Source of the DNA: Ginglymostoma cirratum
Lineage: Eukaryota
Direction of reading: 5' to 3'
Assembly (NCBI GenBank): GCA_024137785.1
Contig: JAHRHZ010000218.1
Coordinates: forward strand, 12,538,360 to 12,602,359
Length of the DNA stretch: 64,000 nt
Below are positions 1-64,000 of the stretch, piece after piece. The translations under genes and the position numbers were made by a program. Under the pieces are notes generated by a model. It worked only from the letters and a program-made list of their open reading frames with translations, was not told where the DNA came from and ran no database searches. The first letter of the stretch is position 1; every line of letters starts with the position of its first letter.

Positions 1-845
1 TTTTAGACTGGAGCCCAGTGTGCAGTGGCCTACCACAGGGATTAATGCTGGGTCCCTTATTGTTTGTGATAATCATAAATTACATAGATGAGAATGTGGG
101 AGGGAAGATGCGATTATGGATAACACAAAGATTGGCCAGATTGTTGACTGAAAGGAGGGAGCTGTTGAGTTACAAGAGAAAATAAATGGATTAGTCAGTT
201 GGGCAGATCAGTGGCAGGTCGAATTTAACCCTGATAAATGTGGGGTGATGCACTTATCAGTCATGGGATGAGATTATTAGAGCAGGGATGTCATGTTGAA
301 GCTGTACAGAACTTTGATTACGCCATAGCTAGAGTACTGTGTGCAGTTCTGGTCACCACACTATAGGAAGGATGTGATTGCACTGGAGAGCGTGCCAGGG
401 AGATTCATCAGGAAATTCTCTGGAATGGAGCATTTCAGCTATGAAGAGAGGCTGGATAAGGTCAGGTTGTTTTCTTTGGAGCAAAGAAGGTAAGTGGAGG
501 ACTGATAGAGGTGTATGAGATACTGAAGGGCATGGACAAGGTGAATAGAAAGTAGATGTTCTGCTTAGTTGAAGGGTCAGTAAGAAGGCAGCGTAATTTT
601 AAAGTGCAAGTCTGGAGGTTTAGGTGGGACTTGAGGAAATACTTTTCACTCAGAGGATGTGGAGTTTGGGAGAGTAGTTGAGACATGAAACCTCACAACC
701 TTTAAAAGTACTTGGATGAACACATGAAGTATTCTAATATTCAAGGCTATGGGCCTAATTTGGAAAGTGGGACTACTGTATGTAGCAGTATATTCTTAGT
801 GTTACAGACTTGATGGGCTGAAGGGCCTCATCTCTACAGTATGAT
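1..845 (+). mobile_element. CR1-clade LINE (HER1-like), decayed RT C-terminus and 3' tail
   Basis: Remnants SGLPQGLMLGPLLF near base 25 (cf. SGVPQGSVLGP) and LEYCVQFWSPHYRKD (~330-375). Tail 'gacttgatgggctgaagggcc' resembles the SINE tails in this window. Stops and frameshifts present. Confidence 0.8.
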
Positions 846-2289
846 TTGTCAGAGTGGCAAATGTGGAACAATGGAAATAGATTGCCTTAGGTTGTTCAGC
901 TGCAGTTAGTACATACTCAGGTTGTTTTTTATTCCACATACTTGGTTTACTCGGATCTTTGTATTCTTTATGTTTTGAAGTCGTCTCCCAAATAGTTTCA
1001 GGGAGGAAATTATTTGTAGAGTGACTGTTAAAAGTTACCTTTGTACCTTCTGTTAAGTAAAGTTTGATTCATGCCACACAAAATAGTGGATATAAAGATA
1101 CATTTGGTCTAGCTTGTAAGCTTTGAACAAAATAGTTTCCATTTTTCTTTGCATATTTGCATACTTTAATGTTCATTATGATAGTACTTATTATGAAGTA
1201 TGTAATCATTTCTTCTATCTGTTTGAATGAATTAATAAAATGGCAATTAAACAAGGAGTGTCAGACACCTGTAGACTGTGTTTTTTAATGCATTTAAACC
1301 TAATCAAGTAATGTTGTGTCACACTTGAATCCTGCTTGAATGTGGTTCCAGAATAAGATTCCATTTCAAGTCACCAGAGGTTAAGTCACTAGCTGAAGAA
1401 CTTAACTGATTACATTAAAGGTATTTGTAAATTAACTTTCAGAGAATTTTATGATGGGGGAGAAAGGTGTCATCAAGCTGGAAAAAGAATACGAAAGAAG
1501 AAGTATCATAGCAGTGTGAAGCAATTTAAGGCTAGAAGCCTAAAAGACAGGGATTTTAGTAAAGTAAAAAGCAAGCTGTTACATGTGAGTGAATTCAGTG
1601 GATGAAAAAGTGCTTTGATGTTATTACCATGGATAGTAGGAAAAAACTTTTAAGGAGGCATGATTTTCAAGGCAACTGGAAGTTGCAAGAGACTAGTTGT
1701 ATAGGATTTGACCTTTATAAAAATGGTGTATGAGTGTGGAATTTGTCATCTTCAATTTTGATGACAGTAAAACCTAAACAAACCATCCCTGAAATGGATG
1801 GTATTTCAACCAAATTGTGTGAAATTTCATGAAATGTTGTTGGCTAAAAAAATGAAATCTCTACAATTACACTGGGGAAACAAAAATAACTTACTGAAAT
1901 ACTCTTCATGAAACTCAGCTCGAGTTGCTATATTTAGGATGTAATTGAATTACACATACAGGACTGCCAGATTTGATGGGCTGACTTAGCTGATCTTGAA
2001 TGCAGTGTGGGCATTGTAATTGCTTCTATATCCTTGACTTAAGGAGAGAATGAATAGCAAGAGTTCTTGTTCCTCTTTGAAGTTCTGTTGACTTTTTTCA
2101 AAGACATTACCAATTCATGGGTGAAAAGGGTGCAGTAGACATGTCTAAAGACCATGGTGAGGGAAGCAATCACAAAAGATCAAAATGTGAGATGAGGCTG
2201 AGGTTTATCAGGAATTAATAAATAAGAATGGAGAGTGTGGAAAGCGAAGTGCACAAGAAAATATTGAAAGAGAAAGACAAGTCAGTAGA

Positions 2290-3570
2290 AATTATTTTAA
2301 AAATCTTGTACCCTAATGCACAGGGGATTTGGACTAAGGTTGATGAGCTGACGGCACAAATAGGGACAAATGGCTGTGACCTGGAGGGGATTACTGAAAT
2401 GTGGCGCAGAAGGATCAGGACTGGGAGTTAAATGTCCAAGGGTACTTGGTATTCTGAAAGGATGGATGAGAAGGAGCAGGAGGTGGAGTTGCTTTATTGG
2501 TTAAGGATGACATCAAAGCTGTATTAAGATGTGATATTGGCTCTAGGGGTGAAAATGTTGAATCCGTTTCTGTGGAAATAAAAAGCAAGAGAAGAAACCC
2601 CTTGGTAGAAATAATTTACAGGCCACAGAAGCAGGGCATAGTATAAGCCAGGAAATAATGAGGTCTTGTGAGAAGGGCACAATGGTAATTATGAGTGATT
2701 TGAACATACATATAGACTGGATTAATCAACTTGGCAAGGGTAACCTTGGGGAAAGGTTCATAGTGCGTGACGGAGTGTTTCTTAGAGCAACATGTCATAG
2801 ATTCAGCCGGAGAACTGGCTACTTTAGATTTGGTATTATGTAACGAGGAGGGATTGATATATAGTCTCGTAGTTAAAGATCCTGTTGGAAGGAGTGTTCC
2901 CAACATGCTAGAGTTTCAAATTCAGATCGAAAGAGGTGAAGATAGAGTCACATACTAGTTTGCGTTAGGCAAAGGTTTGAGGAAGGATTTGGCCCTAGTG
3001 GACTGGGCAAAAATATTAAAGGCCAGCTCAGTTGAAGAACAGTGGTAAATGCTTAGGGAGATATGAAATACTTCTCAATCAAAGTATATTCCTGAGAGGA
3101 GGAGGAATTGCAATAAGATGAAAAAGCATTTATGGCTTAACAAGGAAGTCAAGGATAACACAAAGGCAAAAACTAGGGCAAATCAAACTGCAAAAGTTAG
3201 TGGCACTCTGGAGGATTGGGAAAACTTTAAACTTCAGCATACGGTTACTAAAAACAAAATCAAAAGAGCTAAGTTGAACTATAAAAGGAACCTAGCAGAA
3301 AACATAAGCACTGATACCAAAAACTCCTATAGGTATATAAAAAGAAAGAGTTGTGAAAGTAAACGTTGGCCTTTTAGAGGAAGATAATGGCGAGCTAATA
3401 ATGGGGGTACTCGGTAATGGTGGAAGCACTAAACTAATACTTTGTCTCTGTTTTCACAGTAGATGATAATAATTTCTTCCCAAAAACTGCAGTTTCTACA
3501 GAGGAACTTGGTGAAATTTCTGTAATAAGGAACAAGATATTAAGTAAACTGATGGGATTAAAGGCAGATT
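2290..3570 (+). mobile_element. CR1-clade LINE ORF2 5' part (APE endonuclease plus linker), degraded
   Basis: ORF pieces ILYPNAQGIWTKVDEL...GITEMW (cf. NARS..NK..EL...ITETW), GGGVALLVK, MSDLN (cf. GDFN), ATLDLVLCNEEGLI and a basic linker WLNKEVK..KAK. Confidence 0.75.
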
Positions 3571-3659
3571 TGTGAGGGACAGTAGGTCATTAGCAGTCAA
3601 ATTGTACTCCAACACAATCTACAATTTAATGACTTGGCATATCCCCCACTCCACTATTA

Positions 3660-3876
3660 CAGGTATTTCTCCTATAACGTGATAGTCACATTCTTGTGTA
3701 ACCTCACGTTGTACAAAACCACACTGTTGGAAATTGCCATAGAAAATTACGTTGTAGGGAAATTGCTATAGAAAATCACTATACCTGTACTCGTTATCCA
3801 AACTGCAACCGCTATTCCTCAATCGCATTACAGCCAATTTGCATTAACAAAACATGCATTATAGCAGAAATACCTG
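3660..3876. mobile_element. Non-autonomous DNA transposon (MITE), Tc1/mariner-pogo/Tigger type
   Basis: TIR CAGGTATTTCTCCTATAA at 3660 versus the reverse complement of the right end, CAGGTATTTCTGCTATAA (17/18). TA on both sides (3658-3659, 3877-3878). Confidence 0.85.
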
Positions 3877-4456
3877 TATAATCAAGCCAGGGGATTAGCC
3901 CTTGTCTCATGAAGTGTGCAGAAGAGCATGCCAAGAGCAGCATCATGCATACCTAAAGTTTGAGGTGTCAGCTTGGTGAAATGACAAAATAGGACGACTT
4001 GCATTCCAAACAGCTTAAACAGCAAGTGATAGAGCTTAACAATTCCACGGCTAACAGAGCAGATCTAAGTTGTAGAGTCCTGCCCAATCTAGTCGTGAAT
4101 GGTGGCAGCTAATTAAATAACCTACTGGAAGCAGTCACTCCATAAACAATCCTATTTTTGATAATGGGGGAGCTCAACACATCAGCCAGAAATGAACAGA
4201 TGACCTGTCTCTGCCTTCTAGTCTTCAACCAATTCAATTTGCTCCACATGACTTCAAGAAGTGGATGAAAGTACTGGATACTGCAAAGGCTATGGGCCCT
4301 GACAACACTTGCAGTAATAGTTCCAAAGACTTGAGCTCGAGAACGTGTTGTGCCACTTGCCAAGTTGATCCAGTACGGCCTCAGCACTGACATATGTCTG
4401 AGGATGTGGCAAATTGCCTAGATATATCCTGTATACAAGAAACAGGACAAACCCGT

Positions 4457-4776
4457 GGGGCGGCATGATGGCACAGTGGTTAGCGCTGCTGCCACACAGC
4501 ACCAGGGAACCAGGTTCAATTCCAACCTCGGGCGACTGTCTGTGTGGAGTTTGCACATTCTCCCTGTGTCTGCGTGGGTTTCCTCCGGGTGCTCCGGTTT
4601 CCTCCCACAGTCCAAAGATGTGCAGGGTAGGTGGATTGGCCATACTAAATTGCCCGTAGTGTTCAGGGAGGTGTAGATTAGGTGGGTTATAGGGGGATGG
4701 GTCTGGGTGGGATGCTCCGAGGTTCGGTGTGGACTTGTTGGGCCGAAGGGCCTGTTTCCACACTGTAGGGATTCTA
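4457..4776 (+). mobile_element. tRNA-derived V-SINE (HE1-like), near full length
   Basis: A-box TGGCACAGTGG, B-box GGTTCAATTCC, V-domain 'gtggagtttgcacattctccctgtgtctgcgtgggtttcc' and LINE-derived tail 'ttgggccgaagggcctgtttcc...gggattcta'. Inserted into the LINE RT. Confidence 0.9.
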
Positions 4777-5699
4777 ATTTGCCAACCTGACCAATTACCA
4801 ATTCATTAGTGTACTTTTGATCATCAGTCAAATATTGGGACATATAATCAACAGTGCTACTAAGCAGCACTTGCTTAGTATGATCTGCTCACTGACTGTC
4901 AGTTTGGGTTCCTCCAGGGCCACTCAACAGTTGACCTCATTACAGTCTTAGTTGAAATATAGCAAAAGAGCTGAATTTCAGAAGTGAAATTGACCGGCCC
5001 TGACATCAAGGCTGCATTTGACCAAGTGCGACATTAAAGAATGCTTGCAAAACTGGAGTCACTGGGAATTTGGAGGGGTATCTCTCTGCCAGTTGGAGTC
5101 ATATCTGCCACAAACCAAGATGGTTGTGGTTGTTAGAGGTTAGTCAACTCAACTCTAGGATATCTCTATCAGGAATTCCTCAGGTAGCAACATCTTCAAC
5201 TGCTTCATCAATGACCATCCTTCCATCATTAGTTCAGAAGTGGGGGTGTTCATTGATGTCTGCGCAATGTACAGCACCATTTGCAGTTCCTCACATAACA
5301 AAGCAGTCCATGCCCCAATGTAGCCAAATCTAGACAATTTCTAGGTTTCGGCAGACATGTGGCAAGTAACATTTGCACCACACAAGTGCCAGCAATGATT
5401 GTCTCCAACAAGATAGTACTGCCTGTAAATCAGTGTGTGTTATTTTATACAATATAGAACAGCACAGCGTAGGGACAGGCCCTTCTGCCCACCATGATTC
5501 CATTCTAAACTAACCCTGTCTGCCTACATGTACACTGTATCCTTCTGTTCGCTGCCTGTTCAAGTGTCTGTCCAAATGCTTCTTAAAAGTCGCTTTTGTG
5601 ACTGTTTCTACCAGCTCCCCATAAAGTATATGAAATAGAGACTTACCAAGATAGTATTAGGGATGAACAATTGTGCTTTGAGAGTCTGGTCATGGCCCA

Positions 5700-6906
5700 T
5701 ATCAACTGCAGTCTCTCAACCTCCCAAACCTACAGTTTGCCTACCAATATAACAGGTCCATACATGAAGCTATATCCCTAGTCCTGCACTCATCCCTGCA
5801 ACATCTATCTGGACAACAAATGTACCTATGTCAGAATCCTGCTTGTTGACTACAGCTCCACCTTCAATACCAATCCCCTCGCAGATCTCAAAACTGCGTG
5901 ATCTTGGTCTTGGCTCCACCTCTGTACCTGGATCCTCAGTTTTCTGACCCATAGGCCGCAATCAGTGAGGATAGGTAACTGCACCTTGTCCATAATAACA
6001 CTCAACGCTGGAGACCCCCAAAGATGCGTCCTCAGCCCCCTACGGTACTTCCTGTATACCTAAGACTGTGTTGCCAAATTCCAAACGAACACCATCTACA
6101 AGTTTGCTGACGACGCCACTGTAGTGGGACAGATACCTAATGATGATGAGTCAAAATGCAGAAGGGAGTTAGAGAGCTTCATGACGTGGTGTAACAAAAA
6201 CAATCTTCCTCTCAATGTCAGCAAAATTAAAATACTGATCATCCACTTCAGAAAGAAAGGAGGAGAACACGCCCCCATCTACAACAACAGAACTGAGATT
6301 GAGAGAGTGAAGAGCATCAGGTTCCTTGAGGTCACAATAACCGACGACCTGTCCTGGACTTCCCACGTAAATGCGACAGTCAAGAAGGCACAACAACACC
6401 TCCTCTTCCTTAGGCTGCTCAGAAATTTGGCATGTCCAGAAGGTCACTCACCAACATCTACAGATACACCATTGAAAGCATACTGTCTGGGTGTATAATG
6501 ACCTGGTATGGTTACTGCTGTACCCAGGACCATAAGAAACTACAGACGTTGGTATGTGCAGCCCAGACCATCACAGAAGCCAACCTTCCACCCATGGACT
6601 CTATTTACACAGCACACTGCCACAGACAGCGGCCAACATCATCAAAGAGCCATCATACCCTAGTAATGACCTCCTACAACATCTTCCGTCAGGCAGAAGA
6701 TACGGAAGCCTGAACACACGCACAAGCAGGTTCAGGAACAGCTTCTTTCTGGCTCTTATCAAACTGTTGAATGGCCTGTAGCCTCAAATAATGTAACCTG
6801 TATGCCCCTAAGTCTTTTTGATCTGCACATCCTTTGCTCGCTGTGATCTGCCTGTACCACTCGTAAACAAAGCTTTCTGCTGTATTTTGGTACATGTGAC
6901 AATAAA
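5700..6906 (+). mobile_element. Rex1/Babar-clade LINE, 5'-truncated RT region and tail
   Basis: LQFAY, YVRILLVDYSSTFNT, KFADDATVVGQI, WCNKNNLPLNVSK, KKAQQHLLFLR, ESILSGCIMTWYG and LPSGRRY..RTSRFRNSFF. Ends 'acatgtgacaataaa'. Frameshifted. Confidence 0.85.
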
Positions 6907-8530
6907 ATTTTAAAAAATCAGAAAGGTACAAGGAGATATGGAGGATGCAGAAACAATTTTTATTGGAGAAGTGAAATCTAAGAATTAAGGGAACCTTTCT
7001 AAAATTGAGAAGGGCTTCAATAGAATTGATAAGGAGGATGTATTTTCTCCAGTTGGAGTCAATGACTGGTCTCCAATTAAAATGATAATTTGGGGTAGGA
7101 AGGGTTGAAAGAGAAAAATAATAATGTGTGGTTTGCGAGCATGGAAATCTTCACCACAGGGATTGGTTAAGGCCGAGATCTTTGAATCTTTTCGGAGAAA
7201 ATCGGATACATGTTTGAAGCAATGAAAGGGCTGTTAGGAGAGATCAAGTCAGTGAGATTATAGAATGATTATTCCAGTTAAAACTGACACGATTACAAAC
7301 TGGTAGAATGGCTTGTAAGGTGCCTTCAACTGATCCAAAATCGGGAATCTGCATAAAAGGCAAATTGACAATGTCATTACTTTGCCATTTAAGTTAATGA
7401 CTTCTTCCGACATCAATGTAAACGTAATACGTTTGAATATTGCTGATGGGAGACATGTTGACAAAGCTTTTTAATTTTGTACTAATAAGAAGTGCAAGAA
7501 TGCCAAATTTCAAACAACCTCAACAAATTATGCTAAAGTAAGTCCTTACATAAAGATGTGGTAATCCTTGTCAATTGAGATTTATTACCCTACTATAATC
7601 TAACATTGGTGAACAAAATAAGTTAAAAAATAAAATATACTTTAATAATGTAGTTTAAAATATAAAAGGAAAGGCTTACTTACAATATTGGACCTCATCC
7701 TTGCTGTCATTCCTGCTGCCCAAACGTCCTGCTTCCTGCTGCTGCAGATCCATACCTTCTGACTACCACCTTCACAGGCAGGCATGCAGGGAAGGTACCA
7801 AACACAGTCATGACTGATACCTGACTGCTAGGAGGAGGGGGAGAAAGGCCAAGGTCCCGTAAGTGTCTAAGAGGAGCAGCTTCACCACATTGGAGTGCAT
7901 CCTGGAGACTGGTAGCAGCAAGAAGGGGTACAAAGCTGCAGCAGCCATGACATGGCTAAGATATTTGGCAGCTCAGGTAGGTGTTCTGGAGACTGGTGAG
8001 TAAAGACTTCCTGGTGCAGACTCTAGCAGCAATACCTCCACGGTTAGGAAAGGCTGCAAATCATAGGGTTAGGGTCAGGTACAGAGAAAGGCTGCATGTT
8101 GGAAGGTGGAGCACAGGGAGCAGTTTTGAGTTTGAGAGCAGGAGAAGCTGCATCAAAATGGTACCCATCTTGAGGGAAGCAACATTAAAGTGAAAACTGC
8201 AACACTCAATGAGTCTGAAGGCTCCATTAATTGACTCACATTTAAAGTGAAATATCATTGCATGCATCAGGATTAATGTACAGGATTACTACCAGTATTC
8301 AAGTCTGTACTTCCAAGCAACTGTTAATTATATATTTGTTGTGAACTATTATATCTTTCAATCCCAAAGTGGGTGAATGTTATGATTAATAATACTTTTC
8401 AAATCATGCAGGTAGTAGTGGTTTCTGGTCTGAGAACAATGGGAAATTAATTTGTTCTGTTGAAATAGAAAGTTTAGCTGCAGCCCTTTAATGTTTTTAG
8501 TATAGGTACATGGAATATTGTTTATTTTAA

Positions 8531-8662
<132 letters not shown>

Positions 8663-9962
8663 TAGTTTTTAATGTGCTATGTATTACTGTGCTGGATATG
8701 TTTATTGCCTTTGTGTTATTTCAAATTACATTAAAATTACATTTAAAGATTTTCCATGGGCAGCATGTCATTTGAGTATTAAGGTCCTTCTATAATACTG
8801 CCCCTGTGAAATCGGGACGTTTGATGGTTCTTTTGAAACTGTGGATGCTAGTAATCTGAGGCCTCTGTATTTTCAACTGTATCTCGTTTAAATAATAGTT
8901 CAGTCACTTTGGCTCAATTATATCAAAATATACTGCTAACAATGTAGCTAATATGTATTACCTCAGAAGTAAGTACTAAGTTTCAGGTTACCAATTTATT
9001 CTTTCCCTTCCCATCTTGAACTGTTCTTTTAAAAAATCTCAAAGCAAGTGAAGCAATTAATAGTTTTTGGTACTGAAAAGAAATGAGTTAATGAATAATT
9101 AGTGATTTCTACCACTCCTCACTCTCTCAAACCCACATGTACAACGTTTTTGAAAGGCTTGTGATATGTTGGCCAGCTGTACGTGTATTGATCTAGCTGC
9201 CAGCATGCATACAATAAATGTCAGACTCATTTTATGTCTTTCATAATGGATGTATTTATTCAGCATTGGCACTAACTAATATATGCCAGTATTCTGTATA
9301 TACTGTCTTTTGCTTATATGTTCATAGGTTTTATATATTCAAAACTACTCAAGTTGTCATTTAAGGGAAGTCCTCATAACTAATTGTTATCCTGTACCTA
9401 TTGTTAAATCGCAATGGGTCAAAAGATCTGCAAGAGTATTGTTTGATGGTGTGCTTTTGGTCGTTGTGCTGCCTTAGGGCATGTCAGGTGACACTTGCTA
9501 GTGAAGCAGGAGAGCCTCATGATAGTTGTGGTGATACAAAAACAGTGATTTTGGAACCTTGTAAAATCTCTTGGGAGCAAAGATGATGTTTTGCTTTCCT
9601 GGTTGTTGTGAAAAAATGTAATAGAAGTGTTCAAAATTCTAAAGGGTGTTGATAGACTAAATAATGAGGAACTGTTTCCAGCAGCAGAAGAGTCAGTAAC
9701 CAGAGAAAACAAGCTCAAGATAATTTGCAGCAGAATCTAAGGCAAGATGAGAAAGTTTTTTATTGCATGAAACATTATGATCTGTCACAGATGTAAGAAA
9801 AAAATGCGAGGTTATGCTAATGGATTTAGATGAAGAAGAATGGAAGGAGGATTTTATGAAGTATAAACAAAACACATTTGGGCCAAATAGGCACAAAATT
9901 ATTTGTCTCCATGCAGCCCTTTGTATCAATACTTCACTGTATAAATGTCGGTTAAAATTTTT

Positions 9963-10251
9963 CACAGTGCTAGGACCTGGGTTCGTTTATTCCCTCTGAT
10001 GACTGCCTGTGTGGAATTTGCACATTCTCTGGTTTCCTTCCACAGTCCAAAGATGTGCAGGTTAAGTGGATTGGCCATGTTAACATGCCCATAATGTCCA
10101 GGGAAATGCAAGTAAGGCAGATTAGCCATGGGAAATGCAGGGTTACAGAGATAGGATGGGGGGTGGGTCTAGGTGGGATGCTGTTCAGAGAATCAGTATA
10201 AACTTGATGGGACAAAATGGCCTGCTTCCACACTGAGGGGATTCTATGATT
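9963..10251 (+). mobile_element. HE1-like V-SINE, 5'-eroded
   Basis: V-domain and 'ggcctgcttccacactgagggattctatgatt' tail similar to 4457-4776. Confidence 0.8.
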
Positions 10252-11267
10252 GAAAATGAAATACAATACCTGTAAAGTATTGTATAGTTTTTTTTTACAA
10301 TTATTAGCTCAGCCAATGTATCCTAAATTCTGAGCTATACTGTTAACTCGTCTCTCCTTGGAGCCTGAGGGCCAAGAAATAAATAGCTTATGGAAAATTG
10401 CCACTAACTTTAGAGAGCACTGAGCTGTATTCCGAGATTGATGGGATCCACATATTATTGTTAATTAAGTCAGATTTTCTTAGCTAGAATCTTCAGTCTG
10501 AGATGACAATATGACCATGTTTGGTTCCAAGAAAAAAAATGCATAATATCTGAATTACTTTAACCATTAAGGGGTTATTATTATTCCAGCCAGCTATTCC
10601 AAAGTAATTTTTTTTTTCTGTTTGATCTAGTTATTCCAGAGAGCAAAGGCTTTTATTCTCAGCTCAACCCACTTAAATGATGAGAATGTTGATGCAGATT
10701 TTCTGGTGGCTAGTTAGTCAGGACCTGACACCTTTGTCCTCACTCACCCCCAACGCTGGGTGACACCCCACCCTTGCATCCCAGATCTCAACAATCCCCA
10801 CAACCAGATCCAAAATCCTGCCCCTCCAGGACAAGATCACACCTTCAACCCCAGTACTCAACATTGGACCCACTTCCCCCAATAGTTCTTTTTCTGCCTG
10901 CCAAATATTCCACGCCCTACCTAGTCTGTCCTGCTTGCACGTAACCTTACACCTATTTTACCCTTGTGCAGGAGCTGTCAACGTGGTCATCTGTGATGCT
11001 GGGCACTTAAAATCGCAGAATATGGCAGCTGATGGCTGTGAAAAAGGTGGCATAATTTGCCTTCCATCAACTGTTCTGCACCATGAGAGACAAGTCAGAT
11101 TTAAAGTAGAGTTCACATTTCTGAAGGAGCCTAGATTGGAATCTCCGTAATAGACTGGAGTGTCAATCTGTGTGTGTTTGCCACACCTCAGGACTGTGAC
11201 CCTTGATGTCCTTGAAAGAGCTGTCTTCTGCTTTAAAGGTAGTGAGAGGATTATTGCATGACTAAAG

Positions 11268-11745
11268 GCAAAGTACTGCAGATGCTGGAGATCTGAAGTA
11301 AAAACAAATTGTTGGAGAAACTCAGCAGGTCTGGCAGCACGTGAGGAGAGAGGTCAGAAATCACATGACATCAGGTTATAGTCCAACAGGTTTATTTGAA
11401 AAAACAAGCTTTTGGAGCCTCATTTCTCCTTCAGTTGTTAGTGAGGTGGTATCAGACACAAAATTTATAAGACAGCTGAAGAAGGAGCAAGGCTCTGAAA
11501 GCTTGTTCTTTCAAATGAACCTGTTGAACTATAACCTGGTGTCGTGTGATTTCTAATCTGATCCACCCCAATCCAATACTGGCACCTCCACACCTGTGGA
11601 GGGAGAAATAGAGTTAACTTTAGAATCCATAATTTTTCAACTTCCTTCAGTTCTGAAGAAGCATCATACCAGACTCAAAACATTTTAAGTCTGTTTCTTT
11701 CTTATATGCTGCCAGACTTTCTGAGTTTCTCCTGTATTTTGAGTT
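11268..11745. mobile_element. Fold-back Penelope-derived element with a second fold-back element (~11345-11593) nested in it
   Basis: Outer arms 'gaaactcagcaggtctggcagca' and 'tgctgccagactttctgagtttc'. Inner arms 'agaaatcacatgacatcaggttatagtccaacaggttt' and 'aacctgttgaactataacctggtgtcgtgtgatttct'. Degenerate hammerhead-like cores at 11476 and ~11653. Confidence 0.7.
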
Positions 11746-11939
11746 TATCTAATGAGATTTGAGCAGTGGTTGTAGAATGCTAATTTTACTAAATATAACT
11801 GTTTAGCTTCAATGTTAGCGTGGTTAGGAAGAGTTGTGTATGTGTAGAGACATATCTAGTGCACACTTGACTTACAAACTCAAACAAATTATTTTGGTAA
11901 TGGAAACTATTCAACCTAAACAGACAACAATCTACAGTG

Positions 11940-12326
11940 TTGGCCTTGGCTGTGAGGGAGCACTACCACTCGGCCGGAAGGTCAAAGATTCAACTTCACT
12001 CTTAAACTTGAGGACATGATCTAAGTTGAAATATCAGTGTAGTACAAAGTGATTGAGACTTGAATTTAGGCTTTTTCTGCTCACCCAGCAATTGTAAAAA
12101 ACTCCCATGTCACTTTTTTGAGTAGAAAGTAAGTTTTCTTGGCAGTCATCACCAATGTTTTGTCTCTCACCGACTTCATGAAGCAACACATCATATTTTC
12201 AACAATTTCATTGTTGTTTGTCAGACCTTACAAGTTGAGGCATTTCTGCGAATAACAGCAGTGATCATACTTCCAGAAGTACTTTAGGAGATCCTGAGGT
12301 CATGAAAGACACCATATAAATGCAAG
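11940..12326 (+). mobile_element. Old SINE with L2-type tail (Deu-SINE-like, family uncertain)
   Basis: Eroded tRNA-like head and tail 'ttaggagatcctgaggtcatgaaagacaccatataaatgcaagt'. Confidence 0.45.
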
Positions 12327-12340
12327 TTTGTTCATTTTTT

Positions 12341-12556
12341 AAATAAAAACTGAAAGAAATGCGAATGCTGTGAATCAGGAATTAAAAAAAAAAGAAGTTG
12401 CTGGAAAGGCTCAGCAGGTCTGGCAGCATCTGTGAAGCAAAATCAGAGGTGACGTTTTGGGTCCAATGACCCAAAGTTCTGAGGAAGGTCACCGGACCTG
12501 AAACGTCAACTCTGATTTTTCTTCACAGATGCTGCAGCAACTTCTGTTTTTGTTCC
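12341..12556. mobile_element. Fold-back Penelope-derived element with 14-bp TSD
   Basis: TTTGTTCATTTTTT at 12327-12340 and 12557-12570. Inverted arms 'gcagcatctgtgaag...tgacgtttt' and 'gaaacgtca...cttcacagatgctgc'. Confidence 0.8.
12475..12511 (+). ncRNA. Minimal type-I hammerhead ribozyme motif
   Basis: AGTT-CTGAGGA-AGGTC/ACCG/GACCT-GAAAC-GTC-AACT. Stem I AGUU:AACU, 5-bp stem II, palindromic ACGU stem III. Activity not shown. Confidence 0.6.
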
Positions 12557-13063
12557 TTTGTTCATTTTTTTGATCTATTGGTTTGTTTGGCGTCTGTTTG
12601 TGGTTTTTTTTTAAAGTTTGTAGCTTTAGCCTGAATTACTTGGCCAGGCTGTGCTGTCTTCCTGCTTACTAAAGATTAGAAATGTTTAGTGAACATCTTG
12701 TGTGACTTAATTTGCATGGCTTGTTGATACTCCGGTACATTGCTCCTGCCTTCCTTGTGAGAAATGCAGTCTGCAGTCAAAGCAAAAGCTGAAAGAAATT
12801 GTTCTGAATTATAATTCGTAATATTGCACATAACCTGCGTTGTTTTAGGCTGTCATTTAACATAAAATCGCAAAAAATGAGAAGTAACATGCTGTGCATC
12901 AATTTGAGTGTTTGAGTATATCTACGGTATCCTTGAACAAAATAATGAACCATATTAAAATTATGATTTTTAGTCAGGTTAGAAAGGCACATTTTTGTTT
13001 TGAATCGTACTCCATGCTTCAAATCTGTAATTGTGTTATCTAATATAACAAGCCTTTTTAACT

Positions 13064-13640
13064 AGTAGAAACAAATTATTGCAGATGCTGGAATCGACTG
13101 AAAACAAAAAATGCTGGAGATCACAGTGGGTCAGACAGCATCCATGGAGACAGAGTGAGCTAATATTTTGAGTCTAGATAATTCTTCATCAGAGCTGAAG
13201 TGATGTGTGGAAGGACAGCATTTATGCTGTTGTTTGGGGGTGTGGTGGTGGTGGGATAGTGGGTGTAGGGTGCTGATGGAGAAAAGATCTTAAAAGTTCA
13301 GATGAAGTGATCAGAATGTGAGAATGACAGAGCAACGGCATGTGTCCTGCCAGCCTTGAACGTACAGTAACTGGGATCAGGGAGGGAAGGAAATGATAAC
13401 AAGCTAAAAAAGGAAGAAATGGTTCACAATTTAAAGGTGTTGAACTCAATATTAAGTCCAGAAGGCTGTAAAGTGCCTAGTCTGCACACCCCTTTCCCCC
13501 CCCAAACTGTAGCACAAACGCTGTCCCCACCACACTTCACTTCAGCTCTGATGAAGAGTCATCGAGACTCGAAACGTTAGCTTGCTCTCTGTCCATGGAT
13601 GCTGTCTACCCTGCTGTGATCACCAGCATTTGTTTTCAGT
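13064..13640 (-). mobile_element. 5'-truncated Penelope-like element with inverted terminal-repeat copy, 15-bp TSD
   Basis: CAAGCCTTTTTAACT at 13049-13063 and 13641-13655. Minus strand ~13482-13425 encodes RLGTLQPSGLNIEFNTFKL*, homologous to the GIY-YIG C-terminus at 40.7 kb. ~13090-13230 is inverted relative to ~13520-13640. Confidence 0.88.
13544..13582 (+). ncRNA. Minimal type-I hammerhead ribozyme motif
   Basis: AGCT-CTGATGA-A-GAGTC/ATCGA/GACTC-GAAAC-GTT-AGCT. Stem I AGCU:AGCU, perfect 5-bp stem II, AACGUU palindrome. Confidence 0.7.
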
Positions 13641-13789
13641 CAAGCCTTTTTAACTTGTTTTTGGCAGCTGTGATTCATGTAGATGTACACAACATTATTT
13701 TGCAGTCTATCTTTTCGTTACAGGAATTCCATAAATCCTTAAAACTGTTCAAATTGTCCTAACGTCTGTCAAGGTGATTTACCTCAAAA

Positions 13790-14270
13790 TGTGTAGAAGA
13801 ACACACTTATAATGCTGTTAATATCATAAGACATCCAGGATGTTTGCAGAATAATCATAAGCAAGGTGTGACATCAAGCCAGTAAATTTGGTCAAATGAT
13901 CAAACGTTTGGTCAGAGGTAGTAGACTAAGGAATGTCTTGAGGGAGGAAAGCAAGGTGGCAGGGTAGTCCTGTGTTTGCGGCCCAGGCAACTGAAGGCAC
14001 AGCCAGTAATGATAGAGCAATTAAAATTGGGCCAGAATTAGAGGTGTGCAGATATTTCAGTGTTTTGTAGGGCTAGAGGAGATTTACAGAGATGGAGAAG
14101 GATGAGGCCATTAAGGAATTTGAAAAATCAGGATGTAAATTTCAGAATCAAGACATTGTCTTTCAGGCAAGCAAAATGCTGATAGGACAGCAAAGTTTCC
14201 TGAGAGTCATTCATAGGCAGCAAAATTGTGTGCAACCGCAAATTTACAGAAGGTAGAATATGAGAGCCAG
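13790..14270 (-). mobile_element. L2-like LINE 3' fragment
   Basis: Purine-rich + strand with 'ggcccaggcaactgaaggcacagcc', the reverse complement of the 'ttcagttgcctaggc' tail motif seen at ~51650. Confidence 0.5.
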
Positions 14271-15719
14271 GAGGAATAATCCTCTTCTAGTTGCTTTGTT
14301 ATGTCTATCCTTTCTACAGATGTTCTACCAGATCTAATATCTTAATTTCCCAATTAATTAGCTGATTTACATAGGTCTTTGATACTGTAATTTCCCTCAA
14401 CACTTTTCAATTTTCTTTCAATTTTCTTTCAATTTTAACAAATAAAATAATGTTATTTTGTATATTGTAGCATTAATAGAAAAACAATTTACCTACTTGA
14501 TCCTGTTCAGTGTATCCTATTTGCTGTCCCCCTCTGGTGTTACTTTTAAAGCAAAACCAGTCATCTGCAAGTCTCTTCCCCCTTAAAAAGACAGCATCCT
14601 GATGGTCAAAAATGAGACAAGAGTCCAAAGTGACTAGCTGTATTTGTTTGTCCCTAGGGGGAAGTGACTAACACCTGTTTTTAAAACATTCGTCCATATG
14701 GAACAAGGGACCTGATCATGAAGTTTTTGCATGACGTCACGGCTGCATTCATTCTTCTTTTGTTGAATGGGTTTTAATTTCAAGTTTTAATATCAGTGAA
14801 CAGTTTTTTTTTCTCATTCCAGCTTTCGACATAAGGGGTGCTTTAGTTGTCTTTGTGTAGGTTTTTAAATGAAGTAATGGGCACCACTAGGCATTCCTGT
14901 TTAGGGAAAGTAGAAATTTAAGGAGATTGGTCTTGTTCTGCTAGATTACACCTTTAGTCAGCTGACCACGAAGTTGATTTTGTGCTAGCTGTCAAGAAGC
15001 TTTATAATTGACTATCCACTAACCCTTCTTACAGCTGTAAGATGATGACTGGAGAGCTGGGAAGTGAAGAAGGACTTCTAAAGTGAGGAGAAAGAAACTG
15101 TTTGGAGCTCTAATTGTATAACATTTTGAATCCCAGAGTGACTCTCAGATTTGCCTATCCTCTTCAAATGATGTTCACTGAACTGTACTTCAGTTGTTGC
15201 AGATATTGGCTGATCTTTTCCTTTTTATTGTAAGACCATGTAAAAGATAATTTATTAGAGTTGTTTATATTTGAACTCTTTCTGAAAAGTGTCCTTTGTA
15301 AGGACATTTTAATAACTTGGAGGAAAGTTATCAACGAAGTTCTCACTTTCCAGGTTGTGCATAGATACTCTGTGCTACATGAGTGAACCAAGTAGAACTG
15401 AATGTTACCAGGCTTGACTTCATAGTCACAGTTGGTAAATGACAAGTAAATGCTCACCTAGCTAGCAAGATGTACATCTCATGAATGATTTTTTTTTTGT
15501 TTAAAATGTGTTATAATTGACCTCAGCATTCCTGGTTTGGAAAACAATTTAGTTGGGATTATCCTAGTGATCACCTTATAAGATAACAGTTCTTAACTAC
15601 ATGTGTTGGAGACTGGGGAGAGAAAGGAGAAGCTAAACAAATATTTAGTCTTGTGTTTGCTTTCAGTATATCTGAATGCTTTTAAAATAATTTCTAAATT
15701 TTAAGTATTTGATATTTAG

Positions 15720-16095
15720 GCAGATTCCTTTAAAATGGGCCAGGATTTTGTGAAGAACTCCTCGTCCAGTTTTGAAAGCTTGGATCACCGTGATCTTCCC
15801 ACAGGCATGTTAGATTTAAATGTCAAGAGAGAAATGATGAGGACTGCGACAGTTACTCGGTTCAGCACAGACACGGCTGCCTTAAATACCTCTACACAAG
15901 GAATTCTACTTCAAGGTACATCAAACACTGGTTGCCTAAGTCACCATGTGTCCTCAACAAATATTAGCAAGTGTTCATCCACTGTAAAACATGAACTGTT
16001 AAAGAGAGAAAAAAGGAAGGCCTCCCTAGCACGAGAATCTATACGCTTCATGAAAGGAGTTATGGATGAATGTACACACATTGGAAATTTCTCAG
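15720..16095 (+). CDS. ABHD18: ABHD18 coding exon (376 nt, phase 0-1)
   Basis: atttag|GCA GAT TCC TTT AAA ATG...TTC TCA G|gtaatt. ADSFKMGQDFVK...ESIRFMKGVMDECTHIGNFS. Both ends match ABHD18 and the middle is a divergent S/T-rich linker. Confidence 0.95.
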
Positions 16096-18174
16096 GTAAT
16101 TTAAACTTTTCAATGAAATTCAAAATATGTACAAAGTGCTGTAATCTGCCTCATTAAGGCTTTGTGTCTGTCATTTTATTGTTTAGGAAGCATTCAAGGT
16201 TCTTCTGATAGTTTGTTGGATAATTTTGCCATGTGGCTAGCTTACTTTAGTGAGGGTAGCAGTTAGGGTTTTATAGATGGTCTTTGTATCAGGAAGGAAA
16301 AGATTCTCACGTAGGTACAGTTGTTGATTCCATTATTGCTGGAAGTGTGGTTTTGAATGACTCTTTGGCCATAGCTGGATTGACTCAACAGTAATGGAAT
16401 TTTATTTTATTCTATTCTATTTTGGAATAGCCTACTAAACCCATTGTCTAAATTGATACATGGAAAATGACAACTTGGTTGAGGTAATTGGAAGGGTTAC
16501 AGCGTGCATGGAAATCCACCTTTGCATCAGTCACTGTTCCGAAGAATATTGGATAGAATTGGTAAAAGAACTTAAACAAAGCTTGCAAAGATTTGGAGAA
16601 TCTCTCATTTTGGGCTGCAAAATAGCTAATGCATCAATGTGAATTCTATGCAAGACCTTTATGACCAATGTCAGAATAATGTTAGAGACAAAATTCTGCT
16701 CCCTCAATAAAGCAGGAGAGGATAATGGACGAGATATGAATTAACTGGTGGACTTGTCCCCATCTGTATTTATGAATTGCTCAACTCAAGATTGCACTGA
16801 CAAAGCTGAGAACTTGTATATACTCTCTAGCATGGAACTGACTTTTGCAGGGAACGGCAAAATGCATTTTGTAGGAGATAATAACAATCCTTATTCTTGC
16901 TAATCAGCTCTTTTTTTATTGTTTGCAAAATCTCTTTGACTGTTGTAGTAGATAATCCTTTACTGTCAGCAATCCTTACATCAATAAAATGCACTTGTGT
17001 CCACCATCGTTGATTTAATAAAGATCTTTACTTTAGCACATTTTCTTTATTGCAATGTATGAATTTATATTTTTCACTTTCAATACTTACTGAGTCCATT
17101 TTTAAGTTAAATAATCTATTTTAATTATCATTCATGGTAAAACATCCCACAATCCAGTAACAAGAAAATTTTCTTGTGATATTTGTCTTTTGTACTTCCA
17201 ATGATAGCAGAGCCTACAATCCCATTAATGATTTGCCAACAAAAATCTGATTTTGATTTCGAACCTCCCAAATACTTTCATAAATTCAACATCATCTACT
17301 TGCCCTTTCCTCAATCTTCTCTTACAGAGAAATACCTCTGAATTTTCAATCATTTATTCATCAAAAATTATAATCTCTTATTCCCAGGGTAATTCCAGTT
17401 AATTATTGTCCTATCCTATATTGCAAAGTTTCCCAAAGGAAGTGTCAGGATTCCAGGTAGAGTCACAAGCTCAAATTTTGCAGTTGTGAGTTCTGAGGCA
17501 GTAAAGACTGTTGTAGGCTACCACTTGAGCTACAGCAGCCATGCTCCTCTCTTAGGAGCTCCCACACTTTCAAGCTCCCTCTGACCCCTGCTCCTGTGCA
17601 CTCATACATCCCTGCCCTCACTTTCATAATTCTTACTGAAGGATGATGATGATTTCAAGCCATGAAATTAAGTTACACTGGGAAAACCATTCTCATACTA
17701 CAATAGCTTGCAATACTGAAATCTGTTCTTAATGTCTTCTAAAAATTCAAATGAATTACCTTGTTTTGATATTCAGTGCTGTATCCTTATGTATAACAAT
17801 CATCATCCCATTGCTATTTATGATTTTTCTGAAACATTCCTCTTTGAAGATTGATGTGTCTGCACCTCCTAGATCTTTGTCATTTGTATTTTGAATGGTT
17901 CTACCATGAGACGCTATCACTTTGCTTCGAAAAGGTAACAATTTACCTTTCTATACGATAAGCTATATCTGTCACCTATCTGCACACCCTGCTAATCTGC
18001 TTGGCATCCTGCATCTGTCTTTTCTTTGCAATTCCCACATGTTTAGTGTTATCTGAAATCTTCAGCATTGTTGTACAGATGCATATGTAAATTTCTTAAA
18101 TGGAAAATAAAAGATGTTTCACTACAGATTCTTGTAGCATTTCACATGCTGTTTGCTTTCTGCCCCTCACCTAA

Positions 18175-18510
18175 AGGTGTTGTAATAATGTTACTGGACC
18201 AGTAATCCAGATATCCGGGTTAATGTTCTGAAGATGTGGGTTCAAATCCCATCATGACAGCTAGTGGATTAACATTTAATAATAAACTCAGTTAATATAT
18301 CTGGACTTGAAAGCAATTGAAACTGCTGAATCCATAAAGCTTTTCATAAATCTGCTGTCTGTACCTGGTCTGGCCTGGATGTGATTGCAGATTATCAGCA
18401 TTGTGATAGACCCTTAACAGACCATTTAAATAACCAAATAAGTCACTCCGTAACAGCAAATTAGGGATGGGCAATAACTGCTGGTATTGCCATTGACAGC
18501 CAAGATAGAA
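18175..18510 (+). mobile_element. tRNA-derived SINE sharing its 3' tail with the 36.3-38.5 kb LINE family
   Basis: B-box GGGTTCAAATCCC (~18238) and tail 'aattagggatgggcaataac' (cf. 38473 'aactagggatgggcataaac'). Related copy at ~63617-63900. Confidence 0.65.
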
Positions 18511-21500
18511 TAAAGCAGACACTTCTGTTTTCATAAAGTCTCTTGTGTTACACTTGAGCAAACTCCCTCTGAAAAGTTCCTGCATTCCTGTATCTGCACA
18601 TTGTAATTTCTTCAAAATTCCAATTAGCCAAGCCTTACCCAGCCTTTAAAAGTCAATGTAGATGATTCCCAATCAGCTGGTGCTTCTGATTATTTACTAA
18701 TTTGGCCTCAATGTGATTCCACAACTAAGGGACTCTTTTTGCAGAATGGTAGCTTCTCTACCTATTTGCCTCTGGGCCAGTCGGTCTTGGCCCAATTCCC
18801 ACCTGCTGCAAAGGAGTGTCATAACATGCCTGAACAGGTTCATTAAAATAACTTCTCACAGGCAAAGTAAAAGTAAAAAGCTGGCCTACCGTTTCAGGCT
18901 TATCTTTTTTTGCTTAAACAAGAGTATAATCTTTCCTATTCTGCACTTTTTGGCTCATTTCCTGTTTGCAAAGCTTTTTGGAAAATTGCACTCAAGCCTT
19001 TTATTATGTCTTTGCCAACTTCCTGAAGTGTTGAGATGCTTGGGCATTGAACTAGTGATTTTTGTATTTTAATGCAAAACTTTGTTATTAGTTTCATTTA
19101 GATTTAGTTTTACCACATTCACTTTGGGTCCTTCAGTTCTACTTTCATATTTTTTTGAAAATTTATATATAAGAATTACTGCCAATGCTTTACTCTTAAA
19201 TATAACATAGTCCCTTTCATCATATGTCTTTGTTATTTGACTATCCTTTTAATTACATGTTCATGGTGACTCTTGTTATTTCCCTTCATTGAATAAGGTT
19301 TCTTGCTTAATTTCACCTTTTGCTCGGCCTCTATAATTAAGTTCCTCAGTTTTTCTGTTCTATAATTCTTCTACCAAATTTTAAAATGCCATTTTGTTGT
19401 AATCAGTATCCCTGAGCCTCACGTTTTTGATCCAACCCTTTTGCACCCAGTTGAACTGTTACTTTTGTTGTTTGATCTGTCATTTTTCCACCTAACTATT
19501 CTTAACTATGTTCTACATCATACCAATGAAAACAACTGTTCAATTTCTTTATCTTGATAATTTTAGGACCAGGACTACCTTCATTTGCACTGGTCAAATT
19601 TTGGTTCCTAAATTCCTAAATGTTCTCGGTAACCTAACTTTCCTGTTTGGTTACTTCAAAGCAGATTTAATTCTGTGTTCTTTCATGTGACCTTCAGCAT
19701 TAATCACTAAAAAGATCATAGATGCAATCTCAAAACATCACCTAATTTCATCAGAAACAGATTATATCTACCATAAGGTAGACAAACCTAATGTTCATCA
19801 TTATTACAGTTGTTAGTATAAGTCTGTAAATAACAGGCCCATTCCATTGTTTATTTCCTCCTCTTAAGTTTTCTGCAATGTATTTCTAGTTTTGTAACAT
19901 GTCACTTATTTATTAAGTCAGAGGAGACATGATCAATCAATGAGGCGTTACTTTTCTAAGGTTGTAAGCCCTTTATAAATAAGTCACCCACATTCAGTTT
20001 TTCCATCTCTATTTCTCTTGACAACTTCAGCATCAGGAATATTTTTGGTTCGTAATTTTCCCCAGCTGAAACAAAATAGTTATTAAGGTTACAAATTTCT
20101 GTCCTTAAATGGTAATTATTGCTTTTAGTTTAGCACCTTTATTTCTAACATTTTGCAAATTAACTGCAACCATGATCTATTCACACTCTTCACATTCACA
20201 CTTCCTTTTCCTTTATTAACTTCCTCACAATACCTGAAGACAATGTCTCCATTTCTGACCTCACGTCCACCATCACATTTTAGTTCCAAGGTACATACTT
20301 GTTCCAGTTTAACATTGAATTAGCTTTCTCATTAGTGTCACAATAATAATAGAAATGTCATTTTGATGCAAAACGTTTGCTCTTCTGAAACTGAAAGTAC
20401 TTTTGTACCAAATGTGGAATACCTCCTATTTAACACTGACATAAAAAAATTTCCCCATGACAGTCCCACATCTTACCCAGAAAAAAATGCTTTCTATGTT
20501 GGTTGTTTGCAACTGATGCTTTTAAACCTGGCATATGTCACTATGTTCACAGCGAAAATTATGAGTAAAATGTTATCAAGGGCAAGTATTTTTGTACTAA
20601 TTTTTATCTATGTTTCTTTTATAAACTAAATTGTGTTTCATTTAAATTTTTAGTCTTGAGGATTTACTAATTTGTCTCTCTTAGAAGACATACAGAAGTT
20701 AGGAATTAAGACATCACACAACAATTTGTATCTGAGATAATTGCCAATTCAAGCTAAAATTTCCTTTAATTATGAAGTAATTGAATAACTTCTTTTATTC
20801 TTTAAATAGCCTCCAAGCCTGCATGGTACTAACGGAACCCAGAAATAAAACTAAAAGAAAAAAAGTTCATTACTTAATTATAAATAATATCTTTTATATT
20901 TCAGGTAAATTAGAACAAAGACAAGAAAAATCACATTTATTTATTGTACCTTATACTTTTTCTAAGGTTTTCTGAAATGCTTCCCATGGAACGTTTACAT
21001 TTTGAAGTAGCCGTTTTCTGAATGTTGTGTCCTGCATATGCCAAAGTTTCATAAACTGCAATGAAAGAAATAACTAGTTGATTTATTTTCAGTGTCTGAA
21101 TGGCATGCACTTTAGACTATTCAGCTAGGGGGTCTGAACCAAGTTGGCTCTGGCCACAATTTTTCAATCTTCAAGAGTGCAAATTGCACGGGATTGACAA
21201 GCAAGTACTGTCACGTTCTTATTCGAGAAAAATAAGCTGGGTAATTATAGACCAATTAGTCTAATAGTAATTATAGCTATAGGTCTTGGAATAATAACAG
21301 TTGATATTGTTGCAGACTCTTAAAATTCATAATTTGAGACAAAATAACAAGTATTTAGCAATAGATGTTTTCATTGAAGGCAGGCAGTAAGGGTTTAATA
21401 CAGACAAGTCATTAGACAAATCCTAGATTTTTTAAAGAAATGACTGGATAAAGAAATATAGTGAATTTAGTTTAAAGATTTCCACAAATTGTTCAGCAAA

Positions 21501-22088
21501 ATGTGTTGTTAGAACTCTTGCACATTTTTCCATTAATTTTATTAACTTTGGTTGAGAGCTGTGAATTGGAAACTATAAGCTAAAGATGACTTTTGGACTA
21601 GCTAACAGCTTGTGTTAAAAAGAAACTAGATCAAACAAGCTATTGCTTATTTATGAGGCAATGCTTCGAAGTTAATTGCAGGTTCATTCTTGATCAAAAG
21701 ATTCTGCAGCTGTTTTGTCACCGGGAAAGAACATTATATTTAAACAGATAACAGAAGTTGGCTTTTAATGAGGTCAGCACCTGAGAATTCATTCCAGCAC
21801 GTCTGGAAAGGATCTTCTCCTCCAGCAGGTAGCAAATGTTGTATGGTAATTGGAATCTCATGGAGGAGACTATCAGCCTGTCAGAGAAGGAGTCAGCGCA
21901 TGAATTGGGTTTTCTATGAAAATAATCTGGCTGTTGAAGCTGCGGCATGAATATTTGAAAGCTCCTTGCATAACTTCTTTGCCAGCTCTCGGAAGTTCAC
22001 AGAATAAGAAACTAAGTTCGAAGTCTTGGATAACAAGCATGGGGCTGGATGAACACAGCAGGTCAAGCAGCATCATAGGAGCAGGAAA

Positions 22089-22120
22089 ACTTGACGTTTC
22101 GGGCCTGAACCCTTCATCAG
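22089..22120 (-). ncRNA. Minimal hammerhead ribozyme motif (5' stem I strand lost in the gap)
   Basis: Reverse complement reads CTGATGA-A-GGGTTCAGGCCC-GAAAC-GTC-AAGT. The + strand partner at 22530 has GAGA instead of GAAA. Confidence 0.55.
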
Positions 22121-22520
22121 NNNNNNNNNNNNNNNNNNNNNNNNNNNNNNNNNNNNNNNNNNNNNNNNNNNNNNNNNNNNNNNNNNNNNNNNNNNNNNNN
22201 NNNNNNNNNNNNNNNNNNNNNNNNNNNNNNNNNNNNNNNNNNNNNNNNNNNNNNNNNNNNNNNNNNNNNNNNNNNNNNNNNNNNNNNNNNNNNNNNNNNN
22301 NNNNNNNNNNNNNNNNNNNNNNNNNNNNNNNNNNNNNNNNNNNNNNNNNNNNNNNNNNNNNNNNNNNNNNNNNNNNNNNNNNNNNNNNNNNNNNNNNNNN
22401 NNNNNNNNNNNNNNNNNNNNNNNNNNNNNNNNNNNNNNNNNNNNNNNNNNNNNNNNNNNNNNNNNNNNNNNNNNNNNNNNNNNNNNNNNNNNNNNNNNNN
22501 NNNNNNNNNNNNNNNNNNNN
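22121..22520. other. Assembly gap (400 N)
   Basis: Run of n. Confidence 1.
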
Positions 22521-24161
22521 CCCCCATTTCTGATGAAGGGTTTAGGCCCGAGACGTCAAGTTTTCCTGCTCCTATGATGCTGCTTGACCTGCTGTGTTCA
22601 TCCAGCCCCATGCTTGTTATCTCGGATTCTCCAGCATCTGCAGTACCTTTTATCTCTGATACAAGTTCGAAGTCTTATTGCCTTTATCTCTGTGAGCTGT
22701 AAACGTGACCCTGATCAAAATCTTCAGAAAATCAACTAAGAAACTGTCACCTATACCAGTGGAACAACACATCATGAAGATCACTTAAGTAACCTGGCCA
22801 GTTTTATAATTTTCTTTTGCTTAAACCTTAACTGTGTTCATTTGTCTATTTGTCTTTTGTGTGAATGGAGTTGAAAACAAAGATTTTTTAGGTCGAAAGT
22901 ATGGACTAATTAGACTACTCTGTTTAATTTTACTCTGCTAAAGTTACTGTATTGTTGATAAATTGCTAAGTTTTTTTTAAGATGTAAAACAGTGTCTGGA
23001 ATTGATTACTTGCAGAGTCTGGGATATGTTATTCAAAAAAGTCTGGTTAGCAACCATTGGGGTCAATTTTGAAGGTTTTAATTTTACTGTATGGTGAATA
23101 CAGAGGTAGAAAGGCTGATTTGGTTTGGCTGTTTCTGAGTCATAACAGTGTTTTAAAGTGTGTTGCAAAAATTGTGAAAAAGATTGTGATGAGAGGAAAT
23201 ACAACTTGAAATAAATACCTTGTTTTATAGACCTGAAACAAAAGAGTTATTGAAGTGAGTGTCATACCCACTTATGTTTTCTGAGTAGAGAGGTGATTTG
23301 GATTTTGCTGTGGTGAACAAAACATCAAAGGTATGACACAGAAATAGGATGTTTGATAAACTCTGAGCAGCGCTAGATATTTTTTATAAATCAGAGATCA
23401 CTGATAAGCTAGGAGAATGCCATGACAGATAACAGGCACTATTTAATGTGGAAAGGTCTCAGGTTTAGGAGTAAAGTACTTTGAGGATTATACAATTAAT
23501 TTAAGGACACTGAAGAATGAGGTACAAAGGCATTCAGTTATATAACTTCTCAAACCTGCATAGGTGCATAAAATCTTAAAAAATTGAGTCAAATATTGCA
23601 GTTTAGAAATAGGGACATATAGTGGAAGGGCAAAAGCTTTGTATGCATTGACACGAAATGTTGCTTAACTCTCAAATACAACCAATGTGTCCAGCTTTTG
23701 GCACTCTTTTTCCAAAGATATTCAAGGGGAAGAGAACTCCAGATGACAGCAAATTTGGGAAAATATATTTCAGTTGTAACTATTTCTAATTGTTTTAAAA
23801 ATGTAGTCGCTATTTTCATGGAAAGAATAGGAAGAAATATTGCCTTAAGTTGGGAAGTCGCTGAAATTTCAATTAAAACTATCGTTGAACCAAGGTTGGA
23901 AAAATTTCTTTATGTAAAATAGTGCTTAGCAGGAAATCATGATGGTTGACACCGTATCTATTACATCTTTTAACAGGGAAGATTGGATATATATTTGAAG
24001 CAGAAATGGGTTTTCATGCCCGAAAAGGAACAAATGTAAATGGAAACCCACACCTCTGCTGTTCATTAAATACTCTTTCTCTTTGGTGGAGTACTTATTT
24101 AGCAAATAGTGGAAATTGTGCTACACTCCTGAAAGTTCTGATTGCCTTTTGTCTGATTTAA

Positions 24162-24332
<171 letters not shown>

Positions 24333-25463
24333 TAAAAGCAGTGAAGAATGATCAAACTGGCATTTATCTGTTGTCTTAAAGGGAAATGTTGTTGAGTATA
24401 AAGATACAAGCACAAACATTTTTTGAAGGTAATTGTATTTTTCTTCTACATTAAGCACTATAGCCAGCTGAGGAGGCAAATAAATATCTAGCCAACTATT
24501 TAGTGAAGTGAAGAGATGAGTTATCAAACAGACAGCTTCACAGCAACTTGCTGGTTTTGGGACATAGGAATTTCAACAATTGCAAGTAGACCTTTAAAGG
24601 AGTAGCAAGACCAAGAGGGAATACTCAAACTGGTACTGTGACTTTACTGTATGTCCTGAACCCCAGAGAAGCACACTGCACAAAATTAGAGATATTTTCT
24701 TGAACTTGTCTGTCTCATCTAAATTGATATGTTACATGTATCTATCTTAAGTGAAGACCAGTTCCATCCACTAAGAGCAGTAATCCTTTTAATTAAAATG
24801 TCGAAACACTTAACCTAATTAGTATTTTGATTCAACCAGAGTTCAGTACCATTTGCAGGTTATTGTCTGATACACATTCCAATACAAAAATGAATCAGGG
24901 AGATCATAGACTATGATAATTGCTTAATCTCAAATTTCAGATGGAAGAATACTTTTAAAAGTGAATGGAGATTTGTGCTGTTTTCAAACAAAGTCATTCT
25001 TCTCCCTACTTCCATCCCAAAACAGTCTGACTAGATATGAATTTTAAAATGTATGTGTTATTTAGCCAAGAGCTGGCGTAACTGAACAAGCACAGTGGTA
25101 AGGGGTGAATAAGACCTGACACGAATAAAAATATCGACAGTGAAATTTTGGATGACCTAAAGCTTCGGGAGAATAGAATGTAGGAGGCCATCATGAGTGC
25201 TTTAGGATGGTCAAGTCTAAAGATAAAAAAAGGCATGGGTGAGGGTTTCAGCAGCAGATAAGCTGAGACGATCACTGAGTCAGTGATGATATGAAGGTGG
25301 AAATGAGTCAGCCTTTGTAGTGGTTATGTGGCTGTATGGTCATATAACATCAAGGTTGCAAATAGTCTCGTTTAGCCTCAAATAATTGTCAGGGATTGAG
25401 CCAGTAACTTGGATTAGAAGACAATGGTTTATATTTTCCTAATATTTAATTGAAGGAAATTCC

Positions 25464-26373
25464 TTCAAATATCTCCAAATTTGCAGATAACACAAAGCTG
25501 GGTAGGAGGGTGAGCTGTGAGGAGGATGCAGAGATGCTTAAGTGTGATTTGGATAAGTTGAATGAGTGGCCAAATGCATGGCAGATGGCGTATACAGTGG
25601 ATGAATGTGAGGTTATCTACCTCAGGAGCAAAAACAGGAAAGTGGATTATTATCTGGCTGTAGACTCAAAGGGGAATGTGCAACAAGACTTGGGTGTGCT
25701 CATACACCAATCACTGAAGGAAAGCATGCAGGTGCAGCAAGCAGTCAAGAAGGCAAATGGTCTGTTGGCCTTCATAGTGAGAGTATTTGAATACAGAAGC
25801 AGGAATGTCTGACTGCAATTACACAGAGCCTTGGTGAGACCACACCTGGAATATTGTGTACAGTTTTGGTCTCCTTATCTGAAGAGGGATGTTCTTGCTA
25901 CAGATGGAGTGCAACAAAGGTTCGCCAGACTGATTCCTGTGATAGCAGGACTGACATATGAGGAGGTTAAATTGGTTAGGATTATGTTCGCTTGAATTCA
26001 GAAGTATAAGGGGCCTCTCAGCAACCTATATTATTCTAACAGGCCTGGACAGGGTAGATGTAGGAACAATGCCACCAGTGATAGGGAAATGCAGAACCAG
26101 AGGTCACGGTCTAAGGGTACAGGATAAACCAGTTAGGACTGAGATGAGGAGAAATTTCTTCACCCAGAGAGTGGAGAACCTCTGAAATTTGCAACTACAG
26201 AAGGCAGTCGAGGCCAACATATTGTATGATTTCAGGAAGGAGTTGAATTTTGCATTTGTGGCTCGAGGGAACAAAGGATATGAGGGAAAATTGGGAAAGG
26301 TTGTTGAGTTTGATGATCAGCCATGATCATAATCAATGGTGGAGCAGGCTAGAAGGGCCTAATGGTCTACTCC
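25464..26373 (+). mobile_element. CR1-clade LINE 3' fragment
   Basis: NISKFADNTKLG, DLGVLIHQSLK, QQAVKKANGLLAFI, LVRPHLEYCVQFWSP, RRNFFTQRV and tail 'gaagggcctaatggtctactcc'. Confidence 0.88.
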
Positions 26374-26389
26374 AGTTTATTCAGTAATG

Positions 26390-27330
26390 TAGATCATTTG
26401 GAGGCAGTGGAGAACATGAGACAAGTGGTGAGGCAGCGCTGGGTGTCATCTGCAGACACTTGAAATTTGACGCTATTTACAGTTTCCAAGGGGCAACACG
26501 TGGATGAGAAATAATTCCCTGTTAAGGATAGACCCTTAAGGGGCATTAGAATTAAGCATTTAGAAGGAGGAAGTGAAGTTATGATTGGATAGGTAGAATG
26601 GATTAGATGACTGGAGTCCCACTTGCTGCATGATGATGGAGAGACATTTGAGAAGGTTAGTGGTGTCAACCGGGTTGAATACTGCACATAGATGAAGAAA
26701 GACAAGGATGAATAGTTTATCTTTGTTACTGTCACATAGGATGTTGCTTATGACTTTGATAAGAGCTGATTTGATACTATGGCTTTCTTAGGGGAAATGC
26801 AGTATATTTTCTAACCAGGTCTAATGGAAAATGGTAGAACCAGTTATCTACATGTGTATTCAAGTCTGCATCCTTTGGAATTAAAAGAGCAAAAATGTGA
26901 GCAGTACCAGGGTGAATGGCCAGCGTAAGAGAGTGGAACAGTCTTGGTGAGGACCATGGCATCTAATGTGGTGATCATAGTCTGGTTGACCAAATCAACT
27001 GTGGATAATGTTGTGACAAAAGGTGGGCCAAATGCAAGACAACTGAGATTTTGCAAGTACAGATTTGGGTTTTTTTTTTCACTAGCAATGAACACGGGAA
27101 AAGGCAGGGGGATGTTGGTAGAGTTTGATGTAGATGGATTGTATTGCAAGGAGGTAATCAAAGATAACCTAGTCTCTGATTGATACCATGGGAGTTGTGA
27201 AGCCACATGAGATGGCAAAGTAAAGAGAGTAGCTGCAGGCATGGATTAGGGAGTTTACATTAACAAGGCAATAATGAGGACAGAGAAAACAGAGTAATCA
27301 AGTGAGATGGTGGTTTGAGGTTCAAATATT
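26390..27330 (-). mobile_element. L2-like LINE fragment (probably continuous with ~25120-25440)
   Basis: Minus strand FQVSADDTQ (cf. L2 YADDTQ) and SPWY linker motif. Purine-rich + strand. Confidence 0.55.
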
Positions 27331-29347
27331 CAGAGAATATTTTTAATGTCAATGCTGTGTTCAGAGGGACCTGGACATCCCAGCCATCTAGCAGAATGAG
27401 AAATTATCTAATTGAAATACATCAAATTTCTAAAAACGTTTGACTGGATAGGTACCAAGAAGATGTTTCTCCTGGTTGGGGTGATGTTGAATTCTCAGAA
27501 TGAGAGATTGATCATTAAGGATTGAAGTGAGAAATTTCATCACTGAACAATCTTTGGAGAGAGAGCTATGTTGCTGAATAAGTTCAAAATAAAGGTCAAT
27601 AGATTTTTTGGTACTAAGGAATTAAGAGATATGGGGATAGAGCAGATAGGAGTTGAGGTCCAATTTTTGTGAAATCACCTCGGATGAAAAGTTGTCCAGG
27701 GCAGAGGTTGAAGGCAAAAAAAGTGTTGAAGATACCCTGATCAAAAGATTTTTAAGGTTCTTAAATGGGCAAGGGAGAACAAGGATTTTAAATAGGAACT
27801 AAAAGGGATAGAACAACGAAATGTTCGTTGGAGAAGAAATGCCAGTGGAGTTGATCCTCGACTTAGAGCCACACAACTGCCATGACAGTCTTTGCATGGC
27901 AAATTGTGCAAAATATCACCAAGTAGGGGAAAATGTTGTTGCCCCTCAGCCATATTTTATTCAATGTTTTGATGTAAGCCCCCGAATAAGAACCTTATGC
28001 ACAGTGCTTCAATGGACCCATCAGAGGATACCAGGAGATAAATAATTAGTTGTAGACTTACTTGAAGGTCAAGCCTGGAACAGCAGCAGGAGTGCAGGGA
28101 AATCAAGGAATACCAGAGGATTGAAGTGTGATATTGGGCGGGCAGAATATCTAAAATGGGAGAAGTGAAAGGAAGCATTTTTATTGCAGAGAGGAATAGA
28201 GAGAATTTTACTTTAAATTGGAGGCAGAAGTGGAAATGAAAGTTAAGAACTTGGATCCAGAGTGGTAGCCAAACTGCACATACAAAAGAACACACAGAAA
28301 TCTCTAGCTATGTTTACCTGGCTACATAACAATTATTAGGATACATAACAATTGGAGTGAATGGGAAGTGGATTGGAAACGAATGCAGGGTGGCCTAGGT
28401 TAACGTCAGGTGCCCAATGTTCCTATAATTAGGGGAGCCAGTACAGAGCCCTGACAAATAACTGTCCAAGTTTAAAGTATGATACCAGAACATTAAGGAT
28501 GTGCTTTTCAGGAAATGCTGAATGGATCTGAGCTCCTCCTTAGAAAAGGGAAGTGTTGTGGTAAGAGATATTTAAAATAATGAAAGGATTTGATCAGGTC
28601 CTGAAGATGTTTCCAATTGTGCTGGTGATCAGATTTAGGAGTCCAAAATAGTCAAGCAGAATTCCATTAGAGAATTTAGGATAAATTTCTTATTGAATGA
28701 GTGGTAACATTATGAAATGTATCACCACTTGGTAGTTGAGGAAAATGGCATAGATGCATTTTAAGTAGAAAACTAGATTATCATGATATCATTAAGTAAA
28801 GAGAGATTGTGAAGGGTAAAGACCGCCTTAGATTAATTTAGTGAAATGACCTGGCCATTTTCATGTAAAAGTGGGAGATAGAGCTTTCTGTGCTGTTTCA
28901 CTAGTTATATGGGCTGACCAGTCATGGCTACCAGTCCCACTTGCTTTGAAAATGTGGTTTGCAGTTGTGATCCTCCCTTCCCGAAACAATTGAGTTTAGT
29001 GGGGGATACAGGAGTTGGGTGGAAGACGAAGTGCTGACAGGTATAATTGCTTCTGTTTCTATCAGACATGAAAATACAATGTGAAAGGTCATGGTTGTAA
29101 TGATGAGGTTAAGAAATTAATTGGAGGTTGGAAACCACTTTGTAACTTCTGAGTGGGAGTATTCAGACTTGTGTGCAAGAATTTAGGATAAGTTTTAGAA
29201 CTCTAATCAAAGGTCTCTGTTTTTGTTCTTCTTTGTTCCCAATGGTTAACAATAGATAGTGTATAATAGACATAAACTGATATTACTGAAAGTGCTAAAT
29301 AATCACATTTCATTTCTTCTACATTTCGACAATTCTTTTGTTTACAG

Positions 29348-29399
29348 ACAAGCCATTTATGACGCATTTGACCGTTTTCTTCAGAAGTACTCCATCTAG
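29348..29399 (+). CDS. ABHD18: ABHD18 terminal coding exon including stop
   Basis: Long polypyrimidine tract then tttacag|A CAA GCC ATT TAT GAC...ATC TAG. (R)QAIYDAFDRFLQKYSI*, with phase matching the previous exon. Confidence 0.96.
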
Positions 29400-29855
29400 A
29401 ATTGAACTTTGGATCCCAGGCTAATTGTACTCCTCTGTACTACTAATGTGGTTGCCATTTATTTCTAAGAGCACTACATTGGTCCAAATTACCGTTGTAA
29501 GCAAAAGAACTGTGAAAGCAACTATGTACTGAAGAATGGAAACTTAGTTGTTCCTTACTGGTTGAAAGCCACTCAGTACTACCAAACCTGCACTGCTACA
29601 CTGTACAAATTATTATTGGTCTGACATTTCAAAATTTATTGAAACTGATTAGCACTATTAATATAATAGTCATAAATGGTGCGATGAAAATGCTCATTGT
29701 AACATTAATAATCAACTTGATTGAGTAGTTCTTTACATTTTCACTTGTAAACTATTGGATATATTGAAGCATTCTTGATTTAATTTTATGACTCAAATAG
29801 AAAAGTAGGGAAAACAATACAAATTTCATTTTTATAAGATTAATGACAAAGTATT

Positions 29856-30057
29856 AATAAACTAAACGTCGTGTACTAGAAATTAAAACTGCCTTGAAAA
29901 AATATAATGGATATCAGCACAATACCATACTCAAGGGAGAAATCCGGTGCTACATTGTGCTCAATAGTGCCTACTGAATTTAAAAACCATGATCTTGATG
30001 TAATAAAGTGACATTTTTATTTAATAAAATTTGCAAATATTGTCTGTCCAAAATAAA
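29856..30057 (+). terminator. Candidate polyadenylation signals of ABHD18
   Basis: AATAAA at 29856, 30002, 30023 and 30052 in an AT-rich 3' UTR. The site actually used cannot be determined here. Confidence 0.55.
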
Positions 30058-31059
30058 ACATAAAAATACCACTGACATTTTAATTCTGATTCACTAATTC
30101 TGGTTTGCTAAATCTGCAATGGATTTGACATCGCTGTGTAATCTTTTAATCTTAATCTGTTTGATTTTGGCTGCCTGTGTGAAAGCCATGATTCCTGGTT
30201 TGAATTTAGCACAGTTTGTATGTAAAACATGTAACTAAAAATTGATGAAGTAATTCAATGTTATATGTGAATTTTATAATTAAATTTAAATATTTACAAT
30301 TTTCATTATAACTCGCAAAACATGGGCTACTTCTTTTTTATAAAGGTAGGGATGTTGTCTTTAGAGGTGAGGAGTATTATAATTTGTTGGCTGTGATGCT
30401 AACGACCCCACCACCACCAATTTTATCTCCAAACCTTTCCATTGGTGTAACTCCAGGAAATCCTGTACCCACTCAGTGTCTGTTTGAGACATGCACACTG
30501 CAGCAGAACATCAGTAACATCCCCCCCATCCCAAGCAAAAATGATGGTACTGATGGCATTGAAATTGTAGAATTAGCATTAATATTATGCCAATTTTGGC
30601 ATAGAAATAAAGCCTGAAAAGCTTCAAGAATTGTGTTTCTGTATTGTTTTACAATTGCTTGTTTCTTCCCAAGACACATATTTGAATCATCTTCAGAGCT
30701 GAATATTCACAACAAAAGCCTGTTTCTATCTCTTCTAACTTGTATTGTCCTCCATAAGATTCAATTATTCCCTAAAGCAGAGATGTAATCAGAAATTGTT
30801 CCTAATCCTAAATGTCATTTCAGGAAATATTTGTACTTGTATAATTGCCAGTTCAGAGTTTAATATGTTTCATATTTCAAAACTGCTGATTATAAGCAGG
30901 CCGGCACCAGACATTCTGCAAAGCACTGCTAACATGAGGACATTCAGTTCTATTGAAATTACATTACTAGGGACACTGCGTTAATGGATATTGCATTGCC
31001 ATGGTAATGACAATTAAAGAGCATCAGTGTTTTTACAGAGCTTTTGACTTTTTAAGTTC

Positions 31060-31610
31060 ATTGACAGGATGTGGGCATTGGTGACTAGATCAACATTTAT
31101 TGCCCATCCCTAATTATTCTCAAAGGTGGTGGTGAGCTGCCTTCTTAGACAGCTAAAGACCATGAGGTCTAGCTACATTCACAGTACAGTTAAGGACAGT
31201 TGCAGGATTCTGACTTGCTTTTTTATCCACCAGTCAGTTTCAACCCCCAGTCTGTTGATAGTGAAGGATTCAGCTATAGTGATGCTATTGAATGCCAAGG
31301 GATGATGGTTAAATTCTCACTTCTTGGAGGTAGTCTTTGCCTGGCAGTTATGTGGTACAACTATTACTTAGCCACTTATCAGCCCAAGCATGAATGATGT
31401 CCAGGAATTGCTGCATTTGAGATGGGCTGCTTCAGTAACTGAGGAGTCATGAATGGTGCTGAACATCATTGATTACACAACGCACATCCCATCTCTGACT
31501 TTATAATAAAGCAGCTAACTATGGTTGAGTCGAGGACCCTACTCTGAGGAACTTAGTAATAATGTCCTGTGACTGAGATGATTGAGCTCCAAAAACCACA
31601 ACCGTCTTTT
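31060..31610 (-). mobile_element. LINE 3' fragment, same family as 36350-38520
   Basis: 'catttattgcccatccctaatt...ggtggtggtgagctgccttctt' is the reverse complement of the tail at ~38445-38495. Confidence 0.65.
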
Positions 31611-31799
31611 TGCTTGGTGTAGGGAATACACCACTTAGAGCCTTTTACAGAAGGGACGCTTGTCAGGCATAATTACTGTACAGAAGCCATCTTCCTCTGA
31701 AGGGTTATGTAGAACTCCTCTCTCTACCCAAAGGCTGTATGGCATCATCAGATTGGACGGAAACAATACAAAAAGTTTTCAAAACCATTTCTCTCTCTT

Positions 31800-34640
31800 G
31801 GCAATCAGTTGGGTTAAGTATAATTATCCTCTATAAGGGTGTGTATTTGTGAGTCTTCAGATGGCTAAAGAGGCCAATCCAAGATCCACAGATTCTAATA
31901 CAGTGTGAGCATTGATGGGTGTAATTATGGGTGTTGGAGGTCGTGGTGGATGGGCATTCCTGATGACGCAAGAGTCGCTTCTGTTCAGAAGCGTGGTGGA
32001 GAAAGTTTTGTGGCGTATAGCTCCCTGCAGGATGATCTTTCTTGAATGATTTTGGTTAGTATCCATGTTCTCCCAGTTGTTGATTTTGATATGGAACTTC
32101 TTGATGTTATCTTTGAAGCGTTTGTTTTGGCCACCAGGGGCATACTGACTTTCCTTCAGTTGAGAGTGAATGATCTGTTTCAGAGGCGTGAGCTGGGCAT
32201 TCAAATGACATGGCCAGTCCATCGGAGTTGCTGTTGAATTGTGGTCGTGGTGATGCTGGCTATGTTGGCCACTTTCAAGATGCTGGTGTTAGTGCGCTTG
32301 TCTTCCCAGGTGAACTACAGGATTTTTCGTAGGGATATCTGGTGGTGATGTTCCAGTGCTTTAAGGTGCCTACTGTAAGTAGTCCACATTTTGGCTCCAT
32401 ATAGCAGTGCAGGAGGGACAACAGCTTTTTAGACCAGAAGTTTAGTCTGGGCCTGGTCTCCAAACACCCTTCTTCAGCATTGTATTTCTGCATCAATGTT
32501 GGCCTTCGGGAGCAAGCTGTCAAGATTTGGGAAGTTATCCATGGTTTCAAGGGCATGTTTTTGACCCATATAGTAGGAGGGGTTAATGGTGAACTAGAGT
32601 CTTTTTATGTTAAGAGTAAGGCCAAGAGCTTGTATGCCTTGGCAAAGCCATCCAAGATACACTGCAGATCTTCCGCGGAGTGTGCTGCGATGGCATTGTT
32701 GTCAGCATATTGAAGATGCAGCTGCCCTGATAAGTTCATTGGGATACTGAAGCTGCTGCATGATGACATGTCTGCGACAATGCTCAGCATTGCAAGATCG
32801 AGGTAGTAGAGAGCTTGGCCTTGCATCTATTAAGGCTGAACAGCCTGCTGTCCATATGATAAATGATTTGAATTCTCTTGGTCTGGTTTTGGCCAGTGAA
32901 ATGGAAGATGACAGCAATAAAAATGGTGAACAGGGTGGGTGCGATGATGCAGCCCTGCTTGACCCCCCGTCTCCACCACGAAAGGCTCAAACACCAATCC
33001 ACAGTTGCTGAGCATTGTTGCAGACATGTCATCATGCAGCAGCTTCAGTATCCCAATGAACTTATCAGGGCAGCTGCACCACAACAGTATCCGCCAGTTA
33101 GCCTGGTGGTTAACTATGTCAGAAGCCTTAGTTAGTTCAGTGAAGGCCAATTAAAGGGGTTGTTCCTGTTCCTGAAATTTTTCTTGTAATTGACATGCTG
33201 TGAGAATCATGTCTGTTGCTCATCCGGATGGTGGAAGTCACAGTGTGATTTAGGGAGTATTTCCTCAGATAACGGCAGAACTCTATTGGCAAGGATATGT
33301 GCAAGTTCTTTGCCAATGGTTGACAGAAGGGAGATGCCTCTGTAATTCACACAGTCAGCCTTGTCACTGTTTTTGAATATGGTCACAATCAAAGAATCCC
33401 TGAGCTCTGAGGGAAATTCTTCTTTGAGCCAAATCTTCAAGAGCAAAGCATATATGTGTTCATGGAGCTGTGAGCCACCCTACTTTAGGATTTCTCAGGA
33501 ATCCCCTCAGGACCAGCAGCCTTTTTAGGCTCCTTATGACATCTTGTACTTCACTCGCACTGGGAGGTTCTCCCATGTCACCTTGCATGGATGTTGGGGG
33601 ATTTGGTTGATGATTTCCAGGTTAATATTGCTACTATGATTGAGGAGTTCTTGGAAATGCATTTTTCCAGTAGATGTTCACTGCTGATTGTCCTTGAGCA
33701 GTTTTTGTCCATTATTAGAGTGCAGGGGGTTTAGCCCATGGTAGCTTGGGCCGTATACTGCCTTGGTGGTGCTGAAGAAGCCTCTTGTTTCGCTGGCATC
33801 TGATTTCTAAGGCCTTATCATACCACTATGTTTTTGAGCTCCCTTACTGTCTTCTGGACATCAGCCTTAGCTTTGGCATAGGCCCTTTTTTTTGGCCTTA
33901 CAGTTGTTGTCATTCTGCCAGTCATACAAAGCTGACTTGTTTGTGGAGATGAGCTATTCAATTTCTGCATCATTCTCGTCAAATCAGTCCTGATGGTTTC
34001 TGGACTTGTACCCGAGGGTGTTATTGCAGGTTCTGAGAATGGTTGATTTAATCAGATTCCAGTGTTCTCCTATGTCCTCTGGGTATTCCCGAGGTAGATT
34101 TTAGCAAGTAAGGCCTGTAATTGTCGCATAGTGACCATGTCACCTAGGTTCTCGGTGTTGCATCTTGGCCGGATCTGCTTCTTCTGAACCCTCTTCTTTC
34201 TTTGTAGTCTGATATTGTGGGCAGATAGGGCAGTGATCAGTCCAGCAGTCATCTGAGCCAATCATGTGACATTCATGTCCGGATAGTCCCTGGAGCGAAC
34301 AATGACATAATCAATGAGATACCACTGTTTTGAGCATGGGTGCCTCCAAGATGCTTTGAATTTGGTTTTCGGACATGAGTGTATTTGTGATGGTGAGGTT
34401 ATACTCAGCATATTTTGTAAGAAGAAGGACTCCACTGGAGTTGATGTTGCCAATACCTTCCATTCTGCTGGTGCTATTCCAAAGGTTGTGGTCTTGACCA
34501 AACCTGGCATTGAAGTTTCCAACAAGAATTATCTTACCCTTCCTACGGTGTCAAGGTTGGCACAGAAAGTCTCCCTGTTCATGGAGACCAAGACGACTGA
34601 TGGCCCTTCTCTGTCGCAGCCTTCATTTGCCTTCACAGCT
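31800..34640 (-). mobile_element. RTE-clade (BovB-like) LINE, near-complete decayed ORF (APE, RT, C2H2 tail)
   Basis: IILVGNFNARFG, WRHPCSKQWYLIDYVIVR, NYRGISLLSTIGK, GVKQGCIIAPTLF, LQYADNNA, GGQNKRFKD and C-terminal CSHCIRICGSWIGLFSHLKTH (~31850-31915). Many frameshifts. Confidence 0.9.
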
Positions 34641-35974
34641 GTTGTGATGTTCTAATTTAAGTTCAGCTACCATCCTACATCCTTTGCTGTTGAGGTCTTC
34701 ATGGATTGTGCTTTGTCTAGAACGTCCTCCTTGACCTGTGGTGATCGTGGTGATCCTGCCATGAACAACGCTCCAGATGGTTTAGCTCTCAGGTTCCTAT
34801 GTATGCACAAGCCTCTACACTACAACAAGGTTGTGATCCTCAGAGAGGTTTCGGAACCATTACCTTAAATGTCACTCCGTCAAATTTTCTTTGTCCATTG
34901 TTAGCCCATTATAGAATTATACATATAACTATATTACCTTTAAGACAACCCTGTCTTCCTCTTCTTTCACAAATGGTAGTGTTCTTAGCAATTCGGTATT
35001 TTCCCAGAACGTGCTCTATTTGGACTTGACAGAATAATAGGTCTTCTACTTGAGGGCTGTTGACCATGGTTCTGATCCATGAGCCACTTCTTGTATCACT
35101 CACGTGACATTTTGTAGAAAATGTCATTGGTCCATTTCTTCGTTTGGAGGCACCTTTTGAATTTCCTTTGCAGAGGAACTCTTTGCTAACTCAGGTAGTT
35201 GCTCCATAATGTCAACTGGAAGACCTTTCAAACTTGTGATTGTCCATTAGGGAAGACAGCCCCTCTGTTCGAGCAAGTCAGCAAGTACTTTCTTCCTTGC
35301 AATATCCTGGATTTCTGGACCAGGAATATCCACATCTTAAAAACAGAATCTCTCGTCCTCTTGAATTAAGGTTGGGTTTCTCCTCAGGATCTGTTTGTGA
35401 ATTTTTTTGCTTTCTGCTTCTAGTACAATTCAAATAATTTTCTCCAAAGTTGAGTCTTCTTTGGCCTATAAGCTGATTTCTTGTGTTAATCATTGCTGTT
35501 TTAAATTTAATCTATTTGGCCAAAGTGTATGGCCAGATGCTACCGCTGAACCATAAGACCCCCTTCTCAAAAAGGATGGAGAAACTTTTAAAACAGAAGG
35601 ATGCTATTAAAAATGAACTTCTAGATAGCAGAGCTAAGATTGCAAGATTTCAAAGTTGAATATCAGAACCCAGGAGTTCTGACCTGAGATGCCTATATTT
35701 AAAGCTCGTGATGACTGTGTTGAACTGAGAATTTTCAAACGTGAGACATTTTGAGAAAATTTGAAGGGACAACCTCCTCAGAGTAAATGGAATTCGCAAG
35801 AAATATTTGCGCTTATGTGAATCTTTGAAACAGTGCTGAGACCAAACGATTACTCTTTCCATTTCTGCTAAGTATCTGATTTGTGTCGTTGGGTTGTAGA
35901 TCAGTTAGGTGTGGAGAGAAGTTTTGATTCAGCATATCAATTTTTTTTAACATCACTAATTGTTTAAGAGAATG

Positions 35975-36310
35975 GGACATGGGCATCGTTAAGTTAGCAT
36001 TTATTGCCTGTCCCTAATATCCTTGAGAAGGTGGTTGTGAGCTACCTTCTTTGAACTGTTGCAGTCCATGTGCTGTAGGTAGACCCACAATGCCATTTAG
36101 GAAGGAGTTCCAGGTTTGAACGAGTGATGTGAAGGAGTGGCAATACATTTCTAAATCAGGATGGTGAGTGGCTTGGAGGGGAACTTGCAGGTTTTTGTGT
36201 TCCCATGTATCTGCTATCCTTGTCCTTCTGAATGGAAGTGGTCATGGGTTTGGAATGTGCTGTCTAAGGATCTTTGGCAAATTTATGCTGTGCATCTTGT
36301 AGACAGTACA
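35975..36310 (-). mobile_element. LINE 3' tail, inverted relative to the adjacent copy
   Basis: Reverse complement resembles ~38230-38495. Confidence 0.65.
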
Positions 36311-36349
36311 CTGTCTGCAGACCACTGATACTGAGAAAAGACTGAGGGT

Positions 36350-38520
36350 ACGAATGGTGCAGAATGTACTCTGGGTAGGGAACTGAAATGTCTATCACCA
36401 AGAGTTGTTTGGTAGCACCAATACTGACCAAACTATATGGGAAAACATACCTGATCTTGTCCTCACTAATTTACCTCTTGCAGATGCATCAGTATGTGAC
36501 AGTATCAGAGATGTTCCTACCACACAGTTGTCGTGGAGACAAAGTTTCATGGAGGATATGCTCCATCATGATGTGTGGACTTACCACTGTTGTAAATAGA
36601 ATAGATTTCAAACGGGTCTAGCAACTCCAGGCTGGGCATCTATGAGACATGGGATATCAGCAGCAGCAGATCATACTCCAACAGTATCTGTAACCTCATG
36701 GCCTGGCATATCCACCCACTCAACCATTATCAAGCCAGAGCTGGTTCAGTGAAGAATATAGAAGGGTGTGCCAGAAGCAGCATCAAACATACCTAAAAGT
36801 AAGGTGTCAACATGGTGAAGCTACAATATAAGACAGCATAAGCAACAAGTGATAGAGCTAATCTATCTCACAAGCAACAGATCAGATCTAAGCTCTGCTC
36901 CTGCCACATCCAGTCATGAATGGTGATGGATAATTAACCAATCCACAAGAGGAGAAGGCTCCGTAAATAACCCCATCCTCAATGATGGGGGAGTCCAGCA
37001 GATTGTTGCAAATGCTTGTCTTATTTTTGCACTAATCTGCAGCCAGAACTGTCAAATGATGATTCATCTTGGCCTTCTCCACAGTTTTCTAGCATCTCAG
37101 ATGCTAGCTTCAGCCAATTCAATTGAAATCTAGAAACAGCTGAAGGCACTACACACTACAAAGGCTGTGTACTGAAGACTTAGGTTCCAGAATTTGCAAT
37201 GATTTTATCTAGGTTGTTCCAGTACAACACTGGCATCTACCCAGCAATGTAGAGAATTGCCCAGGTGTGTCCTGTAAACAAAAAGCAGCATCTGTACAAC
37301 CCAACCAATTACTGCCGCATCAGCCTACTCTCGATCATTAGTTAAGTCATGGAATGTGTTATCAGCAGTGCTATCACATCCAAAACCATTCACTAATTCC
37401 ACCACTAATGCACAGTAAACTTACCTAACAAGAATGTGCTCACTGACACTCAGTTTGAGCTCTGCCAAGCCACTTAGCTCGTGATCTCATTACTGCCTTT
37501 GACCAAGGATGGTCAAAAGAATTAAACTCTAGTGGTGAGGTGGAAGTGACTGCACCTGACATCAAGGCAGCATTTGACTGAGTGTGGCATCAAGGAGCTC
37601 TAGCATTACTAGAGGCAGTGGGAATCAGGGCAAAACTCTGCCAGTTGGTTATACCTAGCACAAAGGAAGATGGTTGTGGTTGTTCTTCGTCAGTCACCTC
37701 AATTTTAGGAGATCACTGCAAGTGTTCTTCAGATTAGTGTCCTAGGCCCGACCGTTCTCAGTTACTTTATCAATGACCTCCCCTCCATTATAAGGTCAGA
37801 AGTGGAGGATGCTCACTGATGATTGCACAAGTTCAACACCATCATGACCCCTCAGATACATATGCAGCAAGACCTGGAAATATCCAGACTTAGGCTGAGC
37901 AGTTGCACGTAAGTCTCATACCACACCAATGACCACCTCCAGTGACAGATAATCTCAATATTGCCCTGCCACTCCCATACTTCTTAACATTCTGAACACA
38001 CTAGTATAAATAACGTATCTACAAGAGCAGGCCAGCGGCTAAGAATATTTGCACTCCCAAAAGCCTGTCCACCATCTACAAGGCACAGGAGTGTCCTAGA
38101 ATAATCTCACTTGCCTGAGAGAGTGTATCTCTAACAACACTCAATAACGAAGCGGCCCATTTGATTGCTTCCACATCCAAAGCATCCAATCCATCCACCA
38201 CCAACACACAGCAGCAGCAGTATTTACTGTCTACAAGATGCACTGCAGAAATTCACCAAAATTCTTGGACAGTAAATTCAAAACTCTCAAGTACTGCCAT
38301 CTAGAAGGACAAGGGAGCAGGTACGTAGGAACGCTGCAACCTGAAATTTCAGGCTTGGACTATATTGTTCTTCCTTCACTGTCAAAATCCTCCCTAATAG
38401 CATTGTGTGTTCACCTACACTAATTTGACTCAGTAGTCCAAAAAGGCAGCTCACCGCCATCTTCTTGAAGACAACTAGGGATGGGCATAAACACTGTCCC
38501 AGCCCACACAGCCAACATCT
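36350..38520 (+). mobile_element. LINE (CR1/L2 group), endonuclease end to 3' tail, degraded
   Basis: ENIPDLVLTNLP, NYCRISLLSII, 'cctgacatcaaggcagcatttgac', SVLGP..F..FINDL and tail 'ggcagctcaccgccatcttc...ctagggatgggca'. Confidence 0.8.
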
Positions 38521-38649
38521 ACAGAATACATTTTAAAAAACTGAAAATCTAATTGTACTTCAAAGATTGCTTATGCACAAAAGAACAGTTGGAGGAAAAT
38601 CATGTACAGCTGTGTTAATTTGCATTTATACATCATTTCAAGTGTGACA

Positions 38650-39720
38650 ACTGGTGCTTGTCAGGTATGTAATGCTGGTTCCTTATGATATTGCACTGAC
38701 GGCCCATACCGAAGCTCACTTGCAGCAGCCTGTATATCAGTTCTTTTTGGCCTGCAAGGAATTTGGATTGACAGTAAGCATCAAGGTTGTAAGCCAGGGC
38801 TTAGTGATTTACCTTCCATCAATATTAGCAATCTCATTCTGGACACCATCCACAGCTTAACATCCCTTTGATCACCAATTATCAGAAATATGTCCCTTGA
38901 TCTCAAAATCAGAAGTAGGTTTGCCAAAGCTGCAATTTTCATGTCAAAATTGAAAATGAGAGTGTGGGACAAACTAACCAAAAATACAAAGCTCCACATA
39001 ATTGTAGCTTGTGTCTCAACACCCTTCTTTAGAGTAGCAATGCATAGACAACTTACACAGATTCTACCTCTGCTACCTAATATGAGTATTAAGCATCACC
39101 TGTTAGGACAGACTATTAAATACAATAATGTAGAGCATGTTTGCCCTCAGGAGTCAGTGGCAACTCTTGGCGTGTTCACATGCACTGCATGGGTGACAGC
39201 CACATTTCCAAAGACATTTCATAGAATCCCTACAGTGAGGAAACAGGCCCTTCGACCCAACAAGTCCACACTGAACCTCAGAGCATCCCACCCATACCTC
39301 CCTGAACACTACGGGCACTTTAGCATGGCCAATCCACCTAACCTGCACATCTTTGGACTGTGGGAGGAAACCGGAGCACTTGGAGGAAACCCGCACAGAC
39401 AAGGGGAGAATGTGCAAACTCCACACAGACAGATGCCTGAGGCTGGAATTGAACCCAGGTCCCTGGTGCTGTGAGGCAGCAGTGCTAACCACTGAGCCAC
39501 CATGCCACCCCATGGTCAATGGTGAGTGTACTATTGGCATGAGAACAGGCGACCTATGTCTACAATCCAATGATCCCAAATGATCAAGATCCCAAGGGAT
39601 CAGCATGAAGCATGTGAAGTCTTTGATGCTGACCAGAGTGCCAGGCAAAAAAGCAGTCAGGTAGCCTGGAAAAAGCAGACGGTAAAGGAAATGACCAGAT
39701 GGTAGAAATGACAGCCTGGA
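38650..39720 (+). mobile_element. RTE-clade LINE fragment interrupted by a SINE
   Basis: YDIALTAHTEAHLQQ..ACKEFGLTVSIK and SLDLKIRSRFAKAA..MSKLKMRVW..LTKNTKL. Confidence 0.7.
39220..39510 (-). mobile_element. HE1-like V-SINE
   Basis: Reverse complement aligns with 4457-4776, with an internal deletion near the tail. Confidence 0.9.
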
Positions 39721-40218
39721 GGAAGGTAGAAGAACATCATATATTTTCAAACCAACCTTTTCAGAGGTGTTATTATACAACTTGGGTGGGACTTTAACCT
39801 AGACCTCCTGTTTCAAAGGTAAAGGTACTACCACTACACCACAAGACCCATGAAAAATGCATCAGTCTACCTTACGCTAATGCTATATATCTGCACTGAA
39901 TGAAGAAATTAGACTTTAGGACTGTTGACTCCAAGCATGGTCAAAAATATATCATAAAATTGTTACTATGGTCACAGAAGCCATTTACCAAATGAGTCAG
40001 CCATTGCTTTCTGAGCATTTTGTCTTAATGCTGAACTTCTTTTTTCCCCATAGTCTTACATATTGTTTCTATTTAAATGATCATGTAGTGCCCTCTTGAA
40101 TATCTCAGTTGAACCTGGACTTCCAGGAATTGCATTCCAAACCCAGGCCACTGGCTGTATGAAAATGTCTTTTTTTTCCTCATTTCATATTTGGCTCTTT
40201 GACAAAACACTAAAACTG

Positions 40219-41190
40219 TCAGACCCCACCACCAAAGACATCTTTCCCTCCCCACCCTTATCTGCATTCCGGAGGGACCACTCCCTCCGCGACTCCCTTG
40301 TCCGCGCCACACTCCCCTCCAGCCCCACCACACCCGGCACTTTTCCTTGTAACCGCAGGAAGTGCTACACCTGCCCCCACACCTCCTCCCTCACCCCAAT
40401 CCCAGGCCCCAAGAAGACATTCCACATCAGGCAGAGGTTCACCTGCACATCTGCCAATGTGGTATACTGCATCCGCTGTACCCGTTGTGGCTTCCTCTAC
40501 ATCGGGGAAACCAAGCGGAGGCTTGGGGACCGCTTTGCAGAACACCTGCGCTCAGTTCGCAACAAACAACTGCACCTCCCAGTCGCGAACCATTTCAACT
40601 CCCCCTCCCATTCCTCAGATGACATGTCCATCCTTGGCCTCCTACAATGCCACAGTGATGCCACCCGAAGGCTGCAGGAACAGCAAATCATATTCAGCCT
40701 GGGAACCCTGCAGCCCAATGGCATCAATGTGGATTTCACAAGCTTCAAAATCTCCCCTCCCCCAACCGCATCCCAAAACCAGCCCAGCTCATCTCCACCT
40801 CCCTAACCTGTTTTCCCTCTCACCTCAAGCCACACCCCCATCTCCTATCTACTAACATCATCCCGCCCCCTTGACCTGTCCGTCCTCCCTGGACTGACCT
40901 ATCTCCTCCCTACCCCCCTACCTACACTCACCTTTACTGGCTCCATCCCCGCCTCTTCGACTTGTCTGCCTCCTCTCCACCTATCCTCTCCTCTATCCAT
41001 CCTCTATCCGCCTCCCCCTCTCTCCCTATTTATTTCAGAACCCTCTTCCCCTCCCCCATTTCTGATGAAGGGTTTAGGCCTGAAACGTCAAGTTTTCCTG
41101 CTCCTATGATGCTGCTTGACCTGCTGTGTTCATCCAGCCCCATGCTTGTTATCTCGGATTCTCCAGCATCTGCAGTACCTTTTATCTCTT
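40219..41190 (+). mobile_element. 5'-truncated Penelope-like retroelement (Neptune-type) with intact GIY-YIG endonuclease frame and terminal repeat
   Basis: Open frame to the stop at 40806: CNRRKCYTC Cys cluster, NVVYCIRCTRCGFLYIGET, RFAEH, VANHFN and EQQIIFSLGTLQPNGIN. C-rich 3' region. CACTAAAACTG repeated at 40208-40218 and 41194-41204. Confidence 0.93.
41058..41093 (+). ncRNA. Minimal hammerhead ribozyme motif in the Penelope terminal repeat
   Basis: ATTT-CTGATGA-AGGGTTTAGGCCT-GAAAC-GTC-AAGT. Stem I AUUU:AAGU. Confidence 0.6.
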
Positions 41191-41497
41191 TGTCACTAAA
41201 ACTGAGACCTCTGGTTCTTCAGTTTTAAGGTAAGGTTTGCAACTTGGGTGTGAGATCTTTCTTCCAGGCTGAAATGTATTTGGGCAAAAATTGAAGAGAT
41301 TTCAGCATATTGTACATCATGCAATTCAAAGCTATAATCTTTTAAGTCACATATTCTGTTGCCCTCTACAAATTCATGGCAAACTCCAGACTTAGTACAA
41401 GCACAATTGACTGCAAACTACTGTAAAATTTTAGATATGTCAATGTTTCAGAATCTATTGAGAGATGTGCAGTTTTTAAAGTAAGCCTCACTCAATA

Positions 41498-41720
41498 AAA
41501 ACCAAAAGAGCTGCAGATGCTGTAAATCAGGAACAAGAACAAAGTTGCTGGAAAAGTTCGGCAGATCTGGCACCATCTGTGAAGGAAAAAATAGGGTTAA
41601 TGTTTCGGGTCTGGTTCTGAGGAAGAATCACTGGACCCAAAACGTTAACTCTGTTTTTTCCTTCACAGATACTGCCAGACCTGCTGAGCTTTTCCAGCAA
41701 CTTTGTTTTTGTTCGTTGTT
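41498..41720. mobile_element. Fold-back Penelope-derived element (family of 12341-12556), ~16-bp TSD
   Basis: TAAGC(C/G)TCACTCAATA at 41482-41497 and 41721-41736. Arms 'aaagttgctggaaaag...' and '...cttttccagcaacttt'. Hammerhead core decayed (GAAA>AAAA). Confidence 0.8.
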
Positions 41721-41894
41721 TAAGCGTCACTCAATATTATGGTAGCCTCTGAAATCTCAAGATCCCTCATAGGCCTTCCAAACGACCAATGGTAAAGTGG
41801 TGGTTGTGAATTAAGCAAAGTATTAATACAGTGGGTTGTTCAAGCACTGAATCGGAGAGAAGTTTTGTTTTTAGTTGCTCATGGAATGTAGATC

Positions 41895-42450
41895 ATAGAC
41901 AGCCATAGTCATAGTCACAGAGTTATTACAACAAAAGGCCTATCAGCCCATCGTGTCTGCCAATCATCAAATATCCATCTGTTCTAATCCCATTAGAATG
42001 ATTCAAGTGCTTAAATAAGTAGTTCTGAAATGTTCTGAGGTGTCCCCCACCATCCCTTCAGGCACGGAGTTGCAGATACCCACAAGCCTCTCAGTGAGCT
42101 TTTTCCCTTGAAATCACCTCTAAACCTCCTGCTTCTTAACTTAACACTGTGCTCATTGGTTATTGATTCCTCTATTAAGAGGAACTTTTTTTCTCCGTAT
42201 GAACCACGTCTATTCCCTCAGAACTTTGTATACCTCAATCAGGTACCCGCTCAGCCTTCTCTGTTCTGAGGAAAACAACCTCAGCCTAACTGATCTCTTA
42301 CATAGTGGAATTTCTATAGCCCAGGCAATATCCTGGTGACTCTTTTCTGCATCTTCTCTAGTGCAGTTACATTCTTTGTATAGTGTGGCAACGAGAACTG
42401 CACACAGTACCCCAGCTGTGGCCTGACTAATGTATACAAATCCATCATAA
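41895..42450 (-). mobile_element. CR1-clade LINE 3' fragment
   Basis: 'agaactgcacacagtac' is the reverse complement of YCVQF. Short 'catagt' tail repeats. Confidence 0.7.
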
Positions 42451-42849
42451 CTTCATCAAAAACTGTCACTGGTTATGCAATGCCTGTATTTATTGGCCAT
42501 CCCTAATTACCCTTGAACTGAGTGGCATGTTATTTCACAGAACTGTTAAGAGTTATGTAAGAGGGAAGCAACATTTTATACTATATAAAAGTGAATTCCA
42601 ATTGACTGAAAACTGAATTCTGATCAATGGGGACATTGCCATGGAGAATGTATCCATTAGACAATAACTGACATTTAACTGCCACAATTTGTGTAAATTT
42701 AAAACATGCAGGTTGACTTTTTATCAAGGCATTGCTCTGATGAATGTAGCCAACAAGATACTCTGCCCATCAGACAGATGAGTAGCTTGGTAAATGAATT
42801 TCAGTATTGGTCTGATGCTAAATATTTAGGCTATACATCCCAAAAACTA

Positions 42850-43090
42850 GGAGATGGTATCAAATAACTTGTCCTTTCATCTGTTCTTAACAAGCAAAGT
42901 ATTTAAGCAATATTTGCTTAGTAATCCTCCTGAGTGTGCTAGGAAATATGATGATAACCAATGTAATGTAGTCATTTCCGCTCATAGCATGGCACACTTG
43001 TCTGCACTGGAAGGTACATATATTAACGCACAGTGCCCCTATTTGCAGGCCGAAAAGACCATGTCACACACTGCGCTTCTTTCTCACCAA
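42850..43090 (+). mobile_element. Old Penelope-like GIY-YIG C-terminal remnant (different family)
   Basis: QYLLSNPPECARKY...VISAHSMAHLSALEGTYI....P resembles the H.....C.....F.I.......L..LE..YI....P.L pattern of Penelope endonuclease ends. Confidence 0.5.
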
Positions 43091-44100
43091 AATAGACAAC
43101 CAGTCACTGGTTTATTACCTGTACCGGTCAGATTCCACTTTCCTCACTTGGTATAGAAATTGTTCCCTTTTACATTTGAATTCGAATCAACATACCGATT
43201 AGTGCATGACGCAATGCTTTGATAAAATGTGTATTTTTCAGTAAAGTGTTTTATTTTTACAAAACCTATTTTATTTAAGAAATTTTCTCGTAGTCTTGAG
43301 TGTTTTGGCTTGCTTAAAATGTTCTCGATCAAACTGATAGGATACGTAATTACACATTTCTGGAGCACGTGGGACTTGAACCCGTGACTAATGGTCCAGT
43401 GCACAGCACCAACAAATATCCACGTTTAAAATTGTAGGTACTTTCATTAACTTGCGCATAGACGTTATATCTTACTGGAACGAGTGGGATTTGAACCCGG
43501 AATTGGGGCACTACCACTTTACCAGTACAGCTCTATGTTTAAAATTCTATTCAACAAAAGACTCAATTATGTAAGATGGGCTGAGGTGTAGGTATGCATT
43601 TTCCAGACGAAATAAACTGTATTCCAGTTTTTAATTTCCTTTACTAGTGGGCCCAGCTTTGCTACACGAAGCCAGCATGGCCAGCAGTATAAACAAAAAC
43701 ACTTGAATTAGCATTTTTCTGAAAGACCGGCCCTTATCACTTTTGCATGGATTCTGGGAAACCAAGTAACACGCTCACTGCCAACACACCGAGGAGTTGA
43801 ATGCGCATGCAGGTTATACTCCGTCAAGCTCGCCGCAAAGTATACACACACTTCCGGCGGCGTGATTTGAAAGGAAGGCGAAATGTCACCCACCACCTAT
43901 TTTGTGGGCGTAGGGAGGGGATGGAGAAAGTGGAACGGCGCATGCGTTAGCCCTTTCACGCCTCCCCCCCCCCCCTTCCTCTGCCGTCGGAACGACCGAG
44001 GACGAAAAAAAACGAAGCGGCCAGTGCGCAGGCGCAGCGCCAGCATCGAGCTGTCGATTAACATGGTGGGAGCAAAGCATGTGTCAACTTAAGCAAATGG

Positions 44101-44593
44101 CAGCGGTTTAGCGGGTGCAGGAGTGAAGTGGAGGTGTGTAGTTAAACGAAGAAGAATCGGAGCTCTCCTCGGATTGAAGACGGGAAAGGAGAAGGAGAGA
44201 CAGCTCCGCCTTGGGTAGTCTCGGAAGGAGAAGGGGGGTTGAGGTTGTGGAGTAGAAGAGGAGGCGGCGTGGAACCACGTTTGTTGCAACGCTCGAGTTC
44301 CGAAGGGGTGCTGCTCGTCCTTTTTTTTTTGAAGTCCACCATATTGTGCTGGTGTTGGCGCTGGGTCGTCCTCTCCCGGTCCCTGCTTTCAATTCGCTTG
44401 CTGCTGTTTTTCGCAATCTGGAATTCCCCGCAGGACTTCGTTTTCTTATTCTCTTCTCCCTGTGCCCCCGAACAAGAAATTCCGCTGAGATACTCAACCT
44501 AAAAGAGAAAACACGTTTTCCCTCTGGCGTTTTCTCCTTTTAAAAAAACACTATTTGCCTGAGAGAGAGAGTATTTTTAGGTCCTGACCGAAG
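44101..44593 (+). other. Probable non-coding first exon (5' UTR) of LARP1B, start approximate
   Basis: No ATG in 44101-44593. Strong donor AAG|GTAAGA at 44593/44594. Matching acceptor tttaacag| at 45558/45559 upstream of the start codon. Confidence 0.65.
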
Positions 44594-44830
44594 GTAAGAT
44601 GAGGAGGTGGACATGACTCTTCATTTTGATGTATGGCATTGAATTGACCTGTGGCAGCCGCGTTCCCCTAAATGACCGTTATGGAATCCCCGGATTCAAA
44701 TTTCTCACGTATTTTGGGGATAATTTGAGAAAAAAACTTCTGCGGGATTTGGGGAAACAAACAATAAACAAGGCCAGTTTCCACAGTAACAAGCTGGGTG
44801 GCGTAACAATGGTGTAAAGCGAGACAATCC

Positions 44831-45065
44831 CAGGCCCCGGGGAGAGGATGGGGGCCTCTGGGCCGCGGACTGATGCCCAGGCCCCGCGGAGAGGATGAGG
44901 GGCTGGCGGAATGTGCCTCAGGCCCCAGAGGAGAAGATGGGGCCTCAGGGCCGGTGGAGTGTTCTTCCAGCCCCAGGGGAAGAGGCTGGGGGGGCCGCGG
45001 GCCGGTGGCGTATTCCCCAGGCCCCACGGAGAGGATTGGGACCCTGGCCCGGCCGGGTGTTCCTG
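44831..45065. repeat. Degenerate GC-rich minisatellite, 5 units of ~41-50 bp
   Basis: Units CAG(G)CCCCnnGGAGAGGATGGGG..GGGCCG start at 44831, 44878, 44919, 44968 and 45018. Confidence 0.8.
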
Positions 45066-45644
45066 AGACAGGGCCTACTTCGGTATGAGGCGCAGCACTT
45101 ATTCGCACGTGGTGGCCGAGAGCTGGTTAAAGCTTAACCAGCTGATCAGACGCTTCATTTCCTTCTCCTCCCCCCCGCCCCAACCCCGTAGTCTCTTAAC
45201 AAGCAGCCTGAGGGGAGGTGAGCAACAGAACGCATGGTCGTTATTAACGTCAAGACCTGAATAACGTGTATATTTATTACCTTAGAATACATATTCTGCA
45301 ATCTCCCTCCCTCCACCTAGCTTCAAGTAATATTTAGAACAGCTGTAGCTTACACGCTGGTCCGGCTGCGTTTTATTCCCTTTTTCAGATGTTTCTTTCG
45401 TTTTCACCCCATCCATTTTTAAATCTCCTTAACTTTGCCCTTGTTCGGGTGTGGGGGAGAATCACTTATTGCCTTTATGCTTTTATTATCAATGGCGGAT
45501 TTTTAAAGAAGTGAGGGAACGCCTTTGTAATTGCCCATCTTATATTTTAATTTAACAGTAAATCGTGACACTTTTAAAGCAAATTATTAGAGAAAGGCCA
45601 AAGGAAGAGCGGTGAATTTGGACACCGGCCTAGCCGTGCCGCGC

Positions 45645-46044
45645 ATGATGACCACCGAAGTTGAATCGTCTCTGCCTCAGGCCACAGATCACGGTACTTC
45701 CCTTCAGCCATCCGATAGCAGTAACGGCGGCGGCTTTGAAGAGGAAACGACCCGTGACTGCTCCACGTTGTCCTCGGCTTCGGGTGGAGACGAGGAAGCG
45801 GACAACGACCTATTGGCGAGGTTAGAGCTACAGCCCGGAGGCCGAGACCAGTCCGAACAGCGGAGCGGCCCTCTGGAGGTGGCGACTGACCCTGAGAATA
45901 AGGAAAACGATCAAAGCCAGAGGGAGTCGGCGGAGAAATTGCAGAAAAAATTCACTGAAGCACCTCCTCCTAAAATCAACCCGTGGACCAAGAAGAAAAA
46001 CATGGTCACTAATAACAGCGTGAACGTCAACAACCAGGAGACAG
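45645..46044 (+). CDS. LARP1B: La-related protein 1 family, first coding exon (LARP1B by synteny)
   Basis: (M)MTTEVESSLP...KKFTEAPPPKINPWTKK...VNNQETG matches recalled LARP1 MATQVEPLLP...DFVEAPPPKVNPWTKN...VNGQ. In-frame TAG upstream at 45588. Donor ACAG|gtttgt. The family call is strong, but the paralogue call rests on ABHD18-LARP1B adjacency. Confidence 0.82.
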
Positions 46045-48194
46045 GTTTGTGCTCGGGATTTGTATTTTTCAAATATGATTGAATTCTCTGGAAGGAAAGC
46101 TGCAATGTGACAGTCAAGTGGCGACGAGCTTTACTTCTGTAATCAGCTGTAGTATGTTACTTATCGCAAAGTTGTGATTTTTATCGGAAAAAAGTCTAAA
46201 AGTGGTATGTTTTCATTTTAAAACGAGCATTTAACAATCACGTGATCTGATGTGCTATCTTAAGCTTGGATTGTCGGTATCTTTAGGTCTGGTGCAGTAA
46301 GTGGTCCATCATTTGATTCTTTTTAGTGCCTGATCTGCCAAAATGAGTGCTTTTTAAAAATCTGTAGACTGTCCATGTTTTCGTGCTGTGTTGCCATATT
46401 CGTAAGTGTCATTCATCCATTTTATTTACATAAAAGGGCATCAGATTAAGCAAATCTGAGAGAGGTGTGGTCTGTTTACACGCGCTCTGAAATAAAATGT
46501 AAGCAAGATTATTTATTTTAAATTAAATAACCTTTGGTAACGTCGACGTTTTTGTGTAGTTGCTGGAGGAAGGACGTAATTGGCAAACTGCATATTTATT
46601 CCTGGGAACTTGATCAAATTTGAGTTTGACGCAACTGTATACATGATAACTAGGACCTATGCTTTGCTAACTTAAATTATAAATTTAGAAAGTCAACAGT
46701 TTTGATCTTTCTACTGTTCAAGTGGTATCACCAAGTCGACGACAAAGATCAAAGCGGCTGTACCCATAATCCTACCTGTGGTTTAAAACTTGTTTTTTTT
46801 TCTGTGAATGATGTCTGTTTCCAACAGACTGTTCACTTTTTTTTAATTTAGAAAAATACGAATTTGTTAGATTTCTGTCCGACCCCTCCACCCCAATTCT
46901 TTTGCAGCTATTCCCTCTGAAACTGAAGTGGCCGAACTTGCTGATGAAAGCACATTTAGGATTACAGCGCAGTTTGAATGACGCCCATTCCCCCCCCCAT
47001 TTCTGATCAAATTTCAGTCTACCACGTGTTGTACGACTGAGCAGGCAGTGTTTCATGGGAGGAACTTGGCTTTTTATAATGTTTAGCTGGACATTCTGTT
47101 GCAATGGAATAGTGAAACACCTGTATAGGATCACAAGCTGAATTTTGCTTTTGTAGCACTTACCAAACTTTTAAAATCTGACTTCCCGCTGTCCAGCTGT
47201 TGGTGACAAGTGTCGCAACAGCAAATACTACTACCCTTTTTAAAGAATGTGCATACTGTACCATTCAACACCGTTGTTCACCAAATTCTTGTCATGTTAT
47301 TGAAGAAATAATTGAAGTTACCTGATATATTCAATGCCATGTAGAGGATTTGAATTTTAAGATTTCTTGATGCTGAGGAGTCTTTGGTGATATCTGCTCT
47401 TTTTTTGTTCTTGCAATATACCTGCAGTGTATTACCATATGTTCACATGTTATTTACAATGCAAGCTGTATTTGCTATTGGAGGCATGGTTGACCCGGTT
47501 TTCTAACACACTATTCTGCTTCCTTATGCTCTCTCGAGGTATTAACCCTTTGACATTGAGTTAAGAACCATACATTGTCCCAAGGACTGTTATTTATCTC
47601 AGAATCTTCACAAGTATAGGTTCCTCAATAGAAGGAGGCACTGCACCTGGACTCAATCCTTTTGAGCTTGAAGTTTTCTTTTGTAAATATTAATTTAGCC
47701 ATGTTTATCTGAATCCTTGGCCTTGGGAGCCCCTGGGCTGCAAAGATACGTGTCCTGTTTTTGGGTTGCAGCCAGTATACTGTGTAGCTAACCACTACGG
47801 ATAGCAAGTGGCAGGACTGTCCCTTTTTGTGTCTATATTTTGATGTTAATTCAGAATTTCTGGTTTGAAATTTGTTACTGTTAAGTACATATCTGGCCTA
47901 TTAGCTTTGAAGAAAACAATGTCACAATTTTGATATCAATTTTTTCTTCTTGATAATATTAGCTTTTACTCCGATGTGTCTAGTATTTGTCTTGTATTCA
48001 GCATCATGTGTTTTTAATATAATCTCATGGGACGGCTTTTGTTAGAAATTTGTTCAGGTGTCCAATGGTATAGTAATTCAAAACATTAAAGAGCCAAATA
48101 GATCAGGGAGGGTCCATATTCTTTTCACTTCCAACATTAGAAATAATGTCAACCAAGGTGTCTGTTGCTGTGAACAGGTTTCCCAGTTCAGATC

Positions 48195-48715
48195 AGAGTC
48201 ATAGTCATACAGCATGGAAAAAGAACCTTCGATCCATGTCGAGCATAATCCTGCTTACGTGTTCCTGGCCTATGCCTCTTCAAACCTTTCCTATTCATGT
48301 ACTCATCCACATGTCTTTTAAATGTTGCAATTGTGCCCACATCCACCATTATATCAGGAAGTTCTTTCCACACGCAAATCACTTTGTGTAAAAAAAAAAA
48401 CACAAAATTGCCCCTCATGTCTTTTTTTAAAATCTCTCTCCTCAATAACATGCCCCATAATCTTGAAATCCCCTATCCTAGGGAAAAACAACTACCATTA
48501 ACTCTGTTTATACCCTTTATTATTTTATAACCTTCCTTCAGGTTGCCTGAACCTTCTACGCTCCAGTGGGAAAAGTCCCAGTCTATCCAGCCTTTCTTTA
48601 TAACTCAAACCTTCCATACACGGCAGCATCCCAGTAAATCTCATCTGTATCCTCTCCAGTTTAATAATAAACTTTGTATAACTGGGCACCCAGAAGTGGA
48701 CATACTATTCCAGAA
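48195..48715 (-). mobile_element. CR1-clade (HER1-like) LINE 3' fragment
   Basis: Minus strand KDMRGNF..FF.HKVICVWKELP...VDVGTIATFKRHVDEYM and 'gagtcatagtcata' tail. Confidence 0.8.
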
Positions 48716-49394
48716 GAAGTTAATATTAAAGGAAGAAATTAAGCCCTGGCAAAAGTTAGCTCTAATTCACTTACAACTGCATTTTCAGACTCTCAAATAT
48801 CTAACCTTTGGCACTTTTCTTACCAGAATGTTTTTGCAGCTACTGACTTACTCGACTGTGTTCACCTTTATCTTAGTCCTTTACGCTCTTCTTGCCTTGG
48901 CTACTTGTCTGGTATGGCCCTCATCTCTTCTCACTTAAGTACCGTAGACGACATTTAAAATCCCTCTTTCCCCTATGCAATCCATTCCCGCTTCCAACAA
49001 ACATGAGGATCTCATAGACATGGCATTTAGATCTAGACAGTGTGATCAGCTGCCTTCCACTAGCCTGCCTGTCCAAACTTCTTTCAGTTCACTGACTAAC
49101 CCTAGCCATAAACTTGCATGTTTTTCTCCTATCTCTTCTCATACCCCCTTTGAACTGTTCTTGTCTGTACAGCCATCTATTCCATTGATCCTCATTCCAC
49201 TAAACTGCTGTTCACTGATCTTCCCCTCTCAGCTCTCATGTTAATTGATTGCAAACAATTGCCTTCCTTTATCACTGCCCTGCCTTTACTGCTGCTGTTA
49301 TCATCCTCAAAAAAGTAACACTTTGACTTCAAATAAACATTTGACCCACTGCATTTGCAACTACTGCCCCATCTCCAAAATTGTCTTTGATAGA

Positions 49395-49860
49395 CCATAA
49401 GACATAGGAGCAGAAATTAGGCCACTTGACCCATGAAGCCTGCTTCGCCTTTCAGTCATGGTTGATAAGTTCCTCAGCCCCATTCTCCCATAATCCTTGT
49501 CAATAAAGAACCTGTTTATCTGTCTTAAATATACTCAATGACCTGGCCTCCTCAACCTTCTGTGGCAATGAATTCCATAGATTCACCATTCACTGGCTCA
49601 AGAAGTTTCTCCTCATCTCTGTTCTAAGGCTGTGCCTTTGGGTACTAGTCTCTTCTGCCAATGGAAGCATCTTTTCAACGTCCACTCTGAGGCCCTTCAG
49701 TGTTCTGTAAGTCTCAATTAGATCTCCACTCATCCTTGTAAACTCCATTGAGTATAGACCCAGAGTCCTCAGATGTTCCTCATGTTAAGCCTTTCGTTTT
49801 GGCAGTCATTCTCACGAACCTCCTCTGGACCTGCTCCAGGGCTAGTCCATCCTTCCCTGT
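49395..49860 (-). mobile_element. CR1-clade LINE 3' fragment
   Basis: Tail 'cataagacataggagcagaaattaggcc'. 'aagaagtttctcctcatctc' is the reverse complement of EMRRNFL. Confidence 0.75.
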
Positions 49861-49929
49861 CTTAAAAACCTCTGTGTGCTGTTGTGTTCCCAAATTGTTT
49901 CCTATTTCTCCTGGAATTGAATCACAGTG

Positions 49930-50590
49930 GTCTTGGTGTGCATGTATGCCATTGCTTAAAGTAGTGGGACAAGTGGATAAAGCGGTTAAGAAAACTTGTG
50001 GTATAATTGCCTTTATTAGCTGTTTAGTAGTTAGAGAGGTTATGCTGCAACTGTGTAAAATGCTCTTTAGGCCAGAATATCATGTGCCATCCTGGAGTCC
50101 ACCCATGGAAGGATGTGATTACAATGGAAAGCGAGGAGAGGAAACCTACTAGGATGTAGCTTGGACTGGAGAGGTTGACCTATAATGAGAGTTTTCCCAG
50201 ACTGGTGGTGTTTTCCTTAGAGCAGCACGGAGGAGGCTAAGAAGTATAAAATTGAGGGGCATAGAGGAAGGTGACAGGAAGAAACCTTTCTCTTTTTGGG
50301 GGGAATAGGTGACTGAGGATTTAAAGTGAGAGTCAGAAAGATTAGAGAAGTGAGGAAAAACTTTTTCACGCAAAGGTCATGGGAATCTGGAACTAACTGC
50401 CTTGTAAGGGTCTTAGAGGCAGAAACCCTTTGCTATTTAGATGTGCATTTGGAATACGGAGGCACACAGGGTTATAGACCAAGTTATGGAAAATGCGATT
50501 GGAATAGTTAAGTGGTTGTTTCTGATCAATATGGATATGATGAGTGAAGGGCATTTTTTTTCTCTGCTATAGATCTCTAACTCTATAAAC
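49930..50590 (+). mobile_element. CR1-clade LINE 3' fragment
   Basis: LKVVGQVDKAVKK..GIIAFIS, EVMLQLCKML and RKNFFTQR. Confidence 0.75.
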
Positions 50591-53500
50591 TCCATATTTG
50601 AATCTCTCCAATTGGTGTGTGTCCCTCCTACAATATGTAAATGGCTCTTTTTAAGCCCAGTCACAAATTGCACCTCTAACTGTGGATAAAGTCAACCTCC
50701 CTCCCTGTCCTTCTCTCCTTATTTAGCCTCTGGCACTGTTGACCATGCCATTTTCTTGTCCTCCCCTGCAGTTGTGTGGGATTGCTCCAAATTTTATTCT
50801 TTCCTATTTAATAATTGGTAACGTAGCAAATGTACTATGACTTCAAGCAAATGACTTCACTTCGTACTCCTAGAACACTACCTCTAGTATCTACCAAGGA
50901 ACAATTTATAGACCTTTTCTATTTCTCACCGACATGTTGCATGTAGATGAGAATGGGTAGGAGGCCATGAATTGCTCCTTTGACATTATCTATCTGACAG
51001 CATTGGCACATGACAGCTCAAACTGTACATTACCAGCTCTCGCAACTCCTCTATTGTTGCTAACTTATCAAATTCCTTTTCCAACCCATGGAACTAGATG
51101 AGCAGAAACTTATTACGATTATATGTTCACAATACTGAAGCCGTTGTTTTATGTCCCCTTTCCAAACTCCAGCCCTTAATTATTGATCTATCTTGGTTCG
51201 TTTGCAATCTCAGCATCGCATTTGATCCTGAGATGAGTTTGTGACCTCCTATCCATGCCATCTTTAAGACTGCCAATGGCCACCTTTGCAAAGTTGCTTG
51301 ATTGTGCCCACCTCTGCCTGTTTGCAGAAAATCTCACTAATGCCTTCATTAGCTTCAAATTTAATTGTTTCTGTGCACACCTGACTGGTCTTCCATATTC
51401 TGCCTTTGTAAACGTAGGATCATCAAAACTCTGCCCGTGTCTTAACTGTTGCCTACATTGGCTTCAGGGCAAATTGTCTTGATTTTAAAATTCTCATAAT
51501 TGTTTCAGATCCATCCATGGTCTTACCCCTTCCCACCTCAGGAATCTCCTGTAATCCTCGACCTTCATGACCTGTTGGTGCCCTTCTAATTTTGCCCTGT
51601 TGAGCATTCCTACTTGTATTTGTTCTACCATTGTTGGGGAAGGGGAGATTTCAGTTGCCTAGGCTCTAAGCTTTGGCATTCCTGCCCTAAACCTTTTTGA
51701 ATGTATCTTGGTTGCCTCCTTTTAAAACATTTTAGCAAAAGCTTTTTGACTAAGCTTTTGTTCATCTGACCCAATGTTTCCTTGTGTGGCCTGAGTCATA
51801 ACTTATTATATATTTCTGCTGTGAAACACCTTGAAACAATTCAATATGTTAAAGGTGATCTAAGTTGCTATGAATCATGATCGAGCACCCTGTGCTGCCT
51901 TGACTCTTGTATGGAGAATGGTTGTCTGACAAGCTACCAGACATATATTTGAAACTGGTAGAACTGTGCCCACAAGCTAATTCCTGCTCTTAGGAGAGGT
52001 GCAAAAAGATGGTAGTGGGAGTGACAGTGTTCCAAATGAAACTTTTACCCTTGAAGTTGAAATATTCATGGAGGCTAATGAGGGCTTGACTTGTTTTGCC
52101 ATGGGATGAAATTTGATTGGACTGGAGATTAAATTTCTTCTCCACCTTTATTTTAAAAGTTTATTTTTCTTCCCCCCTCTTTAGGTCTCCCTGTACCACC
52201 CCCCCTGCCAAGAGGGCGGGCAGGTGACCTGCTCCCAGGCCTCTGCCAAAGCTGCTCTAACCAGTTGCTAGGAGGTGTGCAAGAGCATCTCAGGGTGAGT
52301 TGCCCTAAGATTTTATTTACTTCCCTTGCTGCTGGGAATTGGCTAACCTTTTGATATTCCTTCACTCTGTCTGTCTTTCTGTCTCCCCTTCCCTCCCACA
52401 GACATACCCCCTCCCAAATTTGAGATTAACAAAACTAATATAATCTTATTTTTAATAAATGTCCAAAAATTACAAAATAAAATATTAAATTGATCCATGT
52501 GAGGTATGGGGTCAAATAAGGTTTTAAGGAGTGCTGTAAAGCTGAAAATTGAGATAGAAAGACTTAGATATTTAGGGAAGGAGTTTTGGAGTGTATGATC
52601 TAAGTAGTTTAAGGCACTGGCACTAGTGGTGTAGCAATTAAAATGAGGTGTTTTGAAATTGGAACAATGCAGAGATCTTGCCACTGTTAGGAATGTGCAG
52701 TTGTGAGATCTTGGTAAGATTTTAAGAGGATGAGATTTTTAAACCAGAAACAAAGGAGGTCAATAGCATAGTGGTGATGAATGAATGGGTCTTCGCATAT
52801 CATAACAATGCTTTGGTTGACTTCAAGTTTATGATGGTGGTGGACTAAAATATGGGAGATAGTCCTACAGTGCAATTGAATAATTAGGTCTAGAGGTCAT
52901 AAAGGGTTTCTGCAGCATAAAACTGATACACAAATGGCTGTTACAGAGGTGGAAATAGGCAGTATTAGTGTGATCGTGACTCACTTGGGTGATTCAACAT
53001 GACACTAACCTTGCAAAACTAAGAACTCAACCCGTAGATGTTTGTGGCATGGGCATATGGTATGTCAATTGTGTATTTCAACATCGATTCAAATGCGATT
53101 TTAGAAAGCACCTGAGTAGAGTTGTTTCCAATATCATCTTAGAGGTACCTGTGCTACAAAATTTTGTATTTGGATTGAATGTACTTGGAGAAAAAAAACT
53201 TCAATTGTGAAGTGTGATTCATTGTTCATTCGCCCTGGCACTGCATCTAAAAGTCATTGACTAGAGAATAAAAGTTGCGTTGAATGTTTTTGTTGCCCAA
53301 CAATTGCACGTGCATCTTCAAGCAATGTGGAAGAATCCGACACCTGTTTTTAAAGTCCAGTCACACCAAAGCTGATTATGCCTTATTTGTTCTAACTGGG
53401 GTCAGTGAAAAGAAATCAAAGGTAGGATCTTTCTGGTCTGCACAACTGTAATATTTTCAGACGCTCCTACTTGTGACTTCCCTCCCTTTGATTCTCGCCA

Positions 53501-54899
53501 TGAAGGATTCAGCATGCAGGTGGCACATGGAGAAAGGAGAGGTGATATGTGTAGGAGAATGGGGGAGGGAAAGAAATTACATGTGGTAGGGTCTACGAGC
53601 TTGAGGTAAGTTACTGAGAGCTGGCGAGTGAATTTTAGGGCAGGTTAAGTTCAAGGTGGCCGAAAGTTTTTAATGTAAAAGTTACAGGTTAAAAACATAA
53701 CTTGCCCACTTTCTTGTTTTCTTACAAGAGTGATTTTTTTCATTCGGTGTCTTTTTTTAAAGAAACATTTCCAGTGCTAAACAAGGGATTGCAGTTTAAA
53801 ATGGAGGGATTAGATTTAATGTGTATCAAAGCCTGGTTAGATCACACTTGGCATACTGTTTAGTTACTAATGTTTTTCCCTACTATCATTCGTGTTTTGC
53901 ACACCAAGAGGACGACTTGAAGAAACAAATTGTGATGAATCTACAAGTATTTTTAAAAATTCAACTTGTGGCCCAATTTAAAAATTTACAGTATTTCAAT
54001 TGGCCATTGCTTTCTTTTCCTGGTTAATGCCACTCTAGAGAGCTAATGTCCTATAAATAGCAATGATTCAACAGAGTGAGTAAATAAAGTGCAGTGTAAA
54101 AGCACATGAGTGCAATTTGTAAGTTAAATTATCCATGCATCAAAACTACGAGAATACTTGTTCTGTACCAAACTCACTGGAATGATGGTGACTACAGTGT
54201 AGAACATGGTATAAATTGATCAATAATGGGGGTTTGTACAAAAGATACTGCAATAATTGTGGGCGATTATAGTCATCTTGTACATCTGCCGAATCAAATT
54301 TGACCAAGTTAGCCTGAAGGATCAGTTTAGTGTATTTGGGACTGTTTCTCAGAGCGACGTTCTGTGATGAACCAGGGAACAAGCTATTTCAGATTTGGTA
54401 ATGAGACAGGATTAATAAATTACTTTATTGTAAAGGATCCTCTAGTTAAAAGCGAATGTAAAATGATAGAATTTTTCTACAGTTTTGAGTTGGAAATTTT
54501 GACCTCATTCTAGTCTCTGAAGCTTGAATAAAAGCAATTACGATGGTATTATGAAAGTTGGCTAAAGTAGAATGAAAACTTGGTTAAACTTAGCTAAGAC
54601 AATAAAGGGGTAGTGGCAGGCATTTGTTGAAGTATTTTTGAAGTGGAACATTGTCTTCGAAAGAAATAGGACAATGAAAAAGAAAAGCACCATCTGTGAC
54701 TAGCTAAGGATGCTGTCAAATTGAAAGAAAAGATGTACAATGCTACAGAAATGAATTGTCGGCCAGAAAATGAGGAATACTGTTCATTGAGATTTGGCTG
54801 TCTTTTTGCATGAATCACAGAAAAGTAGCCTGAAGGTACAAACAAATGGCTGCACAATAACAAATTGGTACCTAATTATTGAATGAATGGTACCTGATA

Positions 54900-56050
54900 T
54901 TTAGGAAGGACAGATGACTAGGGAAGGGGGTCATTAATGATGGTATTAGCACAAAGAAGGATGGCGTAGGTTCAGACTACAAGGACATAGAAATAGTTTG
55001 GCTAAAGAGGAGAAATGATGAGTGGAAAAAAGTCGCTTGTGTAATTGCTGTTCAGTCCTTCTAACTGTCGCCATGTAGGCAGGAATATAAAAGAAGAAAT
55101 AATGGGAACTTTCCACAAAGATACATCGGTGATCATTTAGAATTTTAGTCTGCTTCTTGACTAAAAATCAGCTGGGTCTAAAGGTAGCCTAGCTGAGTTC
55201 ATTGAATGTTTTTGCGAACCAACTAGAGAGCAGTCTATACTGGACCTGGTTTTGTGCAACTAAATAGGATTAACTAATTATCTCATCATGAGGTAGTCCT
55301 GAGTTGGCAATAACCAGTGTATGATTGAGTTTTACATTCTGTTTGAGGGACAGAAGAGTTTCTATAGACCCAAGGGTTAATGTATAACAAGGTTAGAAGA
55401 TTGGCCACCTGACAAAGCTGCAAGTGTATGATTGCCATTTTGTTGACTTTTATTTAAGGAGGTGGCATATAAAAATTGAGGTATCTTGGTACACTACAGG
55501 GTTTTGAAAGGACTATATCTGGAATCCTAGGAGTTCTGAAGAGAAGTCATGTCTGACTCAGAGCATTAACTTTTATTTCTCCACATACGCCATCAGATCT
55601 GCAGAGTTTCTTCAGCAATTTGTTTTTATTTCAAATTTCTAGTATCTGCAGTGTTTTGCTGTCAATCAGTGAGACCGCTTATGGAATACTGTGTACAATT
55701 TTGGTCTCCTTGTGTAATGAGAGCTCTACTTGTATTGGAAGCAGTTCAGGGAAGGTTCGTTAAGCTGACTGCTGGGCGATGAATATTGAGAGAATGTTTC
55801 CTGTCATAGAGGAATCTAGAACAAGGGAGGACAGTTAAGTTTAAAGATGAAGATATGCATCATTTAAAACTGAGATGAGCATGAGTTTCATCTGAGGGTT
55901 GTCAGCTTTTTAAATTCTCTTCCGCAGAGAGCATTGAAGGCTGTGTCACTGAACAATCCGCCATGCAAGAAGGCGGAGTTAAGGCCACAATCTGATGAGT
56001 GATGATATCGAATGGTAGAACAGGCTCAATGGCCTAATGGGTCTGTTCTT
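54900..56050 (+). mobile_element. Decayed CR1 fragments with a Penelope-derived arm (~55530-55660)
   Basis: PTREQSILDLVLCN (~55220-55260), EYCVQFWSP (~55684), and 'ttctgaaga...tctgcagtgttttgct' related to the fold-back families. Confidence 0.55.
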
Positions 56051-58591
56051 ATTTTGTGCAAATATTCTATTTTAGAATGGTTTTTATGCAGAAAAGAAAA
56101 ATTGGTCATATGCATTGAGTTTGGAGATCAGACACATGGTTTCACCATAACATAAAGTTTGTGGTAATGTTTGTAATTTTGTGTGTGTGTGTTAGCATTC
56201 TGCTAAGTATTTATGTTTAACTTTCTTTTTAAATTTGTGGGATGTGGGTGATGCTAGCAATACCATTGGTATTGCCTGTCCTTGTCTAGCTTGAAACTGT
56301 AGTGTTTGGCTATTATCTCATACTGTTTCAGCCCTTAGGGTATATTTTTGTTATTCTCAGTCTGGCATGCTTTGTGAATCTTTCTGCAGCCTTTCTGCTA
56401 CTGTTTGCTACTTGTGAGATTTCTTACAGTTCCCTGAGGAATGGGTAGGAATAAATTCGGAACAGATTCCATCTTTGTGATTTCCAGCTGACATGGGTAA
56501 AGGATTCTTGTGCAGTGGTGTTGTCCCTACCTCTGGGCCAAGAGGCCGAGGTTTAAGTCCCACTTGCTTGGAGCAGGTTGATTTAGAAAATATCTCCCTG
56601 ATATCTGTAAATGATGAGCAGTAACCTGGAAGCATTTCTTTCAACTTTGTCCCAATGAAAGCTGACTTTCTCTGTGGATCCCATGGCTTGGATGGGCTTG
56701 CCCATAAACGTTTACTTTGCAGCACAGATATAGACTTACAGCCTCCCATTGAAAGTTATTTGAATGTCAAACTTTTTTTAAGTTAACTTAAAACAATGCA
56801 GTGCTCTTTCACGTATTGTAAAATGGAGTTAGTTTTCATCAGTCAGACTAACAGATTTGTGTGGTGTAAAGCCATAATTATTTATGCTGTTTTAAGAAAA
56901 TGATAAAATGGGAATCTTAAGAAAATTTAAAATCAAGCTCCTGTGAAAATCACCTAGGGCTAGTGTTTGAAAAGGTAAGAACAGAGTGTGCTTCCTTGAC
57001 TTGTGTTCTAGTCTCTTGGAACTGTGCCTAGTCCCAAAGGCCGCAGCTGAACCTTTCCTTTCCTGAAAAAGCTGCTGTGGGATGTGGACAGACTTGAGTT
57101 TTTGTTTAGTCATCCTAGATAATAAGAGACCTGAGGCCCAGGTATTTTTGGGATGATATACTTTTGAAAAAGAAATTCACTTTACTGCCAATGGAATCTA
57201 AACTTATAGATGACACTGGATTTTAAAAGGGGTGAATTTAAAACTACGATACACTTGTCCTTTAATTTGAATTTCAGTTCATCTGTTTTAAACCTATACC
57301 AGGTCAAATTAACTGTTCTTGAATGTCCTGAATCATTTGATCATCTTGTGATATCCTGCAGAGCTTACGAATGTTTCGAGCTCCTCTAATTTGACAGCGT
57401 GTTTTTGTTTGCTGATTTGCGTGTTGTGACCGTGTTCAGTCTGTAATTACTACTTGGAGAAATTGGTGTTATTTAGTTGATTTAGAAGTCGCCGCTCCAA
57501 TGCAAAAGGGCACTTGCAGTTTCTGATTGTTACTGGTGAAATTGAGGCTGTACATTTTATACTGAGCTTCAGTGTACCAAATTCAAGTTGGTTGTAAGTG
57601 GTGGAAGCAGCAGTTATTTTTCTAGCCACTTAAGTCATTTAGATTCCCATATCATTACTGAGGCCCCTTTTGCTGCTTTTTTAAAAAAAAAAATCAAGCT
57701 TTCCAGGAGACCCTGCTGTTGCTCTTAAATAGAAAATGAAATTTGCCCCGTTAATACACAAGCACATAATAAGGTATGTCTTATTAATGTTATCATTTGC
57801 TTTTAACTTGCTTTGTCGCAATGTCTTCATGTGTTCTAATTTCAGTTTCAACAAGATACTGTGCAAGGTTAAATATTAAATATTCTAAAATATGAATAAT
57901 GTTTATATGATCTGTAATTGCAAGTACGTTTTCTGTATTAAGTAATCCACCAACTTGGTTGAAGCCTTCAAAAATATAAAAATCCAAATGCATATTGAAA
58001 AGTACTGTGAACAGATGTAAAAAGTTTGTGTTGCTTTCACCTAAAAATCCTTTACATTAATTTGACGAATTATGCAATTTAATAAAAATAGACATTCAAA
58101 CCTTCCTGTGTGGTAAAGTTTTGCTGGAAATTGTCGTCTCTTGGAAGACTGCAAATATTTTAGCTGAGAATAATGCTTTGTAAGCCAGGCCAGTAAAATA
58201 CAAATGGGGCAAGTCAATTAATACATTTTAATGCAAATAAAACTGAATTGTGTAACCACTTTAATGGATCTTGCGAGCAGTAAATGAAACAAGACTAGCA
58301 CAATGTCATAATCACATGCCCAATTTCTGGCTTCATGTACATGCAGCACCTGATGACTTGGATCTTGGGTAATGGGTAATGGCAGTGAGTTTCACTGTTT
58401 ATGACATGGTGTTTGTGGATAAATTATAATTGTCTTTTTTTTTTCCCCCTGTTTTAACGAAATTGCAAATTCTGTATACAGTGCCTTCATAGAATCCTTA
58501 CGGTGTGGAAATAGGCCCTTTGGCCCAACAAGTCCACACCGAACCTCAGAGCTTCCCACCCAGACCCATCCCCTTAAAACCCACCTAATCT

Positions 58592-58963
58592 GCCCAGCTC
58601 ATCTCCACCTCTAACCTGTTTTTCCTCTCACCTATCCCCTCCTCCCACCTCAAGCCCCACCCCCATCTCATAACATCATCCCGCCCCCTTGACCTGTCCA
58701 TCCTCCCTGGACTGACCTATCTCCTCCCTAACCCCCTACCTACACTCACCTTTACTGGTTCCATTCCCGCCTCTTTGACTTGTCTGCCTCCTCTCCCCCT
58801 CTCTATTTCAGAACCCTCTTCCCCTCCCCCATTTCTGATGAAGGGTCTAGGCCCGAAACGTCAAGTTTTCTTGCTCCTGTGATGCTGCTTGGCCTGCTGT
58901 GTTCATCCAGCCCCACGCGTGTTATCTCGGATTCTCCAGCATCTGCAGTACCCTTTTATCTCT
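58592..58963 (+). mobile_element. Penelope-like 3' terminal fragment (family of 40219-41190)
   Basis: Colinear with ~40782-41189. CTAATCT duplicated at 58585-58591 and 58962-58968. Confidence 0.9.
58831..58866 (+). ncRNA. Minimal type-I hammerhead ribozyme motif, all core positions intact
   Basis: ATTT-CTGATGA-A-GGGT/CTAG/GCCC-GAAAC-GTC-AAGT. Stem I AUUU:AAGU, ACGU palindrome, GUC cleavage triplet. Confidence 0.7.
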
Positions 58964-61224
58964 AATCTACACATCCCTATGGGCAATTTAGCATGGCCAA
59001 TTCACCTAGCCTGCACATCTTTGGACTGTGGGAGGAAACCCAAGCAGACACGGGGAGAATGTGCAAACTCCACACAGACAGTCGCCCGAGGCTGGAATCG
59101 AACCTGGGTGCCTGGTGGTGTGAGCCAGCAGTGCTAACCACTGAGCCATAGTGCCGCCCTTGCTGTGCTATTCCTCAAAGTTGAGGAAAGTATACACTTT
59201 AATTCCCTTCCTTTGAAAATGTAGTGACCCAGACAAGTTGTAGCTGTTTTTAAACAGGAAATTTGGGATCCTGGGCTTTATAGGCATTTAGTATAAAAGC
59301 AAGGAAGCTATGCTAAATCTTTAGAAAACATTTCACGGGCACCAGCTGAAGCAATGTGTACAAATCTGGGTACCATACTTGAGGAATGAGAGTGGAGAAA
59401 ATGCTGTATGGAAAGAACAGACTGAGTTGCTGTTTGAAAGAGCTGACGAAGAAAGAGTGAATATCTGAGATTTTTTGTTAACTGGACTGCTATCTGCTAA
59501 AGACTGGTAATTGGAGTTGCGTCACACATTAGTCATTGTCATTGACTAAATGAGTCATACTCCTATTCTATTCTGTTCTGTTCTTTGAAACCTTAGCATA
59601 TGGTACGTTGTATTGCTTTGAAGGTAGTTCAGATCACCTGTGTGATATGATTAAAAGGTGGGCCTCATTTATTAAGTACAATTGCCCGGCTCTTTGGATA
59701 GGAAGAAGGTCATTGCGGCAGTATAGACTGGAAGTTGCACATCTGGGCCATGCAGAAATGCTAATGCGTCTGTCTGTTTGGGAATTGTTAGTTGCAACAC
59801 CAGTAGGCCATTACTTGGAGTCTAGAATCCTTCAAAAAAAAAAAGTCCCAAACTCAGTTCGTGTTGGGGGATAATGACTGAGTTAAGTTTATAGTTAGCC
59901 AGGAAATGTTAGAGGCTTAAAACCTGCTCTGTAACTCTGGAGCAGCTATTAACTGATATACTATCATTTGAGGTGTGGGGCATTATTTGGGTTCCCTTAA
60001 CCTGCATGGCTCCCTTTCATCATGCAAAGCTTGCATATGTATCTCCGCTTAGTAGCTATCGAAGTGGCTACATAGCATACACTAATAAACTACTGGAAAG
60101 GGGACATAGGATCGGTATGAAACTTTGTGTCTGTCATCATGGGTTCCTGGAGTCAACTGTTCTACTTCAGCTGGAAAGGTTCCTGGCCCAAATATTTGCT
60201 CAGAAAACTGCACCAAAAGTAAGTGGATTTTTTTAAAATCTAATGTGGATCAGAAATAGAGCTTCCTATCATGCTTGGAGAATTGGGCCTATGTATTTTT
60301 TTAGGTGTAGTAAATATTAGGCAGTCATTCAGGAACTGTGTTGGTTAATTCCAATGGTGAGATCTTGAAGCGTGTTCTACTGAAAATTGTTACCTGTGAA
60401 CATTGTGTGCCCTGGTTCAGGGTATCTTCAATTGGAGCATGTTGAGATTTGTTCTTTTACTTAGTTATTTTTCCCTTGCAATACAGTATCACATTGCAGT
60501 TAAATTCTGCTTTACTAGCAGCCAAATCAGTTACGGATTACACAACTTTAATTGTTTGCAAAGATAGGATTTGTGATCTTTGTTCTGGGCTGCAGAACCT
60601 CCTAGATGACTGGGGCTGTCTGTAGAGGCTAGCGGAGAAGGTACCTTATTTACACTGGAGTGCTTTGCTACCCAGAGAAAGAAAATGTAGATGTGGCTGT
60701 TTGCCAAAAAAAAAACAAAAACCAAGAACATAGTTTTTGAAGAGGCTTATTATTACTTGTCAGGATTGTCGTGCAGTTATTGCTTTTATATGGCAGTGCC
60801 GACAGCTCCATTATGACCACATTGTCACTTCCAAGACAGCAAGTGATTCTATTTTATAAGGCTTTATTGAATTGTATTATTTGGAATTAATGTCGCATTA
60901 ATGTCTTCTGGGGAAAGATCTGTTACCAGGTCAGTCTCAAGCTAACATGATTGACTCGTAACTACCCTCTAAAGTGACCTTGTAAACCACTTGATTAATC
61001 AAACTGTTACAAAGAATGCATAAGATTGTAGTGGTTCAGTGATTTTGTTCAGGGTAACTAGTAGTGAGTAGTAAACAAAAATCTTTTCATAGGTGCATGC
61101 TTACTACAAATTAATTTGAAGAAAATTTCTGTTCCTGCTTAAGAAATTAAGACTGTATGATAGGTGGAGTACAGATCAATGTGGGAAGGTGTGACGTTGT
61201 CCACGTTGCCAGGAAGTGTAAAAT

Positions 61225-61395
61225 CTGAGATAACAAGGTGTAGAGCTGGATGAACACAGCAGGCTGTGAAGAAGGGTCTAGACCCAAAACGTCAGCTTTC
61301 CTGCTCCTCCGATGCTGATTGGCCTGCTGTGTTCATCCTGCTCTACACCTTGTTATCTCAGATTATCCAGCATCTGCAGTTCCTACCATCTCAGT
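61225..61395. mobile_element. Short fold-back Penelope-derived element inside a CR1 remnant (~61150-62030)
   Basis: 'tgagataacaaggtgtagagctggatgaacacagcaggc' versus 'gcctgctgtgttcatcctgctctacaccttgttatctca'. Decayed core 'gtgaaga..cccaaaacgtc'. Confidence 0.75.
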
Positions 61396-63616
61396 TATTT
61401 TATTGGAGAGAATGCACAGGAGGATCTGGATGTCTTGTAGATGAGCCACAAAAAGTTAGCATGCAGTACAACAAACAGTTAGGACGACCAGTAGAATGTT
61501 AACCTTTATTGCAAGGGGGCGAAGCCTAAAAGTTGGAGAAACCTGCTACAGTTGCTGTTGGGTTGCCAAGTCTTACCAAATCATAGAGTTGTCATTCATC
61601 CCTTTAATGAGAGCACGATTTCACCTGAGGGCGATCATACCTAGGGCAAGGGAAGAGGTTGAGAAGGAGACTCCTTCATGGTAACATCAGCTGGCGATGG
61701 AGAAATTGAACCCATGCTGTTGGCATCATGCTGCTTTGCAAGCCAACTATCCAGCCAATTTAGCCATGCAGAGCATTGGTGAGACTTCTTCCAAATTACT
61801 GCAACGCAGTATTGTCATCTTGAGGATATACATTAAAAGCAGTTCACAGAAGGTTGGGTAGGCTGTTCCTGAGATGATGCTCCTAAATGGAAAGGCATTT
61901 GGGCCTGTACTCCTACAATTCAGAAGAATGGAAGTGAAATTATTGCAACATGTCGTTTTACAAGGGGACTTTAGAAGGTGGACGCTGAGGTATTTTTCTT
62001 ATTAGAGAAAATATAGAATGGGCACAAATTGAAATAAAGGGGTCTACATCTTTATGATCTGTGACGCTGTCTGATAACTTATAGCCTGGTATGAAACAGA
62101 TAGCTGTTTCACTATTTAATTTGCTTAATTCCAAAATCTACCTACTGCTGCCCTCTATGGACAAAAGATTTGTTGATTATTTTTTTTTGCCAAATAGTGA
62201 GGTTGTCACTTAAGATTATTTTGGGTAATTATTCTTATTATGGTCTAATTTTTTCGTTAATTTTTCTGTTTTGCTTACCACTGCTAAATGGGTGTGTGTT
62301 GGCAAATTGCTCATTTTCTACAAAGGCTGCAGTTAAAAATATGTTTGTAAATAAACTTAGTAAGATGTTGGTTCTGTAAGATATTGACTTCCACTGGCAT
62401 AACAAAGTGGTGGTAGCATTTTGGCAAATTTAATTGTTCAACTAACAATGGTTTCCCTGCTGTGTGTTTATGCCTCAATATCATACTACCAGGCTGCCAT
62501 TATGCAAGCTCACCTCTACCTGTCGTCTTGTAACTCAATCTAATACAACGTCGCCCCCCCCCCCCCTCCCCCCACACCATGTAACATTGCATTATCTTCA
62601 ACTGAGATGAATTTTCACTGTACAGGATGTAATAATTTGAATGTGGCATTGAGTAGTAAAATAGTTTATCTTGTATACTGTGGTAAGATTACTTTGAGTT
62701 TTTATTGGAACTGAGGATGATTTTTAGTGTAGGAAGTTAGATTTCTGCATTTTGAATTGTGAAACAACTGAGCCCAATGTTATTTAACTTGCAACTTTGA
62801 AACCAACATTGAACACAATAGTAGTAAATATAATGGATGAAATAGACAAAAATGCCAATCATTATGTTTGATATGTAATTGTATGAAGGTAGTCAAATTG
62901 TTTTGAAAGATCCAATAAAGGTCTTATGATTTTCTTGATGCTTTTTAAGTGAAAAACCAAACTGAAGGTTGTCATAAAGATTGAAAGGGAAAGAGGTGAC
63001 TTTTTATTGCAGAAGGTGAAGAATCATAAAGCTAGTCATTGGAGTCAATTGATTTTTGTTTTGGCTAGGGACTGGTGTGTGGAAGGAGCTGCAAATAGTT
63101 AATGAATTTATCCTCCAAGACACTTTTTGTCTTAGTGGCTGCCTTGGATCCAAACTGACATTGGTAGCAGAGGATTATGGAATTGAGGTAAAGATTGGAA
63201 ACTGTTACTTTCAAAGAAGATTGTAATTGGAGTTATTTTGGAGAAGAATGGCTGAAACATATAAACCAGCTAAGTATCTGGATATGACTGCTCATCAATG
63301 TTTGGTGAAATTGAACGTGAATTGAAACCAGAAGTGAAGTGGGTATATGGACATGGGGTTACCAAGAATAAAATCAAACATGGCCTGGGCACTTGGTTCC
63401 TACTAGAAGCAAGGATGTGTATAAAGTATTCGGAGTTTGAGGCCCAGTAACTGAACACTGGAGGAGTTTGGTAATCCTGTTAAGCTTGTAAGAAAGTTGA
63501 ATATCAGATGCAAATGGGCATGGCCGGGCTTTGAATTTAGAAAGCATTGTGCATATTCTTCAGAATAATATATAATTGGATTTAGACTATATGCAAGATT
63601 GCAGAAATTCTACTTG

Positions 63617-63900
63617 GTGGCATAGTATTAGTGTCACTGATCTAGTAATCCCACCACGGCAGATGGTGAAATGTGAATTTGGTAAAATTTTGACTTAAAA
63701 GACAACCTAATAGTGACCATGTAACAATTATCATAAAAACCTGTCTGGTTTCCTAGTACCTTTTTTGGAGAAGGAAAGCTGCTATCATCACCTGATCTGG
63801 CCCTTATGACTGCAGACCCACTGCTATGTGATTTGATTCTTTACTTCTCTCTGAAATAGCTTAGCAAGTCACTCAGTTATATCAATTTGTTACAAAGTCT
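63617..63900 (+). mobile_element. tRNA-derived SINE, related to 18175-18510
   Basis: 'ggtggcatagtattagtgtcactgatctagtaatccc...cctgatctggcc...tgactgcagaccc'. Confidence 0.55.
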
Positions 63901-64000
63901 ACCCCTTTTGACCCCATTTTAATTTAGCCCCTGCCTCAGCTCATCCTCACCTTTAATAGTTTACATTTCCTTTAACTGGCTTTGCATGTAAATTAATCAA

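Follow-up and report, generated by a model that had tools for sequence, protein, structure and literature searches.

The 64-kb window of the Ginglymostoma cirratum genome analyzed here (64,000 nucleotides, the whole stretch) very probably carries minimal type I hammerheads located in the pLTR ends of several families of Penelope-like elements and left behind as 5′-truncated, mostly decayed stubs, while the RNA of an active parent element is likely to be cut only as a dimer or with help from an element protein. Dimer cleavage is reportedly treated by Lünse et al. The copies also provide a new clue: the first letters of the motif are where many stubs begin, a boundary that likely marks where the RNA of the element starts.

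An earlier note on this DNA, made from the sequence alone, had reported five hammerhead cores and six decayed versions. A descriptor of the full minimal hammerhead (core, stems I and II, and NUH) matches four loci in the window, at 12479, 13548, 41062, and 58835. By comparison, 300 block-wise dinucleotide shuffles of the window give a mean of 0.03 full matches, with a maximum of 1 and none at all in 291 of the 300. The fifth core, at 22120 on the minus strand, is intact, and its 5′ stem I arm is unreadable in the window; each of the five cores was found where the earlier note had placed it. A relaxed descriptor matches 11 motifs in the window, and the scan recovers all six decayed copies, at 11476, 11653, 13192 (minus strand), 22530, 41617, and 61267. 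An Rfam search of the window, on the other hand, yields no hammerhead family at E-values up to 10; below the gathering score it finds only hairpin look-alikes, on the palindromic stub between 41.5 and 41.7 kb. Searches of PDB and Atlas brought nothing further. Rfam hammerhead models expect helix III. Given that Rfam result, the Hammerhead_1 scan that had been suggested as a check would miss these motifs. Five short stretches of the window fold no better than their shuffles (z from −1.41 to 0.07), a test that is uninformative because the folding model ignores the non-standard pairs of the hammerhead core.

The motifs fall into families A to E. Family A contributes the intact motif at 58831..58866 (plus strand, predicted cut after 58862), within a fragment of 3′ UTR plus pLTR that starts at about 58592, and a motif in a 3′ pLTR at 41058..41093 (plus strand, C11.1>T, predicted cut after 41089). 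Also from family A are the motif at 22089..22120 (minus strand, core intact), which is the left arm of a head-to-head pair at 22029-22621, and the one at 22526..22561 (plus strand), which has A14>G (GAGA). An older family A subfamily, A2, is represented by 61267..61297 (plus strand), truncated at C3 and with G12>A, inside the head-to-head stub 61217-61369. Both family B motifs are right arms of head-to-head stubs: 12475..12511 (plus strand, in 12385-12546) has an intact core, a stem II that lacks one G, and a predicted cut after 12507, and 41613..41650 (plus strand, in 41523-41722) has G12>A. In family C, the motif at 13544..13582 (plus strand) is intact, with a predicted cut after 13578, and the one at 13158..13196 (minus strand) is decayed and forms the left arm of the head-to-head insertion 13097-13640. 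The family D motif at 11472..11508 (plus strand) is decayed, with C11.1>T, an unpaired stem I, and AGCU as its palindrome, and its partner is an inverted family D arm at 11351-11432. The family E motif at 11649..11688 (plus strand) is decayed by G12>A and by CpG changes in stem III. The cut positions previously predicted, after 13578 and 58862, are correct, and so is the AAGCTT palindrome at 11499-11504.

Stem III is indeed reduced to a palindrome, ACGU in families A, B, and C, and AGCU in D. Stem I pairs as the earlier note had proposed, except in the copy at 11476, which has no pairing stem I and whose family has UCAC:GUGA. The stem II given there as AGGUC:GACCU does not hold as a family stem. 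The exact 12479 core has only 8 copies in the genome versus 6,561 for the form with the extra A and GGGUC:GACCY, and because of these counts we read the 12479 stem II as having lost one G and undergone a CpG change. The extra A, previously attributed to several copies, is present but is in fact the rule, found in 106 of 109 descriptor matches from fetched loci (random and targeted pooled). In the same set, 107 have an extra base between positions 9 and 10.1, and the first stem II pair (10.1-11.1) is G-C in 94 and G-T in 13.

Covariation between families is visible, as had been claimed, with 8 of 10 pairs changing on both sides in a comparison of 7 hand-picked, related rows that carries no significance test. 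The fold is under weaker selection than was implied, because one of the three stem II examples is an artefact of decay and because older family A copies mostly have a stem I of 2-3 bp. A 4-bp stem I is present in only 4 of the 27 copies of the family A lineage that have family sequence upstream; the older forms AGCC (7), AGCT (3), and AACT (2) have 2 contiguous pairs, and AAGC (6) has 3. Family A subfamilies with a weak stem I nonetheless amplified strongly.

Decay is led by CpGs, in agreement with the earlier reading: CpG-type transitions make up 78 of 104 mismatches in the CGAAACGT box for family B, and 58 of 66 for A2. This CpG decay arose after insertion. The non-CpG core seemed at first better kept than the flank (p = 0.005 and 0.0008), an effect that was gone after base matching. 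Compared to base-matched flank, the core has no significant difference (p = 0.20 for B, p = 0.10 for A2) in a test from which columns diagnostic of subfamilies were also removed (3 of 20 for B and 2 of 11 for A2).

A Penelope origin is sustained for families A, B, and C but not for D, in which 0 of 26 loci have an upstream same-strand protein end. In the three families, the motif lies 220-290 nt downstream of the ends of their own Penelope-like proteins, and diverged same-strand Penelope protein ends (30-68% identical) occur about 220-360 nt upstream of the motif at 7 of 17 loci in B and 12 of 30 in C. In the window, a 5′-truncated family A copy at 40215-41189 contains the 3′ end of the ORF (40219..40803, plus strand), coding for a Cx4CxxC linker and a GIY-YIG endonuclease (Pfam GIY-YIG, E-value 9.5e-06), and this ORF stops about 260 nt before the 41062 motif. 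Its protein is identical (195/195 aa) to that of a long copy with reverse transcriptase (RT) and endonuclease. Two long family A copies have RVT_1 and GIY-YIG in one ORF; the Cx4CxxC, which in the L081 frame starts at residue 629, precedes the endonuclease, and by that linker motif alone family A would be Neptune-type. Among 16 long-ORF loci, several of them interrupted by Ns, we found no full pLTR-ORF-pLTR copy with a 5′ pLTR directly joined to the ORF.

Genome-wide, there are at least 105,085 matches to the hammerhead core versus 26 for the control, and the 58831..58866 motif has 13,276 exact 34-mer copies. The stubs are mostly broken, 5′-truncated, and roughly 130 nt long, and those in the window are dispersed monomers and likely inert passengers.

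Where do these copies begin? Out of 118 anchored family A copies, 19 are censored, and 33 of the remaining 99 have their 5′ end at −7..−1 relative to the core, with a hazard of 0.079 per nt there versus 0.005 upstream, as called against one young reference copy. In family B, about 35 of 48 copies lose family sequence within about 11 nt (read by eye), and in family D all 24 of 24 loci do so within about 7 nt. The ends are scattered over −8 to +5 rather than at a single base, which counts against the main reading. Copies that start at the predicted cut are roughly 1%, a small excess; apparent starts at +32/+33 turned out to be alignment breaks at a subfamily indel. Together, the third of ends at −7..−1 and the few at the cut suggest the copying of mostly uncut RNA with its 5′ end at stem I. 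A TATA-like box, a predicted promoter element with one mismatch to TATAWAW, is found at 41027..41033 (plus strand), 31 nt upstream of the first stem I base. Two RNA runs on 40200-41260 give 51,723 and 32 raw reads, with orientations about equal and no position at which many molecules start or stop. These reads weigh on neither side, since neither a start nor a cut can be revealed by a fragmented poly(A) library in which the whole family is pooled.

Judging from sequence, the parent transcript would have its start near the first base of stem I. Reverse transcription would be initiated internally, as in PAc (Poseidon of Anolis), some 90-127 nt past the core, on a template of mostly uncut RNA, and would run off its 5′ end, and such run-off would give stubs of roughly 130 nt. 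A more specific proposal, which we advance tentatively and with something short of even confidence, is that Pol II starts at the first base of stem I, with the TATA-like box about 30 nt upstream and an Inr-like motif. The ribozyme would then be a capped leader of ~32 nt. The hundreds of thousands of 130-nt stubs would be cDNAs that ran off the end of this leader in its uncut state, and in the ~1% of starts at the cut site the genome would have recorded in vivo cleavage. Should the boundary indeed be the start site, with a minority of copies beginning at the cut, the in vivo role of the ribozyme becomes directly testable. Putative TATA box and Inr are described for Adineta pLTRs (PMC3846280), and an internal promoter for the D. 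virilis Penelope (PMC2377424). Our literature search, with subscription papers, Repbase, and Dfam outside its range, returned no paper tying copy 5′ ends or the start site to stem I.

The boundary at stem I could instead have been set by T-rich microhomology, or by an endonuclease cutting at ATT in the element's own pLTR, and not by an RNA 5′ end. We consider this possible, if on balance doubtful. A T directly precedes 15 of the 18 copies that end at −3, the PAc endonuclease prefers ATT (PMC11167929), and a head-to-head arrangement with a short stretch of templated fill-in is seen at many of the junctions. However, the same boundary is found in families B (GTT) and D (TCAC), both of which lack ATTT, few family A ends fall at the longer T-rich run near −35..−27, and the TATA-like box recurs at −35..−33 in A, B, and C. 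It is also conceivable, although unlikely, that the motif serves mainly as a conserved signal in DNA or RNA (a promoter, protein-binding, or RT-related element), and that some families can do without cleavage or have lost it. Such a signal would fit the weak stem I of successful family A subfamilies, the competing minimum-energy fold of A and C, in which the 5′ core pairs with the cut-site strand, and the 5′ starts of most copies upstream of the cut. It would also fit the unimpaired insertion of PAc in vitro with hammerhead mutants (PMC11167929), and the spread of Naiads without hammerheads (PMC8557442). Against it, catalytic core positions do not vary among five families or subfamilies in which the stems swap pairs, the youngest family A form has stem I restored to 4 bp, and there is the small excess of starts at the cut site.

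The very many short copies, and the derivation of non-LTR retrozymes from pLTRs (10.64898/2026.07.22.740005), might point to stubs that replicate independently, as a SINE-like or retrozyme family whose source is cleaved or circular RNA. This was already disfavoured and is improbable: retrozymes call for tandem hammerhead units, while no tandem array holding the motif was found in the window, copies extend across the cut site and vary in their 5′ ends, no more than about 1% have their start at the cut, and neighbors within 1 kb are head-to-head in 17 of 25 pairs and on the same strand in just 4 of 25. Least credible of all, to the point of being very nearly dismissed, is that single copies in ABHD18-family introns are co-opted ribozymes acting on host pre-mRNA. 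The intact-core copies at 12479 and 13548 do occupy the sense strand, with ABHD18-like exons on either side, but both are monomeric and lack helix III, stem II of one has already suffered a deletion, and the family-wide decay is consistent with neutrality.

We retain truncated Penelope-like pLTRs with minimal hammerheads as the best description, and they resemble several known systems. The minimal hammerheads of Penelope elements described by Cervera and de la Peña in 2014 (PMC4209133), covariation included, share with ours the type I form without a helix III loop, a palindromic 15.2-16.2, a short helix I, the extra nucleotide between 9 and 10.1, and the G10.1-C11.1 pair. They also come as several consensus families per genome, in copies that are mostly single and dispersed, with opposite-strand pairs 100-700 bp apart. 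The differences are in copy number (at least 105,085 here versus about 4,000 in coelacanth and 9,000 in Xenopus, with different descriptors) and in helix II (4-5 bp here versus 7-8 bp in Schistosoma); cartilaginous fish are unnamed in the accessible part of that paper. Elements of Neptune/Nematis type, whose linker is defined as CX2-5CxxC before the endonuclease (PMC8557442), have the same order of RT (YIDD), Cx4CxxC linker, and C-terminal GIY-YIG, as well as 5′ truncation, inverted 5′ copies, and a pLTR hammerhead. PAc (Frangieh et al. 2024, PMC11167929), which uses uncut RNA and internal RT initiation, is similar in its pLTR hammerhead and in copies that span the cut site, and the 3′ ends of our copies, which lie about 90-127 nt past the core, agree with internal initiation of this kind. 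PAc is outside the Neptune linker clade, and its ribozyme has been demonstrated to cut with protein help, whereas cleavage here is predicted only; PAc inserts without cleavage in vitro, and its RNA-seq showed no cut ends. Animal non-LTR retrozymes, in a survey that sampled one chondrichthyan (10.64898/2026.07.22.740005), likewise have type I hammerheads derived from pLTRs, but are defined as tandem units, whereas the copies here are dispersed or head-to-head. The supplements of PMC4209133 and 10.64898/2026.07.22.740005 may list these families. As the motif class is already catalogued, our finding extends it with a vertebrate example of very high copy number. A very young family with >100,000 copies offers a large read-out of template RNA starts.

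Minimal hammerhead motifs are dispersed across the window. A scan for CTGANGA...GAAAC recovers the five cores of the earlier note and one unrelated match at 30696; a relaxed pattern returns 11 loci, including all six copies that it had listed as decayed. The full descriptor (stem I of at least 3 pairs, stem II of at least 3, GAAA, UH) is passed by 4 loci, whereas 300 dinucleotide shuffles averaged 0.03 and never exceeded 1. In the 4.36 Gb genome searched, CTGANGAAG-N9-17-CGAAACGT has 105,085 matches vs. 26 for the reversed control, and the exact 34-mer of the form at 58835 occurs in 13,276 copies.

We sort the motifs into five families. Family A (22120, 22530, 41062 and 58835, with an older subfamily, A2, at 61267) has stem I AUUU:AAGU and stem II GGGU:GCCC. 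Family B (12479 and 41617) has AGUU:AACU and GGGUC:GACCC, and family C (13192 and 13548) AGCU:AGCU and GAGUC:GACUC. Family D (11476) has UCAC:GUGA and GGAGC:GCUCC with the palindrome AGCU, and family E is found at 11653. Across all fetched loci, an extra A precedes stem II in 106 of 109 descriptor matches. The stem II previously read at 12479, AGGUC:GACCU, is that of a decayed, private form, matched 8 times in the genome vs. 6,561 times for the family form. For A and C (58836-58863 and 13548-13580), the predicted monomer fold pairs the 5′-core UGAUG with the cut-site strand, a possible off state. One locus fetched beyond the window (L083:4070-4118, minus strand) carries another kind of minimal hammerhead, of AUGCCACC type, whose stem II is longer and which resembles the motif of PAc (Poseidon of Anolis); it is probably a Poseidon-type family.

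The earlier note also took covariation as a sign of selection for the fold. Across seven rows, both bases change in 8 of the 10 pairs, a score that none of 500 shuffles matches, and slid controls collapse; because the rows are related and were picked by us, this result is descriptive. Strong selection is another matter: only 4 of 27 family A lineage copies with family sequence upstream have a 4-bp stem I and 12 have two contiguous pairs, and this mostly short stem counts against it. From older to younger members of that lineage, the stem I 3′ arm runs from AACT, AGCT or AGCC to AAGC and AAGT, and pairing is regained, going from 2 to 4 bp, perhaps by stepwise compensation.

The proposed Penelope origin holds for A, B and C. 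A frame at 40081-40806 encodes a GIY-YIG domain and ends ~260 nt before 41062; all 150 of its scored genomic matches are identical at the protein level, and family A is therefore very young. Long family A copies carry reverse transcriptase (RT) and GIY-YIG in a single frame, with a Cx4CxxC linker. On the same strand, ~220-360 nt upstream of the motif, 7 of the 17 long B loci have the end of a diverged relative of this protein, and so do 12 of the 30 C loci; for D, a same-strand upstream protein end was seen in 0 of 26 loci. Head-to-head pairs make up six insertions in the window. An evenly spaced 1.2-Mb sample, of which 0.91 Mb could be read, holds 25 pairs of neighbours no more than 1 kb apart; 17 of these are head-to-head and 4 same-strand. 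At 11259-11590, a B/C-type tail (11259-11349) directly adjoins a head-to-head family D stub, which suggests one Penelope stub inserted into or beside another.

Exons of an ABHD18-family gene lie on the plus strand at 15960-16115 and 24153-24338 (Pfam PF09752, weak at 15.9-16.1 kb and E 1.9e-18 at 24.2 kb), and further ones lie before the window. With exons on both sides, the hammerhead copies at 11-22 kb are therefore intronic. At 45591-46082 (plus strand) lies what is probably an early coding exon of a gene of the LARP1 type, which matches LARP1 in the PDB weakly (E 0.07) and follows a GC-rich stretch at 43.9-45.1 kb, likely a CpG-island promoter; ABHD18 beside LARP1B agrees with the human gene order. 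An abundant SINE-like repeat, presumably resembling the shark HE1 SINE, occurs at 4453-4776, 9973-10124, 39218-39515, 58486-58591 and 58977-59159, one copy being split by a family A fragment at 58.6-58.96 kb. Non-LTR RT fragments lie at 6064-6498 (RVT_1, E 1.1e-05) and 25450-25812, the latter presumably CR1-like. Repeats and host genes appear to be of cartilaginous-fish type.

To locate where copies begin, we anchored them downstream of the ribozyme and walked 5′, numbering from C3, the first base of the CTGANGA core. Of 118 family A copies, 19 were censored where they ran into N or the end of a stretch; of the 99 uncensored, 33 end at -7 to -1 (18 at -3), which puts the hazard per nt at 0.079 vs. 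0.005 upstream. The same edge near stem I appears in ~35 of 48 B copies (judged by eye) and in all 24 D loci, which were selected on the core only. In RNA reads, joints that switch strand fall at 41057-41062. By general TATA and Inr consensus sequences, the 41062 copy has a one-mismatch TATAWAW starting at -35, the sole such site in 256 nt (shuffle chance 0.0065); the 58835 copy has none. Among the 14 long B copies, 6 have such a site at -35 to -33. Among the 23 C loci, which were selected by similarity over that same region, 19 have one at -35/-34. Our literature search did not find this stem I boundary of copies.

Few copies begin at the predicted cut, between +27 and +28. Starts were hand-tallied on the first 100 listed of 825 family A copies without the GAAAC box: 8 at or before +25, 3 at +26, 6 at +27, 25 at +28 (the first base past the cut), 12 at +29, 6 at +30, 10 at +31, 8 at +32 and 22 in a catch-all at +33. 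Scaled by the filter pass rate (~0.22) and 108,859 anchored copies, roughly 1% start at the cut; the random sample gave +28 starts in 0 of 99. These starts could instead arise by A-run microhomology, and an A immediately precedes 12 of the 25.

Once inserted, stubs decay neutrally and, as had been proposed for the core, CpGs go first. Of the mismatches that family B shows in the CGAAACGT box, 78 of 104 are CpG-type transitions, counted on 63 of its 76 anchored copies; for A2 the figure is 58 of 66, counted on 58 of 74. In neither B nor A2 is there a significant difference between non-CpG core positions and base-matched flank, and the core is whole at all 11 positions in 18/63 B, 31/58 A2 and 18/23 young A copies.

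We propose that a parent pseudo-LTR would drive a transcript starting at about stem I, and that RT would initiate internally, 90-127 nt beyond the core, to judge from copy 3′ ends; internal initiation has been demonstrated for PAc (PMC11167929, available text). Copying of mostly uncut RNA as far as its own 5′ end would leave short stubs, frequently accompanied by an inverted partner. By analogy, the ribozyme may cut poorly alone and need a dimer or a protein, as the available portions of PMC4209133, PMC6765202 and PMC11167929 (PAc) describe for its relatives. The head-to-head arrangement, in the window and in the genomic sample, is like that of Penelope-like elements generally, for which the accessible part of PMC8557442 gives inverted 5′ copies as typical. 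The same part gives the Cx4CxxC linker as a mark of the clades Neptune and Nematis, which family A resembles in having it alongside RT and GIY-YIG. The motif type is already known, and every structural feature listed in the earlier note matches those in the available text of Cervera and de la Peña 2014 (PMC4209133); the copy number is unusually large.
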